Positions 1 to 64,000 of a stretch of DNA of 64,000 bases are shown in pieces. Numbering within the stretch: the first letter of the stretch is position 1; the number at the start of each line of letters is the position of its first letter. This stretch comes from Kofleriaceae bacterium (GTDB lineage Bacteria; Myxococcota_A; Polyangia; Haliangiales; Haliangiaceae), in contig JABTUH010000016.1 of assembly GCA_015075455.1 (NCBI GenBank), forward strand, positions 128,001 through 192,000, read 5' to 3'. The notes under the pieces are model-generated. The model ran no database searches and was not told where the DNA came from. It worked only from the letters and a program-made list of their open reading frames with translations. A program made the position numbers and the translations under genes.

Positions 1-517
1 CCGAAGTCGAGCAGCTTGACCCGCTCGCCGCCGGCGACCTCGACGTCGGGGACCAGGAAGACGTTGTCGGGAGGAGATCGCGGTGGACGATGCCGGTGGC
101 GTGGGCGGCCGCCAGCGCGTCGGCGATCTGACGACCCAGGTGGAGCGCGGTCGCCACGGGCAGGCGACCGACGCGGCGCAGGCGCGAGGCCAGCGGCTCG
201 CCGTCCATCAGCTCCATGACGATGTAGGCCCGACCGTCGTCCTCGCCAGCCGAAGTCGTAGATCTCGACGATGCTCGGGTGCTTGATCGCGCTCGCCGCC
301 CGGGCCCTCGTTGAAGAAGCGCTGCACGATCGGCTCGTTCTTCGACAGCTCGGCCAGCAGCACCTTGATCGCGGCGCGCCGCCCCAGCAGGGTGTGGGCG
401 GCGGCGCCGGACCGCGCCCATGCCGCGGCGGCCCAGCTCGCGCGGCCGCGATACGCCCCGGGCGTCGCCCGATCGCGATCCGACGATACAACGCCCAGCC
501 ATCGCGGGGCCCGCCAT
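1..517 (-). pseudogene. Hanks-type Ser/Thr protein kinase, N-terminal catalytic domain (partial; continues past window start). Reading across frames recovers AIKVL, HRDLLPDN and DFG motifs. At least 2 frameshifts.
   Basis: Reverse-strand translation gives [22 protein letters not shown]..., [76 protein letters not shown], split over 3 frames. The candidate ATG at 517 lies 10 bp downstream of the EEP gene stop. Confidence 0.6.
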
Positions 518-526
518 CGCCGGACT

Positions 527-1456
527 TCAGGGCGTCGGGATCGAGATCACCACGGGGAGGTGATCGGAGACGTTGGGGTCGTAGCGCGGGAGCTGGGCGT
601 CGAGGGGCGGGCTGACGGCGCGGGCGGCGCCCAGCTCGTCGGCGAGCCCGGCGCTGGTGACGACGTGATCGATCACCCGGCCGCCGGGGAGGAACGTGGC
701 CTCGCCGGCGGCGGCCGCCTCCGCGGTGCGGAAGCGGTAGCGCTCGGGGGCGGCGAGCATCGGCGCCAGCACCGCCATCCCGGCGGTGGTGGTCAGCACG
801 CTCGTTGAAGTCGCCGAGCACGATCACCTCGTCCTCGCCGCCGCCGTCGACCTGGGCGCGGACGTGGGCCTCGAGCTGGCGCATCGCCGCCGCCCGGCGC
901 TCGCCGTCGTCGCTGGCGGTCCCGGCCTTGAGGCGACGCCGATGGCGTCGAACGCGAGCGCGCCGGCGGTGACCCGGACTGCGGCGGGCGGGGGAAGGGC
1001 GTAGGTCTCGCCGACGAACAAGAGCTCGGGCTGGCCGAGGACGACCCGATCGGGGCGGTAGAGGACGCCGAGCTTCTGGTACTCGGTGGGCGGTAGCGGT
1101 GCGACGACAGCACGCCGTCGTGATCGGATTCCCGCCGCTCGACCAGCTCGTCCCAGGCGACGACCGAGGCCACCTCCTGGACCACCACGACGTCGAGGTC
1201 GAGGCTCGTGATGCGCCATCGGCGACCAGCCCGATCGTGCGCGACGTCCTGCGGGGAAGTTCTCCAGGTTCCAGCAGGCGACGTCGAGGGTGGTCGCGCT
1301 GCCACCGCCGGCACCGTCAGTCGGCGCGTGGCGCCGGCCAGCCGTCGAGCCCGGCGTCGACGCGGGGCGGCGTCGGTGCCGGATCGCAGGCGCCGGCCGT
1401 GACGGCGAGGCCGACGAGGACGAGGGCGCGACCGTCGCCGTCTCCCCGGGTCGCAC
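527..1456 (-). pseudogene. Endonuclease/exonuclease/phosphatase (EEP) family protein. Several frameshifts and an in-frame TGA at 824-826.
   Basis: Motifs LDVACWNLENF (frame A), LDLDVVVVQEV...WDELV (frame B) and a C-terminal SDHLPVVISI (ORF 527..799), all typical of the EEP fold. ORFs 824..1456 and 527..799 share a frame but are separated by a stop codon. Confidence 0.6.
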
Positions 1457-1599
1457 GGACCACGACCCGTGTCACCGCTCGCCGACCGGCCGACGCGGAG
1501 CCGGGCTCGACACGCGAGGCCCGAGGGCCCGAGACCTCGGCGACGTCGCCCCTGCCGCTGCTCGGCGCGCGGGGAGTCGGGGCCGAGCGCGGATCCGCT

Positions 1600-2035
1600 C
1601 CGAGCCGAGATCGGGCCGGCCCGGACCCGGATCCGAACCCCGACCCGTCCGATCCCTGCGCCGAACCCGCGAGTCGGATCCGAGCCCGAGTCCGGATCCG
1701 AACCCGAACCCGAACCCGAACCCGAGTCCGGATCCGAGCGCCGTCGATCCGAGTCGATCCGAGCCGGAGCTCGAGTCGCGATCCGGTGCCCGAGTCTGAG
1801 TCCGGATCCCGACCCCGAACCCGCGCGATATCCGAACCGCGAGCCCGACGTCCGACCGCGAGCCCGAGCCCGATCCGGATCCGCTCCGAAAGCGATCCGC
1901 GGGAGTCAGGATCCGAACCATGAGCGCCGAGTCGAGCCCTCGAGTCCAGCGGCCGGATCCGGATGGGCCGGCACTGCCGAGTCCGGATCGGCAGAGGCGG
2001 ATCCGAACCCGAGTCCGGATCCGGCACCCGCAGGT
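1600..2035. repeat. Hexanucleotide-periodic GC-rich low-complexity tract, (CCGARC / GNCCGA)n. It would encode PEPEPE / GSGLGFGFG-type peptides if translated.
   Basis: Direct reading: ccgaacccgaacccgaacccgaacccgagtccggatccgag... with period 6 over ~400 bp. A similar tract occurs at 18740-18905. Confidence 0.7.
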
Positions 2036-2149
2036 CGCCGTCCGAGCCCGCGACGCCACCGGCGGCAGCTCCCCGCGCGCGCACGATCGCCCGCGCCAGC
2101 CGCCGCCGTCCATCGCCGCCGACCGATCCTGGCGCTGCCGCGCGCCGTC

Positions 2150-3720
2150 GCCGCCGGGATAGAGCCCGGCCAGATCGGGGCGAAATAGCGTCGACGGATC
2201 GCGCGGCATCCGGACCCTGCCTCCGCCGCGACTCGACGCCGACCGGCACCCCTCCTCGGAGCCGAAGCCGCGGATGGTGCCCGCGAACGCGCGCAGCGCG
2301 ACGCGCAGCCGCGCGGCCAGGTCGAGGCCGCTGGGTGTCGAGGACCGCCGCGACGTCGCCGCCGGCCAGCCCGGCTGGTGGCCTCGAGCGGGGACCGTCG
2401 ACGAGGCGCCGCGCCGGCGACGAAGTCGGTGACCCGGGTGGCCGGCGCCGCCAGCGCGCCGCCGCCGGCGGCGGCCGCCGCCTCCTCGATCCGCGCGTGC
2501 TGCAGCGCGACCCAGGCCAGCGGCCCGGCGGCCCAGCGCCGCGCCAGGCGTCGGCGAGCGAGCGACTGCCCGACCACCAGGCCGGAGCCGAACGGCGAGT
2601 CGCGGCGCGACAGGCTCCAGCCGTTGACCACCACCCCTCGGGCTCGGTCGCCGCCGGCACGATCCACCCGCCCGGGCACATGCAGAACGAGAACACGCCG
2701 CGCCGTCCTCCGTCGCCGTCGCCTGGTGGACCAGCCTGCCGGGCCGCGGCCCGCAGCCGCGGGTGGCCGGCGCCGCGGCCGTACTGGGCCTGATCGATGA
2801 GCGGAGCGGGTGCTCGACCCGGACCCCGACCGCATCCGGCTTGGCCTCGAGCCCGACCCCGGCCGCCGCCAGCCAGCCCCAGACGTCGCGCGCCGGTGTC
2901 CGGTCGCCACGCACCACCGCTCGCGCCGCCAGCGTCCCGGCCGTCCGCCAGCCGGACACCGGCCACCACCGGGCGGCCGCCGCGGCTCGCCACCAGCAGG
3001 CCCTCGGCACGCGCCGGCAGCTCGAAGCCGACCTCGCACCCGGTCCTCGGCGCTCGCGCAGCGAGGTCGATCACCCGCGGCAGCTTGCCGGAGCCGATGT
3101 GAGGCCGGGCGTCGACCAGGATGTCGGCGGGCGCGCCGTGCACCACCAGCAGCAGCTGATCACGTCGCGGACGTCGCCGCGCTTGTGGGCCCGCGGTGTA
3201 GAGCTTGCCGCCGCTGGCCGTCCGCGCCGCGCTCGCCGAAACAGTAGTTGCTGTCGCGGTCGACGGTGCCGTGCTGGGTCAGGCCCGCAGAGATCGCGCC
3301 GCCGCGCCTGCACCAGCTTGCCGCGGTCGAGGACGATCGAGGCCACGCCGTGGCGCGCCAGCTCGTGGGCACAGAAACAGCCTGCCCGGCGACGGCGCCG
3401 ACGATGATCGATCGCCGCGCGAGCGCGACGTGTCCAGCGGGCCGGTCCCTGCGCGCGGCGGCGCGGCCATCGCCGGCGCGCGGACCGCGCGCTTCGAGGT
3501 GGAGCGACCCGGTGGCGCGGGCGTCGATCGCGTCGGCGCCGCATCCGACGGCGGCCGCGCGCGGCGCCGACCTCAGGACGCCTCGGCGTGGCCGAGCCAG
3601 CCCAGGTACGCGAGCGCTCGGAGCGCGCGGCGGTCGGCCAGGTGTGCGCCGGCCAGCGCCGCTCTCGCCCGCTCGATCCGGAGACCCAGCGCGAACGGGC
3701 TTCAACGCGCGGATGCGCCT
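2150..3720 (-). pseudogene. FAD-dependent dehydrogenase (COG2509-like, SFCMCPGG family). Many frameshifts.
   Basis: Reverse-strand fragments in 3 frames match the conserved order of this family: ...AGCFCAHELARHG..IVLDRGK (FAD-binding GxGxxG region), SNYCFGERGADG, LPRVIDLAARAPRTGCEVGFE, VWGWLAAAGVGLEAKPDAVGVRVEHP, FSFCMCPGGWIVPAATEPEG, VVNGWSLSRRDSPFGSGLVVG, RVTDFVAG. Confidence 0.55.
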
Positions 3721-4299
3721 CGAGCGCGCGCGCCGCCGGTAGTGCCACGCGTCCATGCCGACCGGGGCCGGCGCCGCGGTCGCCGGCACTCGCGCGCACT
3801 GGGTGGTCGATCTGCGACGGGCGCCGCCCATGCCGCGCGGCGCCGACGCGCCGAGCGTCGGACCGGCGGCGCGCGCCACGTCGCCAGGCGCGCCGCCGAC
3901 GCTCCGGCAAGCGCGGCGGCCCGGGCCTCGCGGCGTCGCAGCCGGGCGGCGATGGCCGCAGGCGGCGGAGAACCCGACGGCGCCGATGCGTACCTCGGGC
4001 ATCGACGGCAGAATGGGCCGACAGGCTCGCGCAGGCGCGGCAGCGATGTGGAGCGGGCGGGCGGCGACGACGCTTCAGCCAAGCGCCAGCGCTCGGAGTC
4101 CGACCGCCGTGATCGCTTCGCCGGCGACCGTCGCTCGGCTCGCGCGCCGAGCACGTGCGGGCGAATCGTGCAGGAGATGCGCAGACGCCGCGCGCCGGCC
4201 GATCGCTCAATGGCCGACCGCGACACGCCAGCCGCGCTCGCGCTCGCCGGCGCGCGCCGACCGGCGGATGGGCTCAGGCGTCGACCGGCGGCGATGACG

Positions 4300-4573
4300 C
4301 TCGCGTCGATCGACCGCGTGCGGAACGCGGTCGGTCGAAGGGCTCCTGCGAGCGGCCGACTGGCGTTCGATGGGCGGGAATCGGCGGCGCGTGGGTTCGC
4401 CGACTCGCTGCGCTCGCGCCGCAGCGCCGACCGGCGTCAGGCCGACCGGAGAGACGGGCTCGCCGACTCGTTTCCCGCGAGCGACCGCGGTCGGTGAAGG
4501 GCTCGGCCGCCCGGAGAGACTGGCTCGCCGCTCGTTTCTCGCGATCGCCGGCCGCGGTCGGCTGAAGGGTTCA
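4300..4573. repeat. Imperfect tandem/dispersed ~66-bp repeat units (CGCGGTCGGTSGAAGGGCTC ... GGAGAGACKGGCTCGCCGMCTCGTTTCYCGCGA) immediately 3' of the PhzF-family gene.
   Basis: Units at ~4441-4505 and 4506-4573 are near-identical. A degenerate copy lies at 4320-4440. Spacing is irregular, so this is not CRISPR-like. Confidence 0.55.
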
Positions 4574-5380
4574 GGCCAAGCGCAGCTCGCCGCGCGCGAC
4601 CAGCACGCCGTGGCCACCGAGGCGCACGCGGTCGCCGGCCACGGTGACCGCCAGCTCGCCGCCGCGGCGGCTGACCTGGCGCGCCGCCAGCGTGGTCCGC
4701 CCCAGCCGCGCCGCCCAGTACGGCCCGAGGGTGCAGTGGGCGGAGCCGGTGACCGGATCCTCGTCGACGCCGTGCTGGGGGGTGAAGTAGCGCGACACCA
4801 GGTCGACGTCGCCGTCGCGATCGCCGGCGCCGGGCGCGGTGACGATCAGGCCGGTCGGCAGCGCGCCGACCCGCCGCAGCTCGGGGGCGAGGGCGCGGAC
4901 GGCGGCGGCGTCGGCGACCACCGCCATCAGGCTTGCGCGACCGCCACAGCTCGACCACCGGCACGCCGATCGCCTCGGCCACCGCCGCCACCAGCGCCGG
5001 GTCGGCGACCGGCTCGGCGACCCGCGCCGGCAGATCGAGCACCAGCCGCTCGCCGTCGCGCTCGACCTCGAGCGGGCCGCTGCGGGTCGCGAAGCGGACG
5101 CGCGTCGTCCCGTGGCTCGACCTCGTCCATCCACACCAGGGCGCTGGCCAGGGCCGCGTGACCGCACAGGTCGACCTCGGTGGTGGGGGTGAGCCAGCGC
5201 AGGCGGAGGCCGTCGGCCTCGCGCATGACGAACGCGGTCTCCGACAGCGCCAGCTCGCCGGCGATCTGCTGCAGGAGCTCGTCGGCGCGGCCCGCGAGCG
5301 GGATGACCGCCGCCGGGTTGCCGGCGAACGATGCGGGTGGTGAAGGCGTCGACGACGTAGTACGGCAGCGTGCGGGGCAT
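4571..5380 (-). pseudogene. PhzF-family phenazine-biosynthesis-like isomerase. At least 3 frameshifts.
   Basis: MPRTLPYYVVDAFT (start 5380, frame 1). FAGNPAAVIPLAGRADELLQQIAGELALSETAFVMREADGLRLRWLTPTTEVDLCGHAALASALVWMDEV (frame 2). C-terminal LVSRYFTPQHGVDEDPVTGSAHCTLGPYWAARLG...ELAVTVAGDRVRLGGHGVLVARGELRL. Confidence 0.65.
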
Positions 5381-5489
5381 GGGCCCTCGAGGTGGGCGCG
5401 CGGGCGGAGCGCGGCGGCGGCGCCCCGCGCTCGCGGGGCCAGGCGCTGGCGCGGGCGGCGCGCTGGCCGCGGGCGAGCTGATCGTGGGC

Positions 5490-6907
5490 GAGGTGGGCGA
5501 GCAGGTCCGAGGGCGCCCGTCACCCGCGGCGTCAGCGGCGCGCCGCACGACAGGCGCACGCAGCTCGCGCCAGCGCTGCTGGCGGGCCGAGAAGATGGGG
5601 CCGGGGGCGATCGCGACGCCGAATTCGCCAGCGCCCGCTCCTGCAGGGTCAGGGCGTCGACCGCCGGCGGCAGCTCGACCCACAGGACGAAGCCGCCGCG
5701 CGGCGCGGACATACCCGCGTGCCCTCGGGGAAGCGGGCGAGGACCGCGTCGCGGTACGTGGCGACCTGGCCGGCGACGGCGTGGCGCAGCCGGCGGAGGT
5801 GGCGATCGTAGCCGCCCGAGGCCAGCATCTCGGCGACCGCCATGCACGGCAGGGTCGGGCATGCCAGCGACATGCGAGAACTTGAGGCGCTCGACGGCGT
5901 CCTGCCAGCGCCCGGCGGCGATCCAGCCCACGCGGTAGCCGGGCGCCAGGGTCTCATCACCGAGCCGCACAGGAGCACCCGCCCGTCGCGGTCGAAGGCC
6001 TTGAGCGGGCGCGGCCGGGTGCCGTCGAAGCACAGGTCGCCGTAGACGTCGTCCTCGATGATCGGCAGGTCGTGGCGCACCGCCAGATCGTAGCGCGCGG
6101 GCGCGGGCGTCGTCGGGCATGACCGAGCCCAGCGGGTTGGCGGCGGTCGGCATGCACACGATGGCGCGGACCGGCGTGGCGCGCAGGGTCGCCGCCAGGG
6201 CGTCGAGATCGAAGCCGGTGCGGGGGTGGGCCGGGACCTCGACGACCTTCATCCCCAGGCCCTCGATCCCCTGCAGGATGCCGAAGTAGGTCGGCGACTG
6301 ACCAGGATGGCGTCGCCCGGCGCGCCACCGCGCGCAGGCCGAGGGTGATGGCCTCGGTCGCGCCGATCGTGGTCACGAAGTCGTCCGTCGGTGAGCGGCT
6401 GCCCCATGCCACCGACCGCCGCGCCAGCGCCCGGCGCAGGGTCGGCAGGCCGGGCTCGCGCGTCGTCGCGCGCGCCCAGCGTCGAGACCTCACGCGCCAG
6501 CGCCGCCGCGATCCGGTTGAGCGCCGCCACCCGCAGGGTCGCCGGGTCGAGGTAGGCCGCGGCCAGCGGCACGACGCCGGATCGCGCAACGCGGCGATCA
6601 GCCGCCCGACGCCGTCGGACACCGCCGGCCGGGTCGCGGTCATCGCCGCCCGCGGCGGCCGCGGCGTCGCGAGCTCCGCCGCCTTGCGGCGGACGAAGAA
6701 CCCCGACTTCGGCCGGGCCTCGACCAGCCCGGCGCCCTCGAGCACGCCGTAGGCCTGGCCCACGGTCGCGACGCTGACGTCGCGATCCTCGGCCAGCCGC
6801 CGCACCGACGGCATGCGCTCGCCGGGCCTGAGCGCGCCGCGCTCGATCGCGTCGCCGAGCTCGGCGGCGAGCTGCTCGTAGAGAAAGTCGGTGGCGGCGC
6901 CGGGCAC
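5490..6907 (-). pseudogene. MocR-type regulator: GntR-family HTH fused to an aminotransferase (class I/II) domain. At least 3 frameshifts.
   Basis: N-terminal HTH MPSVRRLAEDRDVSVATVGQAYGVLEGAGLVEARPKSGFFV. Then LPLAAAYLDPATLRVAALNRIAAAL, DLPIIEDDVYGDLCFDG, RVLLCGS, LAPGYRVGWIAAGRW, GGFVLWVELP, in alternating frames. Divergent from the EamA gene. Confidence 0.65.
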
Positions 6908-7079
6908 GGCGGGACGAATTGTACCTGTCGCCTGGTGGCTCGACCATCACAGTCGTGTGGTCGGCGGGCGGTTCACTGTACTGGCTCATATTTCCACTCC
7001 TCTCTTCTGTGCTGGTCCGGGTCGTTCGCTCTGTCGCTGGGCGACGGGCGGCGGCGTGCCGTGCTTGCTCGCCGTGCCC

Positions 7080-7997
7080 CCCGCCGCCGCCGGTCCGCTG
7101 CCCGTCGAGACCTCACCCGTGCCCGCCCTCGGCGACCGTCGCCTGGCGCTGTTCGCCGCCCTGGCCGCGGTCTACGTGATCTGGGGCTCGACCTACCTGG
7201 TGATGCGGATCGCGGTCGAGACCCTGCCGCCGCTGCTCATGGGCGCGGTCCGGTTCTCGATCGCGGGCGCGATCCTCCTGGTGATCGCGGCGGCTCGCGG
7301 CGCCGCGTGGCCGACGGCGCGGCAGTGGCTGCTCGCGCTGCCGGTGGGCGCGCTCCTGTTCGTCGGCGGCAACGGCCTGGTGGCGATCGCCGAGACTGGA
7401 GGTCAGCTCGGGGGCGGCGGCGCTGGTGTGCGCGACGATGCCGCTGTGGATGGCGGTGTTCGCGGCGATCGCCGGCGAGCGCCCCACCGCCCGCGAGTGG
7501 CTGGGCGTCGCCGTCGGCATCGGCGGCGTCGCCGTGCTGGTGTCGGGCGCCGAGCTGTCGGCGGCGCCGGCGGCGGCGGCGGTCCGCCGCCGGGGCGCCG
7601 GTGGCGTGGGCGCTGGGCTCGCTGCTCGCCCGCCGCCTGCCGCTGGCCACCGGGCTGATGGCGGCCGCCAGCCAGCAGCTCGCCGGCGGCGTCGCCCTCG
7701 CCGCCGCGTCGGCCTGATCCGCGGCGAGCGGCTGCCCACGAGCTGGACCTTCGACGCGCTGTGGTCGGTGGCGTACCTCATCGTCCTCGGCTCGCTGGTG
7801 GCCTTCACCGCGTACTCGTGGTTGCTCTCGCAACGCGCGGCCGGCGGTGGCCACCAGCCGATCGTTCGTCAATCCGCCGCTGGCGGTGCTGCTGGGCGCG
7901 CTGCTCGGCGCCGAGCGCGGTCGGGGCCGCCACGCTGATCGCGACGCCGCTGATGGTGATCGCGGCGGTGGCGCTGGTGGTCAGCGGGAAGCGCTGA
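7080..7997 (+). pseudogene. EamA/DMT-family (drug/metabolite) transporter. At least 4 frameshifts.
   Basis: Hydrophobic segments: LALFAALAAVYVIWGSTYLVMRIAVETLPPLLMGAVRFSIAGAILLVIAAARG, PLWMAVFAAIAGERPTAREWLGVAVGIGGVAVLV, WTFDALWSVAYLIVLGSLVAFTAYSWLL, FVNPPLAVLLGALLGAER, ATLIATPLMVIAAVALVVSGKR. They are spread over 3 frames. The start is uncertain. Confidence 0.55.
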
Positions 7998-8059
7998 CGG
8001 GCGCGGGTCAGGCCGGCGGGCCGGGCGTCGCGGCGCGGGCGACCTCGGCGCGGGCGGCC

Positions 8060-8890
8060 TCGGCGCGGGCGAGGCCTCGCCGGCGAGGTGGTAGTTGTCG
8101 TTGCGGTCGGGGTGGAAGTCGCGGCGCAGGTACTCGCGGATGCCGCGCGCGAACACGCGCTGGAAGACGGGCCGCGGCGTGCGGACCCCGGCGGCGGCCG
8201 CGGCCTGGCGCATCGCGCGCAGCCGGCGCACCGCCGCGACGGGGCCGATGCCGTCCTGGCGCAGCAGCATGAGCGCGCGCCACCGCCCACCACGTCGACA
8301 GCATCACGGTCGCCACCGCCAGGCCGGCGACGCGCCGCGCGTACGACGGGTCGACCGCCTGCAGCACGTCGAACGCCACCGACTTGTGCTCGAGCTCCTC
8401 GGCGGCGTGCCACAGGGAGCAGCTCGCGCATCGCCGGGGGACGAGGTCGTACGGCATCTCGGTGGCCGCGCCCTCGGCCATGATCGCCGTGAAGTGCTCG
8501 GCGGCGGCGGTGGCGGCCAGGCGCAGCTCCGGCGACTGCAGCTTCTCGAGCCGCGACGTCACCCAGGCGTACGCCTTCAGGAAGCGATCGATCTCGAGCC
8601 GTGGGCGCGCGCTTGTGTCGAAGTAGTCCTCGTGGGCGCGGGCGTGGCGTCCTCCTGGTGGCCGAAGCCCTTGATGGCGGCGCGCAGCTCCGGGTCCTCG
8701 ATGCGATCGAGGAAGTGGTAGACCGAGCGCACGAAGAAACGCTCGCCGTGGGGGAACAGCAGGTTCACCCCGCAGGCGATCTGGGTGGGGACCGCGCAGG
8801 CCGCCGAACCAGTGGCGCGGCACCTGCTCGAAGCCGAGGGGTGGCGCTGCGCGGGGTGATGGCGGGCCGGGCCGCTGGGGTTGCCTCCAT
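8060..8890 (-). pseudogene. Metal-dependent hydrolase (PF10118-like). At least 2 frameshifts.
   Basis: NLLFPHGERFFVRSVYHFLDRIEDPELRAAIKGFGHQE. YFDTSARPRLEIDRFLKAYAWVTSRLEKL...WHAAEELEHKSVAFDVLQAVDPSYARRVAGLAVATVMLSTWW. C-terminal VFARGIREYLRRDFHPDRNDNYHLAG. Divergent from the TetR gene. Confidence 0.5.
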
Positions 8891-9017
8891 GACCTCCAGC
8901 CTGGATCTGTATTGCCCCACAAGTCAATCAGATCGGTCAATAGCCGAAAGTTCCTTCGATCGCGGACACTTCCCTGTTCCCTTGCATGGGGCGCGAGGAA
9001 CGCGGTATCGGTTCGGG
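8891..9017. promoter_or_regulatory. Divergent promoter/operator region between the hydrolase and the TetR regulator. Locally AT-richer, with GTCAAT direct repeats (caagtcaatcagatcggtcaatag).
   Basis: Lower-GC island in a 73% GC background. Classic TetR-divergent-target layout. No exact palindrome was found. Confidence 0.35.
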
Positions 9018-9723
9018 ATGGCCGTGATCCGCGGGCCTGTCGCCGCCGCCGCGCCGCCGCCAGCGGCGACGAGCCGGCGCGCCTGCGCCGCCCGCGCCGC
9101 CGGATCCGGCTCGAGAACGACCAGCGCAAGGCCCAGCTCCTCGCGCTGGGCCAGCAGGCGTTCTCCGAGCGCACCTACGACGAGGTGTCGATCGACGACA
9201 TCGCGCGCGCCGCCGGCATCTCCAAGGGCCTCCTCTATCACTACTTCCCGCCGACCAAGCGCGACCTCTACCTCGCCGGCCTGCGCGCCACCGCCGCCGA
9301 TCTGATCGAGCGCACGACCGCGGCGGCCTCCCCCGAGCTGCCGCCGCTCGATCGGATGCGGGCCGGCCTCGACGCCTACCTCGACCACGTCTCGCGCCAG
9401 GCCCGCCCGTTCGTCGCGCTGATGCGCGGCGGCATCGGCTCCGATCCGGAGGTCGTCGGGGTCATCGAGGGGGTGCGGGCGACGTACGTCGAGCACTTCC
9501 TCGACAACGCCGAGGGCACGCCGCTGGCCGGCCTGGCGCTGGCCAACCGGCCGCTGCTGCGGATCGCGGTGCGCGGGTGGATCGGCTTCGTCGAGGCCGC
9601 CAGCCTGGAATGGCTGTCGCGCAAGGACGTCGAGCGGACGACCTGGTGCGCGACCTCCTGGTCGACGCGCTGCTGGCGCCTCGCTGCGGCTGGGCGCGGC
9701 GGCTGGCCCCCGCGCCGAGCTGA
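9018..9723 (+). CDS. TetR/AcrR-family transcriptional regulator. Frameshift near the N-terminus and near the C-terminus.
   Basis: HTH RIRLENDQRKAQLLALGQQAFSERTYDEVSIDDIARAAGISKGLLYHYFPPTKRDLYLAGL. The C-terminus DDLVRDLLVDALLA..* is recovered in another frame, with TGA at 9721. Confidence 0.6.
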
Positions 9724-9739
9724 GCTGCGGCGCGGCGCG

Positions 9740-10290
9740 ACGGTCAACGGCGCTTCGTAGGTGAGGAGCAGGCCCGGCTCGCCGCGGTGGCGGGTCTCGA
9801 TGCACGAGATCCGGGTGAAGCCGGCGCGCTCGGCGACGCGGAGGGAGGCGGTGTTCTGGCCCTCCATCACCGCGATCACGCGGGCGAGCCGGAAGGGCCC
9901 AGGAGCCAGTGGCAGATGCCGTCGACGGCGGCGGTGGCCAGCCCCTGGCGCTGGTGGGCGGGCGATCGGCAGCCGATCTCGGCGGAGGCGGCGTCCACCA
10001 GGCGCACGCCGAGCATCCGACCAGCGCGCCGTCGGCGGCGCGCCTCGATCGCGAGCTGGAACCAGGGGGTCGGGCGCGTCGCACGGCTCGCGCGCGGTCA
10101 TCGCCTGCAGGTCGCGCTCGATCTCGCCCGGATCGACCACGCCCCAGCCCTGGTAGCGGGCCACCTCCGGCAGGCGGCGGCGACCGACCGCCGGGACCTC
10201 CGCCATCGCCAGCCGTCGCAGCCGCACCGGCCCGGCTGCCAGGGGTCGCTCCAGGTCATGGCTGATGGTCGGCCGTCGGGGGCGGACCGC
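9740..10290 (-). pseudogene. GNAT-family N-acetyltransferase (RimJ/RimL-like). At least 2 frameshifts.
   Basis: LRRLAMAEVPAV..LPEVARYQGWGVVDPGEIERDLQAM. Then ...GMLGVRLVDAASAEIGCRSPAHQRQGLATAAVDAICHWLLG and FRLARVIAVMEGQNTASLRVAERAGFTRISCIETRHRGEPGLLLTYEAP. Confidence 0.5.
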
Positions 10291-10422
10291 AACCCGGGGA
10301 CGCCGAGCGAGCGCCGCGCGAACCGCAACCCCGTGGCGGCCACCCGGGCGTGGCCCGGCAACGGACCGTTGCGCCGCCACGCCCTTCCCTGGCGACGACC
10401 GCGGACGCACCATCGCTCCATC

Positions 10423-11121
<699 letters not shown>

Positions 11122-11133
<12 letters not shown>

Positions 11134-11195
11134 GGACGGGACGGCACGGGACGGGACGGCACGGGGAGCGGACGTGCGCGGAGGCGCGGAGGCGC
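11122..11195. repeat. Short tandem repeats in the intergenic region: GACGGGACGGCACGG x2 and CGGAGGCGC x2.
   Basis: Read directly from the sequence. Confidence 0.5.
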
Positions 11196-11417
11196 GGGGC
11201 CGTGGCGGCCGGCATCGCCGGCGCGGGCGCGCGTCACCCCGGTCGGGCACAGATCGTCGCGCGCCGCGGCCCATCACCACGGACGCCGGTACGTCGCCGC
11301 TCGCCGCGACCTTCCCGCGCGGCCGCACGATCGGATCGATCGCGCGCGTCGCCCGATCTCCGGCGCCGAGTGCGCGCGCGTCCGGTCCAGATCGCGGCGC
11401 TCGTCGTACGCGGCGCC

Positions 11418-14146
11418 ATGCACCTCCCACGCTGCTCCTCCCTGGTCGCGGTGCTCGTCACCGCGCTCACGTTCTCCGCCTGCGCCGATCGGCCACCGGG
11501 CGCTCCGAGCCCGACGCCGACGCCGCTCGTCCGGCGCCGCGTCGCCGTCCGCCGCCGCGACCGCGACCGATCCTGCGCTCGCCGCGGTCGGCCACCACTT
11601 CGCCCCCGGCCAGGTCATCGCCAAGCTGACGCGCGCGATCGATCCGGCCGCGCCGCTCGACCTCGCCGGCCTCACGCAGCGGCCGCTGAAGCCGCTGCCG
11701 TCCGGCACCTGGCTCATGCAGCTCGATGACGGCCACCTCGCCCCGTCGCGCCGACGTGGCGGCCTCGAACGCTCGACGCCCTCGATCAGCTCCGCGCCGA
11801 TCCCGCCGTCGAGTACGCGCACGAGAACGCCGCCTTCGCGCTGTCGCTCGCCCCCAGCGATCGGCCGAGGCGCACCCGGTGAGCGGGCGCCAGGCCTGGG
11901 CGCTCCACCAGACCAACCTGTACGCGGCCTGGGACGTGACCCAGGGGTCGACCGGCGTGCGCATCGCGCTCATCGACTCCGGCCGGCGCGAGCACCCCGA
12001 CCTCGTCGGCCGCTGGGCCGCCGCCGCGACTTCATCTGGGACGACGCCGACCCCACCGACGATCCGGCCACCCACCCCGGAGGCTTCGACATCTCCTCGG
12101 CGTCCACGTCGCCGGGATCGCCGGCGCCCGCGCCAACAACGCCACCGGCGGCGCCGGCGTGCTGGAACTGTCCGCTCGTCCCGCTGCGCGTGACCCCGTC
12201 GTTCAGCACCGCGCTCAACCCGATCGGGATCGCCTACGTCGCCGAGCTGAGCTGGCCGTGGCCTGGGCCGCCGGGCCTGACGGCGGTCCCCGCCGGGCCG
12301 AGGTCATCAACTTCAGCCTCAACCACCAGACCCTCACCGAGCGCCACTGCCACCGTTCACTGTTCACCGGCTTCCGCCAGCAGGTCGAGCGCGCGATCGC
12401 GCGCGGCGTCGTGGTCGTGAGCTCGGCTGGCAACCTGCCCACGCAGAACGGCGTCACCGCGCCGCGGGTGCCGGCGACCTGCCCCGGCGTGATCGCGGTG
12501 ATCGCCAGCGCACGTCCGGCACGATCCCGGCGTACTGGCGCGCGCGCGCCGGCACTGACCTGGTGGCGCCCGGCGGCGGCCTCGACCTGAGAGATGCACT
12601 ACGGCGCGGGCGTGGGCTGCCCGACCCCGATCTGCGACGGCGATGGCACCCAGGGCGTGTTCGCGCCGTGGTCGTACCGAGGACGGCGGCCCGGACCTGC
12701 ACTGCTACCGTCACCTGTCGGGGACGTCGATGGCCGCGCCCCACGTCAGCGGCGTGGTGGCGCTGATGCGGTCGGTCAACGCGTCCCTGACCCCGGCCCA
12801 GATCGAGCAGTCTTCGCGGCCACCGCCCGCCTCGATCGGGTCACCTGTCCGGCTCCCGGACAGTGCGCCAGCCGGCATGATCGACGCCCACGCCGCGGTG
12901 CTGGCCGCGGCGACGGGCTCGGCCCCGATCTCGTGGTCACGCCGACCGCGCTCGCCTTCCCGCCGACGCGCCTGACCACGACCTCGGCGCAAGTCGCGCT
13001 CGCCGTGCGCAACGCCGCCGCCGGCACCCTCACCGCCCAGATCGGGGCCCCGCCCCAGCTCCTCCTGGCCTGCGCCGGCGGCCCCTGCTCGCCGCAGCTC
13101 GGCGGCGGCCTGCACCGTGTCGGCCGGCGGCGGCCAGCAGGTCGACCCTGCACGTGCGCTACGCCCCCACCGCCGCCGGCCCGTTCGCGGCCAACCTCAC
13201 CGTGCAGTCGAACGATCCCCGGCGAGCCGTCGGTGGTGGTCCGCGGTCACCGGCACCGGCACCGTCAGCGTGGCCAGCATCTCGCCCGACGTCATGCACT
13301 TCGGCTTCGTCCCGGTCGGCACGACGTCGCCGGCGCGACCGTGACCCTGGTCAACGCCGGCACCGCGCCGCTGACGCTCACCGCGCTGTCGCCCACCGCG
13401 CCACGTCGGGGACTACGTGATCACGCCGGTGACGCCGGTGCCGACCACGGTCGCGCCCGGCGGCTCGGCCACGGTCGCCGTCCGCTGCGCGCCGACCTCG
13501 GCTGGCCGCAAGACGATCATGCTGCGCTGGTCAACGACGCCAACGTCCCGGGCCAGCTGGTCGACATCCGCTGCGAGGCGGTCGCCCCCGAGGCCCGGCT
13601 GGTCGTCGCCGACCCCGGCCTTCGCACTTCGGCGGCGTCCCGGTCGGGACGGCCGCGAGCCGCGCCGTGTACGTCCTCAACGTCTCGCCGGGCACCACGA
13701 CGCTGGCGTTCACCCTGAGCCGACCGGCTGCCGCGCGGTTCCGCCTCACCTGCACCTCGGGCTGCGCGTGCACGACCACCGCGTGCGCACGGCACGGTCA
13801 CCAGCGGCCAGGGCGCGAGGCGCGCCTGACCCGAGGAGTACGCGCCGACCGCGATCACCAGCCACGCCGCGACCCTGGCCTTCACCTCGACCGCCCCGCC
13901 AACCTGCCCACCGCGTCGATCGCGACGACCGGCACCGGCGTCCCCGGGCGGCTCGAGGTGCTCGGTCCGACGAGCGGCGCCCATGAGCTCACCGACGGGG
14001 CGCTCACGGGATCCGTGATCGTCCGCAACCCGGGGCGCCCTGCCGGTCGCGCTCGGGGGCTGGACCGTCGCCGCCCGCGACGAAGGCGGACGACGTCTTC
14101 ACGGTGTCCGGTCCCAAGCTCGCCTCGCTGGCGCCGGGCGCGGTGA
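11418..14146 (+). pseudogene. Secreted S8 (subtilisin-like) serine peptidase lipoprotein with C-terminal choice-of-anchor-D-like beta-sandwich repeats. Many frameshifts.
   Basis: Lipobox MHLPRCSSLVAVLVTALTFSAC. Propeptide HFAPGQVIAKLTRAIDPAAPLDLAGL. Catalytic regions VRIALIDSG (Asp), HGTHVAGIAGARANNATGGAGV (His), VVVVSSAGN, and YRHLSGTSMAAPHVSGVVALMRSVNASLTPAQIEQ (Ser). Then repeated LTVQSNDP / VTLVNAGTAPLTLTAL modules. Fragments lie in all 3 frames. Confidence 0.65.
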
Positions 14147-14320
14147 CGAGCTGGAGCGTCACCTGCGCGCCGACCGCTCCGCACCGGCGCCGGAGGAGAC
14201 CGGGGCGGCTCCTCCTCGTGGTCGACGGCACCATAGTACAACCTCGTCGAGCTGGTCTGCCGGGTGGGCCCGTCCTGACGCGCCGCCGCGCCCCCGCCGC
14301 CCCGGACCGCCGCGCCGCCG

Positions 14321-16740
<2,420 letters not shown>

Positions 16741-17630
16741 CGTCCGGGTCCCCGCCCGGGACGCAGTCAGCGCTTGCCGAACATGCGGCTCGCCATGCGC
16801 CGACCCCCGGGGAAGCAAGTTCCGGGCAAGCCCTGGTGGCCCGGGCGGGTGATCCGCGCGGCTCCGGATCCGGAGCGGATCTGGTTGGAGACTGGCGTCG
16901 GTTTTGTCGGGTAGTTCTGCCATACCCACCGTGGCATCTGAGCCATATCGCCCGCTCGGCGTGGATCGGCTAACGCCGCGCGGCGGCGAGGAGATCCGCA
17001 CCGGACCCGCGTGAGGCTCCATACGGTCGGCAGGGACGGTATGGCGAGTGCGCTATCTGATGGCGCCGCCCGCGGTCACCCACGCACCTCGAGGTCTCGT
17101 CATCTCGTCGTCGACAACGCCCGGGCGCAGGCGCTGACCCGCGCGTGGGACCGCTACGACGATCCCTCGATCGCCGCGGTCGACGTCTACCGCTGGTCCC
17201 CACCACCGACGTCGATGCTGGTCGCCGTCCACCTCCACAGCGGGCGCTGACCGCGGGCGCTGGATCGGCCAGGTGGTGGCGAGCGGCGCTGGCGGTGATC
17301 GATCCCGCGCGCATGGGCGACGGCGATCGGCGCGCGTTCTTCGCGACCTACCTGCAGTCGTACGAGGTCGTCGCGCGCGGTCCCCGGCGTGTGGCGCGAG
17401 CGATGAGCGCGCTGCGGCCGACCGCACGGCGCGCGCCGCCCGCCAGGCTTCGTTACGCTGCTCGCGATCCGCGCGGCGGGGCCCCGCCGCCCGGTCGGCC
17501 GCGGGCCGCCGCCGGCGCGGCCGGCGACCGAGCGACCGCGCGCGCGCTGCCGATCCGGCCGGGCCACGCCGAGCCCGCGCGCCACCACCCTCGGCCTGGG
17601 CGCGATCCGCGAGCCGGCGGCGGCGATCGC

Positions 17631-18733
17631 ATGACGACGCCGGGCGGCCTGAGCGCGCGGCGGCGCGAGAGCTCGCGCGAGCAGACGACGAGGACGCGGC
17701 CCAGGCCCGGGAGCGGGCGCCCACGGTCGAGTACCGCGGCCGCGACACCGAGCCGCTCGCGCCGCCGCCGGCGACCGAGCCGACGGAGCCGGTCACCGTG
17801 CGCTTCCTGCGCGGCGGCTCGTGGGCGCCGGCGCGCCTGCGCTCGCTGTCGGCGCGCGGCGCCTACCTGGTCACCGGCGCGCCGCCGCGGCTCGGCGACG
17901 AGGTCCACATCGCCCTCGACCTCGCCGAGGTCTCGGCGGTCGTGAAGGGCACCGTCTACCACGTGACCACGGCCCGCGACGCCGCCGAGACCGGCTCGAG
18001 CGGCTTCGCGGTCCGCTTCGCCACCGAGCCCGGGCCCGCGCGCGATCGGCTCGTCGAGCTCCTGCAGCGCGCGCGCGGCGCGGGCATCGTGATCCGGCCG
18101 CCGCCGTCGCGGACGTCGGTGCGCTTCCCGGTGCGCTGCCCGGTGGCGCTGCGCGGCGGCGACGGCATCGAGGGCGACGTCCTCGACGTCTCGCTGGGCG
18201 GCCTGTTCATCAGCCCGCGCCGGCCGCTGCGCGATCCGGTGGTGACCGCGGTCGTGCCCATCGACGTCGGCGATCCGCCGATCGAGCTGCGGGCGCGGGT
18301 GGCGCGCGCGATCAGCTCGGCCGACGCGGTCAAGCGCGGCCTCACCGCCGGCTACGGCCTCGAGATCGTCGACATGAGCGAGGGCGACCGCGTGCGCTGG
18401 AGCCGCTTCCTGTCGCGGGTGGAGCGCCGCGCCGGCAAGTCGGTGCTGGTGGGGGCGGCGCCGCGCCGGCTCGAGGCCATCGCCCGCGCCCTCACCGACG
18501 CCGGCTACGCCGTGACCTCGAGCGCCGACGCCGGCGCCCTGGTCCGCCTCGCCGACGGCCCCACCCTCCCCGACGTCGCGGTCATCGACGAGAGCCTGCT
18601 CGACCAGGGGGTGAGCGCGGTCTGGCTCGAGCAGATGTTCACGCAGCGCCAGGTGCCGTGCATCACGGTGCGCGGCGACGCCGCCCGCGCCCGCATGGTC
18701 GTCGATCGGTTGCTGGCGGTCGCGGCGAGCTGA
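17631..18733 (+). CDS. PilZ-domain protein (two PilZ-like c-di-GMP-binding domains) with a C-terminal receiver-like (REC) domain. The start is uncertain, and a frameshift just after the ATG at 17631 is probable.
   Basis: VTVRFLRGGSWAPARLRSLSARGAYLVTG..VHIALDL and VRFPVRCPVALRGG..GDVLDVSLGGLFI (PilZ-type). C-terminal KSVLVGAAP..AGYAVTSSADAGALVRLA...PDVAVIDESLL is REC-like. Confidence 0.55.
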
Positions 18734-18739
18734 CGCGGA

Positions 18740-18905
18740 CTGTGGGCCACTGGCCGCGGGTGCGAGGCCGGGGCCGGGGCCGAGGCCGGGGCCGAGCCCG
18801 GGGCCGAGGCCGGATCCGAGCCCGAGCCCGGATCCGAGCCCGAGCCCGGATCCGAGGGGGCCGAGCCCGAGACCGAGCCCGAGGCCGGGTCCGAACCCGA
18901 GTCCG
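18740..18905. repeat. Hexanucleotide-periodic (GNCCGR)n tract, ~27 units (ggccggggccgaggccgg...gcccgagcccggatccgag).
   Basis: Direct reading. Same repeat family as 1600-2035. Lies between the PilZ gene stop and the next gene start. Confidence 0.7.
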
Positions 18906-19030
18906 AGGCCACGCTCACCAGGCTTTGCCACTCCCCGCCACCCGCGGCGGGCAACCGCGGCGGCTACGATGGGTCTCCTTCGCAGCCGACCTCCCTCCCC
19001 GGCTGCGCGCGCGTCGCGCGAGGTGATGGC

Positions 19031-22000
19031 ATGAACCGACGACTCCTCCTCGTCCTGGGGCTGGCCGCGCTCGCGGCCGCGCTCGCGATCTACGTCCTGC
19101 GGAGCGATCGCGGTCGCGGCGACCGCGCGGCCTCCACGACCGCGAGCGGCCCCGCCGCCGGCGCGGCGGCGGGGCGCGGCGGCGCCCGCGCCGGCACCGG
19201 CGTCGTCGATCCGCGCACGCAGCGGCCGGCGTCGATCGCGGGCACGATCCGCACCGACGGCGGCGGGCCGCTCGCCGGCGCGCGGGTGTGCACGTCCTGG
19301 TTCGCCGAGGGCGCCACCGACGACGACCGGCGCGAGCCCACCTGCACCAGCAGCGGCGGCGACGGCGCGTACCTCCTGCGCGCCGTCGTCCCCGGCACCC
19401 ACCGCGTCTTCGCCTTCGCCGACGGCCACCTGCCGGCGGCGTGGCGCGACCCCGATCCCGAGCGCGACCGGGCGTGGTTCGAGCTCGCCCCCGGCCAGGC
19501 GCGTACCGGCGTCGACCTCGCGCTGGCGCCGGGCGGCGCGGCGGTGAGCGGCGTGGTCGAGGACGTGAGCGGCGGGCCGGTGGCCGACGCCGTGGTGGAG
19601 ATCCGGGCCGACCGCGGGTGGTGGTCGCGGGGCGAGGCGCGGACGATCACCCGCAGCGACGAGCACGGGCGCTTCACGACCTGGACCCGCGCCGGGCAGA
19701 TCACGGTCTCGGCGGCGGCCGACGGCTACGCCCCGGGCAACGCCAGCGCGGTGGCGCCGTCGACCCAGATCGTCGTCCTGCTGACGCCGGAGTCGGTGCT
19801 GGCCGGGCGCGTGATCGAGGCCGGCAGCGGCGCCCCGGTGCCCGACGCCATCGTCAGCGTCGGCGACTGGCGCGCCGGCGACGAGAGCAGCGACGCCAGC
19901 ACCCGCACCGACGCCGACGGCCGCTTCCGCCTGACCCGCCTCAGCCCCGGCCGCTACAAGCCGGGCGCGACCGCGCGCGGCCGCTTCGGCGAGCCGGGCG
20001 AGAGCGTGCTGCTGGGGCTGGGGCAGACCATCGAGGACGTGGTGATCGAGGTCCACGCCGCCGCCGCGGTCCGCGGCCGGGTCGTGATCGAGGACGGCGC
20101 CGCCACCCGGCCGTGCGCCGACGCCTGGGTCAGCCTGCGCGACGCCACCGCCGACCGCTGGCAGGGCGACAGCGCCGACGACGACGGCCGGGTCGAGCTG
20201 ATCTCGGTGCTGCCCGGCCGCTACGAGGTGAGCATCCACTGCGAGGGCTACCTGGCGCGCGACCGCTACGACGCCGTGGTGGTGGCGTCCGCCGACCTCG
20301 ACGGCCTGGTGTGGACGGTCGGCCCCGGCGGTCGCATCCGCGGCACGGTCCGCACCTCCGGCGGCGAGCCGGTCGCCGACGCCAGCGTGTCGGCGCGGGT
20401 CGCGGACGGCGCCGCCCGCGCCCAGCGGAGCTGGGGACACGACACCAGCCGCGCCGACGGCACGTTCCGCATGAAGGGCCTCGCCGCCGGCGACTACGCC
20501 GTCGAGGTCCAGGCCAGCGGTCAGCGCGGGCCCGACGAGGCGCCGCGGGTGACGGTGCCGCCCGGCGGCGAGGGGACGCTCGACGTGGTCCTGCCCGCCG
20601 GCGGCACGATCGCCGGCGCCGTCGTCGACACCGACGGCAAGCCGGTGAGCGGCGCCCGGGTCCGGGTCGCCAACGACGGCTGGAGCTGGGGCGCCGGCGA
20701 GGGCCGCACCGACGACGACGGCCGCTTCGCGATCGAGGGCGTGCGCCCGGGCGAGCGCCGGGTGGTCGCCAGCCGCGGCTGGTCGCAGACGATGCGCCGG
20801 CCCGGCTCGAGCGACGACGACGTGCAGGGCGAGCGGGTGACGTGGCCGCCGGCGCCACCGCCACGGTGCGGCTGGTGGTCGAGGCCCGCTCCGGCGTCAT
20901 CCGCGGCGCGGTCACCGACGAGCGCGGCCAGCCGGTGGGCGACGCCTGGGTGATCGCGTCGCGGGTGTCGGAGGCCAGCGGTCGCCTCGCCAGCAGCGCC
21001 GCCCGCGACACGCGGTGGAGCTGGGGCCGCGACGACCGCCCGGTCATCACCGGCCCCGACGGCCGCTTCGCCGTGCGCGAGCTGGCGCCCGGCCGCTACG
21101 CCGTGCGCGCCTACCGCCGCGGCGGCGGCGAGGCGGTGGCCGAGCAGGTCGAGGTCGGCGCGACGGTGTCCCTGGTGATCCGCGCCACCGGCAGCCTCGC
21201 CGGCACCGTCGCCGTCGCCGGCGGCGGCGCGCCGCCCGACGAGCTGCACGTCGCGGTCAGCGACGAGCAGACCGGGTTCTCGCGACGCGAGCGCTTCTTC
21301 CGGACCGGCGGCGCGTTCGCGTGCGCGTCGACCTGCCGGCCGGCACCTTCGTCGTGAGCGCTTGACGCCGCCGGCGGGCGCGGCCCTGGCCGTCCGACGC
21401 TGCGCCACCGGCGAGCGCCAGACCGGGCTGACGCTGGTGCTCGAGCGCAAGGTCCGGGTGCGCGGGCGCATGGTCGAGCTCGGCACGACCACGCCGGTGG
21501 CCGGGCTGCAGGCGATCGTGCAGCCCGTCCGGGGAGTGAGCACGAGCACCTTCGTCATGAGCGAGAGCGGTGACCGCCAGCACATCAGCGGCGACGACGG
21601 CCGCTTCGAGCTCGCCGACGTCCCGACCGGCAAGAGCTGGCTCGTGGCGTGGCCGCTCGCCTGGGACAGCTCGCCGTGGGCCGGCAGCCGCACCTACGTC
21701 GAGCTCGACGCCGCGGCCGGCGCGGTGATCGACGTCGGCGACGTCGAGGTCCTGCGCCGGCGCAAGCGGACGAGCGAGCCCGACGGCGATCTGGGGTTCA
21801 CGCTGGTCCAGCAGCCGCCCGGTCAGGATCCACCGCTGACCCGGCTCGAGGTCGCGTTGGTGCGGCCGCAGGGTCCGGCGGCGCGCGCGGGGCTGGCGGT
21901 CGGCGACGTGATCGTGTCGGTCGACGGCCACGACGTGCGGGGCGCGCTCAGCAGCCGCGCCCGGCCGCTGTGGAACGTGCTCGAGGGCACGGAGGTGACG

Positions 22001-22054
22001 CTGGGCCTGGCCCGCGGCGCCTCGGTCCGGATCAAGGCCGGACCGCCCCTGTGA
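19031..22054 (+). pseudogene. Large membrane-anchored protein with multiple carboxypeptidase-regulatory-like (CarboxypepD_reg) beta-sandwich repeats and a C-terminal PDZ domain. 2 frameshifts (~20830 and ~21340).
   Basis: N-terminal transmembrane segment MNRRLLLVLGLAALAAALAIYVL. Repeated ..AGRV/GTV..DGRF..LPGRY.. modules. C-terminal GDLGFTLVQQP...ARAGLAVGDVIVSVDGHDVRG (PDZ). Three consecutive ORFs in different frames read through one another. Confidence 0.6.
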
Positions 22055-22301
22055 CCCGGATCGCCCGCGCGCCGCCGGCGAAGCGGATGAGGTGAACGCG
22101 CGGGCCCTGCGACGCGCGCGGCTTGCGCGGTCCCGGGGCCCCTGCGCAACACCCCCAACGGGCGTTCACGCCTGGTGGCCGGACCTCCTGGGTTCGCACC
22201 TCTCCAAGCGGCTGATCTTGCACACCTCAGGGCCGCCTCACGGGTCCGGACCGGAGGATGCAATCGCCAGACGGTGTACGATCAAGCCCAGAGGAAACCC
22301 C

Positions 22302-22955
22302 ATGAAGCGTAGCCACCTCGTTGCCCTCGCCGCCGTCACCCTCGCCCCGGCCGCCGCCGCCGCTCAGCCTGGCTACGGGGCGCCCCCGCCCCCGCCGCCA
22401 CCGCAGGGCTATTACTCGCAGCCGCCGACGATCCCCGGCGGCTTCCACGACCGCACCGGCCGCATGGCCCTCGGCTTCTCGCTCGGCCTGGGCGGGCTGA
22501 ACGTCGGCGGCGAGGAGGTGACCTGCCCGTCGTGCGACTACGATCCGCTCGCGGTCGAGTTCGACTTCCACATCGGCGGCATGCTGTCGCCGCGCTTCGC
22601 GCTCCTGTTCGAGGTCCAGGCCAACGGCCAGACCATCGCCGAGAACGCGTACGGCGCCGCCAGCCTGGTCCAGGCCACCGCCATGGTCGCCGGCCAGTAC
22701 TGGCTGACCCCGCAGCTCTGGGTCAAGGGCGGCATCGGCGCCGCCAGCCTGTCGTACAGCTACGACGACGGCTACGCCTCGGACAGCGAGAACATCGGCG
22801 AGGGCATGGCGGTCATGGGCGCCATCGGCTACGAGGTGCTGAGCGCGCCCACGTTCTCGATCGACCTGCAGGGCCGCATCATCTCGGGCAGCTACGACTC
22901 GTTCGACGAGAACGTCACCGCGGGCTCGATCGGCGTCGGCTTCAACTGGTACTGA
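22302..22955 (+). CDS. Outer-membrane beta-barrel protein (porin / OmpA-like barrel family), signal peptide MKRSHLVALAAVTLAPAAAAAQ.
   Basis: Intact 217-aa ORF. RBS GAGGAA 6 bp upstream. Alternating beta-strand pattern ending in aromatic ..GVGFNWY. Confidence 0.75.
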   Translation: MKRSHLVALAAVTLAPAAAAAQPGYGAPPPPPPPQGYYSQPPTIPGGFHDRTGRMALGFSLGLGGLNVGGEEVTCPSCDYDPLAVEFDFHIGGMLSPRFALLFEVQANGQTIAENAYGAASLVQATAMVAGQYWLTPQLWVKGGIGAASLSYSYDDGYASDSENIGEGMAVMGAIGYEVLSAPTFSIDLQGRIISGSYDSFDENVTAGSIGVGFNWY

Positions 22956-23052
22956 CGCGACGTCTGGGCGCCGCACGGCGACGCGGTGACGACGGCCGGC
23001 CTCGCGCCGGCCGTCGCGTTTTCGGCGCCCGCGGCCCCGCGGACCGCCCTCG

Positions 23053-23643
23053 TCACGGCGTCGCCGCGGCGATGGACGGCGCGATCGGGTCGGGCACGCG
23101 GTTCTTGACCGGCGGGATCGACCGCAGGTAGGCGAACATCGCGCGCAGGTCGTCGTCGGTCAGCGTGGCGATCAGCTCGGCCGGCATCGGCGGCAGGAGC
23201 GGCCGGCCCTTGCCCATGTGGCGCGCGTTGCGGATCGTGTCGATGAAGGTCTGGGCGTCCCACGTGCCGAGACCGGTCTCCGGGTCCGGCGTCAGGTTGG
23301 CGGTGAAGCTCACGCCCCACGGCCCGCTCCACGCCGTCATGGTGTCGGTCGTCGACACGTTCCACGGCCCCTGCGCGGCAGGGGGCGGCGGGACCACGAC
23401 GTCCTGCGGATGCCCGGCGAGGAGGTGGGCCTCGTCGCGCTCGGGGCCGTTCGGCCCCAGCTTCATCGGCGTGTGGCAGTCGTTGCACAGCGCGGCGGTG
23501 ACGAGGTACTTGCCGCGCGCCACGGGATCGTCGGCGGCCGGCGCCGGCTCGCGCGAGCCGCAGGCGGCCAGCGCGCCGGCGGCCAGCGCGAGCGCGGCGC
23601 CGAGGTAGCGGGGGGAGGGGATCGAGGCAAGACGGATCGTCAT
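23053..23643 (-). CDS. c-type cytochrome (CNDCH haem-binding motif), secreted/lipoprotein-like N-terminus.
   Basis: Intact ORF MTIRLASIPSPRYLGAALALAAGALAACG...GKYLVTAALCNDCHTP..., AGGAG RBS upstream. Confidence 0.75.
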   Translation of the reverse strand: MTIRLASIPSPRYLGAALALAAGALAACGSREPAPAADDPVARGKYLVTAALCNDCHTPMKLGPNGPERDEAHLLAGHPQDVVVPPPPAAQGPWNVSTTDTMTAWSGPWGVSFTANLTPDPETGLGTWDAQTFIDTIRNARHMGKGRPLLPPMPAELIATLTDDDLRAMFAYLRSIPPVKNRVPDPIAPSIAAATP

Positions 23644-23704
23644 CTGGGTCTCCTGGTTGGCGGGCGAGCGTTGCGAGGGCGGTGGTCCAGCGCGCGGGCG
23701 CCGG

Positions 23705-24764
23705 TCAGTCGAGCTCCGTGATCCAGCGCGCGAGGAGCGCGACGGCGGCGGCGTCGGTCCGCCGCGTGCCGAGCGGCGGCATCTGGTGCTGCGGGTCGCG
23801 CGAGCGGACCCGGGCGAGGAGGACGCTGGCGTCGGGGGCGCCGGGCGCGATCCGGACCCGCGCGGCGTCGGGATCGCCGGGCAAGGGCGCGCGGCCGATC
23901 CGACCGAGGGTGGTGCGCACCGCGGGATCGGTGGCGCCGCCGGGCTCGTCGAGGGCATGGCGCAGGTCGAGGCCGAGCTCGGCCAGCGCGCCGCGGTCGT
24001 CGTGGCAGCCGCCGCAGTTGCCGTGCAGGTCCGATGCCGAGGGCGGCCCTGCGACACGTCGGTGGGCGAGCGGCGGCGATGCGCGCGCGGCGCCCGCAGC
24101 GAGGTACGCCGGCGGCGGCCGACGCGAGCTCGCCGGAGCGTTCGCGGCTGCCTGGCGAGGTCGGCACGGCGCCGGCCGGCACGGGCTCGGCGTTAGGCGC
24201 CGCCGGATCGCGATCCGGCGAGAGCTGGAGCGCCGCGAAGCCGAGCACCGGCGTCGGCCCGTCGTGGCAGAGGCGACAGTCGCCGACCGCCGGCACCTCG
24301 TGCGGCGGCCCGCCGCCGACGTCGACGGCGGCGCCGCCCGGGACGAGCACCGCGTCGGCGCCGTCGCCGTCCCACAGGTAGGCGGCGAAGCGCCACGAGC
24401 CGTCGGCGACCCGCTCGATCATGCGGGTCTCCACCGGCCGGTCGAACGCGAACTCCTTCCACAGGCGCGTGCCGACCGGGAACACCCAGGCGTCCGGATC
24501 CGTCGCGTCGATCGCGGCGCCGGGCGGCAGGTAGATCCAGCGGCGCTTGGTGGCGCCGTCGGTCCACAGCGGATACTGGGGCGAGAACGGCCGCACGCCG
24601 GCGGCGAGGACGTCGACGGCGCCCGCGGCGTGGAGCCCGGTGTCGGCCAGGCGCACCGGCAGCGGCGCCACGTCGGCGTGGTCGGCGCCGGCGGTGGGCG
24701 CGCAGGCCTGGCCCGAGGCCACCAGGCCCGCGGCGAGGACGAGAGCGGAGGCGCGCGGCGTCAT
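23705..24764 (-). CDS. Second c-type cytochrome-domain protein (CRLCH motif) with signal peptide. One frameshift near ~24150.
   Basis: MTPRASALVLAAGLVASGQACA...WIYLPPGAAIDATDPDAWVFPVGTRLWKEFAF...GDCRLCHDGPTPVLGFAALQLSPDRDP. The C-terminus continues in another frame (..QMPPLGTRRTDAAAVALLARWITELD). Confidence 0.6.
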
Positions 24765-24846
24765 GCGCCCACCATGCCCACGATCGCGTCGCCGCGTTGC
24801 TAAGGGTTCGCTGTGCCTTCGCTAAATGTTCCCTAAGCGGAACCGA

Positions 24847-26205
24847 TCAGTCGCGCTCGACCAGCTCGAGCGGGCGCACGACGCTGAGGACGAAGCGCCC
24901 GCGGCCGGCCGGGATCATCCGGATCTCCTGGCACTTCTCCTCCAGGCGCTTGCGGAGGAGGATGAGCCGGCTCTCGAGGTTGTCGCGCAGCTCCGGCAGC
25001 CCGAGCCACGGGTCGAGGCGCAGCTCGCGGTTCGAGAACTGGGTGCGGCCGTCGCGGGTGAAGGCGTTCACCAGCTTCCACAGGATCTTGCCGGGGACGT
25101 TGCGCACCAGGTAGTCGTCGCCGACGAAGACGCAATCGTCGCCGCGGTAGAACGTGAGGCGGAGCGGCGCCGCCGCGGCCGCGGTCGCGGCCGCCGCTCC
25201 GGACGCCTCGTCCGGATCGTCGTCGTCGTCCGACAGGTGGTCGATGGCCATCGCCACCTGGGTCGCCACGATCTGCAGGAACGCCTCGTGCCAGTCGTCG
25301 AACGCCAGCGGGTCCCGGCTCTCGAGCGCGAGCACGCCGTGCAGCCGGTCCGAGGCGACGAGCGGCAGCGCGAGCTGCGCCGCGGCGTCGGGGAGCCCGG
25401 GCAGCGGGATCTCGGGCCGCAGGGTGGCGCCGCCGCCGGCGGCGACCACCCGATCGCGGATGGCGCGGCCGTAGCTGAGGTCGCGGGCGCCGCCGGCGCG
25501 CGCCACCTGCCGCCCGGCGGCGACGGCGCCGATCAAGCCCTCGCCGAACGCCACCTCGGCGCCGACGCCGGTGCGGCCGTAGCCGCGGCTGGCGATGGTC
25601 ACCAGGCGGCCCCCGCCGTCGGGGACCAGCACCATGGCGTGGCCGAAGCCGAAGATCGCCTCGAACGCGTCGAGGGTGGCGTCGAGCAGCTCGTCGAGCC
25701 GGGTGGCGCGCGAGATGCGCGCCGACAGGCACTGCAGCGCGCGCAGCTCGTTGAGCGGCCCGCCCTCGGGCTCGAGGGTCGCGAGCGCGGGCGGGGCGCC
25801 GGCGAGGTAGCCCTCGACCTCCGCGAAGCGCGTCACCTCGCAGACGTCCGCCGACAGCAGCGCGAAGACCCCGGTCATGCCGGTCTGGGAGGCGATCGCC
25901 TGGATGCGCATCGCCATCGAGTCGAAGAGCGGACCGCTGGTCTCGGCCCGCAGGAACCGGAGGTCGAGCCGGAAGCACTCGTAGGTGAGCGGGTCCCAGA
26001 GCTCGACCTGCGCCCACGGATGCTCGGCGAGGTTGCGCCGCGTCTTGTTGAAGAACTGGCACGACAGCGCGACGTGTCGATCGTCGACGAAGTAGACCTG
26101 ACTCACGAAGGTCACGTTGGGCGTGCCGTCGCGCGCGCAGGTGGCGAGGGCCGACGGCAGGACACCCTGGAAGCAGCGGGCGAAGCGCGACAGCCGCGGG
26201 ATCAC
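24847..26205 (-). CDS. Fusion protein: N-terminal PNPOx-like (pyridoxamine-5'-phosphate-oxidase-family FMN-binding split-barrel) domain, a central GAF domain, and a C-terminal ~110-aa domain of unknown function.
   Basis: Intact ORF. The N-terminus VLPSALATCARDGTPNVTFVSQVYFVDDRHVALSCQFFNKTRRNLAEHPWAQVELWDP is paralogous to the upstream gene. GAF region LDELLDATLDAFEAIFGFGHAMVLVPDGGGRLVTIASRGYG...GEGLIGAVAAGRQ. Probable GTG start overlapping the upstream stop. Confidence 0.65.
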   Translation of the reverse strand: MIPRLSRFARCFQGVLPSALATCARDGTPNVTFVSQVYFVDDRHVALSCQFFNKTRRNLAEHPWAQVELWDPLTYECFRLDLRFLRAETSGPLFDSMAMRIQAIASQTGMTGVFALLSADVCEVTRFAEVEGYLAGAPPALATLEPEGGPLNELRALQCLSARISRATRLDELLDATLDAFEAIFGFGHAMVLVPDGGGRLVTIASRGYGRTGVGAEVAFGEGLIGAVAAGRQVARAGGARDLSYGRAIRDRVVAAGGGATLRPEIPLPGLPDAAAQLALPLVASDRLHGVLALESRDPLAFDDWHEAFLQIVATQVAMAIDHLSDDDDDPDEASGAAAATAAAAAPLRLTFYRGDDCVFVGDDYLVRNVPGKILWKLVNAFTRDGRTQFSNRELRLDPWLGLPELRDNLESRLILLRKRLEEKCQEIRMIPAGRGRFVLSVVRPLELVERD

Positions 26206-26735
26206 GACGCCCCCATCGGTCGGCCGGCCCCGGGTCCCGGGGTCTGCTCGAAGACGGCGTCGAGGCGGACCTCGACCGCGGTCGCCGGCCAGGTCACGAG
26301 CCGGCGCACCACCGGCAGCGGCAGGCCGATGCCGGCGAGGCTCCCGGTGTAGCCGCCGGCCTGGGTCTCGATCGCGGCGCGCTCGTCGGCGCGCGCCGGG
26401 CGCACGGCGGTGACCACGCCCTTGAGCTGGACGGTGCGGTGGGTGGCCACCTCGCAGGCGGTGACCGCCAGCGGCGCGTCGGGGGCGAGCACCGCCAGGA
26501 GCGCGGCGCCCGCCTGGTCGGCGACGAACACCGTGAACGTCCGACGATCGGCGCCGGGCCGCAGCCCCACCGCCCGCGATACCCGCGGCCGCAGCTCGGC
26601 GTCGCGCCCGGCGGCGATGAACGACATGCCCGCGCTCAGGAACGCGACCAGGTCCGCGGTCAGCTCGTGCACCCTGCCCCATCCTACCGGATCTCGCCGG
26701 CGGCGGGCCCGGGCGGCGCGGAGCGCGGCGGCCAC
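26202..26735 (-). CDS. PNPOx-like pyridoxamine-5'-phosphate-oxidase-family FMN-binding protein (split-barrel fold).
   Basis: Intact 177-aa ORF: [36 protein letters not shown]...[19 protein letters not shown]...[17 protein letters not shown]. Confidence 0.65.
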
Positions 26736-26760
26736 CCGGAACTTGCTATGTTCGCGCGCG

Positions 26761-28014
26761 ATGCGAGCGAACCCGCACTTCCAGAAGCTGCCCGCCGGCT
26801 ACCTGTTCCCCGAGATCGGCCGGCGCGTGCGCGCCTACGCCGCCGCCCACCCCGCGGCCAAGGTCATCCGCCTCGGCATCGGCGACGTCACCGAGCCGCT
26901 GGCGCCGGCGATCGTCGCCGCCATGCACGGCGCGGTCGACGAGCTGGCCCGCCGCGAGACCTTCCGCGGCTACGGCCCGGAGCAGGGCTACGACTTCCTC
27001 GTCGACGCCATCCGCGCCCACGACTACCAGGCCCACGGCCTCGACGTCGCCGCCGACGAGATCTTCGTCTCCGACGGCAGCAAGTGCGACAGCGGCAACT
27101 TGCAGGAGCTGTTCGCCGCCGACGCGGTGATCGCCGTGACCGATCCGGTGTACCCGGTCTACGTCGACTCCAACGTCATGGCCGGCCGCACCGGCGCCCC
27201 CGACGCCGACGGCCGCTACCCCGGCCTGGTCTACCTGCCGGCGACCGCGGCCAACGGCTTCTGCCCGCCGCCGCCCGAGGTCATGGACGCCCACGGGATC
27301 GACGTGGTCTACCTGTGCTCGCCCAACAACCCGACCGGCGCGGTCATGACCCGCGACCAGCTCGCGGCCTGGGTGGCGTGGGCGCGCGCCCACCAGGCCC
27401 TCATCGTCTTCGACGCCGCCTACGAGGCCTACATCCAGGATCCGTCCCTGCCCCGCTCGATCTACGAGCTGCCGGGCGCGCGCGAGGTCGCGGTCGAGCT
27501 GCGCAGCTTCTCCAAGCGCGCCGGCTTCACCGGCGTGCGCTGCGGCTTCATGGTGGTGCCCCGGGAGCTGCGCGCCACCGGCGCCGGCGGCGAGGAGGTG
27601 TCGCTGCACGCGATGTGGTCGCGCCGGCACACCACCAAGTTCAACGGCGCGTCGTACGTGGTCCAGCGCGGCGCCGCCGCGGTCTACACCGCCGACGGCC
27701 TGGCCCAGACCGGGGCCCAGATCGCGTTCTACATGGAGAACGCCCGCATCCTGCGCGCCGGCCTCGCCCGCGCCGGCTTCACCGTGTACGGCGGCGAGCA
27801 CGCGCCGTACATCTGGCTGGAGACGCCGACCCGGGACGGCCGCCGGCTGACCTCGTGGGAGCTGTTCGATCTGCTCCTCGACAAGGCCCACCTGGTGGGC
27901 ACGCCGGGCTCGGGCTTCGGGCCCGCCGGCGAGGGCTACTTCCGGCTGTCGGCGTTCAACTCGCGCGACAACGTCGAGGAGGCGGTGGCGCGGCTGGGGC
28001 GGGTCTTCGCCTGA
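26761..28014 (+). CDS. dapL: LL-diaminopimelate aminotransferase (DapL).
   Basis: Intact 417-aa [52 protein letters not shown]...[19 protein letters not shown]...[25 protein letters not shown], characteristic of DapL. Confidence 0.9.
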
Positions 28015-28054
28015 TGCCGAGGCCGGCGCGGCGGGCCGTGCTACGAAGGCGTCC

Positions 28055-28312
28055 ATGAGCGAGCACCCCACCGACTTCGTCGGCTCCGTCCACGACGCCA
28101 TCCGGCAGGCCGTCCGCGAGCGCCTGCCCGACGCCGAGGTCGAGGTCACCGGCGGCGGCGGTCACTACACGATCGGGGTGGTGTCGACCGCGTTCGACGG
28201 CAAGTCGCTGCTGGAGCGCCAGCGCCTGGTGCTGGGCGCGATCAAGCACCTGCTGTCCGGCGATCGCGCGCCGGTGCACGCGGTCGACTCGCTGACCACG
28301 CGCACGCCCTAG
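28055..28312 (+). CDS. BolA-family protein.
   Basis: 85 aa: ...DAEVEVTGGGGHYTIGVVSTAFDGKSLLERQRLV (BolA signature). Confidence 0.7.
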   Translation: MSEHPTDFVGSVHDAIRQAVRERLPDAEVEVTGGGGHYTIGVVSTAFDGKSLLERQRLVLGAIKHLLSGDRAPVHAVDSLTTRTP

Positions 28313-28398
28313 CGCTCGCCCGGGCGCCGTCCGGTTTCCCACGACGCGGCGTCGACGCGCGGCGCGATCGGCCCGCCGCGGGGTAGACTGCGCCGGCG

Positions 28399-30045
<1,647 letters not shown>

Positions 30046-30059
30046 GCGGCCGACGCGCG

Positions 30060-33000
30060 GGCGGCCGCCGCGCGGATGGGCCCGGGCGACGCGCGCGGTG
30101 GCGGCGGTGAGGCGCCCGACGGGCGCAGCGGCGGGCGTGGCCAGGTTCCGCGACGGGTGAACGGCGGCGGGCCGGCCGGGGCCGCGCGAACTCAGGCGGC
30201 GCGCGCGGTGGCGGCCGGGCGAATGCGGCGCCCGCGGTCCGCGCGATCCCGCACCGCGATGCAGCCCAGCCTCAGCACTGCCCAGCCCGGCGCGGCACTC
30301 GGCGGCCAAGCGTCGCCATCGTCCCGCCGCCTGGCGGCCTCGGCCTCGGCGACGGCGGCGCCCTGGCCGCGGCGTCGGCACCGCGGCGCGACATGCGGCC
30401 GCGCGGCGACAGACCGCCCTGTCCACCGCGACGCCGCGCTCGCGCACGGCGCGGCGCCTGGGAGCTCGCGCGACGGTCGGCCGCCGCGTGCGCCGCGCTG
30501 TGGGCGAGCGAGGGCCAGCCTGGTGGTACCGTGACGGCGCCCGAGCGCGGCCGATCCGGCCGAGGGCTGGAGCGTGGACGCGGGGCGCGCTGGTTCGCGC
30601 CGCCGCCAGGGCGCGACGCGCGGCGCGAGGTCGACACCGGCCGAGCTACGGCGACGCCGACCTGTCGCGCCGCCCAGCGATCACCGCCGCCATCGATCTC
30701 GCCGCCGACGGCAGCGACGAGCGGCCTGACCGTGAGCGGCGGTTTGGCTCGGCGCGAGCACGAGATTCGACGCGCGCGTCGCGTCGCCGAGGCCAGCAGG
30801 CGCGGTGGTGGCTGCCGCCGCCTCCTGCGCGCTGTCCGCCGGTGTCGCCGCCGCGGTGGTGTGGACGAGGCCGAGCGATCCTGTGCGCGGGGGCGAGGCA
30901 CCGCGCGTGGCAGGCCCGGTCGGCGCGACCGGGATCGAGGGGCGCCACCTGGATCGGCGCGGTCGAGCGCGGCGACGCCTGCCGGAGCCCGAGGGGCGCC
31001 GGTCTTCCGCTGGACCCGAGGCGCTGGTGGCGGAGGATGCGCGGCGGCCAGGCGCGCGAACGCGCGTCGGCGCGGCGTGGAGCGGCCAACTGGGCGGCGC
31101 TCGCGCGAACCAGCGCGGCGGCGCGCGCGTCTCGGGCATCGCCGCGCGTGGCGGCGTGACGGCGGTGGCCGGCGGCGCGACGAGCGCCTGCGGGACGCGC
31201 GCACGCGCGCGCCGCGACCGGCGACCGGTCGCGCGCTCAGCGCGCGTGCTCGCGTGACGGCCGGCGGGCGTCGCGCGCGCCGCGCAGCGGGCGCCGGGCG
31301 CGCGACGCGCGCGGCGCGGCGGCGTGACGGCGGTGGGCCGGCGGCGAATCGCGGCGCGCGTGGCGGCGTGACGAGCGGTGGGCCGGCGGGCTCGCCGGCG
31401 CGTCGCGCGTGACCGTGACGGCGGCCGCGGGCCCGCCAACCGCGCTGAATCCTGACGTGGCGCCGCCCGATCCGGCGAACGCGTGTCGTCGGCCCGCTGC
31501 CAGCGCGCGGGGATCGCGGGCTCAGCGCTGGCGCGCGGCTGGCTCGCGCAGGGTCGCGCCCTCGTCGGCAGGCGCCCCGCTGCCCCGGCAGCTTCTACCC
31601 GCATGTCCGCCGGTGCGTGCGTGCGGATGTTCCTGCGGGCCGGACGCGGTGACGGCGGCAACCTCGCGGCGCGCCTGTTCGAGGCGGCGCAGCGCTTCGG
31701 CGTCGAGTCGTCCATCTTGCCGCTCGATGTCCAACCGGCCGCGCGGTCCTTATCCTACGACCCGGAAACGGTCATCGTCGCGATGGCTTCATCGCTCCAG
31801 CTCCGCGGCGCCGCTCCGCCGAGCTACCACCGAACGCGCGAAGGTTCCGCCGACTAACCTGGCGGCGCAGCCGCCGTCGCTGGACGGCTCGAGGGGCGAC
31901 GACGGAGCGACAGGCTGGTCTACGTCGCGAGAACTTCAACCTGGTAATCGCCACTTCGCGCTCGAGCGGCGCGCACCCTCCCGGCCGCGGCTGCAGCGGC
32001 CTTCCGGCGGTCTTCGCTCGCAGGGCGCACGGTGATGGTGGCGCGCCGGCCGTTCGAGCACTTGCGACCGGATGGCTACGTCATGGCGCTGCTCCGGTGG
32101 TCGACTCGAGCCGAGCCGAGTCGTGCCGAGCTCGGAGCCGGTCGACGCCGCCCAGGCGTCAAGCGCGAGCCGCGCGGATTTGCGTCCTGGCTGGGACCCG
32201 CTCGCTCGAGCGCGGCCGCCGCCGGATCCCGGTGATCGGCGTCCGCGCGGCGGCTGGCGCGGCGGCGGCGACGGTCGAACTCCGAGCCCCGGCCCGCCCC
32301 GGCCGAGCCGCCAGCGCGCAAACAGCCCGCGCGTCGGCCGCCTGCGCGTCCCCGTCTGGCTGCGCGTCGAGGCCCTGTCAAGATTCAGCGGATCCGCGCC
32401 GTCCTCGCTGAGCGACACCGCATCGCCAGCCCGCACCGCGCGGGCTGCGCCGGGCTCGGAGCGTCGATCCGCCCGTGCCCCACCTCGATGCCGGGCTCCA
32501 CCCGGCGCTTCAGCCGGCGTCCATCGTCGCGCCCTTGGCCACTCCGCTCTGACGCCCGCCTGAATCGCGAGGAGGTGCCGGCGCGCGGGCAGGCAAGCGC
32601 ATGGCCCGCGGCGATCGCCCGCCGCGGCTCAGCGAGGTCCGCCACGGCGGCCGTGCGGCGCGTGCCGGATCCGGACGGAAGCGCGCGCGAGGAACTGATC
32701 GCTTGCCGGCGGCCTGGTCAGCGAGCCGGACCGGGAACCAGGCGGACCCCGTCGACGCAGCGCGCGGCGTGCCCGTCGCGCCCCTCGCAATGTCGATGCG
32801 ACCCTGCCGCGCGTGGCTCGCCCGGCGCCTTCGTGAGTCCGTCCATGGGCGGCTGGAGGCGCGATGTGGTCCGTGATGGCGCGCGCCCGGCGGCCGCGCG
32901 CAGGCTTCCGCGGCCGACGCCGCATGGCGACCAGACCGGTCCATCCGAGGCCGGCCGCCCGCGTGACGAGCCTCGAACGGCGCGGACCGCCCGGCGCGGC

Positions 33001-33790
33001 TCCGCCAGAGCAGGAACATCGCGCGCGGCGCAGTCGGCGTCGGCGTCGCGCGGCGCGCGCGCTGGCGACGGAAACGGCGGCCGCGTCGACGACGAGCAGC
33101 CGAGCGGCGCCGGCTCGAGTGGCCTGCTGTCGCTCGGCGCCAGCGCACGACCGGCGACGCCGCCCTCCGCCAAGGGTGCGGTGTTGCTGTCGATCGAGGG
33201 GCACACAACGCGCGACGGCCAGGAGCCAAAGCGATCGACCGCAGCTTCGGCCGCCCGCGCCCGCGCCGTGCTGGCCGGGGATTCGCGCGGCCCAGCGCAG
33301 TGCGAGTGCTGGTGCGCATGATGCCGCATCTGGGCCAGCCGCCCCGCTGTCCTGCACCACTGGCCGGCGCCAGGTGCGCACGGCGCGGCGGCCGGCTCCG
33401 GTGGGGAGCCGGCGCGGCCCTGGTGCGCGGGCATCGAGCCGCATGTTACGCAGCAGCGGCGCCGCGTCCGTGGCATGCGCGCGCATGCCCGCCGCGTCAA
33501 GCCAGGCCGCCGCCGTGCTCGCCGAACGCCTGCGCGCGCGATGGCGCCAGCACCGGCGCGCCTCCCGTTCGCCGGCAGCGCAAATAGAGCGTGGCTAACG
33601 CGCGCGTCAGGCGACGGCGATCGCCTCGACGCCCAGCCCGCGCCCGCACCGCGACGCCGGACTGGCCTCCGGACGCCGCACATTCGGCGCCGCGAGCCGC
33701 GCCCGCCTCGACGCCCGATTCGCCCGCCTCCACGCCAGCGCCTGGCCGGCGCCCGCCGCCGAGCCGATGTGCGACGCTCGCATGCGCCAC
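30060..33790. other. ~3.7-kb ultra-GC-rich tract (locally >80% GC) with no recognisable coding gene in any frame. It contains dispersed copies of GGCGTGACGRCGGTGGGCCGGCGG-like repeats around 31.1-31.4 kb, and a ~300-bp lower-GC island at 31.6-31.9 kb.
   Basis: All six frames give only Arg/Ala/Gly/Pro-rich nonsense. No frameshift-tolerant match was found to any family I know. Repeat copies read at ~31150, 31250, 31322, 31362. Confidence 0.4.
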
Positions 33791-35070
33791 CCCGCCACGG
33801 CGACTGGCTCCGCCTCGAGCTCGAGCACCAGGCCCGCTACGAGCACCTCGCGAACGACTTCCGCAGCGGCGCCGACGGCGACGCCCGCGGCGCGTCGATG
33901 CGGACCCTGGTCCGCGTCGAGGTGTGGCGCGGCGCCGCCCGCCTCGGCCTCGAGCTCCAGGACGCGCGCGCCTACGTCGCGGACGGCACCCCGGTCAACT
34001 CGACGCTGTCGAACCCGATCGAGCTGCTCCAGCTCCACGTCGGGTGGAAGGCCGCCGGCCTGCTCCGCCCCGGCGACGGCTTCGACGCGCGGGCCGGGCG
34101 CATCACGATCGACCTCGGCACCCGCCGCCTCGTCGCCCGCAACCGGTTCCGCAACACCCTCAACGGCTTCACCGGCGTCGACGCCACCTGGACCAGCGCC
34201 GGCAAGCACGTCGCCCGCGCCCTCGCGGCGGTGCCGGTGACGCGGCTGCCCGCGGACGCCGACGCCCTGCGCGCCAACGAGGTCGAGCTCGACGAAGAGA
34301 ACCTCGACGCCGTGGTGTGGGCCGCCGCCTACGGCTCGCCCGCCCGCCTGGCCGGCGGCCAGCTCGAGCTGCAGGTGGTCGGCTACCACGAGCGGGACGG
34401 CGACGTCGCCAGCCGCGACCGCCAGCTCGTCACGCTGGTCGCCCGATGGGTGCGCAAGCCGGCGCCCGGCGCGCTGGACGTCGACCTCGAGCTGATGCCG
34501 CAGGCCGGCACCTCGCGCGCGACCACCGCCGCCACCGACGCCACCGATCTCGACCACCGCGCCCTGTCCTGGCATGCCGAGGTCGGCCTCAGCGCGCCCA
34601 TGCCGTGGCGGCCCCGGTTCGCGCTCCAGCACGACTTCGCCAGCGGCGACGGCGACCCGGCCGACGGCCGGATGGGGCGCTTCGACCCGCTCTTCGCGGC
34701 ACGCCGCTTCGACTTCGGCCCGACCGGGCTCTACGGGCCGTTCGCCCGCAGCAACCTGCAGTCGCCAGGGCTGCGCGTCAGCGTGGTCCCCGGCGCGCGG
34801 CTCGACGCGGTCGCCGCCTACCGGCTGGTCTGGCTGGCCTCGGCGCGCGACGCGTGGACCACCGCCGGCCTCCGCGATCCCGACGGCGACTCGGGCACGT
34901 TCCTCGGCCAGCACGGCGAGCTCCAGGTGCGGTGGAGCCCCCTCGGCAAGACCCTCGCGGTCGAGGCCGGCGCCGCCCACCTGCGGCGCGGCCAGTTCGC
35001 GCGCTCGGCGCCCGGCGCTCGCCGCGAGGCGGCGACCTACGGGTACTTGCAGCTCAACGTATCGATCTGA
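33780..35070 (+). CDS. Alginate-export (AlgE-like) family outer-membrane beta-barrel protein. The N-terminus and signal peptide are not resolved.
   Basis: WLRLELEHQARYEHLANDFRS...DARAYVADGTPVNSTLSNPIELLQLHVGWKAAGLLRPGDGFDARAGRITIDLGTRRLVARNRFRNTLNGFTGVDATWT...WRPRFALQHDFASGDGD...GDSGTFLGQHGELQVRWSP..., ending YLQLNVSI. Confidence 0.6.
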
Positions 35071-35173
35071 TGGCGCCGCGCGTCGACGCCCTGCGCTGAC
35101 ACGCGTCAAGTCGCGGCCGGTGGCGTGGCCGCGGTTAACCCACCGCTGACCGACGCCGCGAGCAGGGGACACG

Positions 35174-35198
35174 TCGCGACGCGTACGATCGATCGTAC
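35174..35198. promoter_or_regulatory. Perfect 16-bp palindrome GTACGATCGATCGTAC (35183-35198) preceded by GTCGCGAC. It abuts the ATG of the secreted-protein gene, with no Shine-Dalgarno sequence in between.
   Basis: Read directly. AT-rich palindrome in a 73% GC genome. Candidate operator or leaderless-start context. Confidence 0.4.
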
Positions 35199-35200
35199 AG

Positions 35201-36835
35201 ATGACGTCCCGACGCCTCGACGGTCCGGCCGCCGTCGCCCTCGTCCTCGCCGCGCTCGCCGCCGCCACCGCGGCTCCCGCCCGCGCCGAGGAGGTGCAGC
35301 TCTCCGACGGCTCGCGATGGGAGATCCGCGACCTCGTCCTCACCCGGATCGCGCCATCCCCCGCGATCCAGATCCGCACCGCGGTCTTCAACGTCGGCAT
35401 CGGCTGTGCCGAAGGGCTGGATCGAAGGTACCGCGTTGGACACCGCGCGTACGTCCCGCCGTCTGCCTACCCCGTCGCGGTCGAGGAACCCGACGGCGGA
35501 CGGGTCCGCGGCGTGGTGTGCGCCGACCTCGATGGCGCCGCCGTCGTCACCACGATCACCTGGACCGGGGCGCCGACGCCATCCGATCACGCGTCGGTGA
35601 GGGGAGTGCTGGAGGCGCTGTTCACCGACCTGAAGGGGTTCGCGTGGCCGGCAAGCTCGCTCTCGCTGTTTCAGCCCTCGATCCTGGCGGTGCCGCTGGA
35701 CGCCCGCACCGGGACCTGGAACTTCGTCTCCGGCAAGGTCGATGCCATGTCGACCCTCCTGTTCATGCTGTGGCCGCAGGGGCCGCCCGCAGCCATCAGC
35801 ATGAACCGCCCCCGCGTACGGCAGCGCTGCGACGAGGTCGGGCTGCGACAGCCTCGGCCGTCGTGGGCGCCAGCGAGCTTCTACCCGCTCGGCGCCACAC
35901 GCGGCGACTCGGCGCTGGCCTGCCTCGACCCCGCCGATGGTCACGCACTCATCGTCCAGGTCCGGCTCGCCGACCCGGCCGACGGATCGCGGGTGCGCGC
36001 CCTGCTCGAGGCGATCGCCGCCGCCGCCGGCGCCGCGCGCCCGCCCGCCACGGCGCCACCGCCGCCGTCGCCGGCGCCCCCTGCCCCCCCGGCGGTGAGG
36101 CCATCGCCGGCGGCGACCCCGACGCCGCGGCCCGCGACGTCCGCCCCGCTGGCCGCGGCCGCGACGACGGCCGCGCCGCCCTACGACGGGTCGACCGCCC
36201 CGTACCTCCGCGCCAGCCGCCGCCACGACGACGAGGCTGACGACCTGGCGCCCTACGCCGGTCGGCGCGACCACGCGCTCGGGCTCGGGCGCCGGCACTG
36301 GCGCGTCGAGCTCCACCAGCTCGCGCCGGGGACGGCGGTCGCTGCCACCGAGACCGCGCTCGGCGCCGGCGCCGGCGTCGGCGCGCTGCGTCTGTGGGGG
36401 CGTCCGTGGAACGCGCTGGCCGGCGGCCTCGAGTACGACGCCAGCGCCGCCGTCGAGCGCTCGTCGAGCGTCACCTTCGACACCCACGCCGGCGCGATGC
36501 TCGGCCTGCGGCCGGGCCCGACGCTGGTGATCCTGGGCGGCTTCGGGGTCGGCCTCGACGGGCTCGGGCTCGGCGCCGCCGACGACCGGCCGGCGCTCGA
36601 CGCCGGCCTCTACGGCTACGCCGGCATCCGCGCCCGGCTCGCGCTCGGTCGCCGCCTCGGCCTCGACGCCTGGGCCCGCCGGCTCGATCGCGCCGGCGAC
36701 GTCGGCGAGACCCGGTACGGCGCCGAGCTGACGATCCACCGCCGCCGCGGCGCGTCGGTGGTGGTGGGCGCGCAGCGCACGACCTACGACGACCTCGCCG
36801 ATCGGGTCGGGGTCTCCCTGGGCGTCCGCCGCTGA
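35201..36835 (+). CDS. Secreted hypothetical protein (signal peptide [29 protein letters not shown]) with a Pro/Ala-rich linker and a Gly-rich C-terminal domain.
   Basis: Intact 544-aa ORF. Clear signal peptide. No family recognised. Confidence 0.55.
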
Positions 36836-36900
36836 GCGACGACCGACCGCCGGTCGCGACCCGGTCGCGCCACCACCGCCGGCGACGTACCATCGCGCCG

Positions 36901-37470
36901 ATGCCGCTGTCCCGCGACGAGGCCTGGGCCCTGTTCACCACCTGGACCACCGGCGACGCGCTGCGCCGCCACGGCCGCGCCGTCGAGCTGGTGATGCGCG
37001 CCGCCGCGCCGCGCTACGGCGGCGCCGACGCCGACGTCGAGCAGTGGGGCCTCGCCGGCCTCCTGCACGACGCCGACTACGAGGCCTGGCCCGACGAGCA
37101 CCCCCACCGCGTCGTCGGCTGGCTGCGCGAGCGCGGCGAGGCCGCCCTGGCCCACGCCATCAGCGCCCACTACACGCGGTGGGGCGTGCCGTACGAGAGC
37201 GCGCTCGACCGCGCGCTGCTCGCCTGTGACGAGCCCACCGGCTTCGTCATGGCCTGCTGCCTGGTCCGCCCCGACGGCATCGCCACCCTCGAGGTCGCCA
37301 GCGTCAGGAAGCGCCTCAAGGACAAGCGCTTCGCCGCCACCGTCGACCGCGGCGAGGTCACCGCGGGCGCGGAGCTGCTCGGCGTCTCGCTCGACGCGCA
37401 CCTCGCGTTCATCATCGGCGCGCTCCGCGCCCACGCCACCGAGCTCGGCCTCACCGGCCGCGCGACCTGA
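36901..37470 (+). CDS. HD-domain (HDIG-like) metal-dependent phosphohydrolase.
   Basis: [13 protein letters not shown]...[18 protein letters not shown]; 189 aa. Confidence 0.6.
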
Positions 37471-37559
37471 CGGCTCGTCGCCCGTCGCCACCGGCGACCG
37501 GACAGGGTGGGCTCGAATCCGGGCGCGGGTTCGGATCCGGGCCGCGGGGCCACCACCGA

Positions 37560-38819
<1,260 letters not shown>

Positions 38820-38852
38820 GGGGCTACCGGGACGCCGCGGACGAGGCCAGGA

Positions 38853-39488
<636 letters not shown>

Positions 39489-39642
39489 GGCCTGACCCGA
39501 CTGTACGAGCCCCCGGGGGATGGCGCAACGCGATCGCCCGGCAAGGGCGGGGCACCTGCCCGAAAGACCGGGCCGACTCCCGGACCGCGCGCCGACCCGA
39601 TCACGGCCCGATCACGGCCCGATCGCCGGCCCGATCGCCGGT

Positions 39643-41094
39643 TCAGTGGTTGCAGTCGGGGCCGTGGACGTGCCCCTCGTCGCCGTGGTCGGGCGCGGTG
39701 GCGATCGGCCCGCCGGTGCCGAGACCGGCCTCGGCCGGCTCGCTGAGCGTGTCGACCTCGGTCACGCTGGCCCGCTCGACCAGGAGGTCGAGGACCTTGT
39801 CCTGGCGGAGCGACCAGCGCGCCGAGTCGAGGCGGCCGTCGCGATCCCACTCGGCGCGCAGGCGCGCCGGCGGGACGTTGCGGGCCTTCGCCGCCTGGGT
39901 GACGTGGACCATGATCTCGTCGTCGCTGACCGCGATCTGCTCGCCGTCGGCGATGGCCTCGAGCAGGAGCTGGCCGCGGACCTCGTCGGCGCCGGCCGGC
40001 TTCATCTTCTCGCGCAGCTCGGCGGTGAGCCCGGTGCCTTCGCGATCCGGGGGCATGCCGATCATCTGGCGCAGGCGGTTGTACTGCATCTCGACCGCGC
40101 GATCGACGAGCGACGACGCCACCGGGATCTGGAACTTCTTGACCAGCGCGCGCAGCGCGGCCTGCCGGGCCTCGCTCTTGATGACCGCCGCCTCGCGATC
40201 CTCGAGCTCCTTGCGCACGGCGGCGCGCAGGCCGTCGAAGGTGTCGGCCTTGCCGGTGTCCTTGGCGAAGTCGTCGTCGAGCCCCGGCACGTCCTTGGCC
40301 CGGGCCTCGACCACCGACATCGTGAGGTGGGCGTGACGGCCGCGCAGGCTCTCGTCGGCGTGATCGGCGGGGATGTCGACCTCGAACACCTGGTCCTTGG
40401 TGTCGAGGGGCACGCCGGTGAGGGCGGCGCGCAGGCCGGGCACCGGCTCGCGCTCGGGGTCGTCGAGGTCGACGCCGAAGCGGGGCTGATCGATCGGGTG
40501 CTCGCCGATCGAGCCGACGACGTGGACGATCACGACGTCGCCGGGGGCGGTCTCGGTGCGGCCCTCGATCGGCACCAGCTCGGTGTGCTCCTTGCGCAGG
40601 GCCTCGATCGCCTTGTCGACCTCGGCGTCCTCGACCTTCAGGCGGCGGCGCTCGATGGCGAGCCCCTGCCAGCCGTCGACCACGACCTCGCCCTTGATCT
40701 CGACGATGGCGGCGAACGCGAAGGGCTCGCCCTTCTTGATCTGCCCGCCCTCCTCGAGCCGGGGCTCGGCCACCGCGCCGAGCTGGTGCTGCTGGTTGGC
40801 GGTGAAGAACGACTCGCGCACGAGCTGGTACGCGACCTCGGCGTGGACGCGCGGCGCGTAGATCTGCTCGAGCACCGAGCGGGGCGCCTTGCCCTTGCGG
40901 AAGCCCTTGAGGGCGACGCCCTTGCCGAGCTCGCGGTACGCGACGCCGAGGCGGTCGGCCACGGTCGCCCACGGGATCTCGACGATGAGCTTCTTCTCGA
41001 CGGGAGAGACGTCTTCGATGCGCAGCTGCATGGGAGCGCCGAGTGGTAGCACACGACCCGCGCGCGGCACCACCCCGCGCGACCCAGGTGACAC
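39643..41094 (-). CDS. tig: Trigger factor (ribosome-associated chaperone / PPIase).
   Basis: Intact 483 aa: [56 protein letters not shown]... Canonical tig-clpP-clpX order. Confidence 0.9.
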
Positions 41095-41182
41095 GAGCGA
41101 TTTCGGCGAGTTGCGAACATCGGCCCCGCGCGTGGCGGGCGCCCGCGCCCCCGTGGCCCCCGCCCGGCGATAGAGTCGGGGC

Positions 41183-42215
41183 GTGAGCCATCCCCGGGTC
41201 CTCGTCGTCGGCGCCGGTGCGGTCGGGCAGGTGTTCGCGCACCACTACCAGCGCGGCGGCGCCGAGGTGACGTTCCTCGTCCGCGAGAAGTACCGGGCCG
41301 ACGTCGCCCGCGGCTTCGATCTCTACCCGCTCAACCAGCGGCGCCGGCGCCGGCCCGGCGCCGAGCCGGTGCGCTTCGACGGCTTCGCGGTGGTGAGCGC
41401 GGCGGCCGAGGTCGCGGCCCGCGCCTTCGATCAGGTGGTGCTGACCGTGGCCTCGCCGGCCTTGCGCGGGCCGTGGCTGCCCGAGCTGGTGGCCGCCGCC
41501 GGCGACGCCACCGTGGTCGCGCTCCAGCCCGGCCTCGACGATCGCGCCCTCGTCCTCGCCGCCGGCGTGCCCGAGGACCGCCTGGTCCAGGGCATGATCT
41601 CGCTCGTCAGCTACCACGCGCCGCTGCCCGGCGAGACCCGCTTCGCGCGCCCGGGCATGGCCTACTGGTTCCCGCCGCTGTCGCCGTCGCCGTTCTCCGG
41701 CCCGGCCGCGCGGACCGCCGCGGTGGTGGCGGCCCTGCGCGCCGGCGGGCTGCCGGCGAAGCGCCACCGGGACGTGCCGCGCCTCGCCGGCTTCCCGACC
41801 GCGGTCATGATGCCGTACCTGGTCGCGCTCGAGCTCGGCGGCTGGACGGTGCGCGGCGCCGCCCGCGCCGGCACGCTGACCGTGGGCGGCCGCGGCGGGC
41901 GCGAGGCGGTGGCGGTGGTGCGGAGCCTCCTCGGCAAGCCGCCCCTCGGCCTCGGCGCCCTGACCCGCCCCTGGCTCCTGCGCGCCGGCCTGTGGGCGGC
42001 GCGGCCGCTCATCCCCCTGCCGCTCGAGATCTACCTGCGCGAGCACTTCACCAAGGTCGGCGAGCAGACCAGCGAGCTCCTCGACGGCTACATCGCCAAG
42101 GGCCAGGCCGCCGGCCTGCCGGTGACCGCGCTCGAGGAGCTGGCGGCCGGCCTGCGCCAGCCATGCCGGCGCCGCCGCGTCCACGCCCGCCGCCGCCGCC
42201 CGGGGCGCGTCGTGA
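41183..42215 (+). CDS. panE: 2-dehydropantoate 2-reductase (ApbA/PanE family). The 3' end is uncertain, with a probable frameshift near the terminus.
   Basis: MSHPRVLVVGAGAVGQVFAHHYQRGGAEVTFLVR... (Rossmann GxGxxG) through ..EHFTKVGEQTSELLDGYIAKGQAAGLPVTALEELAAGLRQ. After that the frame turns to nonsense. Confidence 0.6.
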
Positions 42216-44535
42216 GCCCCGCCGCCCGCACCGCCGGCCGCCCGCCCGCCTCGCCGGCGCCCTCGCCGTCGCGCTCGCGCTCGGGGCCTGCGACGTCCAC
42301 GTCGAGCGGCCGCCGCCGCCGGCCCACGACGGCGTCCACGGCTTCGTCGGCGGCTGCTACGCCGTCGACGCGACGACGCCTGGCAGCACCAACACCCGCT
42401 GGCTGGCCGCCGCCCGCCGCGGCGCGGCCTTCGCCTTCGCCGCCACCGAGGTCCGCGCCGGCGCCCGCTTCCGGCTGCAGCCGGCCGACCTCGCCACCTA
42501 CCTCCTCTACGACGCCGAGCGTCGCTTCCTCGCCGCCGACGACGACGGCGCGCTGATCCGCCCGGCCGAGCTCGACTCCGACGTCGCGCTGCTCGACGAC
42601 ACGTTCGTCTCGCCGGCGGAGTGGGTGATCGAGCCGAGCGCCCACGACCCCGACCGCCTGCAGCTCCGCCACCGCCGCAGCGGGCGCTACCTCGCTCCCG
42701 GCGGGTTGTCCGACGGGCTCGACGACGCCGGCGTGATCGCGCTCTACCCGACCGACGGCTGCGTCGACTTCCCCGAGCTGTCGCTCGACGCCGAGGGGGC
42801 GGTGGTGCCGCGGCGATGGGACGACGGCGCGGTCTTCGGCATCGTCGACACCCACGCCCACCTCTTCACCAACATGGGCTTCGGCGGCGGCGGCATCTTC
42901 CACGGCGCGCCCTTCCACCGCCTCGGCGTCGAGCACGCCCTGCCGAGCTGCGCGCGCTTCCACGGCGACGAGGGGCGCAAGGATCTGGTCGGCTTCGCCT
43001 TCTCGGGCCTGACCGACCTCGACCGCTCCGCCCTGATCAGCGTGTTCGTCGCCGGCATGACCCCGACCTTCGATCACCACCCCGACGGCTACCCCACCTT
43101 CACCGACTGGCCCAACAGCTGGAAGCGCGCCACCCACCAGACCCAGTACTACCGCTGGCTGGAGCGCGCCCATCGCGCCGGCCTCCGCCTGGTGGTCCAG
43201 CACGCCACCACCAACCAGGTCCTGTGCGAGCTGATGGTCGGGCTCGGGGCGCACCAGGTCCGCTACGCCTGCGACGACATGGTCGCCGTCGAGCGCACGA
43301 TCGACGAGGTGCGGGCGCTCGAGCGCTACGTCGACGCCCACGCCGGCGGCCCCGGCCGCGGATGGTTCCGCGTGGTGACGAGCCCGGCCGAGGCCCGGGC
43401 CGTGATCGACGCCGGCAAGCTGGCGGTGGTCCTCGGCATCGAGACCTCCAACCTGTTCGAGTGCCACCTCACGCCGCGGCCCGGCGCGCCGGTGTGCGAC
43501 GAGGCCCACCTCCGCGCCCAGCTCGACCACTACCAGGCCCGCGGCGTGCGCGCGATCTTCCCCGTGCACAAGTTCGACAACGCGTTCTCCGCCGGCGACG
43601 GTGACCGCAACGTCGGTCAGATCGGCAGCTTCGTCAACAGCGGCCACTGGTCGAACCTGGTCCTCGACTGCCCCGACGTGCCGTCGGTGTTCGATCGCGG
43701 CCCGGTGACCTTCGGCGGCATCAACATGCCCCGCGCCGACTACCTGGCGCCGGCGCCCAACGACATGAGCGGCTTCGCCCTCGATCCGCTGCGCACGATC
43801 TCGCCCTTCCTCGGCCGCCTCATGGAGCCGGCGCTGGCCGGTGACCACTGCCAGAACGCGGGGCTGACCGCGCTCGGCGAGACGCTCCTCGACGAGCTGA
43901 TGCGGCGCGGCCTCATCGTCGAGGTGGATCACCTGCCGCGGCGCGCCCACGTCCGCGCCTACGAGCTGCTCACCGCCGCCGACTACCCGCCGGCGGCCAC
44001 CCACGGCAACGTCAACCGCGGCCGGGTCTACGAGCTGGGCGGGGTGTCGATGACCCACCTCGGCCGCTGCGCCGATCCGACTCGCCCCGGCGCGATGGGC
44101 GACGCGCTGCGCGAGCGGATCGCCCTCATCGCCGCCCACGGCGGCTACCCGGCCGAGGGCTTCGGCTTCGACTTCAACGGCTTCGCCGGCGGCCCGCGGC
44201 CGCGCTTCGGGGCCGACAGCCCGTGCACCACGCCCCAGGCCAACCCGATCACCTACCCGTTCACGTCCTACGCCGGCGACGTCACCTTCACCCCGCCCCG
44301 GCTCGGCGAGCGCGCCGTCGACTTCAACACCGAGGGCATGCTGCACCTCGGGCTCCTGCCCGAGCTGATCGAGGACGCGCGCCGCGACGGCGTCACCGAC
44401 GCCGAGCTCGAGCCGCTGTTCCGCTCCGCCGAGGCCTACCTGCGGATGTGGGAGAAGGCGGAGGCGCGGGGCGCCGCCCTGCGCGCGACGCCCCGGTCGC
44501 CCGCCCGCCCGGGCGCGCTATCCTCGGACCGATGA
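42163..44535 (+). CDS. Lipoprotein with an N-terminal beta-trefoil-like domain and a C-terminal metal-dependent (M19 membrane-dipeptidase-like / amidohydrolase-fold) hydrolase domain.
   Basis: Intact 790-aa ORF. Lipobox LAGALAVALALGAC. VFGIVDTHAHLF, FHGDEG..., VVQHATTN, FPVHKFDNAF, VEVDHLP..HGN and GFDFNGFAGGP resemble M19 dipeptidase motifs (DGHNDLP / GSDFDG / VDHLS). The stop overlaps the pirin start (ATGA). Confidence 0.5.
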   Translation: MPAPPRPRPPPPPGARREPRRPHRRPPARLAGALAVALALGACDVHVERPPPPAHDGVHGFVGGCYAVDATTPGSTNTRWLAAARRGAAFAFAATEVRAGARFRLQPADLATYLLYDAERRFLAADDDGALIRPAELDSDVALLDDTFVSPAEWVIEPSAHDPDRLQLRHRRSGRYLAPGGLSDGLDDAGVIALYPTDGCVDFPELSLDAEGAVVPRRWDDGAVFGIVDTHAHLFTNMGFGGGGIFHGAPFHRLGVEHALPSCARFHGDEGRKDLVGFAFSGLTDLDRSALISVFVAGMTPTFDHHPDGYPTFTDWPNSWKRATHQTQYYRWLERAHRAGLRLVVQHATTNQVLCELMVGLGAHQVRYACDDMVAVERTIDEVRALERYVDAHAGGPGRGWFRVVTSPAEARAVIDAGKLAVVLGIETSNLFECHLTPRPGAPVCDEAHLRAQLDHYQARGVRAIFPVHKFDNAFSAGDGDRNVGQIGSFVNSGHWSNLVLDCPDVPSVFDRGPVTFGGINMPRADYLAPAPNDMSGFALDPLRTISPFLGRLMEPALAGDHCQNAGLTALGETLLDELMRRGLIVEVDHLPRRAHVRAYELLTAADYPPAATHGNVNRGRVYELGGVSMTHLGRCADPTRPGAMGDALRERIALIAAHGGYPAEGFGFDFNGFAGGPRPRFGADSPCTTPQANPITYPFTSYAGDVTFTPPRLGERAVDFNTEGMLHLGLLPELIEDARRDGVTDAELEPLFRSAEAYLRMWEKAEARGAALRATPRSPARPGALSSDR

Positions 44536-45644
44536 GCGAGCTCGATCGCCGCGACGCCCTCCGCCTGCTCGCCGTCGGCGGCGCCTCGGCCGCGGTCGCC
44601 TGCGCGTCGGCGCGGCGCGGCGCCGGCCCCGAGCCGGTGGTCGCCACCCGGCCGCTGGGCGCGCCGCCGTGGCCGACGCTCGATCCGTTCCTGTTCTGCG
44701 TCCACCACGACGATCACTACCCGGCGGGCGACGAGCGCCTGGGCCCGGCGGCGTCCCTGGCCGGGCGCCGCCTCGGCAACGACTTCGCGGGCAAGGACGG
44801 CTGGCGCATGTACCACGGCCGCACCGTGCCCGGCTTCCCGCAGCACCCGCACCGCGGCTTCGAGACCGTGACCGTGGTGCGGCGCGGCCTGCTCGACCAC
44901 AGCGACTCGCTGGGCGCCGCCGCCCGCTACGGCGGCGGCGACGTGCAGTGGCTCACCGCCGGCGCCGGCATCCTGCACGCCGAGATGTTCCCGCTCCTCG
45001 AGCGCGCGGCGCCCAACCCGGTCGAGCTGTTCCAGATCTGGCTCAACCTGCCGCGGGCCGACAAGTTCGCGCCGCCGCACTTCTCGATGCTGTGGCAGGA
45101 CGTCGTCCCTCGCCAGCGCATCGCCGACGGCGACGGCCGCGCCGTCGACGTCACCGTGGTCGCCGGCCGCCTGGGCGCGGCGGTCGCGCCGCCGCCGCCG
45201 CCGTCGTCGTGGGCGGCCCGCCCCGACAGCGACGTGGCGATCTGGACCCTGCGTCTGGCGCCCGGCGCGCGCTTCACCCTGCCCGCGGCCGCACCCGACG
45301 CCAGCCGCGCCCTCTACGTCTTCCGCGGCGACCGCCTGCGCGTCGGCGCGACGGTGGTCGCCGCCGGCACGATGGTCGAGCTCCACGCCGGGCTCGAGGC
45401 GCCGCTGGTCGCCGGCGGCGCCGAGGTCGAGGCCCTCCTGCTGCAGGGCCGTTCGATCGGCGAGCCGGTGGTGGCCCACGGCCCGTTCGTGATGAACAGC
45501 CGCGAGGAGATCCAGGACGCGATCGCCGACTACCAGCGCACCCGCTTCGGCGGCTGGCCGTGGCCCGACGACGGCCACGTCCACGACCGCGACGAGGGCC
45601 GCTTCGCCCGCCACGCCGACGGCCGCGTCGAGCGCCCGGCCTGA
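44532..45644 (+). CDS. Tat-exported pirin-family (cupin) protein.
   Basis: Intact 370 aa. Tat signal MSELDRRDALRLLAVGGASAAVACAS. Pirin core HPHRGFETVTVVRRGLLDHSDSLGAAARYGGGDVQWLTAGAGILHAEMF. Confidence 0.8.
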   Translation: MSELDRRDALRLLAVGGASAAVACASARRGAGPEPVVATRPLGAPPWPTLDPFLFCVHHDDHYPAGDERLGPAASLAGRRLGNDFAGKDGWRMYHGRTVPGFPQHPHRGFETVTVVRRGLLDHSDSLGAAARYGGGDVQWLTAGAGILHAEMFPLLERAAPNPVELFQIWLNLPRADKFAPPHFSMLWQDVVPRQRIADGDGRAVDVTVVAGRLGAAVAPPPPPSSWAARPDSDVAIWTLRLAPGARFTLPAAAPDASRALYVFRGDRLRVGATVVAAGTMVELHAGLEAPLVAGGAEVEALLLQGRSIGEPVVAHGPFVMNSREEIQDAIADYQRTRFGGWPWPDDGHVHDRDEGRFARHADGRVERPA

Positions 45645-45698
45645 GCCCCTCCCGCGCCCCGAGCGCATCCCGCCGGCGCCGCGCGGCGAGACCCGCGG

Positions 45699-47645
45699 TC
45701 AGCGCAGGACGACCGGGAACAGCGCGACGGTCTGCACGCGCTCGCGGCGGAAGCGCGCCACCTGGCGCAGCGTCCGCACCATGACGGTCGCGACCTCGGG
45801 CGAGACCTCGCGCACCGCCCGGGCCACCACCGTCGACAGGCCGAGCGGGGCCTGGACCTCGCCGAAGCCCGAGACCAGGTCGCGCAGGGTCAGCTCGGGC
45901 GGGTAGACCTCGAGCGCGGCGCCGGCGTCGACCTGGCCCAGGGTCCGGGCCTCGGTCAGCGCGGCGTCGAGGCCGCCCAGGGCGTCGACCAGGCCGAGGC
46001 GCAGGGCGTCGCTGCCGGTCCACACCCGGCCCTGGGCGATGGCGTGGATCTCGTCCCGGCTCTTGCCGCGGCCGGCGGCGACGCGGCCGACGAAGACGTC
46101 GTAGATCGACTGCATCGACGCCTGGACCGCGGCCCGCTCGTCGGCGGTCCACGGCCCGAGGCTGGCCATCATCGTCGCCCGCTTGCCGCGGCCCATCGGG
46201 TAGGTGGTGACGCCGACCTTGGCCAGCGCGCCCCCCGGCGCCAGCTTGCCGCCGACGACGCCGATCGAGCCGGTCAGGGTGTCGGGCTGGGCGAAGATCT
46301 TGGTGGCGCCGGCGGCGATGTAGTAGCCGCCCGAGGCCGCGAGGTCGCTCATCGACACCACGACCGGCTTCTTCGCCCGGACCTCGGCCACGGCGTGCCA
46401 GATGAGCTCGGACGCCAGGGCGCTGCCGCCGCCGGAGTCGATGCGCAGGACCACGGCCTTGACGCTGTCGTCGGCGGCGAGGACCCGCAGGGCGGGGACC
46501 AGCGTGCGCGAGGCGATCTCGCCGCCGGCGCCCATGATGCCGTCGCCGCTACCGTCGACGATGTCGCCGACCGCGTAGACCAGCGCGACCCGGGGGTGGC
46601 TCGGCCGCGGCGCCGGCATCGCGCCCAGGAAGCGCAGGACCTTGAGCATGCCGGCGGCGTCGTCGGCCTTCTCCTCGAGCGTCACCCGCGTCCACGGCCC
46701 GGCGGCGGCCGCGTCGCGGAAGGCCTCGAAGGGCTCGACGGCGTCGACCAGCCGCGCCGCCAGCGCGCGCTCGGCGGTGAACATGGCCTCGTCGATGAGG
46801 GCCTTGACCGCGTCGGGCGCGAGCCCGCGTCCGGCGGCGATGACCTCGACCATCGAGGCGTAGGCCCGATCGAGGATGGCGTCGAGGGTCTCGACCATCT
46901 CCTTCGACGGCCGGTCGCGGGTGAGCGGCTCGGCCGCGCCCTTGAAGGCGCCGACGTGGAGGAAGTCGGCGGTGACGCCGAGGTCGTCGAGCAGGCCCTT
47001 GAGGTGGACCGGCATGGCGGCCGGCCCCGACACCACGACCTCGCCGTTGGGCGCCAGGCCGATGCGCTCGCACGCCGACATCACCAGGTACTGGGCGTTG
47101 GCCGCGCCCTCGGTGTGGCAGTGCAGCTTCTTGCCGGCGGCGCGGAACGCGTGGAGCGCGGCGTTGACCTCGGCGGCGTCGGGCAGCGACAGCGACAGGC
47201 CGTCGACCCGCAGCAGCAGCCCGGTGAGCTGGTCGTCGCCGGCCAGCGCCCGCAGGCGCTCGGTGAGGCGGCGGACCTGGATGGCGTCGCTCGGACCCGA
47301 CATCCACGAGAAGCTCTCGAGCTCGGCGACCTCGCCGGCCAGGGTCATGACGCCGGTGTACGGCTTGCCCTTGGCGAAGTCGGCGCTCGACGCCGGCGCC
47401 TCGTACGGCCCCGGCTTCTCGATGCTCTCGGCGATGTTCTTGAGCAGGACCATCGGATCGCCGAGGCCGCCGAGGCCGCCGCCGCCACCACCGCCACCGC
47501 CGCCGCCACCGCCCTCGCCGCCACCGCCCCACGGGTCGGACTCGGCGCTGCCGCGGGGCACCTCCCAGTCGGGCTTCTCGTTGCCGCAGGCCGCGGCCAG
47601 CGCGGCGGCCAGCCAGACCACAGTCGTTCGCGTCATGACTACCTC
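45699..47645 (-). CDS. sppA: Signal peptide peptidase SppA (protease IV, 67K type), lipoprotein.
   Basis: Intact ~648 aa. MTRTTVVWLAAALAAACG. Two S49 domains. VVSMSDLAASGGYYIAAGATKIFAQPDTLTGSIGVV. Confidence 0.8.
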   Translation of the reverse strand, partial: EVVMTRTTVVWLAAALAAACGNEKPDWEVPRGSAESDPWGGGGEGGGGGGGGGGGGGLGGLGDPMVLLKNIAESIEKPGPYEAPASSADFAKGKPYTGVMTLAGEVAELESFSWMSGPSDAIQVRRLTERLRALAGDDQLTGLLLRVDGLSLSLPDAAEVNAALHAFRAAGKKLHCHTEGAANAQYLVMSACERIGLAPNGEVVVSGPAAMPVHLKGLLDDLGVTADFLHVGAFKGAAEPLTRDRPSKEMVETLDAILDRAYASMVEVIAAGRGLAPDAVKALIDEAMFTAERALAARLVDAVEPFEAFRDAAAAGPWTRVTLEEKADDAAGMLKVLRFLGAMPAPRPSHPRVALVYAVGDIVDGSGDGIMGAGGEIASRTLVPALRVLAADDSVKAVVLRIDSGGGSALASELIWHAVAEVRAKKPVVVSMSDLAASGGYYIAAGATKIFAQPDTLTGSIGVVGGKLAPGGALAKVGVTTYPMGRGKRATMMASLGPWTADERAAVQASMQSIYDVFVGRVAAGRGKSRDEIHAIAQGRVWTGSDALRLGLVDALGGLDAALTEARTLGQVDAGAALEVYPPELTLRDLVSGFGEVQAPLGLSTVVARAVREVSPEVATVMVRTLRQVARFRRERVQTVALFPVVLR

Positions 47646-47665
47646 GCTACCTCGACGGATGTTCG

Positions 47666-50234
47666 TCACGGACCGGGATCGGTGCTCGGCCCGGGCGCCG
47701 GGGTGGGCTCGGGCGTGGGCTCGGGCTTGTCGGGTGGTGGCTCGGTCGCGCCGGAGCCCCCGCCGCTGCCACCGCCGCTGCCGTCGTCGGGCGGCGTCGG
47801 CCCGCCGCTCTTGCCCTGGAGGCGATCGAGCTGGCGCTGGGCGGCGGCGCTGCCGGGGTAGACGGCGAGGTACTTCTCGTACGCGGTGATGGCGAGATCG
47901 GCGCGGCCCTGCTGCTGGTAGGCCTCGGCCACGCCCCACAGCGCCCGCTCGAAGCGCGGCGAGATGCCGAGCGCGGCGCGGAACTTGGAGTGCGCCGACG
48001 CGAACTGCTTGGCGTCGATGTGGCAGTAGCCCATGCCGGTGAGCGCCTCGACGCCGTTGGGCTGGACCTCGAGGGCGCGGGTGTAGAACGCCATCGCCTG
48101 GCCGCAGTCGACCTCGGCCAGCTTGTTGGCGCGCGCGAGGAGCTTGTCGTAGTCGTCGCCGGTCGCGCCGCCGCCAGTCGCGCCGCCGCCGGTCGCGCCG
48201 CCGCCGGTCGCGCCTCCGCCGGTCGCGCCGCCGCCGGTGCCGGCATCTTCGTCGGGCATCGGTGCGACCGCGAACGCGCCGAAGCGGGCCAGGAGCGCGC
48301 GGGCACCGGCGTGTTCGGGCTGGGCGGCGAGCACGGCCTCCGCGGCGGCGCGCGCGTCGGCCTGCCGCTTCTGCAGGAACGCCACCCGCGCCAGGTGCCA
48401 GCGCGGCCGCACGTCGCCGCTGGCCTCGAGCGCGCCCTGCCCCTGATCGAGCGCGCGCAGGAGGCCGACCGCGCGGTCGTAGTCCTTGTCGCGGACGGCG
48501 ACCAGCGCGTTGACCAGCCCGGCCTCGGGATCGCCGGGGGCGGCCTGGCGGGCGACGTCGAGGTAGCGGCGCAGCTCCTTGAGCGGCTTGCCCTGCAGGC
48601 GGAGCACGTCGGCCATCGCGACGTTGGCGAGCGGCTCCTGGGGCCCCGCCTTGAGCGCCTTCTGGGCCAGGCTGAGCGCGGTCAGGACGAGCTGCTTGCC
48701 CTCGCGGCGGACCTTGTCGGCGGTCCGGGTGTCGGCGGTGAGGTCGGCCTCGTCCATCAGGATCTGGACCTGGGCCGAGACCAGGCGCGCGCGCATCGCC
48801 AGCGTCGTCGCGTCGCTGCGGCCGCCCTCGGCCAGCAGGCGCTCGGCGGCAGACAGGGCCGCGCCGGAGTCGCGCGCGAGCTGGACCCGCGCCTGGTCGA
48901 GGAGATCGTCGGCGGGCGCGACCACGGCGGCGTCGACCTCGGGCGCGAGCGCCGCGCCGGCGTCGATGGCGCCCGCTGCCCCGCCGCCCGCGACCTCGGC
49001 GCCGGCGTCGACCCCGGGCGCAGCCGACGTCGCGGCCGGCGTGCGGAGCACGGTGAAGTAGACGACCCCGGCCGCCGCGCCGATGACCACCAGCGAGCCG
49101 AGCGCGATCCACAGGCCCGCGCCCTTGCGCCGCGGCGGCTCGTCGTCGGCGAAGGCGTCGAAGCTCTCGACGGCGTCGCGGCGCCCGGCGAGGCCGCCGG
49201 CGAAGGCGACGTCGTCGGTGGGGACCGGGCGGACCACGCCGCCGAAAGCGTCCCCGCCGCTCGCCCGAACCGCGCCGCGCCGCGGGCCGACGGTCTCGAC
49301 GTCGTCGGCGAGCGGCTTGACCTCGTCGGAGGCCCACGCGCCGGTGGCGCGCTGATCGATCGGCGCCAGCGGCGACGGAGCCGGCGGCGCGGGGCCGGCG
49401 GCGCGGGAGCCGGAGCCGGCGGCGCCGGCAGCGGCGCGCTCGCCACGAGCGGCGGCGACGCCAGGCGGCGGCGCGCCACCACGGCGGGGCGGGCGGCGGC
49501 GGCGTGGCGGCTGGCCGGGCGCGCGGGCGCCGGCGGTGCGGCGGCCGGGCGCGGCGGCGGCGGCGGCGTGGCGGTGGCCGGGCGGGCGGGGCGACCGCCG
49601 GGCCGGTGGTGGTGGCGCGTGGCGCCGGCGGCGGCGCGGCGTGGCGACCGGTGCCGGTGCCGCGCACCGGCTCGACGACGGTCCCGCGCTCTGCGCGCCG
49701 GCGCCGCGCGCGGCGGCGTGATCTGGCCCGACCTCGCGCGCTGCGCCCGCACGCCGCGCGCGCCTCGTCGGCGACCACGAAGAACGACGACAGCTCGGCG
49801 ATGTCGCCGAGGCGCTTCCAGGGTCTTGCCGCTGCGCGAGATCATCGACTCGCGCGACACCAGGCCGGTGATGATCCACTGCTGGAGGATGCCGGCTCGC
49901 GGCACTGACGGGTCTCGCCGTTGTCGAGGCGGAGGATCCAGCTGCGCTCACCCGCCGCCGGTGACCGGCCCCGAGCCGGTCTGCGCCCGCGGTTGCGCGG
50001 CACGCCGTGGGCCGGGGATCGGCTCGCGCGGCGCGGCGCCGTCGGGGCCTGCGGAGGCGGTGGCGCCGAGGCGGTGCCGGCGCGCACCACGGGGATCCCG
50101 CCCTGGGTCGGCGACCGCTTGCGGATCTTGAACATGTGACCGCACGTCGTGCACTTGACGGTCACGCCACCGGGCTTGAGCCGGGCCTCGTCCAGCTCGT
50201 ACTCGGTGTTGCACTTCTCGCAGCGGACGTCCAT
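47666..50234 (-). pseudogene. TPR-repeat protein with an N-terminal MJ0042-type zinc-ribbon. At least 2 frameshifts in the N-terminal third. Low-complexity GGGATGGGATGGG and PEPTPEPTP tracts.
   Basis: MDVRCEKCNTEYELDEARLKPGGVTVKCTTCGHMFKI (zinc ribbon). Then WILRLDNGETRQC / ILQQWIITGLVSRESMISRSGKT in shifted frames. Long C-terminal TPR region (..AFYTRALEVQPNGVEALTGMGYCHIDAKQFASAHSKFRAALGISPRFERALWGVAEAYQQQGRADLAITAYEKYLAVYPGS). Immediately upstream of sppA. Confidence 0.6.
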
Positions 50235-50337
50235 CGACCCGCCCTAGCAGTAGCACGGCACCGGACCCATTTCTATGGACCGACCCCGCCGTGCCCGACG
50301 AGGTCCCGCTCTGGTAGGATCGTGGTGATGGGCTCAC

Positions 50338-50696
50338 CCGAGACGCCGCGTGACGGCGAGCGCGTGCAGGTCGACGCGTTCGTGAGGGCCGCCTCGGGCG
50401 GCCACGAGCTGGTCTTCCGCACCCGCGATCTCTCGCGCTCGGGCCTCTTCCTCTACACGAAGGTCGCCCACTCCTATCCGTTCCGCCCCGGCTCGCGCCT
50501 CCACATCGAGCTGTTCGACTACGACCAGAGCATCGCGCTCGACGTGGTGGTCGCGCGCGTCGTCGAGCCCGGGAGCCCGGAGGCCGACTCGTTTCCGACC
50601 GGCTTCGGCGTGCGCATCCTGGACACCGACGCCCCGACCCAGGCCCGCCTCGAGGCCCTCATCGAGCGCATCCGTGCCGGTGGCGGACCGTACTGA
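50338..50696 (+). CDS. Single-domain PilZ protein (c-di-GMP receptor family).
   Basis: 119 aa: VQVDAFVRAASGGHELVFRTRDLSRSGLFLYT...RLHIELF...GFGVRILD. Confidence 0.6.
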
Positions 50697-50736
50697 CCGT
50701 GGGGCGGTGTAACCGGGGTTCCTACATGTAGGAAGT

Positions 50737-50755
50737 CCCGCCATGACGCGGGTTT
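50737..50755 (+). terminator. Candidate intrinsic terminator (CCCGC-catgac-GCGGG-TTT) after the PilZ gene, just 3' of the TTCCTACATGTAGGAA palindrome.
   Basis: 5-bp GC stem, 6-nt loop, T-run. Read directly. Weak. Confidence 0.3.
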
Positions 50756-50935
50756 GGCGCTGTCCTACCCACCCGGCCCCGGCTGTGGACAAGATGTGAA
50801 ACGTGCGTGGACCGTGGCCGGTCCCCTGTGGATCGGCCAGCGCCTGTCAGGTCCACTCCCGGGCCGGGTGTGGAGGTCCGAAGCGGGTTCCGGGGCGGAT
50901 GTCCGGAGGATGTCCGGAGCGGCGCAGCCTCCGCC

Positions 50936-52773
50936 TCAGTCGTCCAGGTAGCCGGTCAGCTTGAGCTTGTTGCGGGCGGACTTGGCCAGCTTGGAGCGCG
51001 GCCGCTCGTCGATGATGCCCTGGAGCAGCTCCGCCCCCAGCTCCTTGCCGCTCTCCTCGGGCGACTCGAGCAGGCGGAAGCCGAGGCCGTAGAGCTCCGC
51101 GTCGTCGACGTCCTTCTCGCGCGCCAGCTTCCCGGCCACCGGGTAGCCCTTGGCCGCCAGGCGCCCGAACTGCTCGAGCACCGGGTCGTCGGCGTGGGAG
51201 GCGCGCAGGATGCCCTGGCCCATGGCGTTGAGGCCGAGCACGGCCAGGAAGAAGCGCGCGTCGTCGTCGATCACGGCGTCGAGGTCGGCGCGGCTGCGCA
51301 GGAGCGGCTTGAGCGCGGCGAAGGCCTCGATGGGCTTGCCGGCCTTGCGCAGGCGGCGCGCGCGCTCGAACAGCAGCTCGACGTGCTTCTGGGGCGCGAC
51401 GTCGGCGATCACCTCGGTCAGGATGCGCTCGAGGAGGATCGAGTCGGCGCTCGCCTTGCCGCGGGCGTGGCGCTCGAGGTGCTCGTGGGCCGCCGCCGCC
51501 AGCTCGTCGAGGGCGGTGCTCGAGACGCCCGCGAGTGCGAGCGCAGGGCGCCGGCGTAGCGGCGCGCGACGTGCTCGTCGGTGGCGGCGAGCAGCGCGCG
51601 CACCAGCGGCAGCACCGCCTCGGGAGCCTTGGCCAGGCCGCGCGCCGCGGCGTCGCGCGCGGTGACGTCGTCGCCGCCGAGGGCGTCGATGAGGGCCTTG
51701 ACCGCGCCGGCGCCGCCGCCGGCCGGCAGCCGCTCCATCGCCAGCTTCTGCGCCGCCGGGTTCTTCGAGCGGGCGAGCGCGGCGAACGGCCGCGCCAGCT
51801 TCTCGGGGATGCGCGCGCCGCGCAGGGTGTCGATCGCGGCCTGCGCGATGCCGAGGTCGTCGCCGTCGGCGTACTCGATGAGCGCCTCGATCGCGGTCTC
51901 GGTGCCGCGGGCCTCGCTGGCGGCGACGATCCGGCGCAGCGCGGCGATGGCGGCGAAGCGCACCGGCCGCGGCCGCCCCTCGGCCGACTGCGCGACCAGC
52001 AGGCCCTGCGAGGCCGGACGGGCCAGGTAGCCGAGCAGCCGCAGGAGCGCGGTGTGCTCGGCGAGGATCGGCGCCACCGACGGATCGCGGGTGGGGTCGA
52101 AGGCGGGCGCGGCGGCGCCGTCGCCGGCGGCGGCCTTGCCCTTGCGCGCCGCCTTGCCCTTGCCCTGGCCCGGCGCCTTGCCGGCGGCGGCCTTGCCGTG
52201 CTCCTTCTCGACGCGGGTCAGCTCCTTGTCGAGGCGCTTGCCGGCGTCGCCGACCCGCGCGGTCGCGGCCTTGAAGACCAGGTCGGCGAGCTTGTCGTCG
52301 CCGGCGTCGAGCTCGTGGCGGACGAGCTGCAGCACCTGCTCGCCGAGCTCGGGATCGCCGAGCTGATCGAGCAGCGCCTCGAGGGCGCTGGTGGTGCCGC
52401 GGCGGAGCAGGAGCTGCGCGATGGCGCGGCGCGCGCCGACCGGACCGTGGCCCAGCTCCTTGCGCAGCGAGCCCTCGGCCGACGAGCCCTGGGCCGCCAG
52501 CACCTGGGCGGCGCGCTCGGCCAGGGCCTCGTCGTCGCCCTTGAGGATGGCGACCAGGTGCGGCGCGATGCCGGTGGCGCCCTGCGCCACCAGCCCCTCG
52601 AGGGCGATGCGGCGGACCATGCCGTCGCCGTCCTGGAGCCGCGCCACCAGCCCCTTCTGCACGGTGGCGTCACCGTCGCCGACCGCGGCCAGGACGGTGG
52701 CGGCGGCGGCCCGCAGATCGACGCGATCGTGCTCGAGGAGCCCGATCACCTGCGCTCCCAGGTTCTTGCCCAT
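50936..52773 (-). CDS. HEAT-repeat (PBS-lyase-like) protein. One frameshift near ~51450.
   Basis: MGKNLGAQVIGLLEHDRVDLRAAAATVLAAVGDGDA..., repeated ..ARRAIAQLL / ..VRFAAIAALRRI.. HEAT-like helices. The C-terminal 158 aa continue in ORF 50936..51412. Confidence 0.55.
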
Positions 52774-53024
52774 GATGCATCCCCCTTCGGGATGGCGAAA
52801 CGTAGGGCGGCTTCCCCGGCTTGTAAAGAGATCGCGAATCATCTCGCCCGTCTGGCCCCGCTGGCGCGCCGTCTCTCGCTGCGGTCCGGCGCCGGGACAC
52901 CTCCCCGGTCCACCTCCGCTCCGGACCGGTCCATCTCCGGGATCCCCGGGGGGAGATCGGCCGTCGATCCAGCGTATTCTGAGGCGAGCCACTGCCAGCC
53001 GAACGAGCCCCGGAGGATCCTCCC

Positions 53025-53726
53025 ATGTCGAGCGCCAAGGACTTCACCATCGCCCCCCAGGCCGAGCTCCAGCCCTGGGCCGAGCAGGCCCTGAAGGAGC
53101 AGGAGGCGGCGCCCCCCGCCAGCGAGCAGCGCGCCCAGGATCCCGCCGCCAACGACGTGCTGCTCTTCCAGCTCCCGATGCTCGCCGCCGGCGACGCCGA
53201 GGGGCTCGCCGATCTGCTCGAGCGCCACCCCGATCTGCACGAGCAGATCCTGCAGGCGGCGGCGGGCTTCCTCGGCAACGACACCGTGGTCCGCGCCCTC
53301 GACGTGCTCAAGCGCCGCGCGGCGCAGCCGCACGAGGAGCCGAAGGAGGAGCTGACGCCGCCGGCGGTCGTCGCCGAGCAGGCCGCCGAGGCCACCCCGG
53401 CCGGCACCACCGAGTCGGCGCCGGCGCCCGCGCCGACCGAGCAGGCCGAGGACAAGGTCGAGCCGGGCTGGGTGGTGCGCGCGCGCGCCTACAACGCCAA
53501 CCACCCCGACGAGGTGTGGATGTTCAACATGGCCACCGGCTTCGCGTGCCGTGGCGCCGACGGCGCGCCCGACCCCAACGCCGTCGCCAACTGGCAGCAC
53601 AACCACGGCCTCAAGCCCGACGGCCGCATCGGCAAGCAGACCGCCGAGCGCGCGTGGACGCTGATGCCGGTCGAGAAGGCGCCCGAGCCCGAGGCCGCGC
53701 CCGCCGAGGCTCCGCCACCGGCCTAG
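53025..53726 (+). CDS. Hypothetical protein with a C-terminal peptidoglycan-binding-like motif (WQHNHGLKPDGRIGKQT).
   Basis: Intact 233 aa. RBS GGAGG. Acidic/Ala-rich middle region. Confidence 0.45.
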   Translation: MSSAKDFTIAPQAELQPWAEQALKEQEAAPPASEQRAQDPAANDVLLFQLPMLAAGDAEGLADLLERHPDLHEQILQAAAGFLGNDTVVRALDVLKRRAAQPHEEPKEELTPPAVVAEQAAEATPAGTTESAPAPAPTEQAEDKVEPGWVVRARAYNANHPDEVWMFNMATGFACRGADGAPDPNAVANWQHNHGLKPDGRIGKQTAERAWTLMPVEKAPEPEAAPAEAPPPA

Positions 53727-53766
53727 CCGCGCGTGGCCGCGCCTGGCCGGCGCGCGGCTCGAGGGC

Positions 53767-55869
<2,103 letters not shown>

Positions 55870-55894
55870 GGCGGTCAGGCTAGCACGGGGCCGC

Positions 55895-56682
55895 TCACAC
55901 GAACTCGCGGCGCTGGAAGATCACGCACGACAGGACCAGCAGCGCCGCGATCCACAGCAGGCCGTGGCCGGCGGCTGACGCCACGTAGCCCCACGACACG
56001 AAGTCGCCGTGCACGGTGACGTGCTCGCCGTCGACCGCCCGCCCCGACACCGCGAACAGGTGGAGGTCGGGGACGATCTCGAGCGTGGTGCGGGCGACGG
56101 TGCGGATCCACGGCGCGTCGGCGCCGGCGGCGGCGTTGCGCAGGTCGGGGGTGACGCGCCCGATCACGAACAGGGCGAGGGCGAAGATGCCCGACAGGAA
56201 CGGGCTCGAGAACGACGAGAAGAAGACCGCGATCGCGGCCACGGTCAGGACCTCGCACCAGGCCAGGACCACCGCCTTGCCGACCGCCGCCGACACCGCC
56301 ACCCCCTGCGAGGCCAGGAGCAGGGCCATCGCCACCGCGAACAGCGCGACCAGCACCGACAGGACGAGCGCCATCCCCAGGTACTTGCCGACGACGAACT
56401 CGGCGCGGGCGATGGGCTTGGAGATGATGGCGTAGATCGTGCGGCGCTGGACCTCGCTGAAGAGCAGGAACACGCCGAGGAAGATCGCGGTGAGCGCGCC
56501 GAACAGCGAGATGCCGGCCAGCCCGATGTCGCGCGCCACCCGGGCCTGCTCGTGGATCGACATCTCGCCGAGGACGATGGCCAGGAGGTTGGCGCCGACC
56601 ACCAGCACCAGGATGCCGTACAGCACCCGGATGCGCGCCGCCTCGCGGAAGGTGTTGAGGGCGATCGCCCACAGCCGGCCGA

Positions 56683-56686
<4 letters not shown>
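55895..56686 (-). CDS. ABC-2-type transporter permease.
   Basis: Intact 263 aa, 6 predicted transmembrane segments. Confidence 0.65.
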
Positions 56687-57711
<1,025 letters not shown>

Positions 57712-57718
57712 CGCGGGA

Positions 57719-58568
57719 TCAGGGGTAGCGGCCCTGGATGCCGACGCCGAACTCGAGGCCGGCCTCGAGCCAGCGGCGGAAGGCCAGCTCCTCGCCGAAG
57801 AAGACGTAGGCGCCGTAGGCGTCGTGGAAGTCGACGAACAGGCCGTTGGCGTTGCGGAGGGCGACGTCGACGCCGCGGCCGGCGCCGCTGGCGTCCTGGT
57901 AGCCGGTGGCGTCGAGCGCGACCTGCACCGTCGAGAAGAACTTGAGGACGCCGCGCTCGCTGAAGTAGAGGCGCACGCCGGGCGAGTAGTGACGGAGGCG
58001 CGGGCCCTCGCCGCTGGCGGCGGTGGCCCCGAAGTCGCGCTCGAGGCCGAAGCGCAGCTCGAGCATGAGCTCGAGGTGGGCGGTCAGGCCGTAGCTGAGG
58101 GTGAGATCGAGGGCGACCGGCACCCGCCCGAAGCAGTAGGTGGCGTTGCCGGTGGCGCTCTCGCCGCGATCGCCGCAGAAGTCGGCGGCGTCCCAGGTCT
58201 TGATGAACCGGCTGCCCGAGACGACCTGGGCCGAGACGCCGAGCTGGCCCTTGTGGCCGTCGCGGGTCGCGCCCACCGGCTGAGCGCCCGTCTCCGACGG
58301 CACCTCGCTCGCCCGGCGCGCGCCGTCGTCGCCGTCGTCGCCGCCGTCGTCGTCGGCGCCGGCGCCGGGCTCGACCACCGGCGCCAGCTCGCCGGGACCG
58401 GCGGCGGCGGGCGCGGCGTCAGCGCGGGAGCGCGATCAGGGCCAGCGCCGCGAGCGCGGCCAGCGTCCCGGGCGCGGCCAGCGTCCCGGGCGCGGCGGCG
58501 GCGGACGCGGTGCGCGCGGTCGGCCGGCCAGGGTCGGCGCCGGGGCGCCAGGCCACGGACGTTCTCAT
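57719..58568 (-). CDS. Probable outer-membrane beta-barrel protein. One frameshift between the signal peptide and the mature domain. 18-bp in-frame tandem duplication in the signal peptide.
   Basis: MRTSVAWRPG...PGTLAAPGTLAALAALALIALP (signal, frame A). Mature part ..YCFGRVPVALDLTLSYGLTAHLELMLELRFGLERDF...VGIQGRYP (frame B). Confidence 0.45.
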
Positions 58569-58606
58569 CGGCCGCTACCGTATCATGGGCCTGCTATCTT
58601 CGTGGC

Positions 58607-59422
58607 GTGACGACGCGCCGCCGCATGCTCGCCGCCGCCCTCGCGGCCGGGACCGGGATGATCCTGGGCCGGCCGCGCGGCGCGCGCGCCATCGGCCCCG
58701 GGTCGCGCTTCCGGTTCGGCCAGCTGGTGCTGGCCCGCGATCAGCCGCCGCGGCCGGCCGCCCTGCGCCGGCTCCTGTGGGAGCTCGACAAGCGGACCTC
58801 GATCGAGGTCGACCTCGAGTCGCCGCTGGTCACCCTCGACTCGCCGCGGCTGCACGAGACCCCGGTGCTGTACCTGGCCGGCGACCGCGAGTTCGCGCTG
58901 CCCAGCCCGGCGGCGGTCGGCGCGCTGCGTCGCTTCCTCGCCTTCGGCGGCTTCCTGCTCGTCGACTCGGCCGAGGGCTCGACCGACGGCGCCTTCGACA
59001 AGTCGGTGCGGGCGCTGGTCGACGTCCTCTACCCGCGGCCGGCGGCCGGCCTCGAGCTGGTCCCGGCCGACCACGTCGTCTACAAGTCGTTCTACCTCCT
59101 CGACCGGCCGCTCGGGCGGCTGGCGCTGTCGCCGGTGATGGAGGGCGTGACCCGGGGTGGTCGGCTGGTCATCGCCTACGTCCAGAACGATCTCGGCGGC
59201 GCGTGGGTGCGCGACAACCTCGGCAACTACGAGCTGGCCTGCCTGCCTGGCGGCGAGCGGCAGCGCGAGCTGGCGTTCCGCATGGGCGTCAACCTGGCGA
59301 TGTACGCGCTGTGCCTCGACTACAAGACCGATCAGGTCCACGTGCCCTTCATCATGCGGCGGCGGCGGTGGCGCCCCGACGACGGCGCGGTGGTGCCCGG
59401 GTCCGGGTCCGGATCCAGGTGA
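58607..59422 (+). CDS. DUF4159-domain protein with a Tat-type signal (TTRRRMLAAALAAGTG).
   Basis: ..VLYLAGDREFALPSPAAVGALRRFLAFGGFLLVDSAEGSTDGAFDKSVRALVDVLYP...YVQNDLGGAW, typical of DUF4159 proteins of BatA-type (aerotolerance-like) loci. Confidence 0.6.
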   Translation: MTTRRRMLAAALAAGTGMILGRPRGARAIGPGSRFRFGQLVLARDQPPRPAALRRLLWELDKRTSIEVDLESPLVTLDSPRLHETPVLYLAGDREFALPSPAAVGALRRFLAFGGFLLVDSAEGSTDGAFDKSVRALVDVLYPRPAAGLELVPADHVVYKSFYLLDRPLGRLALSPVMEGVTRGGRLVIAYVQNDLGGAWVRDNLGNYELACLPGGERQRELAFRMGVNLAMYALCLDYKTDQVHVPFIMRRRRWRPDDGAVVPGSGSGSR

Positions 59423-59426
59423 GACC

Positions 59427-61920
<2,494 letters not shown>

Positions 61921-61931
61921 GAACGGGCGAG

Positions 61932-63161
61932 ATGCTCGCCCTCGACAGCCTGGTCACCGACCTCATCTTCCAGCAGTCGGCCCAGATCGATCAGCAGACG
62001 CTGATCGACGCCCTCGGCGGCCTCGACGTCGCCCGGCAGCGCAAGCTGCTCGACCCCGACATGCTCGATCCCCGCATGGAGATGGAGCTGTCGCCGTCGA
62101 TGCCGTTCCGTCGCCGCGGCGAGCGCCGCCTGCTCATCATCGACGACAGTCAGCCGCTGCGCGAGGATCCACAGGAGCCGCTGGTCGCGGTCGACCTGCG
62201 GCCGGCGCGCGACGCGCTCATCGCCATGTGCGAGGCGCTGCCGGTGCGCCTGGGCCGGCTGTTCGCGCTCGGCGCCTGGGGCGACGCGGTGCTGGTGGCG
62301 CGCGAGGCGCGCGACCTGCGCGCGATCTGCCTGCTGGCGTGGGCGCTCGACCCCACGGTGGACATCGACGGCAAGCGGCGGGCCAGCCAGCTCTCGAAGC
62401 AGGAGTTCGAGGCCAAGATCATGGCCTACGAGAAGCGCCTCGACGAGCTCGACGACCAGGCCATCCTCGCCGCCACCGTCGGCCTCAACGTCGAGCGCCG
62501 CGGCGAGCTGATCGTCGTCGACGTGCTGGCCGCCGACGGCACCTGGGATCAGCGGCGGTCGCTGGCGATGGAGCAGCAGCTCGCGGCGATGGAGCGGTTC
62601 TCGCGGCTCCCGGGCGCGCCGGCGTCGCCGCGGGTCGAGGCCGCCCGCCCCGCCGCCGCCAGCAGCGGCGCCACGCCGGCGCGCGGCCGCGCCGAGGGGG
62701 CGAAGCCCGAGGCGGCGGCGGCGCCGTCGCCGGAGCCGCCGCCGCCGGAGCCGATCGGGCCGCCGCTCACGACCGCCGAGATCGGCGGCGCGGGGGTCAT
62801 CGTCTTCCCGGCCGAGCGCTTCGACCTCGACGTGGCGGCCGCGCTCGGGAAGCGCGACTGGGATCAGGTCATCCGCGCCGGCGACGCCTTCCCGGGCGCG
62901 ATCCGCGACCGCATCCAGCGCGACGGCGCCGGGTGGGTGGCGCCGCTCGAGTTCCTGTCCGAGGTCTTCGTCGATGGCAAGCCGCTGTCGCGGCCGGCGT
63001 TCGAGGCCGGCGCCCGGGCGGCCAGCGGCGGCGTGCGCGAGCTCGAGGTCCACTTCCCGCGCTTCGGACCGGTGATGCTGCTCGACGTCCCCGGCAAGGG
63101 TCGGTTCGTGAGCTCGCTGCGCGACCACACCGAGGCGGTGGTCGCGCTGGTGGCCCGGTGA
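61932..63161 (+). CDS. Hypothetical protein (410 aa), no recognisable domain.
   Basis: Intact ORF, coding-like composition. Starts 12 bp after the upstream gene. Confidence 0.45.
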   Translation: MLALDSLVTDLIFQQSAQIDQQTLIDALGGLDVARQRKLLDPDMLDPRMEMELSPSMPFRRRGERRLLIIDDSQPLREDPQEPLVAVDLRPARDALIAMCEALPVRLGRLFALGAWGDAVLVAREARDLRAICLLAWALDPTVDIDGKRRASQLSKQEFEAKIMAYEKRLDELDDQAILAATVGLNVERRGELIVVDVLAADGTWDQRRSLAMEQQLAAMERFSRLPGAPASPRVEAARPAAASSGATPARGRAEGAKPEAAAAPSPEPPPPEPIGPPLTTAEIGGAGVIVFPAERFDLDVAAALGKRDWDQVIRAGDAFPGAIRDRIQRDGAGWVAPLEFLSEVFVDGKPLSRPAFEAGARAASGGVRELEVHFPRFGPVMLLDVPGKGRFVSSLRDHTEAVVALVAR

Positions 63162-63314
63162 CCCAGGCCGCCCGGCGGCGGGCGGAGCTGGGGCGGGCCG
63201 CGCGGGGTGGCGCGGGGCCGCGTCGCTGCCGTGCCGCTGGTGAGCGTCGGCGGTGCCCATCATCGGCGGGCCGGGCTCAGGCGGGCCGCGCGGGCCGCGC
63301 GCGGCGGCGAGCCG

Positions 63315-63498
63315 CGTCGGCGGCGCCCGTCAACGCGCCGCGGCCTCGGGCGCGGCCGCGCGCGTCGGCAGCCGCAGCGCCGCCGCGCGCCGGTGCTGAG
63401 CGGTGGCCGCGCCCGGCGGCGCGCCAGGCTCGTGCTGACCGCGCGGGTGGCGATCGTCGGCGGCGCCCGTCGGCGCGCCAGGCTCGTGCTGGCCGCGC
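63315..63498. repeat. Imperfect ~53-bp direct repeats (GTCGGCGGCGCCCGTCRRCGCGCC...GGCGCGCCAGGCTCGTGCTGRCCGCGC) in what is probably the signal-peptide-coding region.
   Basis: Read directly. Full unit at 63453-63498, partial copies at 63315-63338 and 63414-63445. Confidence 0.5.
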
Positions 63499-64000
63499 TG
63501 GCGGCGAGCGTCGGCGTCGGCGTCGACGTCGCCGCAGCCGCGCCAGCGACGCGCCGGTGGGCCGCGTCGTGTTCGCTCGCGACCGCTCGCTATGGCTCAC
63601 CGATCCGCTCGGCAAGCGGCCGCCGGTCGAGGTGGCGACGCTGCCGGCGGCGGCCAGCGAGGTGCGGGCGATCCGCTCCGACGCTGCCGGGACCCGGCTG
63701 CTGGTGGACGTCGCCGGACGCTGGTACTGGGCGCCGGTGCCCGATGCCGGCGCGGGCCCGGTGACGCCGAGCGCGCTGCCGTGCGGTCCCGGGCCGGCGC
63801 GCCTGGCGGCGCGCGGCGACCTGGTGCTGTGCGCGACCCCGGCGGGCAGCGCCCGGCTGGTGCGGCTCGGCGATGGCAAGCTGTTCGACCGGCCGGCGCC
63901 GGCGGCCGCGGCGTCGGTGGTCGAGCGCGGCGGCGTGCGCGAGCTGGTCTGGGACGGTGGCCCGGCCGGCGTGCTGGCGGCGCCGCTGTCGCGGCCGGGC
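63400..64000 (+). CDS. Partial gene (runs off the window end): secreted TolB/PD40-like beta-propeller repeat protein. Frameshift between the signal and mature parts.
   Basis: [26 protein letters not shown] (signal-like, frame 0). Then GRVVFARDRSLWLTDPLGKRPPVEVATLPAAASEVRAIRSDAAGTRLLVDVAGRWYWAPVPD...LVLCATPAGSARLVRLGDGKLF (frame 1). Confidence 0.35.

Follow-up and report, generated by a model that had tools for sequence, protein, structure and literature searches.

Reading frames and gene content of the window

The window analyzed here is a 64,000-nucleotide stretch of a Kofleriaceae contig (GCA_015075455.1; JABTUH010000016.1:128001-192000), and all positions are counted from its first nucleotide. 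From the kinase fragment at its left end through a PilZ gene (1-17,688), reading frames hop, so that each gene is spread over two or three of them (Table 1). A codon-usage HMM places 34 same-strand frame switches in this part (1.9 per kb) versus 27 in 17,689-64,000 (0.58 per kb), and the latter are mostly true gene-to-gene transitions. The original prediction had described one block of frameshifts from 1 to 22,054. Its genes really are scattered over frames, but the dense block ends sharply at 17,688, and the error map is a mosaic that spans the whole window rather than a single 22-kb block. The list of split genes given there is right, and those genes are intact in the syntenic loci of other assemblies. 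PilZ is a broken gene missing from that list.

Neighboring genes that had been called intact are intact, and ClpX, FumA, and the ABC ATPase are exact matches to other assemblies. Past 17.7 kb, the frameshifts are short putative error patches located at tandem repeats or where GC peaks locally. Each of the further frameshifted regions that had been proposed corresponds to such a patch: 23.7-24.8 kb to 24,033-24,165, 47.7-50.2 kb to 48,215-48,284 and 49,588-50,050, 50.9-52.8 kb to 51,528-51,534, and 57.7-59.7 kb to 58,417-58,492 and 59,555-59,633.

TABLE 1 Genes, putative error patches, and other features of the window
Feature	Position	Strand	Net change	Remarks
Dense block, left part	1-4,353			Kinase, EEP, FAD oxidoreductase; 88.4-90.7% identity to L006, L007
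Kinase fragment	1-476	-		7 frame changes vs L006
EEP	527-1470	-		18 frame changes vs L006
FAD oxidoreductase	2052-3581	-		64 frame changes vs L006
Dense block, main part	4,354-17,688			~2-8 differences per 100 bp, density increasing rightward
PhzF	4571-5380	-
MocR	5439-6919	-
EamA	7074-7997	+
Metal hydrolase	8008-8876	-
TetR	9018-9723	+
GNAT	9744-10259	-
Pirin	10423-11131	+
S8 peptidase	11418-14278	+
lon	14321-16784	-		Garbled; 810 aa when intact
PilZ	17072-18733	+		5' part in dense block, 3' part in error-free stretch
Error-free stretch	17,689-21,321			PilZ 3' part, intergenic repeat, 640-aa CarboxypepD_reg ORF; 0 differences vs L004/L005/L016/L017
CarboxypepD_reg ORF, 640 aa	19031-20953			Inside error-free stretch
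1-bp deletion	20,840	+		GTGA-CGTGG in window vs GTGACCGTGG in L006
Putative error patch	21,322-21,419		+4 bp	9 substitutions, 5 insertions, 1 deletion in 98 bp; GC 0.81
Putative error patch	24,033-24,165		+22 bp	7 substitutions, 15 insertions, 3 deletions in 133 bp; GC 0.81
Densest putative errors	30,069-33,804			~19-25 differences per 100 bp where reference exists; no consistent reading frame
Small putative error patch	42,161-42,241		0	3 substitutions, 2 insertions, 2 deletions; GC 0.90
Putative error patches	48,215-48,284 and 49,588-50,050			In TPR and zinc-ribbon genes
Putative error patch	51,528-51,534		-1	Splits 612-aa HEAT-repeat gene
Putative error patches	58,417-58,492 and 59,555-59,633			GC 0.84-0.87; break 283-aa gene and 5' end of 830-aa GATase1-like gene
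Putative error patch near window end	63,213-63,546		+9	10 substitutions, 7 insertions, 2 deletions vs L021; GC 0.85

Comparison with contigs of the same strain

Short-read MAG contigs of Kofleriaceae (GCA_023382815.1 and ENA ERZ27309507) served as same-strain references, with JAHDXB010000096.1 of GCA_023382815.1 (L017, L016) used for 4,354-17,688; positions 1-4,353 were compared with the other-strain loci L006 and L007. The references belong to two short-read assemblies (L004, L016, and L017 in one and L005 in the other), which count as independent assemblies but may not be independent samples, since a common site or even a common set of reads possibly lies behind them. A literature search by the MAG accessions found no publication. 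An exact 41-mer taken at an error-rich site of the window has no match in genome_contigs, a Lon-based scan gave nothing above 80% identity, in Kofleriaceae MAGs, and matches to exact proteins led to no contig of at least 64 kb with the window in it. Reference coverage is lacking for 31,175-33,635 and 48,790-49,527. Events were counted from DNA alignment because long gapped tblastn HSPs run through noise; roughly 800 differences were tabulated.

About 39.7 kb of the window is 100% identical to the same-strain short-read contigs. JAHDXB010000096.1 and k141_231681 (ERZ27309507) have 0 differences from it over 17,689-21,321 and 24,166-30,068 and one SNP over 21,420-24,032, and the sister contigs L001, L002, L021, and L022 have 0 differences in 33,805-42,160 and 42,242-48,214 and almost none in 50,051-63,212. 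On JAHDXB010000096.1, the PhzF, MocR, EamA, hydrolase, TetR, GNAT, pirin, S8, Lon, and PilZ genes are each one intact ORF. Across 4,354-17,688, this contig has 4 same-strand frame switches, all at gene boundaries, compared with 23 in the window. The kinase is also intact in the syntenic loci, where the intact lengths are 311 aa (EEP), 533 aa (FAD oxidoreductase), 270 aa (PhzF), 487/491 aa (MocR), 304/310 aa (EamA), 288 aa (metal hydrolase), 232 aa (TetR), 173 aa (GNAT), 234 aa (pirin), 941 aa (S8), 810 aa (Lon), and 547 aa (PilZ). Comparison with an orthologous locus, which had been proposed as a check, thus finds lon, S8, and their neighbors as single-frame ORFs in other assemblies. The window indels of 4,354-17,688 and of the patches are absent from L016, L017, L004, L005, L001, L002, L021, and L022.

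When the intact proteins are searched against the window with tblastn, the matches fall in several frames per gene. Lon is dispersed across all three minus-strand frames, and its intact orthologue aligns to the window across 99% of its own length. The intact 810-aa protein of the same strain has precomputed Pfam hits to LON_substr_bdg, AAA, Lon_lid, and Lon_C; judged from these domains and this alignment, the underlying gene is that for Lon protease. Versus L017, the window copy has 53 substitutions, 30 insertions, 11 deletions, and 37 frame changes, so that the original estimate of about 10 shifts falls well short of the 41 indels found. In 1-4,353, alignments of ~1.6-1.75 kb to L006 and L007 each contain 35-72 gap openings.

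The fault could in principle lie with the short-read references, the window being correct; toward their ends, MAG contigs built from short reads can contain mistakes. At 33,642-33,804 and 48,215-48,284, where there are contig ends or a tandem repeat, either version may be the right one. In the main block, however, the references yield complete ORFs that stay in one frame and have the expected Pfam domains, where the window yields none, and other assemblers applied to at least eight other samples gave matching gene lengths. This explanation is refuted for 4,354-17,688 and remains only for a few repeat-associated patches; as an account of the frameshifts overall, its probability is close to nil.

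Composition and distribution of the differences

Comparison of the window with JAHDXB010000096.1 across the 13.3 kb of 4,354-17,688 gives 230 substitutions and 174 in-gene indels; the length of 163 of these indels is not divisible by 3. Of the events, 54% are substitutions, 31% insertions, and 14% deletions. The breaks had been described as single-base indels with no accumulated substitutions, of a long-read or homopolymer type. The comparison corrects this description: substitutions outnumber in-gene indels, insertions are 1-6 bp and deletions 1-4 bp long, and 70% of the 1-bp insertions fall at run length 1, compared with a per-base background of 58%. For 1-bp deletions, a homopolymer link was likewise not found, with only 17 of 38 adjoining the same base. 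Homopolymer-type indel error, as from Nanopore R9, 454, or Ion Torrent, was rejected as the source, the indels not being concentrated in homopolymer runs. It had also been argued that the peptide sequences would have suffered in real decay; the premise behind this was false, as they are in fact degraded, and to conclude from a recognizable peptide that substitutions are absent is an unsafe inference when made from reading alone.

The window substitutions are blind to codon position (57/81/47 versus L017), whereas those between real strains and L017 are concentrated at third positions (34/19/105 for L006, 26/13/87 for L008, and 26/13/86 for L009), a bias also present in L007. The real strains differ by ~2%, and in-gene indels are absent in three of the four (0 in L006, L008, and L009). 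The transition/transversion ratio was rejected as a discriminator, since the window value of 0.68 lies within the real-strain range of 0.57-0.69 in this 75%-GC genome. Among 215 informative window-specific substitution alleles, 209 are private and seen in no other strain. These patterns bear on whether the assembler averaged reads of co-occurring Kofleriaceae strains into a chimera whose consensus has spurious indels; the public data do offer material for this, in the form of at least two strain groups ~2% apart (L006-L015 versus L016/L017). However, only 3 of the 215 alleles match another sampled strain, and strain mixing could not create 174 in-gene indels because such indels do not separate real strains. 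We consider such a collapse of strains very unlikely.

The right border of the dense block is abrupt, with 41 differences in 17,000-17,499, 29 in 17,500-17,688, and then 0 across 3,633 bp. The densest stretch, 30,069-33,804, was omitted from the original prediction. It is called non-coding by the codon HMM, whereas the homologous part of L004 is coding-like, and its identity to the tails of L004/L005 and L001/L002 is 78-84%; the ends of these contigs, 31,174 and 33,636, coincide with a repeat. The worst stretches overall coincide with short-read contig ends (4,296; 31,174 and 33,636; and 48,207-49,568, where contigs end at 48,207, 48,789, 49,528, and 49,568).

Among the short patches, that at 24,033-24,165 disrupts a 345-aa gene, and that at 42,161-42,241 lies at the 3' end of an ApbA-like gene. 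Several overlap tandem repeats: 48,215-48,284 (net -30 bp) overlaps a 15-bp repeat at 48,157-48,238, 58,417-58,492 an 18-bp repeat at 58,440-58,496, and 63,213-63,546 overlaps a 54-bp repeat. Mean local GC in the small patches is 0.824, compared with 0.747 +/- 0.016 at random clean sites, and 0 of 10,000 resamplings reached the value of the patches. GC was rejected as the cause of the 4.35-17.7 kb block, since its GC is ordinary (0.74-0.78); the lack of correction there is therefore not accounted for by GC-dependent dropout of short reads.

Origin of the frameshifts and use of the sequence

One frameshift stands apart from all the others. The deletion at 20,840 divides a 1007-aa CarboxypepD_reg/PDZ gene into the 640-aa ORF and an ORF of 371-402 aa, and it occurs in the window as well as in the two short-read assemblies (L004/L016/L017 and L005); the other strain, L006, is without it and has one 1007-aa ORF. 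A split of this gene had been predicted, and the gene is broken, but by only two breaks, one of which is this reproduced deletion. The second break of the PDZ-containing ORF is the patch at 21,322-21,419, which has identical sequence on its flanks. As the sole reproducible frameshift found, the deletion at 20,840 is the only candidate for a biological event, and its distribution among assemblies suggests that it is probably a real, strain-specific frameshift.

The genes are truly unreadable in the window sequence, and because the 20,840 frameshift is reproducible, real frameshifts do occur in this lineage. Both points would suit genuine pseudogenization or relaxed selection across an ~18-kb block including lon, or a localized mutator or hypermutation event. 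However, every gene is intact on same-strain contigs that are otherwise identical to the window, and apart from the 20,840 deletion nothing is reproduced: the frameshifts of 4,354-17,688 recur for no gene, and the 209 private alleles point the same way. Furthermore, neutral-looking change of ~3-4% abuts 0% over 3.6 kb (39.7 kb in total) at a knife-edge border, and we know of no decay process that sets such change beside none at all. The same noise also recurs throughout the window in short patches placed at GC peaks and repeats, which indicates that the pattern tracks sequencing difficulty rather than gene function. Decay or hypermutation of the block thus appears extremely unlikely. The same holds for the particular version in which the window would be accurate for a real subpopulation whose ~18-kb block was very recently hypermutated within sharp bounds, its neighbors untouched; it is just as improbable that such an event would have given the ~2-10% random substitutions and short indels.

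Pseudogene decay, as in recently host-restricted bacteria, is reproducible between isolates and scattered genome-wide, and the flanking sequence diverges too. The window resembles bacterial pseudogene blocks in having frameshifts in many neighboring genes, but its changes occur in one assembly only and break off abruptly at 17,688. Programmed ribosomal frameshifting (prfB, dnaX) also shifts the reading frame within a gene, using one conserved slippery site per gene that is common to orthologues. In the window, random sites number in the dozens per gene, and none is found in orthologues; programmed frameshifting was rejected, since the shift sites are not conserved and the orthologues are single-frame ORFs.

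The frameshifts are most readily read as base-calling or consensus errors of this assembly rather than mutations of the organism, with a probability of roughly 0.93 judged from comparison of the window with other assemblies. The same-strain short-read assemblies match the window elsewhere and carry the genes intact, which argues for a data-quality artefact. Uncorrected assembly errors with regional differences in quality had been preferred to real pseudogenes from the outset, and that preference is borne out by the intact same-strain contigs, the private substitutions with their blindness to codon position, and the sudden fall from ~4% to 0%. The error profile fits no sequencing platform cleanly, which counts against the error reading.

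The contig may therefore be viewed, under assembly error, as a mosaic in which ~39.7 kb would have short-read accuracy and the remainder would be uncorrected noise: ~10% versus other-strain loci in 1-4.3 kb, ~2-8% in 4.35-17.7 kb, ~19-25% in 30.07-33.8 kb, and ~10 short patches of ~7-460 bp. In the noise, substitutions and short insertions, with deletions less common, would be mixed at random and throw genes between frames. Single-molecule long-read sequence may have bridged or scaffolded the contig and been corrected with short reads only in part, an origin that would imply hybrid assembly, gap filling, or incomplete polishing. Unlike a uniformly unpolished consensus, the contig switches sharply from perfect to very noisy sequence and back, which points to patchy correction or gap filling.

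Errors in long-read assemblies and their effect on protein prediction were reportedly the subject of a 2019 note by Watson and Warr. Long-read errors can introduce frameshifts and premature stops that pseudogenize genes (PMC12007338), and removal of indels has required short-read polishing (PMC9262707). The window resembles the long-read and hybrid assembly indel errors of these studies (Kastor, PMC12007338; Nanopore R10.4, PMC9262707) in its split frames with peptides recoverable by frame-hopping, in the intact orthologues held by accurate assemblies of the same organism, in its regional error density, and in its fragmented gene calls. It lacks the homopolymer-deletion signature of Nanopore, 454, or Ion Torrent data, with insertions outnumbering deletions ~2:1 and substitutions commonest.

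Gene calls, pseudogene counts, completeness estimates, and evolutionary inference made from this contig will be wrong for 1-17.7 kb and 30.07-33.8 kb as well as for the ~10 small patches. The class of artefact is already well known, long-read errors being a recognized cause of fragmented genes (PMC12007338, PMC9262707). Overall, the broken genes are an ordinary data-quality artefact and not a biological feature, and they matter only for practical use of the sequence: nearly all of the affected genes are available error-free in the public same-strain short-read MAGs (GCA_023382815.1 and ERZ27309507), from which the contig could be repaired.

Reading frames and related sequences

At 75% G+C the window has long open reading frames (ORFs) in all six frames, and a list of ORFs is therefore uninformative on its own. 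A codon-usage HMM trained on the long clean genes of the window switches frame every few hundred bases over the first 17.6 kb and follows long single-frame stretches beyond, with 34 same-strand switches in 1 to 17,688 versus 27 in the remaining 46.3 kb. Translation along the HMM path yields recognizable pieces of broken genes for a kinase, EEP, an FAD oxidoreductase, PhzF, MocR, EamA, a metal hydrolase, TetR, GNAT, pirin, an S8 peptidase, Lon, and PilZ, and whole genes for tig, clpP, clpX, dapL, fumA, and others. The original prediction that the first part has its genes spread over several frames while those five are intact is thus borne out; the frameshifts are present in the sequence, but their extent, their counts, and the claim that they come without substitutions were wrong.

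Exact-sequence look-ups with the window's ClpX, FumA, 640-aa CarboxypepD_reg ORF, and ABC ATPase matched short-read metagenome contigs (GCA_023382815.1, ENA ERZ27309507 [MEGAHIT], and GCA_013328875.1). A search with the pirin peptide returned a 95%-identical protein, the cluster of which led to the same-strain pirin, and look-ups from both pirins recovered the remainder of contig JAHDXB010000096.1 (L017, equivalent to window 4,354 to 21,221) and syntenic loci that represent other strains, drawn from about ten additional samples (L006 to L015). The relatives that bear names are Kofleriaceae (Myxococcota) MAGs. In L017 and L006 to L015, the genes of the noisy block are single intact ORFs, with Lon of 810 aa, S8 of 941 to 943 aa, and PilZ of 547 aa.

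The intact same-strain pirin is MBE7449829.1/MCL4227660.1 (Kofleriaceae bacterium; cluster of P0001/P0121), and the longest contig listed for its cluster measures 948,618 bp; a far more contiguous assembly of the organism may exist. In six or more other samples (L008, L009, L010, L012, L013, and L014), short-read contigs stop at nearly one place inside lon (window about 15300 to 15600), which suggests a conserved or repeated segment that tangles assembly graphs.

Distribution and character of the differences

Comparison with the contigs of GCA_023382815.1 and ERZ27309507 gives about 39.7 kb of base-for-base identity in total, and these contigs and the window are therefore of one strain. Against the same strain, 4,354 to 17,688 carries 230 substitutions as well as 174 in-gene indels, at a density of 7 to 41 differences per 500 bp. 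The border is abrupt: 17,000 to 17,499 holds 41 differences and the final 189 bp another 29, after which the next 3,633 bp have none. Within 8,938 to 17,688 there are 19.9 substitutions, 11.5 insertions (1 to 6 bp), and 5.3 deletions (1 to 4 bp) per kb. The homopolymer signature originally proposed was not found, as 70% of the 1-bp insertions lack an adjoining identical base, where the per-base background is 58%.

Errors form a mosaic across the entire window, and each of the further frameshifted genes in the original prediction is explained by a short patch.

Stretches of the window and damage per gene; gene counts are for the window versus the same-strain reference
Feature	Window coordinates	Substitutions / indels / frame changes	Remark
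Long noisy stretch	1-17,688		
Long noisy stretch	30,069-33,804		about 19-25 differences per 100 bp; no reading frame; not flagged in the original prediction
Short patch	21,322-21,419		
Short patch	24,033-24,165		
Short patch	42,161-42,241		
Short patch	48,215-48,284		
Short patch	49,588-50,050		
Short patch	51,528-51,534		
Short patch	58,417-58,492		
Short patch	59,555-59,633		
Short patch	63,213-63,546		
Identical stretch	17,689-21,321		
Identical stretch	21,420-24,032		one SNP
Identical stretch	24,166-30,068		
Identical stretch	33,805-42,160		
Identical stretch	42,242-48,214		
Identical stretch	50,051-63,212		almost all
Lon		53 / 41 / 37	
S8		49 / 43 / 42	
PilZ		28 / 37 / 34	
MocR		18 / 13 / 13	
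Metal hydrolase		10 / 10 / 10	
GNAT		8 / 10 / 10	
EamA		7 / 6 / 5	
PhzF		7 / 6 / 5	
TetR		2 / 5 / 4	
Pirin		3 / 3 / 3	

Left of 4,354 the window is only 88 to 91% identical to the other-strain loci L006 and L007, against which the kinase fragment, EEP, and FAD genes show 7, 18, and 64 frame changes. No reading frame runs consistently through the second long noisy stretch (3.7 kb, about 0.80 GC). Here both short-read assemblies are interrupted, at 31,174 and 33,636, near short repeats (31,140 to 31,400), and no reference sequence for its middle 2.4 kb was found in the assemblies searched.

The short patches lie in local GC peaks, with a mean of 0.824 that was reached in 0 of 10,000 resamplings, versus 0.747 +/- 0.016 at random clean sites. 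Tandem repeats overlap several of them, and the worst stretches lie where short-read contigs end. On the basis of these features and the mosaic map, we infer that noisy single-molecule reads underlie the contig, only part of which received short-read correction; this would point to hybrid assembly, gap filling, or polishing left incomplete. GC content does not account for the uncorrected state of the 13-kb block at 4.35 to 17.7 kb, where it is ordinary. Long-read errors introduce frameshifts and premature stops, the removal of which needs short-read polishing (PMC12007338, PMC9262707). The frameshifts of the window are an instance of this documented class, although their non-homopolymer profile is atypical and the mosaic is unusually sharp.

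Error versus mutation

Window-specific substitutions fall at codon positions 1/2/3 in the numbers 57/81/47, versus 34/19/105, 26/13/87, and 26/13/86 for the divergence of the real strains L006, L008, and L009 from L017. Of the 174 in-gene indels, 163 have a length that is not divisible by three; in-gene indels are absent from L006, L008, and L009, and the nine in L007 are confined to a more divergent segment of S8. A collapsed consensus of several strains is ruled out as the source of the window's alleles, because 209 of the 215 informative ones occur in no other strain sampled. The Ts/Tv ratio does not discriminate between noise and real divergence. The tests of codon position, indels, and allele sharing, along with the identical flanks and the sudden end of the block at 17,688, leave very little room for real decay or a mutator event. 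The same comparison of assemblies supports the interpretation originally proposed, and the frameshifts are very probably (roughly 0.93) an assembly artefact rather than a feature of the biology. Neither programmed frameshifting nor pseudogene decay stood up to its defining test.

Tandem repeats and a reproducible frameshift

GC-rich intergenic tandem repeats at 1686 to 1884, 18763 to 18910, and 39590 to 39641 have units of 6, 12, 18, and 25 bp (CCGAGC / GGCCGG / CCGAGTCCGGAT) that are mutually similar and recur at separate sites, and positions 2009 to 2155 of L006 match the first two at about 76% each. They may represent a dispersed intergenic repeat family. The copy number of an 11-bp array between tig and clpP varies between MAGs (L003). 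At 48157 to 48238, a 15-bp repeat of about 5.5 copies encodes GGATG repeats inside a TPR protein; here the same-strain contig L001 has 30 bp (two units) more than the window, and contig L002 ends. This difference could be real copy-number variation, not error.

The CarboxypepD_reg/PDZ gene, a single 1007-aa ORF in strain L006, is broken twice in the window. One break, in the patch at 21,322 to 21,419, is found in the window only. The other, a 1-bp deletion at 20,840 (GTGA-CGTGG versus GTGACCGTGG in L006) that leaves a 640-aa ORF and one of 371 to 402 aa, is common to the window and both short-read assemblies of its strain and absent from L006. This deletion is probably a real strain-specific frameshift mutation, the one reproducible frameshift.

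Follow-up and report, generated by a model that had tools for sequence, protein, structure and literature searches.

A start-codon-proximal palindrome in a Kofleriaceae genome as a probable near-leaderless promoter and possible repressor site

Introduction

In high-GC bacteria, a TAnnnT hexamer located some 12 nt upstream of the start codon and accompanied by a degenerate -35 region is the signature of leaderless genes (Zheng et al., 2011, PMC3160421). Leaderless starts with an adjacent -10 box are well established in such organisms (de Groot et al., 2014, PMC4007540; PMC12340547), and leaderless promoters have likewise been described in M. tuberculosis (PMC3898074). By definition, the leader of these transcripts does not exceed 5 nt (PMC12754779). 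For the myxobacteria, leaderless mRNAs are mentioned in passing in the same article, and this mention was all that our literature search on leaderless mRNAs in Myxococcota returned. Operators of dimeric repressors can occupy the same part of a promoter: the IR1 site of QacR from Staphylococcus aureus, CTTATAGACCGATCGATCGGTCTATAAG, covers the transcription start region from -6 to +21, and not the -35 box (PMC9210681).

Here, we analyse a perfect 16-bp palindrome that abuts the start codon of a gene for a putative outer-membrane protein in a 64,000-nt stretch of Kofleriaceae DNA (hereafter, the window; GC content about 75%). The locus resembles the leaderless promoters of Actinobacteria and Deinococcus-Thermus in that a TAnnnT hexamer lies near an ATG or GTG, the Shine-Dalgarno (SD) sequence is missing, the -35 region is weak or absent, the GC content is high, and many genes share this arrangement. 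It differs from them in its host, a Myxococcota lineage, and from typical leaderless promoters in that the first T of the hexamer is placed 17 nt, rather than about 12 nt, from the start codon. We propose that the palindrome combines a leaderless or near-leaderless core promoter with an overlapping repressor operator, a reading to which we assign a probability of about 0.5.

Results

An AT-rich palindrome adjoins the start codon of a surface protein gene

The palindrome, GTACGATCGATCGTAC, has a GC content of 50% and is separated from the ATG by two bases, AG (Table 1). Within the local sequence, gacacGTCGCGACgcGTACGATCGATCGTACagATGACGTCC, its symmetry stops at 16 bp. The ATG is directly preceded by CGATCGTACAG with no SD sequence at -5 to -15, and the nearest G-rich run, GGGGA (35166-35170), lies about 31 nt 5' of the ATG. 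At the centre of the palindrome, CGAT is repeated in tandem, (CGAT)2, a sequence that is self-complementary by construction, and GATC (in overlapping copies), CGATCG and GTAC each occur twice in the element as a whole. A sequence-only reading of the window had drawn attention to the palindrome, to its distance of 2 nt from the ATG, to the missing SD sequence and to the statistical rarity of so AT-rich an element in this genome, and all four observations are borne out. Palindromes of at least 16 bp with a GC content of no more than 50% were obtained in only 2 of 200 second-order Markov simulations; the window holds a second one at 50719-50734. GC-rich palindromes of at least 16 bp, numbering 15 in the window, were present in every one of the 200 simulations. 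At the composition of the window, chance would be expected to produce the exact 16-mer about 2e-4 times and GTACGA-N4-TCGTAC about 0.1 times per 10 Mb, naive estimates that are too low because the (CGAT)2 centre is automatically self-complementary, and the palindrome was moreover picked out of many windows.

Allowing up to four mismatches, the window contains the 16-mer a single time, and neither further copies at this threshold nor gapped variants (GTACG-N4-8-CGTAC, TACG-N4-10-CGTA) were found in the window, L001 (a contig of an 81%-identity relative) or L010 (a contig beginning inside the gene). The search for additional copies suggested by the sequence-only reading thus left the full site unique in these sequences and yielded one lone half-site, GTACGATC, at 22276, which looks like a -10 box (TACGAT) positioned 21 nt 5' of an SD-led gene. 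No minus-strand ORF starts at the mirrored -10 hexamer, leaving divergent use of the palindrome unsupported. The 8-bp palindrome GTCGCGAC, which had been noted as preceding the 16-mer, is present and begins one base earlier than had been indicated; its relevance finds no backing in conservation: L004, the relative with 96% identity, has GTCGCGTT at this place, and L001, the relative with 81% identity, has GTCGGAGC.

Table 1. Features of the locus and start regions with TAnnnT hexamers elsewhere in the window.
Feature	Position	Strand	Details
Alginate_exp-family outer-membrane protein gene	33490-35070	+	Pfam PF13372, E = 4.8e-42; gene call from L005; 5' end uncertain
Conserved GC-rich hairpin CGCGCGTCG...TGACGCGCG	35077-35105	+	consensus fold of three lineages; predicted structure
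8-bp palindrome GTCGCGAC	35173-35180	.	probably incidental; short GC-rich palindromes abundant here
16-bp palindrome	35183-35198		perfect
Predicted -10 hexamer TACGAT (TAnnnT)	35184-35189	+	left arm of palindrome; 11 nt upstream of ATG
Putative transcription start zone	35195-35199	+	6-10 nt after -10, standard geometry
544-aa outer-membrane protein gene	35201-36835	+	ORF; signal peptide coded by 35201-35287
HD-domain gene	36901-37470		TACCAT + 7 nt; no SD
apbA	start 41183		TAGAGT + 6 nt; no SD
pirin gene	start 44532		TATCCT + 7 nt; no SD
fumA	start 28399		TAGACT + 9 nt; no SD
clpP			TACAGT + 11 nt; same spacing as palindrome gene; spacing conserved in L010
Further SD-less start	55869	-	TAnnnT at 6-9 nt
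Further SD-less start	58607		TAnnnT at 6-9 nt
Further SD-less start	6080	-	TAnnnT at 6-9 nt

No possible start of the downstream ORF precedes the ATG at 35201. The next one in frame is a GTG at codon 32, past the signal peptide, and homologues align from the same N-terminus, so that the start codon is sound and a true start further downstream with its own ribosome-binding site, part of the case that had been named as refuting the sequence-only reading, is not borne out. The signal peptide, 29 residues long, is directly followed by EE. No Pfam family matches the 544-aa protein, and only 19 homologues were recovered among 1.84 billion representative proteins; the closest genome match is the metagenome-assembled genome (MAG) "uncultured delta proteobacterium PRO4" (96% identity). 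An AlphaFold2 model (pLDDT 69) divides the protein into an alpha/beta domain (residues 30-275), which carries four cysteines that are invariant in the homologue alignment, a low-confidence, disordered linker rich in Pro and Ala (283-363), and a barrel (364-543). Among the Foldseek matches are the beta domains of BrkA, NalP, AIDA-I and EspP, the C-terminal barrel resembling an autotransporter beta-domain, and judged from this model the product is an outer-membrane anchored, autotransporter-like protein.

The intergenic region between the stop codon of the upstream Alginate_exp gene and the ATG comprises 130 bp. A conserved hairpin begins 7 nt after this stop codon, includes the near-palindrome TGACACGCGTCA at 35097-35108, is perfect in both L001 and L004, and lacks a U-tract; it probably represents a terminator-like element between two transcription units, and its conservation downstream of the Alginate_exp gene suggests separate transcription of the two genes. 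A scan of 34900-35400 for intrinsic terminators gave no site, the palindrome itself being AT-rich and devoid of a T-run. Rfam returned no relevant match, neither in an E-value scan of 34500-35800 nor in a gathering-threshold scan of the whole window, and no tRNA or tmRNA genes were found. On the 3' side, the small HD-domain gene is followed by clpX, clpP and tig on the other strand.

Gene starts in this lineage appear largely independent of SD sequences

We inspected the gene starts called on L005, a contig identical to the window. These starts repeatedly lack an SD sequence and carry a TAnnnT hexamer a few nucleotides upstream instead (Table 1). The hexamer is scarce, with only 44 occurrences on both strands of the window, 10 of which lie 5-9 nt upstream of the ATG or GTG of a long ORF (at least 100 codons, GC3 above 0.85), whereas seven control hexamers matched for composition class have this position in 12 of 516 occurrences (Fisher p = 1e-6). 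The same pattern recurs in L001, L010 and L011, the last being a contig from a Kofleriaceae MAG, and the local TAnnnT promoters show no -35 consensus. As far as can be read from sequence, gene starts in this lineage of about 75% GC are largely SD-independent, with a -10 box beside the start codon. This habit weakens the argument that the sequence-only reading drew from the lack of room for an SD sequence, since SD-less starts are the norm here.

The left arm of the palindrome provides a candidate -10 box

TACGAT, in the left arm of the palindrome, is the only plus-strand TANNNT of the intergenic region. Its spacing of 11 nt to the start codon exceeds the modal 6-9 nt. From the standard distance between a -10 box and the start of transcription, we infer a leader of 2-6 nt, most plausibly of 4-5 nt, which would place the transcript in the leaderless class as delimited by a leader of 5 nt or less. 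A consensus promoter scan of 34900-35400 returned nothing; the scan is uninformative, however, because it demands a -35 box, which the local promoters lack. For the same reason, the absence of a -35 box at the palindrome is no objection to a promoter at this site. Taken together, these data make it likely that the palindrome carries the promoter of a leaderless or near-leaderless mRNA. The leaderless start considered in the sequence-only reading is thus well supported, the left arm being a TAnnnT box like those of many other genes here, with the qualification that the predicted leader is short and not zero.

The one natural substitution keeps the candidate -10 motif but not the symmetry

The 16-mer is perfect in L004, and 15 of 16 positions are retained in contigs from the 81%-identity relatives (L001-L003), where the element reads GTACGCTCGATCGTAC; its distance to the ATG is always 2 nt. 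The single substitution, A to C, changes the -10 hexamer to TACGCT, breaks the palindrome without compensation and keeps TAnnnT. That the sole change destroys the symmetry but preserves the hexamer favours the -10 box as the selected feature. Conservation of the 16-mer as such is not significant, since the entire intergenic region is well conserved: intergenic divergence amounts to 7% in L004 and 19% in L001, and the corresponding changes in the palindrome, 0 of 16 and 1 of 16, have probabilities of 0.31 and 0.16. L001 has an additional SBP gene inserted on the upstream side, but the 135 bp that immediately precede the ATG persist as a block. The site is unchanged in the contigs L005-L009 from Logan and ENA.

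Close homologues of the protein are limited to two, with 96% and 81% identity, and an exhaustive HMMER search gave no homologues between 81% and 44% identity. Deeper phylogenetic footprinting failed because there are too few relatives. A genome scan added L010 and L011, the latter with a distant homologue (39% identity), which has no palindrome and uses a GGGAGG SD sequence.

The core of the palindrome matches a class of TetR-linked operators

When JGI metagenomes were searched for the exact 16-mer, 89 stretches were returned. None of these belongs to the lineage of the window and, therefore, the scan provides no evidence for a regulon; many of the matches in high-GC stretches fall within coding regions. 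In 24 of the 89 stretches the symmetry continues outwards for 2 bp or more on either side, and many of these read ATAGTACGATCGATCGTACTAT. When about 520 kb of these stretches was searched with a small profile of the TetR helix-turn-helix, only six TetR ORFs were recovered, five of them distinct (L022 and L039 being the same). In four of the six cases the palindrome is no more than 1.3 kb away, and all four proteins have the Pfam domains TetR_N and TetR_C_13. Two stretches (L019 and L092) contain two tandem sites each, located between the TetR gene and a divergent methyltransferase gene. A third (L076) carries TACGTACGATCGATCGTACGTA, with a C before GTAC, 33 nt upstream of the TetR ATG. In the fourth (L074), the site overlaps the TTGACA-N17-TACTAT promoter of an OsmC gene, whose -10 hexamer TACTAT is supplied by the right arm; a second, degenerate site is also present and a TetR gene of the same subfamily is found 1.3 kb away. 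Homologous TetR genes (72-88% identity; L101-L107), fetched independently of the DNA pattern, all possess two tandem sites a short way upstream, whose consensus is TAGTACGAnCGnTCGTACTA; we group the sites of the four stretches above with them as TetR_C_13-linked operators. Judged by the position of these sites relative to TetR genes, GTACGA-N4-TCGTAC with a central CG would be the inner core of a genuine and widespread class of TetR operators. Our literature search retrieved no publication containing TAGTACGAnCGnTCGTACTA or the sequence of the palindrome, the QacR IR1 sequence being its only yield.

The window site shares with the TetR_C_13-linked sites the half-sites GTACGA and TCGTAC, a 4-nt centre containing CG (GTACGA-TCGA-TCGTAC) and the overlap with a promoter. 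In contrast to the consensus TAGTAC...GTACTA, the outer TA...TA is missing, a C preceding GTAC as it does in L076, and the flanks reading cgcGTAC...GTACaga in the window and gcgcGTAC...GTACcga in L001. The tandem sites are about 28 bp apart, whereas the window site is single, with no second match at up to four mismatches, and no TetR gene adjoins it. A second likeness concerns QacR IR1 and the CgmR operator of Corynebacterium glutamicum, in which the central CGATCGATCG is identical. The window palindrome matches the centre of QacR IR1 at 12 of 16 positions, and both sites cover a transcription start region, a predicted one in the window, although IR1 is 28 bp long, has outer TATAGAC arms and binds two dimers. 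Neither a QacR-like protein nor an efflux gene is in evidence at this locus.

The lineage DNA that we searched (about 110 kb) encodes a single TetR protein, at approximately 9020-9757 of the window, which is also the only one among the window, L001, L010 and L011. It is of the TetR_C_46 type, and its gene lies 26 kb from the palindrome and has an unrelated upstream region. None of the 33 neighbouring ORFs scanned with Pfam encodes a transcription factor, and no MocR protein was detected in the ORFs scanned, the region of 1-17 kb being partly annotated. The ORF at 26761-28014, outside the Pfam scan, was read by eye from its translation as an LL-diaminopimelate aminotransferase. Of the regulators that had been put forward as nearby candidates, MocR was not found in the scanned ORFs, and TetR is present as a member of another subfamily at a considerable distance.

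The idea of an operator for a dimeric regulator, also raised in the sequence-only reading, gains from the identity between the core of the palindrome and that of the TetR-linked operators, and loses from the absence of a cognate regulator, a second site and conservation above background. On balance, we regard an additional function as operator as a tentative assignment with slightly less than even odds, and a regulator of the TetR family as rather doubtful. Both estimates are held down by the missing outer TA/TA positions, tandem site and adjacent TetR gene, and by the fact that the only TetR protein of the lineage belongs to a different subfamily.

Discussion

In the combined reading that we propose, TACGAT in the left arm would serve as the -10 box of the outer-membrane protein gene, and RNA polymerase would initiate transcription about 7 nt downstream of it, inside the right arm, giving rise to an mRNA with no leader or a leader of a few nucleotides that is translated without an SD sequence. 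The dyad symmetry, which takes in the -10 box and the start site, would at the same time constitute the operator of a helix-turn-helix repressor that acts as a homodimer and most likely belongs to the TetR family; this repressor would recognise GTACGA-N4-TCGTAC in a QacR-like or TetR_C_13-like manner and block RNA polymerase until a ligand releases it from the DNA. The transcription start, the binding of a protein and the identity of the regulator are all elements that we infer from the sequence.

A promoter in the left arm does not need a protein partner, and the palindromy could be a by-product, an account of the locus that we consider plausible but less probable than the combined reading. 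It might have arisen, for example, by slippage duplication of a 4-bp CGAT unit in an older 12-bp GTACGATCGTAC, which yields a palindrome automatically and lengthens the spacing from 7 to 11 nt. Indeed, removal of one CGAT unit leaves TACGAT followed by 7 nt and the ATG, the modal geometry among the genes of the window, together with a 12-bp palindrome of a kind that is common here (80 in the window). The lack of a cognate regulator, of a second site and of conservation above background fits with this account, as does the sole natural variant, in which the symmetry is lost and TAnnnT is kept. It accounts less well for the retention of the 16-mer, duplication included, across three lineages, the most distant with 81% protein identity, and for the rarity of AT-rich palindromes of this length in the simulations, and it would leave the exact match of half-site and spacing to the core of a TetR operator class as a notable coincidence. 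A palindrome without any role, with the promoter located elsewhere, would be in line with the selection of the finding from many windows, the uninformative conservation and the empty consensus promoter scan. The last of these is explained by the -35 box that the scan requires and that local promoters do not have, and given that the only intergenic TAnnnT lies in the palindrome, with a spacing to the ATG that is also seen at other genes here, we judge pure chance to be very improbable.

The self-complementarity might instead act at the level of RNA. In phage T4, gene 38 possesses a split ribosome-binding site with a hairpin close to the start codon. The window similarly places self-complementary sequence between a G-rich stretch and the AUG, and if transcription started upstream, a GUACGA/UCGUAC stem-loop could control ribosome access or bring GGGGA near the AUG. 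Such a stem-loop does appear in the minimum free energy fold of 35160-35240, and the G-rich element (GGGGA/GGGA) about 31 nt upstream is conserved. Unlike its T4 counterpart, however, the stem is weak (-5.0 kcal/mol), weaker still in the L001 variant (-3.2 kcal/mol), and probably not fully transcribed: there is no other -10 candidate upstream in the intergenic region, so that the RNA probably begins inside the palindrome and the full hairpin would be absent from the mRNA. The regional fold shows no extra stability relative to shuffled sequences (z = +0.44), Rfam offers no match, and SD-independent starts are the norm here. We therefore consider the hairpin-regulated start, which the sequence-only reading had entertained, to be unsupported and highly unlikely. 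A further account involves DNA methylation. The E. coli autotransporter gene agn43 is controlled by a Dam/OxyR methylation switch. By analogy, the clustered GATC, CGATCG and GTAC sites could be methyltransferase targets that switch expression of a surface protein, an idea that accords with the sequence composition and with the autotransporter-like architecture of the product. The ORFs scanned encode neither a methyltransferase nor a competing regulator, GATC is not rare at the composition of the window, and phase variation finds no evidence, the site being unchanged in L005-L009; among the accounts considered here, we deem this one the most remote.

The combined reading of promoter and operator would make the palindrome region an element of an ordinary kind, namely a promoter of the leaderless type that a repressor site may overlap. 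A more specific version, in which one 16-bp element, placed 2 nt from the start codon of a leaderless mRNA, unites -10 box, transcription start and operator and is run in trans by a distant TetR_C_13-like repressor, seems unlikely to us. TetR regulators normally act on a neighbouring gene, and control in trans by a distant repressor would therefore be unusual. If this holds, expression of an autotransporter-like surface protein would respond to a small molecule in an uncultured myxobacterium related to the Kofleriaceae.

The gene starts described here would also document pervasive leaderless expression in this branch of the Myxococcota. SD-independent starts matter for gene calling in such genomes and for the way in which a "missing RBS" is read. 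The palindrome itself offers a clean test case, given that the promoter function is assigned to its left arm and the possible operator function to its right arm. Finally, a by-product of the analysis is the widespread consensus for putative tandem operators of a TetR_C_13 subfamily, which is very large: 7834 of 8000 scored candidates reached E <= 1e-20.

Gene starts in this Myxococcota lineage

Throughout the window, a TAnnnT box lies 6-9 nt (sometimes 11 nt) upstream of ATG or GTG codons that have neither a Shine-Dalgarno sequence nor a -35 consensus (Table). Ten of all the 44 TANNNT occurrences in the window, itself a small number, are so placed before a start. The same arrangement is present in an 81%-identity relative (L001), on a relative's contig (L010) and on a Kofleriaceae contig carrying a distant homologue (L011), and we conclude from sequence that this Myxococcota lineage makes pervasive use of predicted leaderless-type starts. 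No genome-scale account of such starts in Myxococcota was found in the searchable literature.

The half-site GTACGATC has a single other copy in the window, in the 22276-22305 region, 21 nt upstream of an ATG (22303) that has GAGGAA ahead of it. Here, TACGAT near 22276 probably serves a conventional, Shine-Dalgarno-led gene as its -10 box, and both modes of initiation would therefore coexist in this genome.

Positions of predicted sequence features
Feature	Sequence	Position
Leaderless-type starts	Window	6080(-), 26672(-), 26761, 28399, 36901, 39488(-), 41183, 44532, 50328, 55869(-), 58607
Predicted operator sites	Metagenome stretches with the target 16-mer	L019 1540-1600; L092 550-605; L076 3043-3064; L074 124-175
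Predicted operator sites	Contigs of homologous TetR genes	L101 1385-1440; L103, L105, L107 each about 1435-1490
GC-rich, conserved hairpin 3' of the Alginate_exp gene	Window	35077-35105
	L001	about 3040-3070

The target protein family

The protein encoded at 35201-36835 belongs to a tiny, unannotated family, with 19 matches among 1.84 billion representatives and no Pfam model. In its members (the window protein and P0002-P0020), a signal peptide precedes a domain of roughly 250 aa in which four Cys residues, as well as Trp residues, are invariant; a linker rich in Pro, Ala and Ser then leads to a C-terminal beta-barrel, often with an aromatic last residue. This layout is autotransporter-like.

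A predicted TetR_C_13 operator class

On contigs of the TetR_N plus TetR_C_13 subfamily, two tandem TAGTACGAnCGnTCGTACTA sites lie just upstream of the TetR gene, whose neighbour is often a class-I methyltransferase gene in divergent orientation. The tandem sites are the predicted operator consensus of this very large subfamily (E <= 1e-20 in 7834 of 8000 scored candidates); the linked 16-mer is absent from searchable papers.

Hairpin and further palindromes

The hairpin downstream of the Alginate_exp gene has a 9-bp stem (CGCGCGTCG/TGACGCGCG) with no U-tract after it. Within the hairpin lies TGACGCGCGTCA; this 12-bp palindrome is perfect in L001 and in the 96%-identity relative (L004) and has one mismatch in the window. 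L001 keeps the hairpin despite another gene inserted upstream. That gene (L001 1933-2853), encoding a periplasmic solute-binding protein, separates the Alginate_exp gene from the promoter block, and two directly repeated, tandem copies of cgcctcccaaccccgggc (2950-2985) lie in the enlarged intergenic region.

A PilZ-domain gene (50322-50696) ends 23 nt before a second perfect, AT-rich 16-bp palindrome in the window, TTCCTACATGTAGGAA (50719-50734, 38% GC), which sits within a 240-nt gap; beyond the gap lies a convergent 158-aa gene. The palindrome has no Rfam match and the convergent gene no Pfam match.

An extended palindrome, ATAGTACGATCGATCGTACTAT, recurs in eight low-GC metagenome contigs (42-50% GC; L012, L015, L028, L035, L065, L069, L094 and L097), with no recognisable TetR gene nearby; in L028 a perfect palindrome of 58 bp is centred on it.
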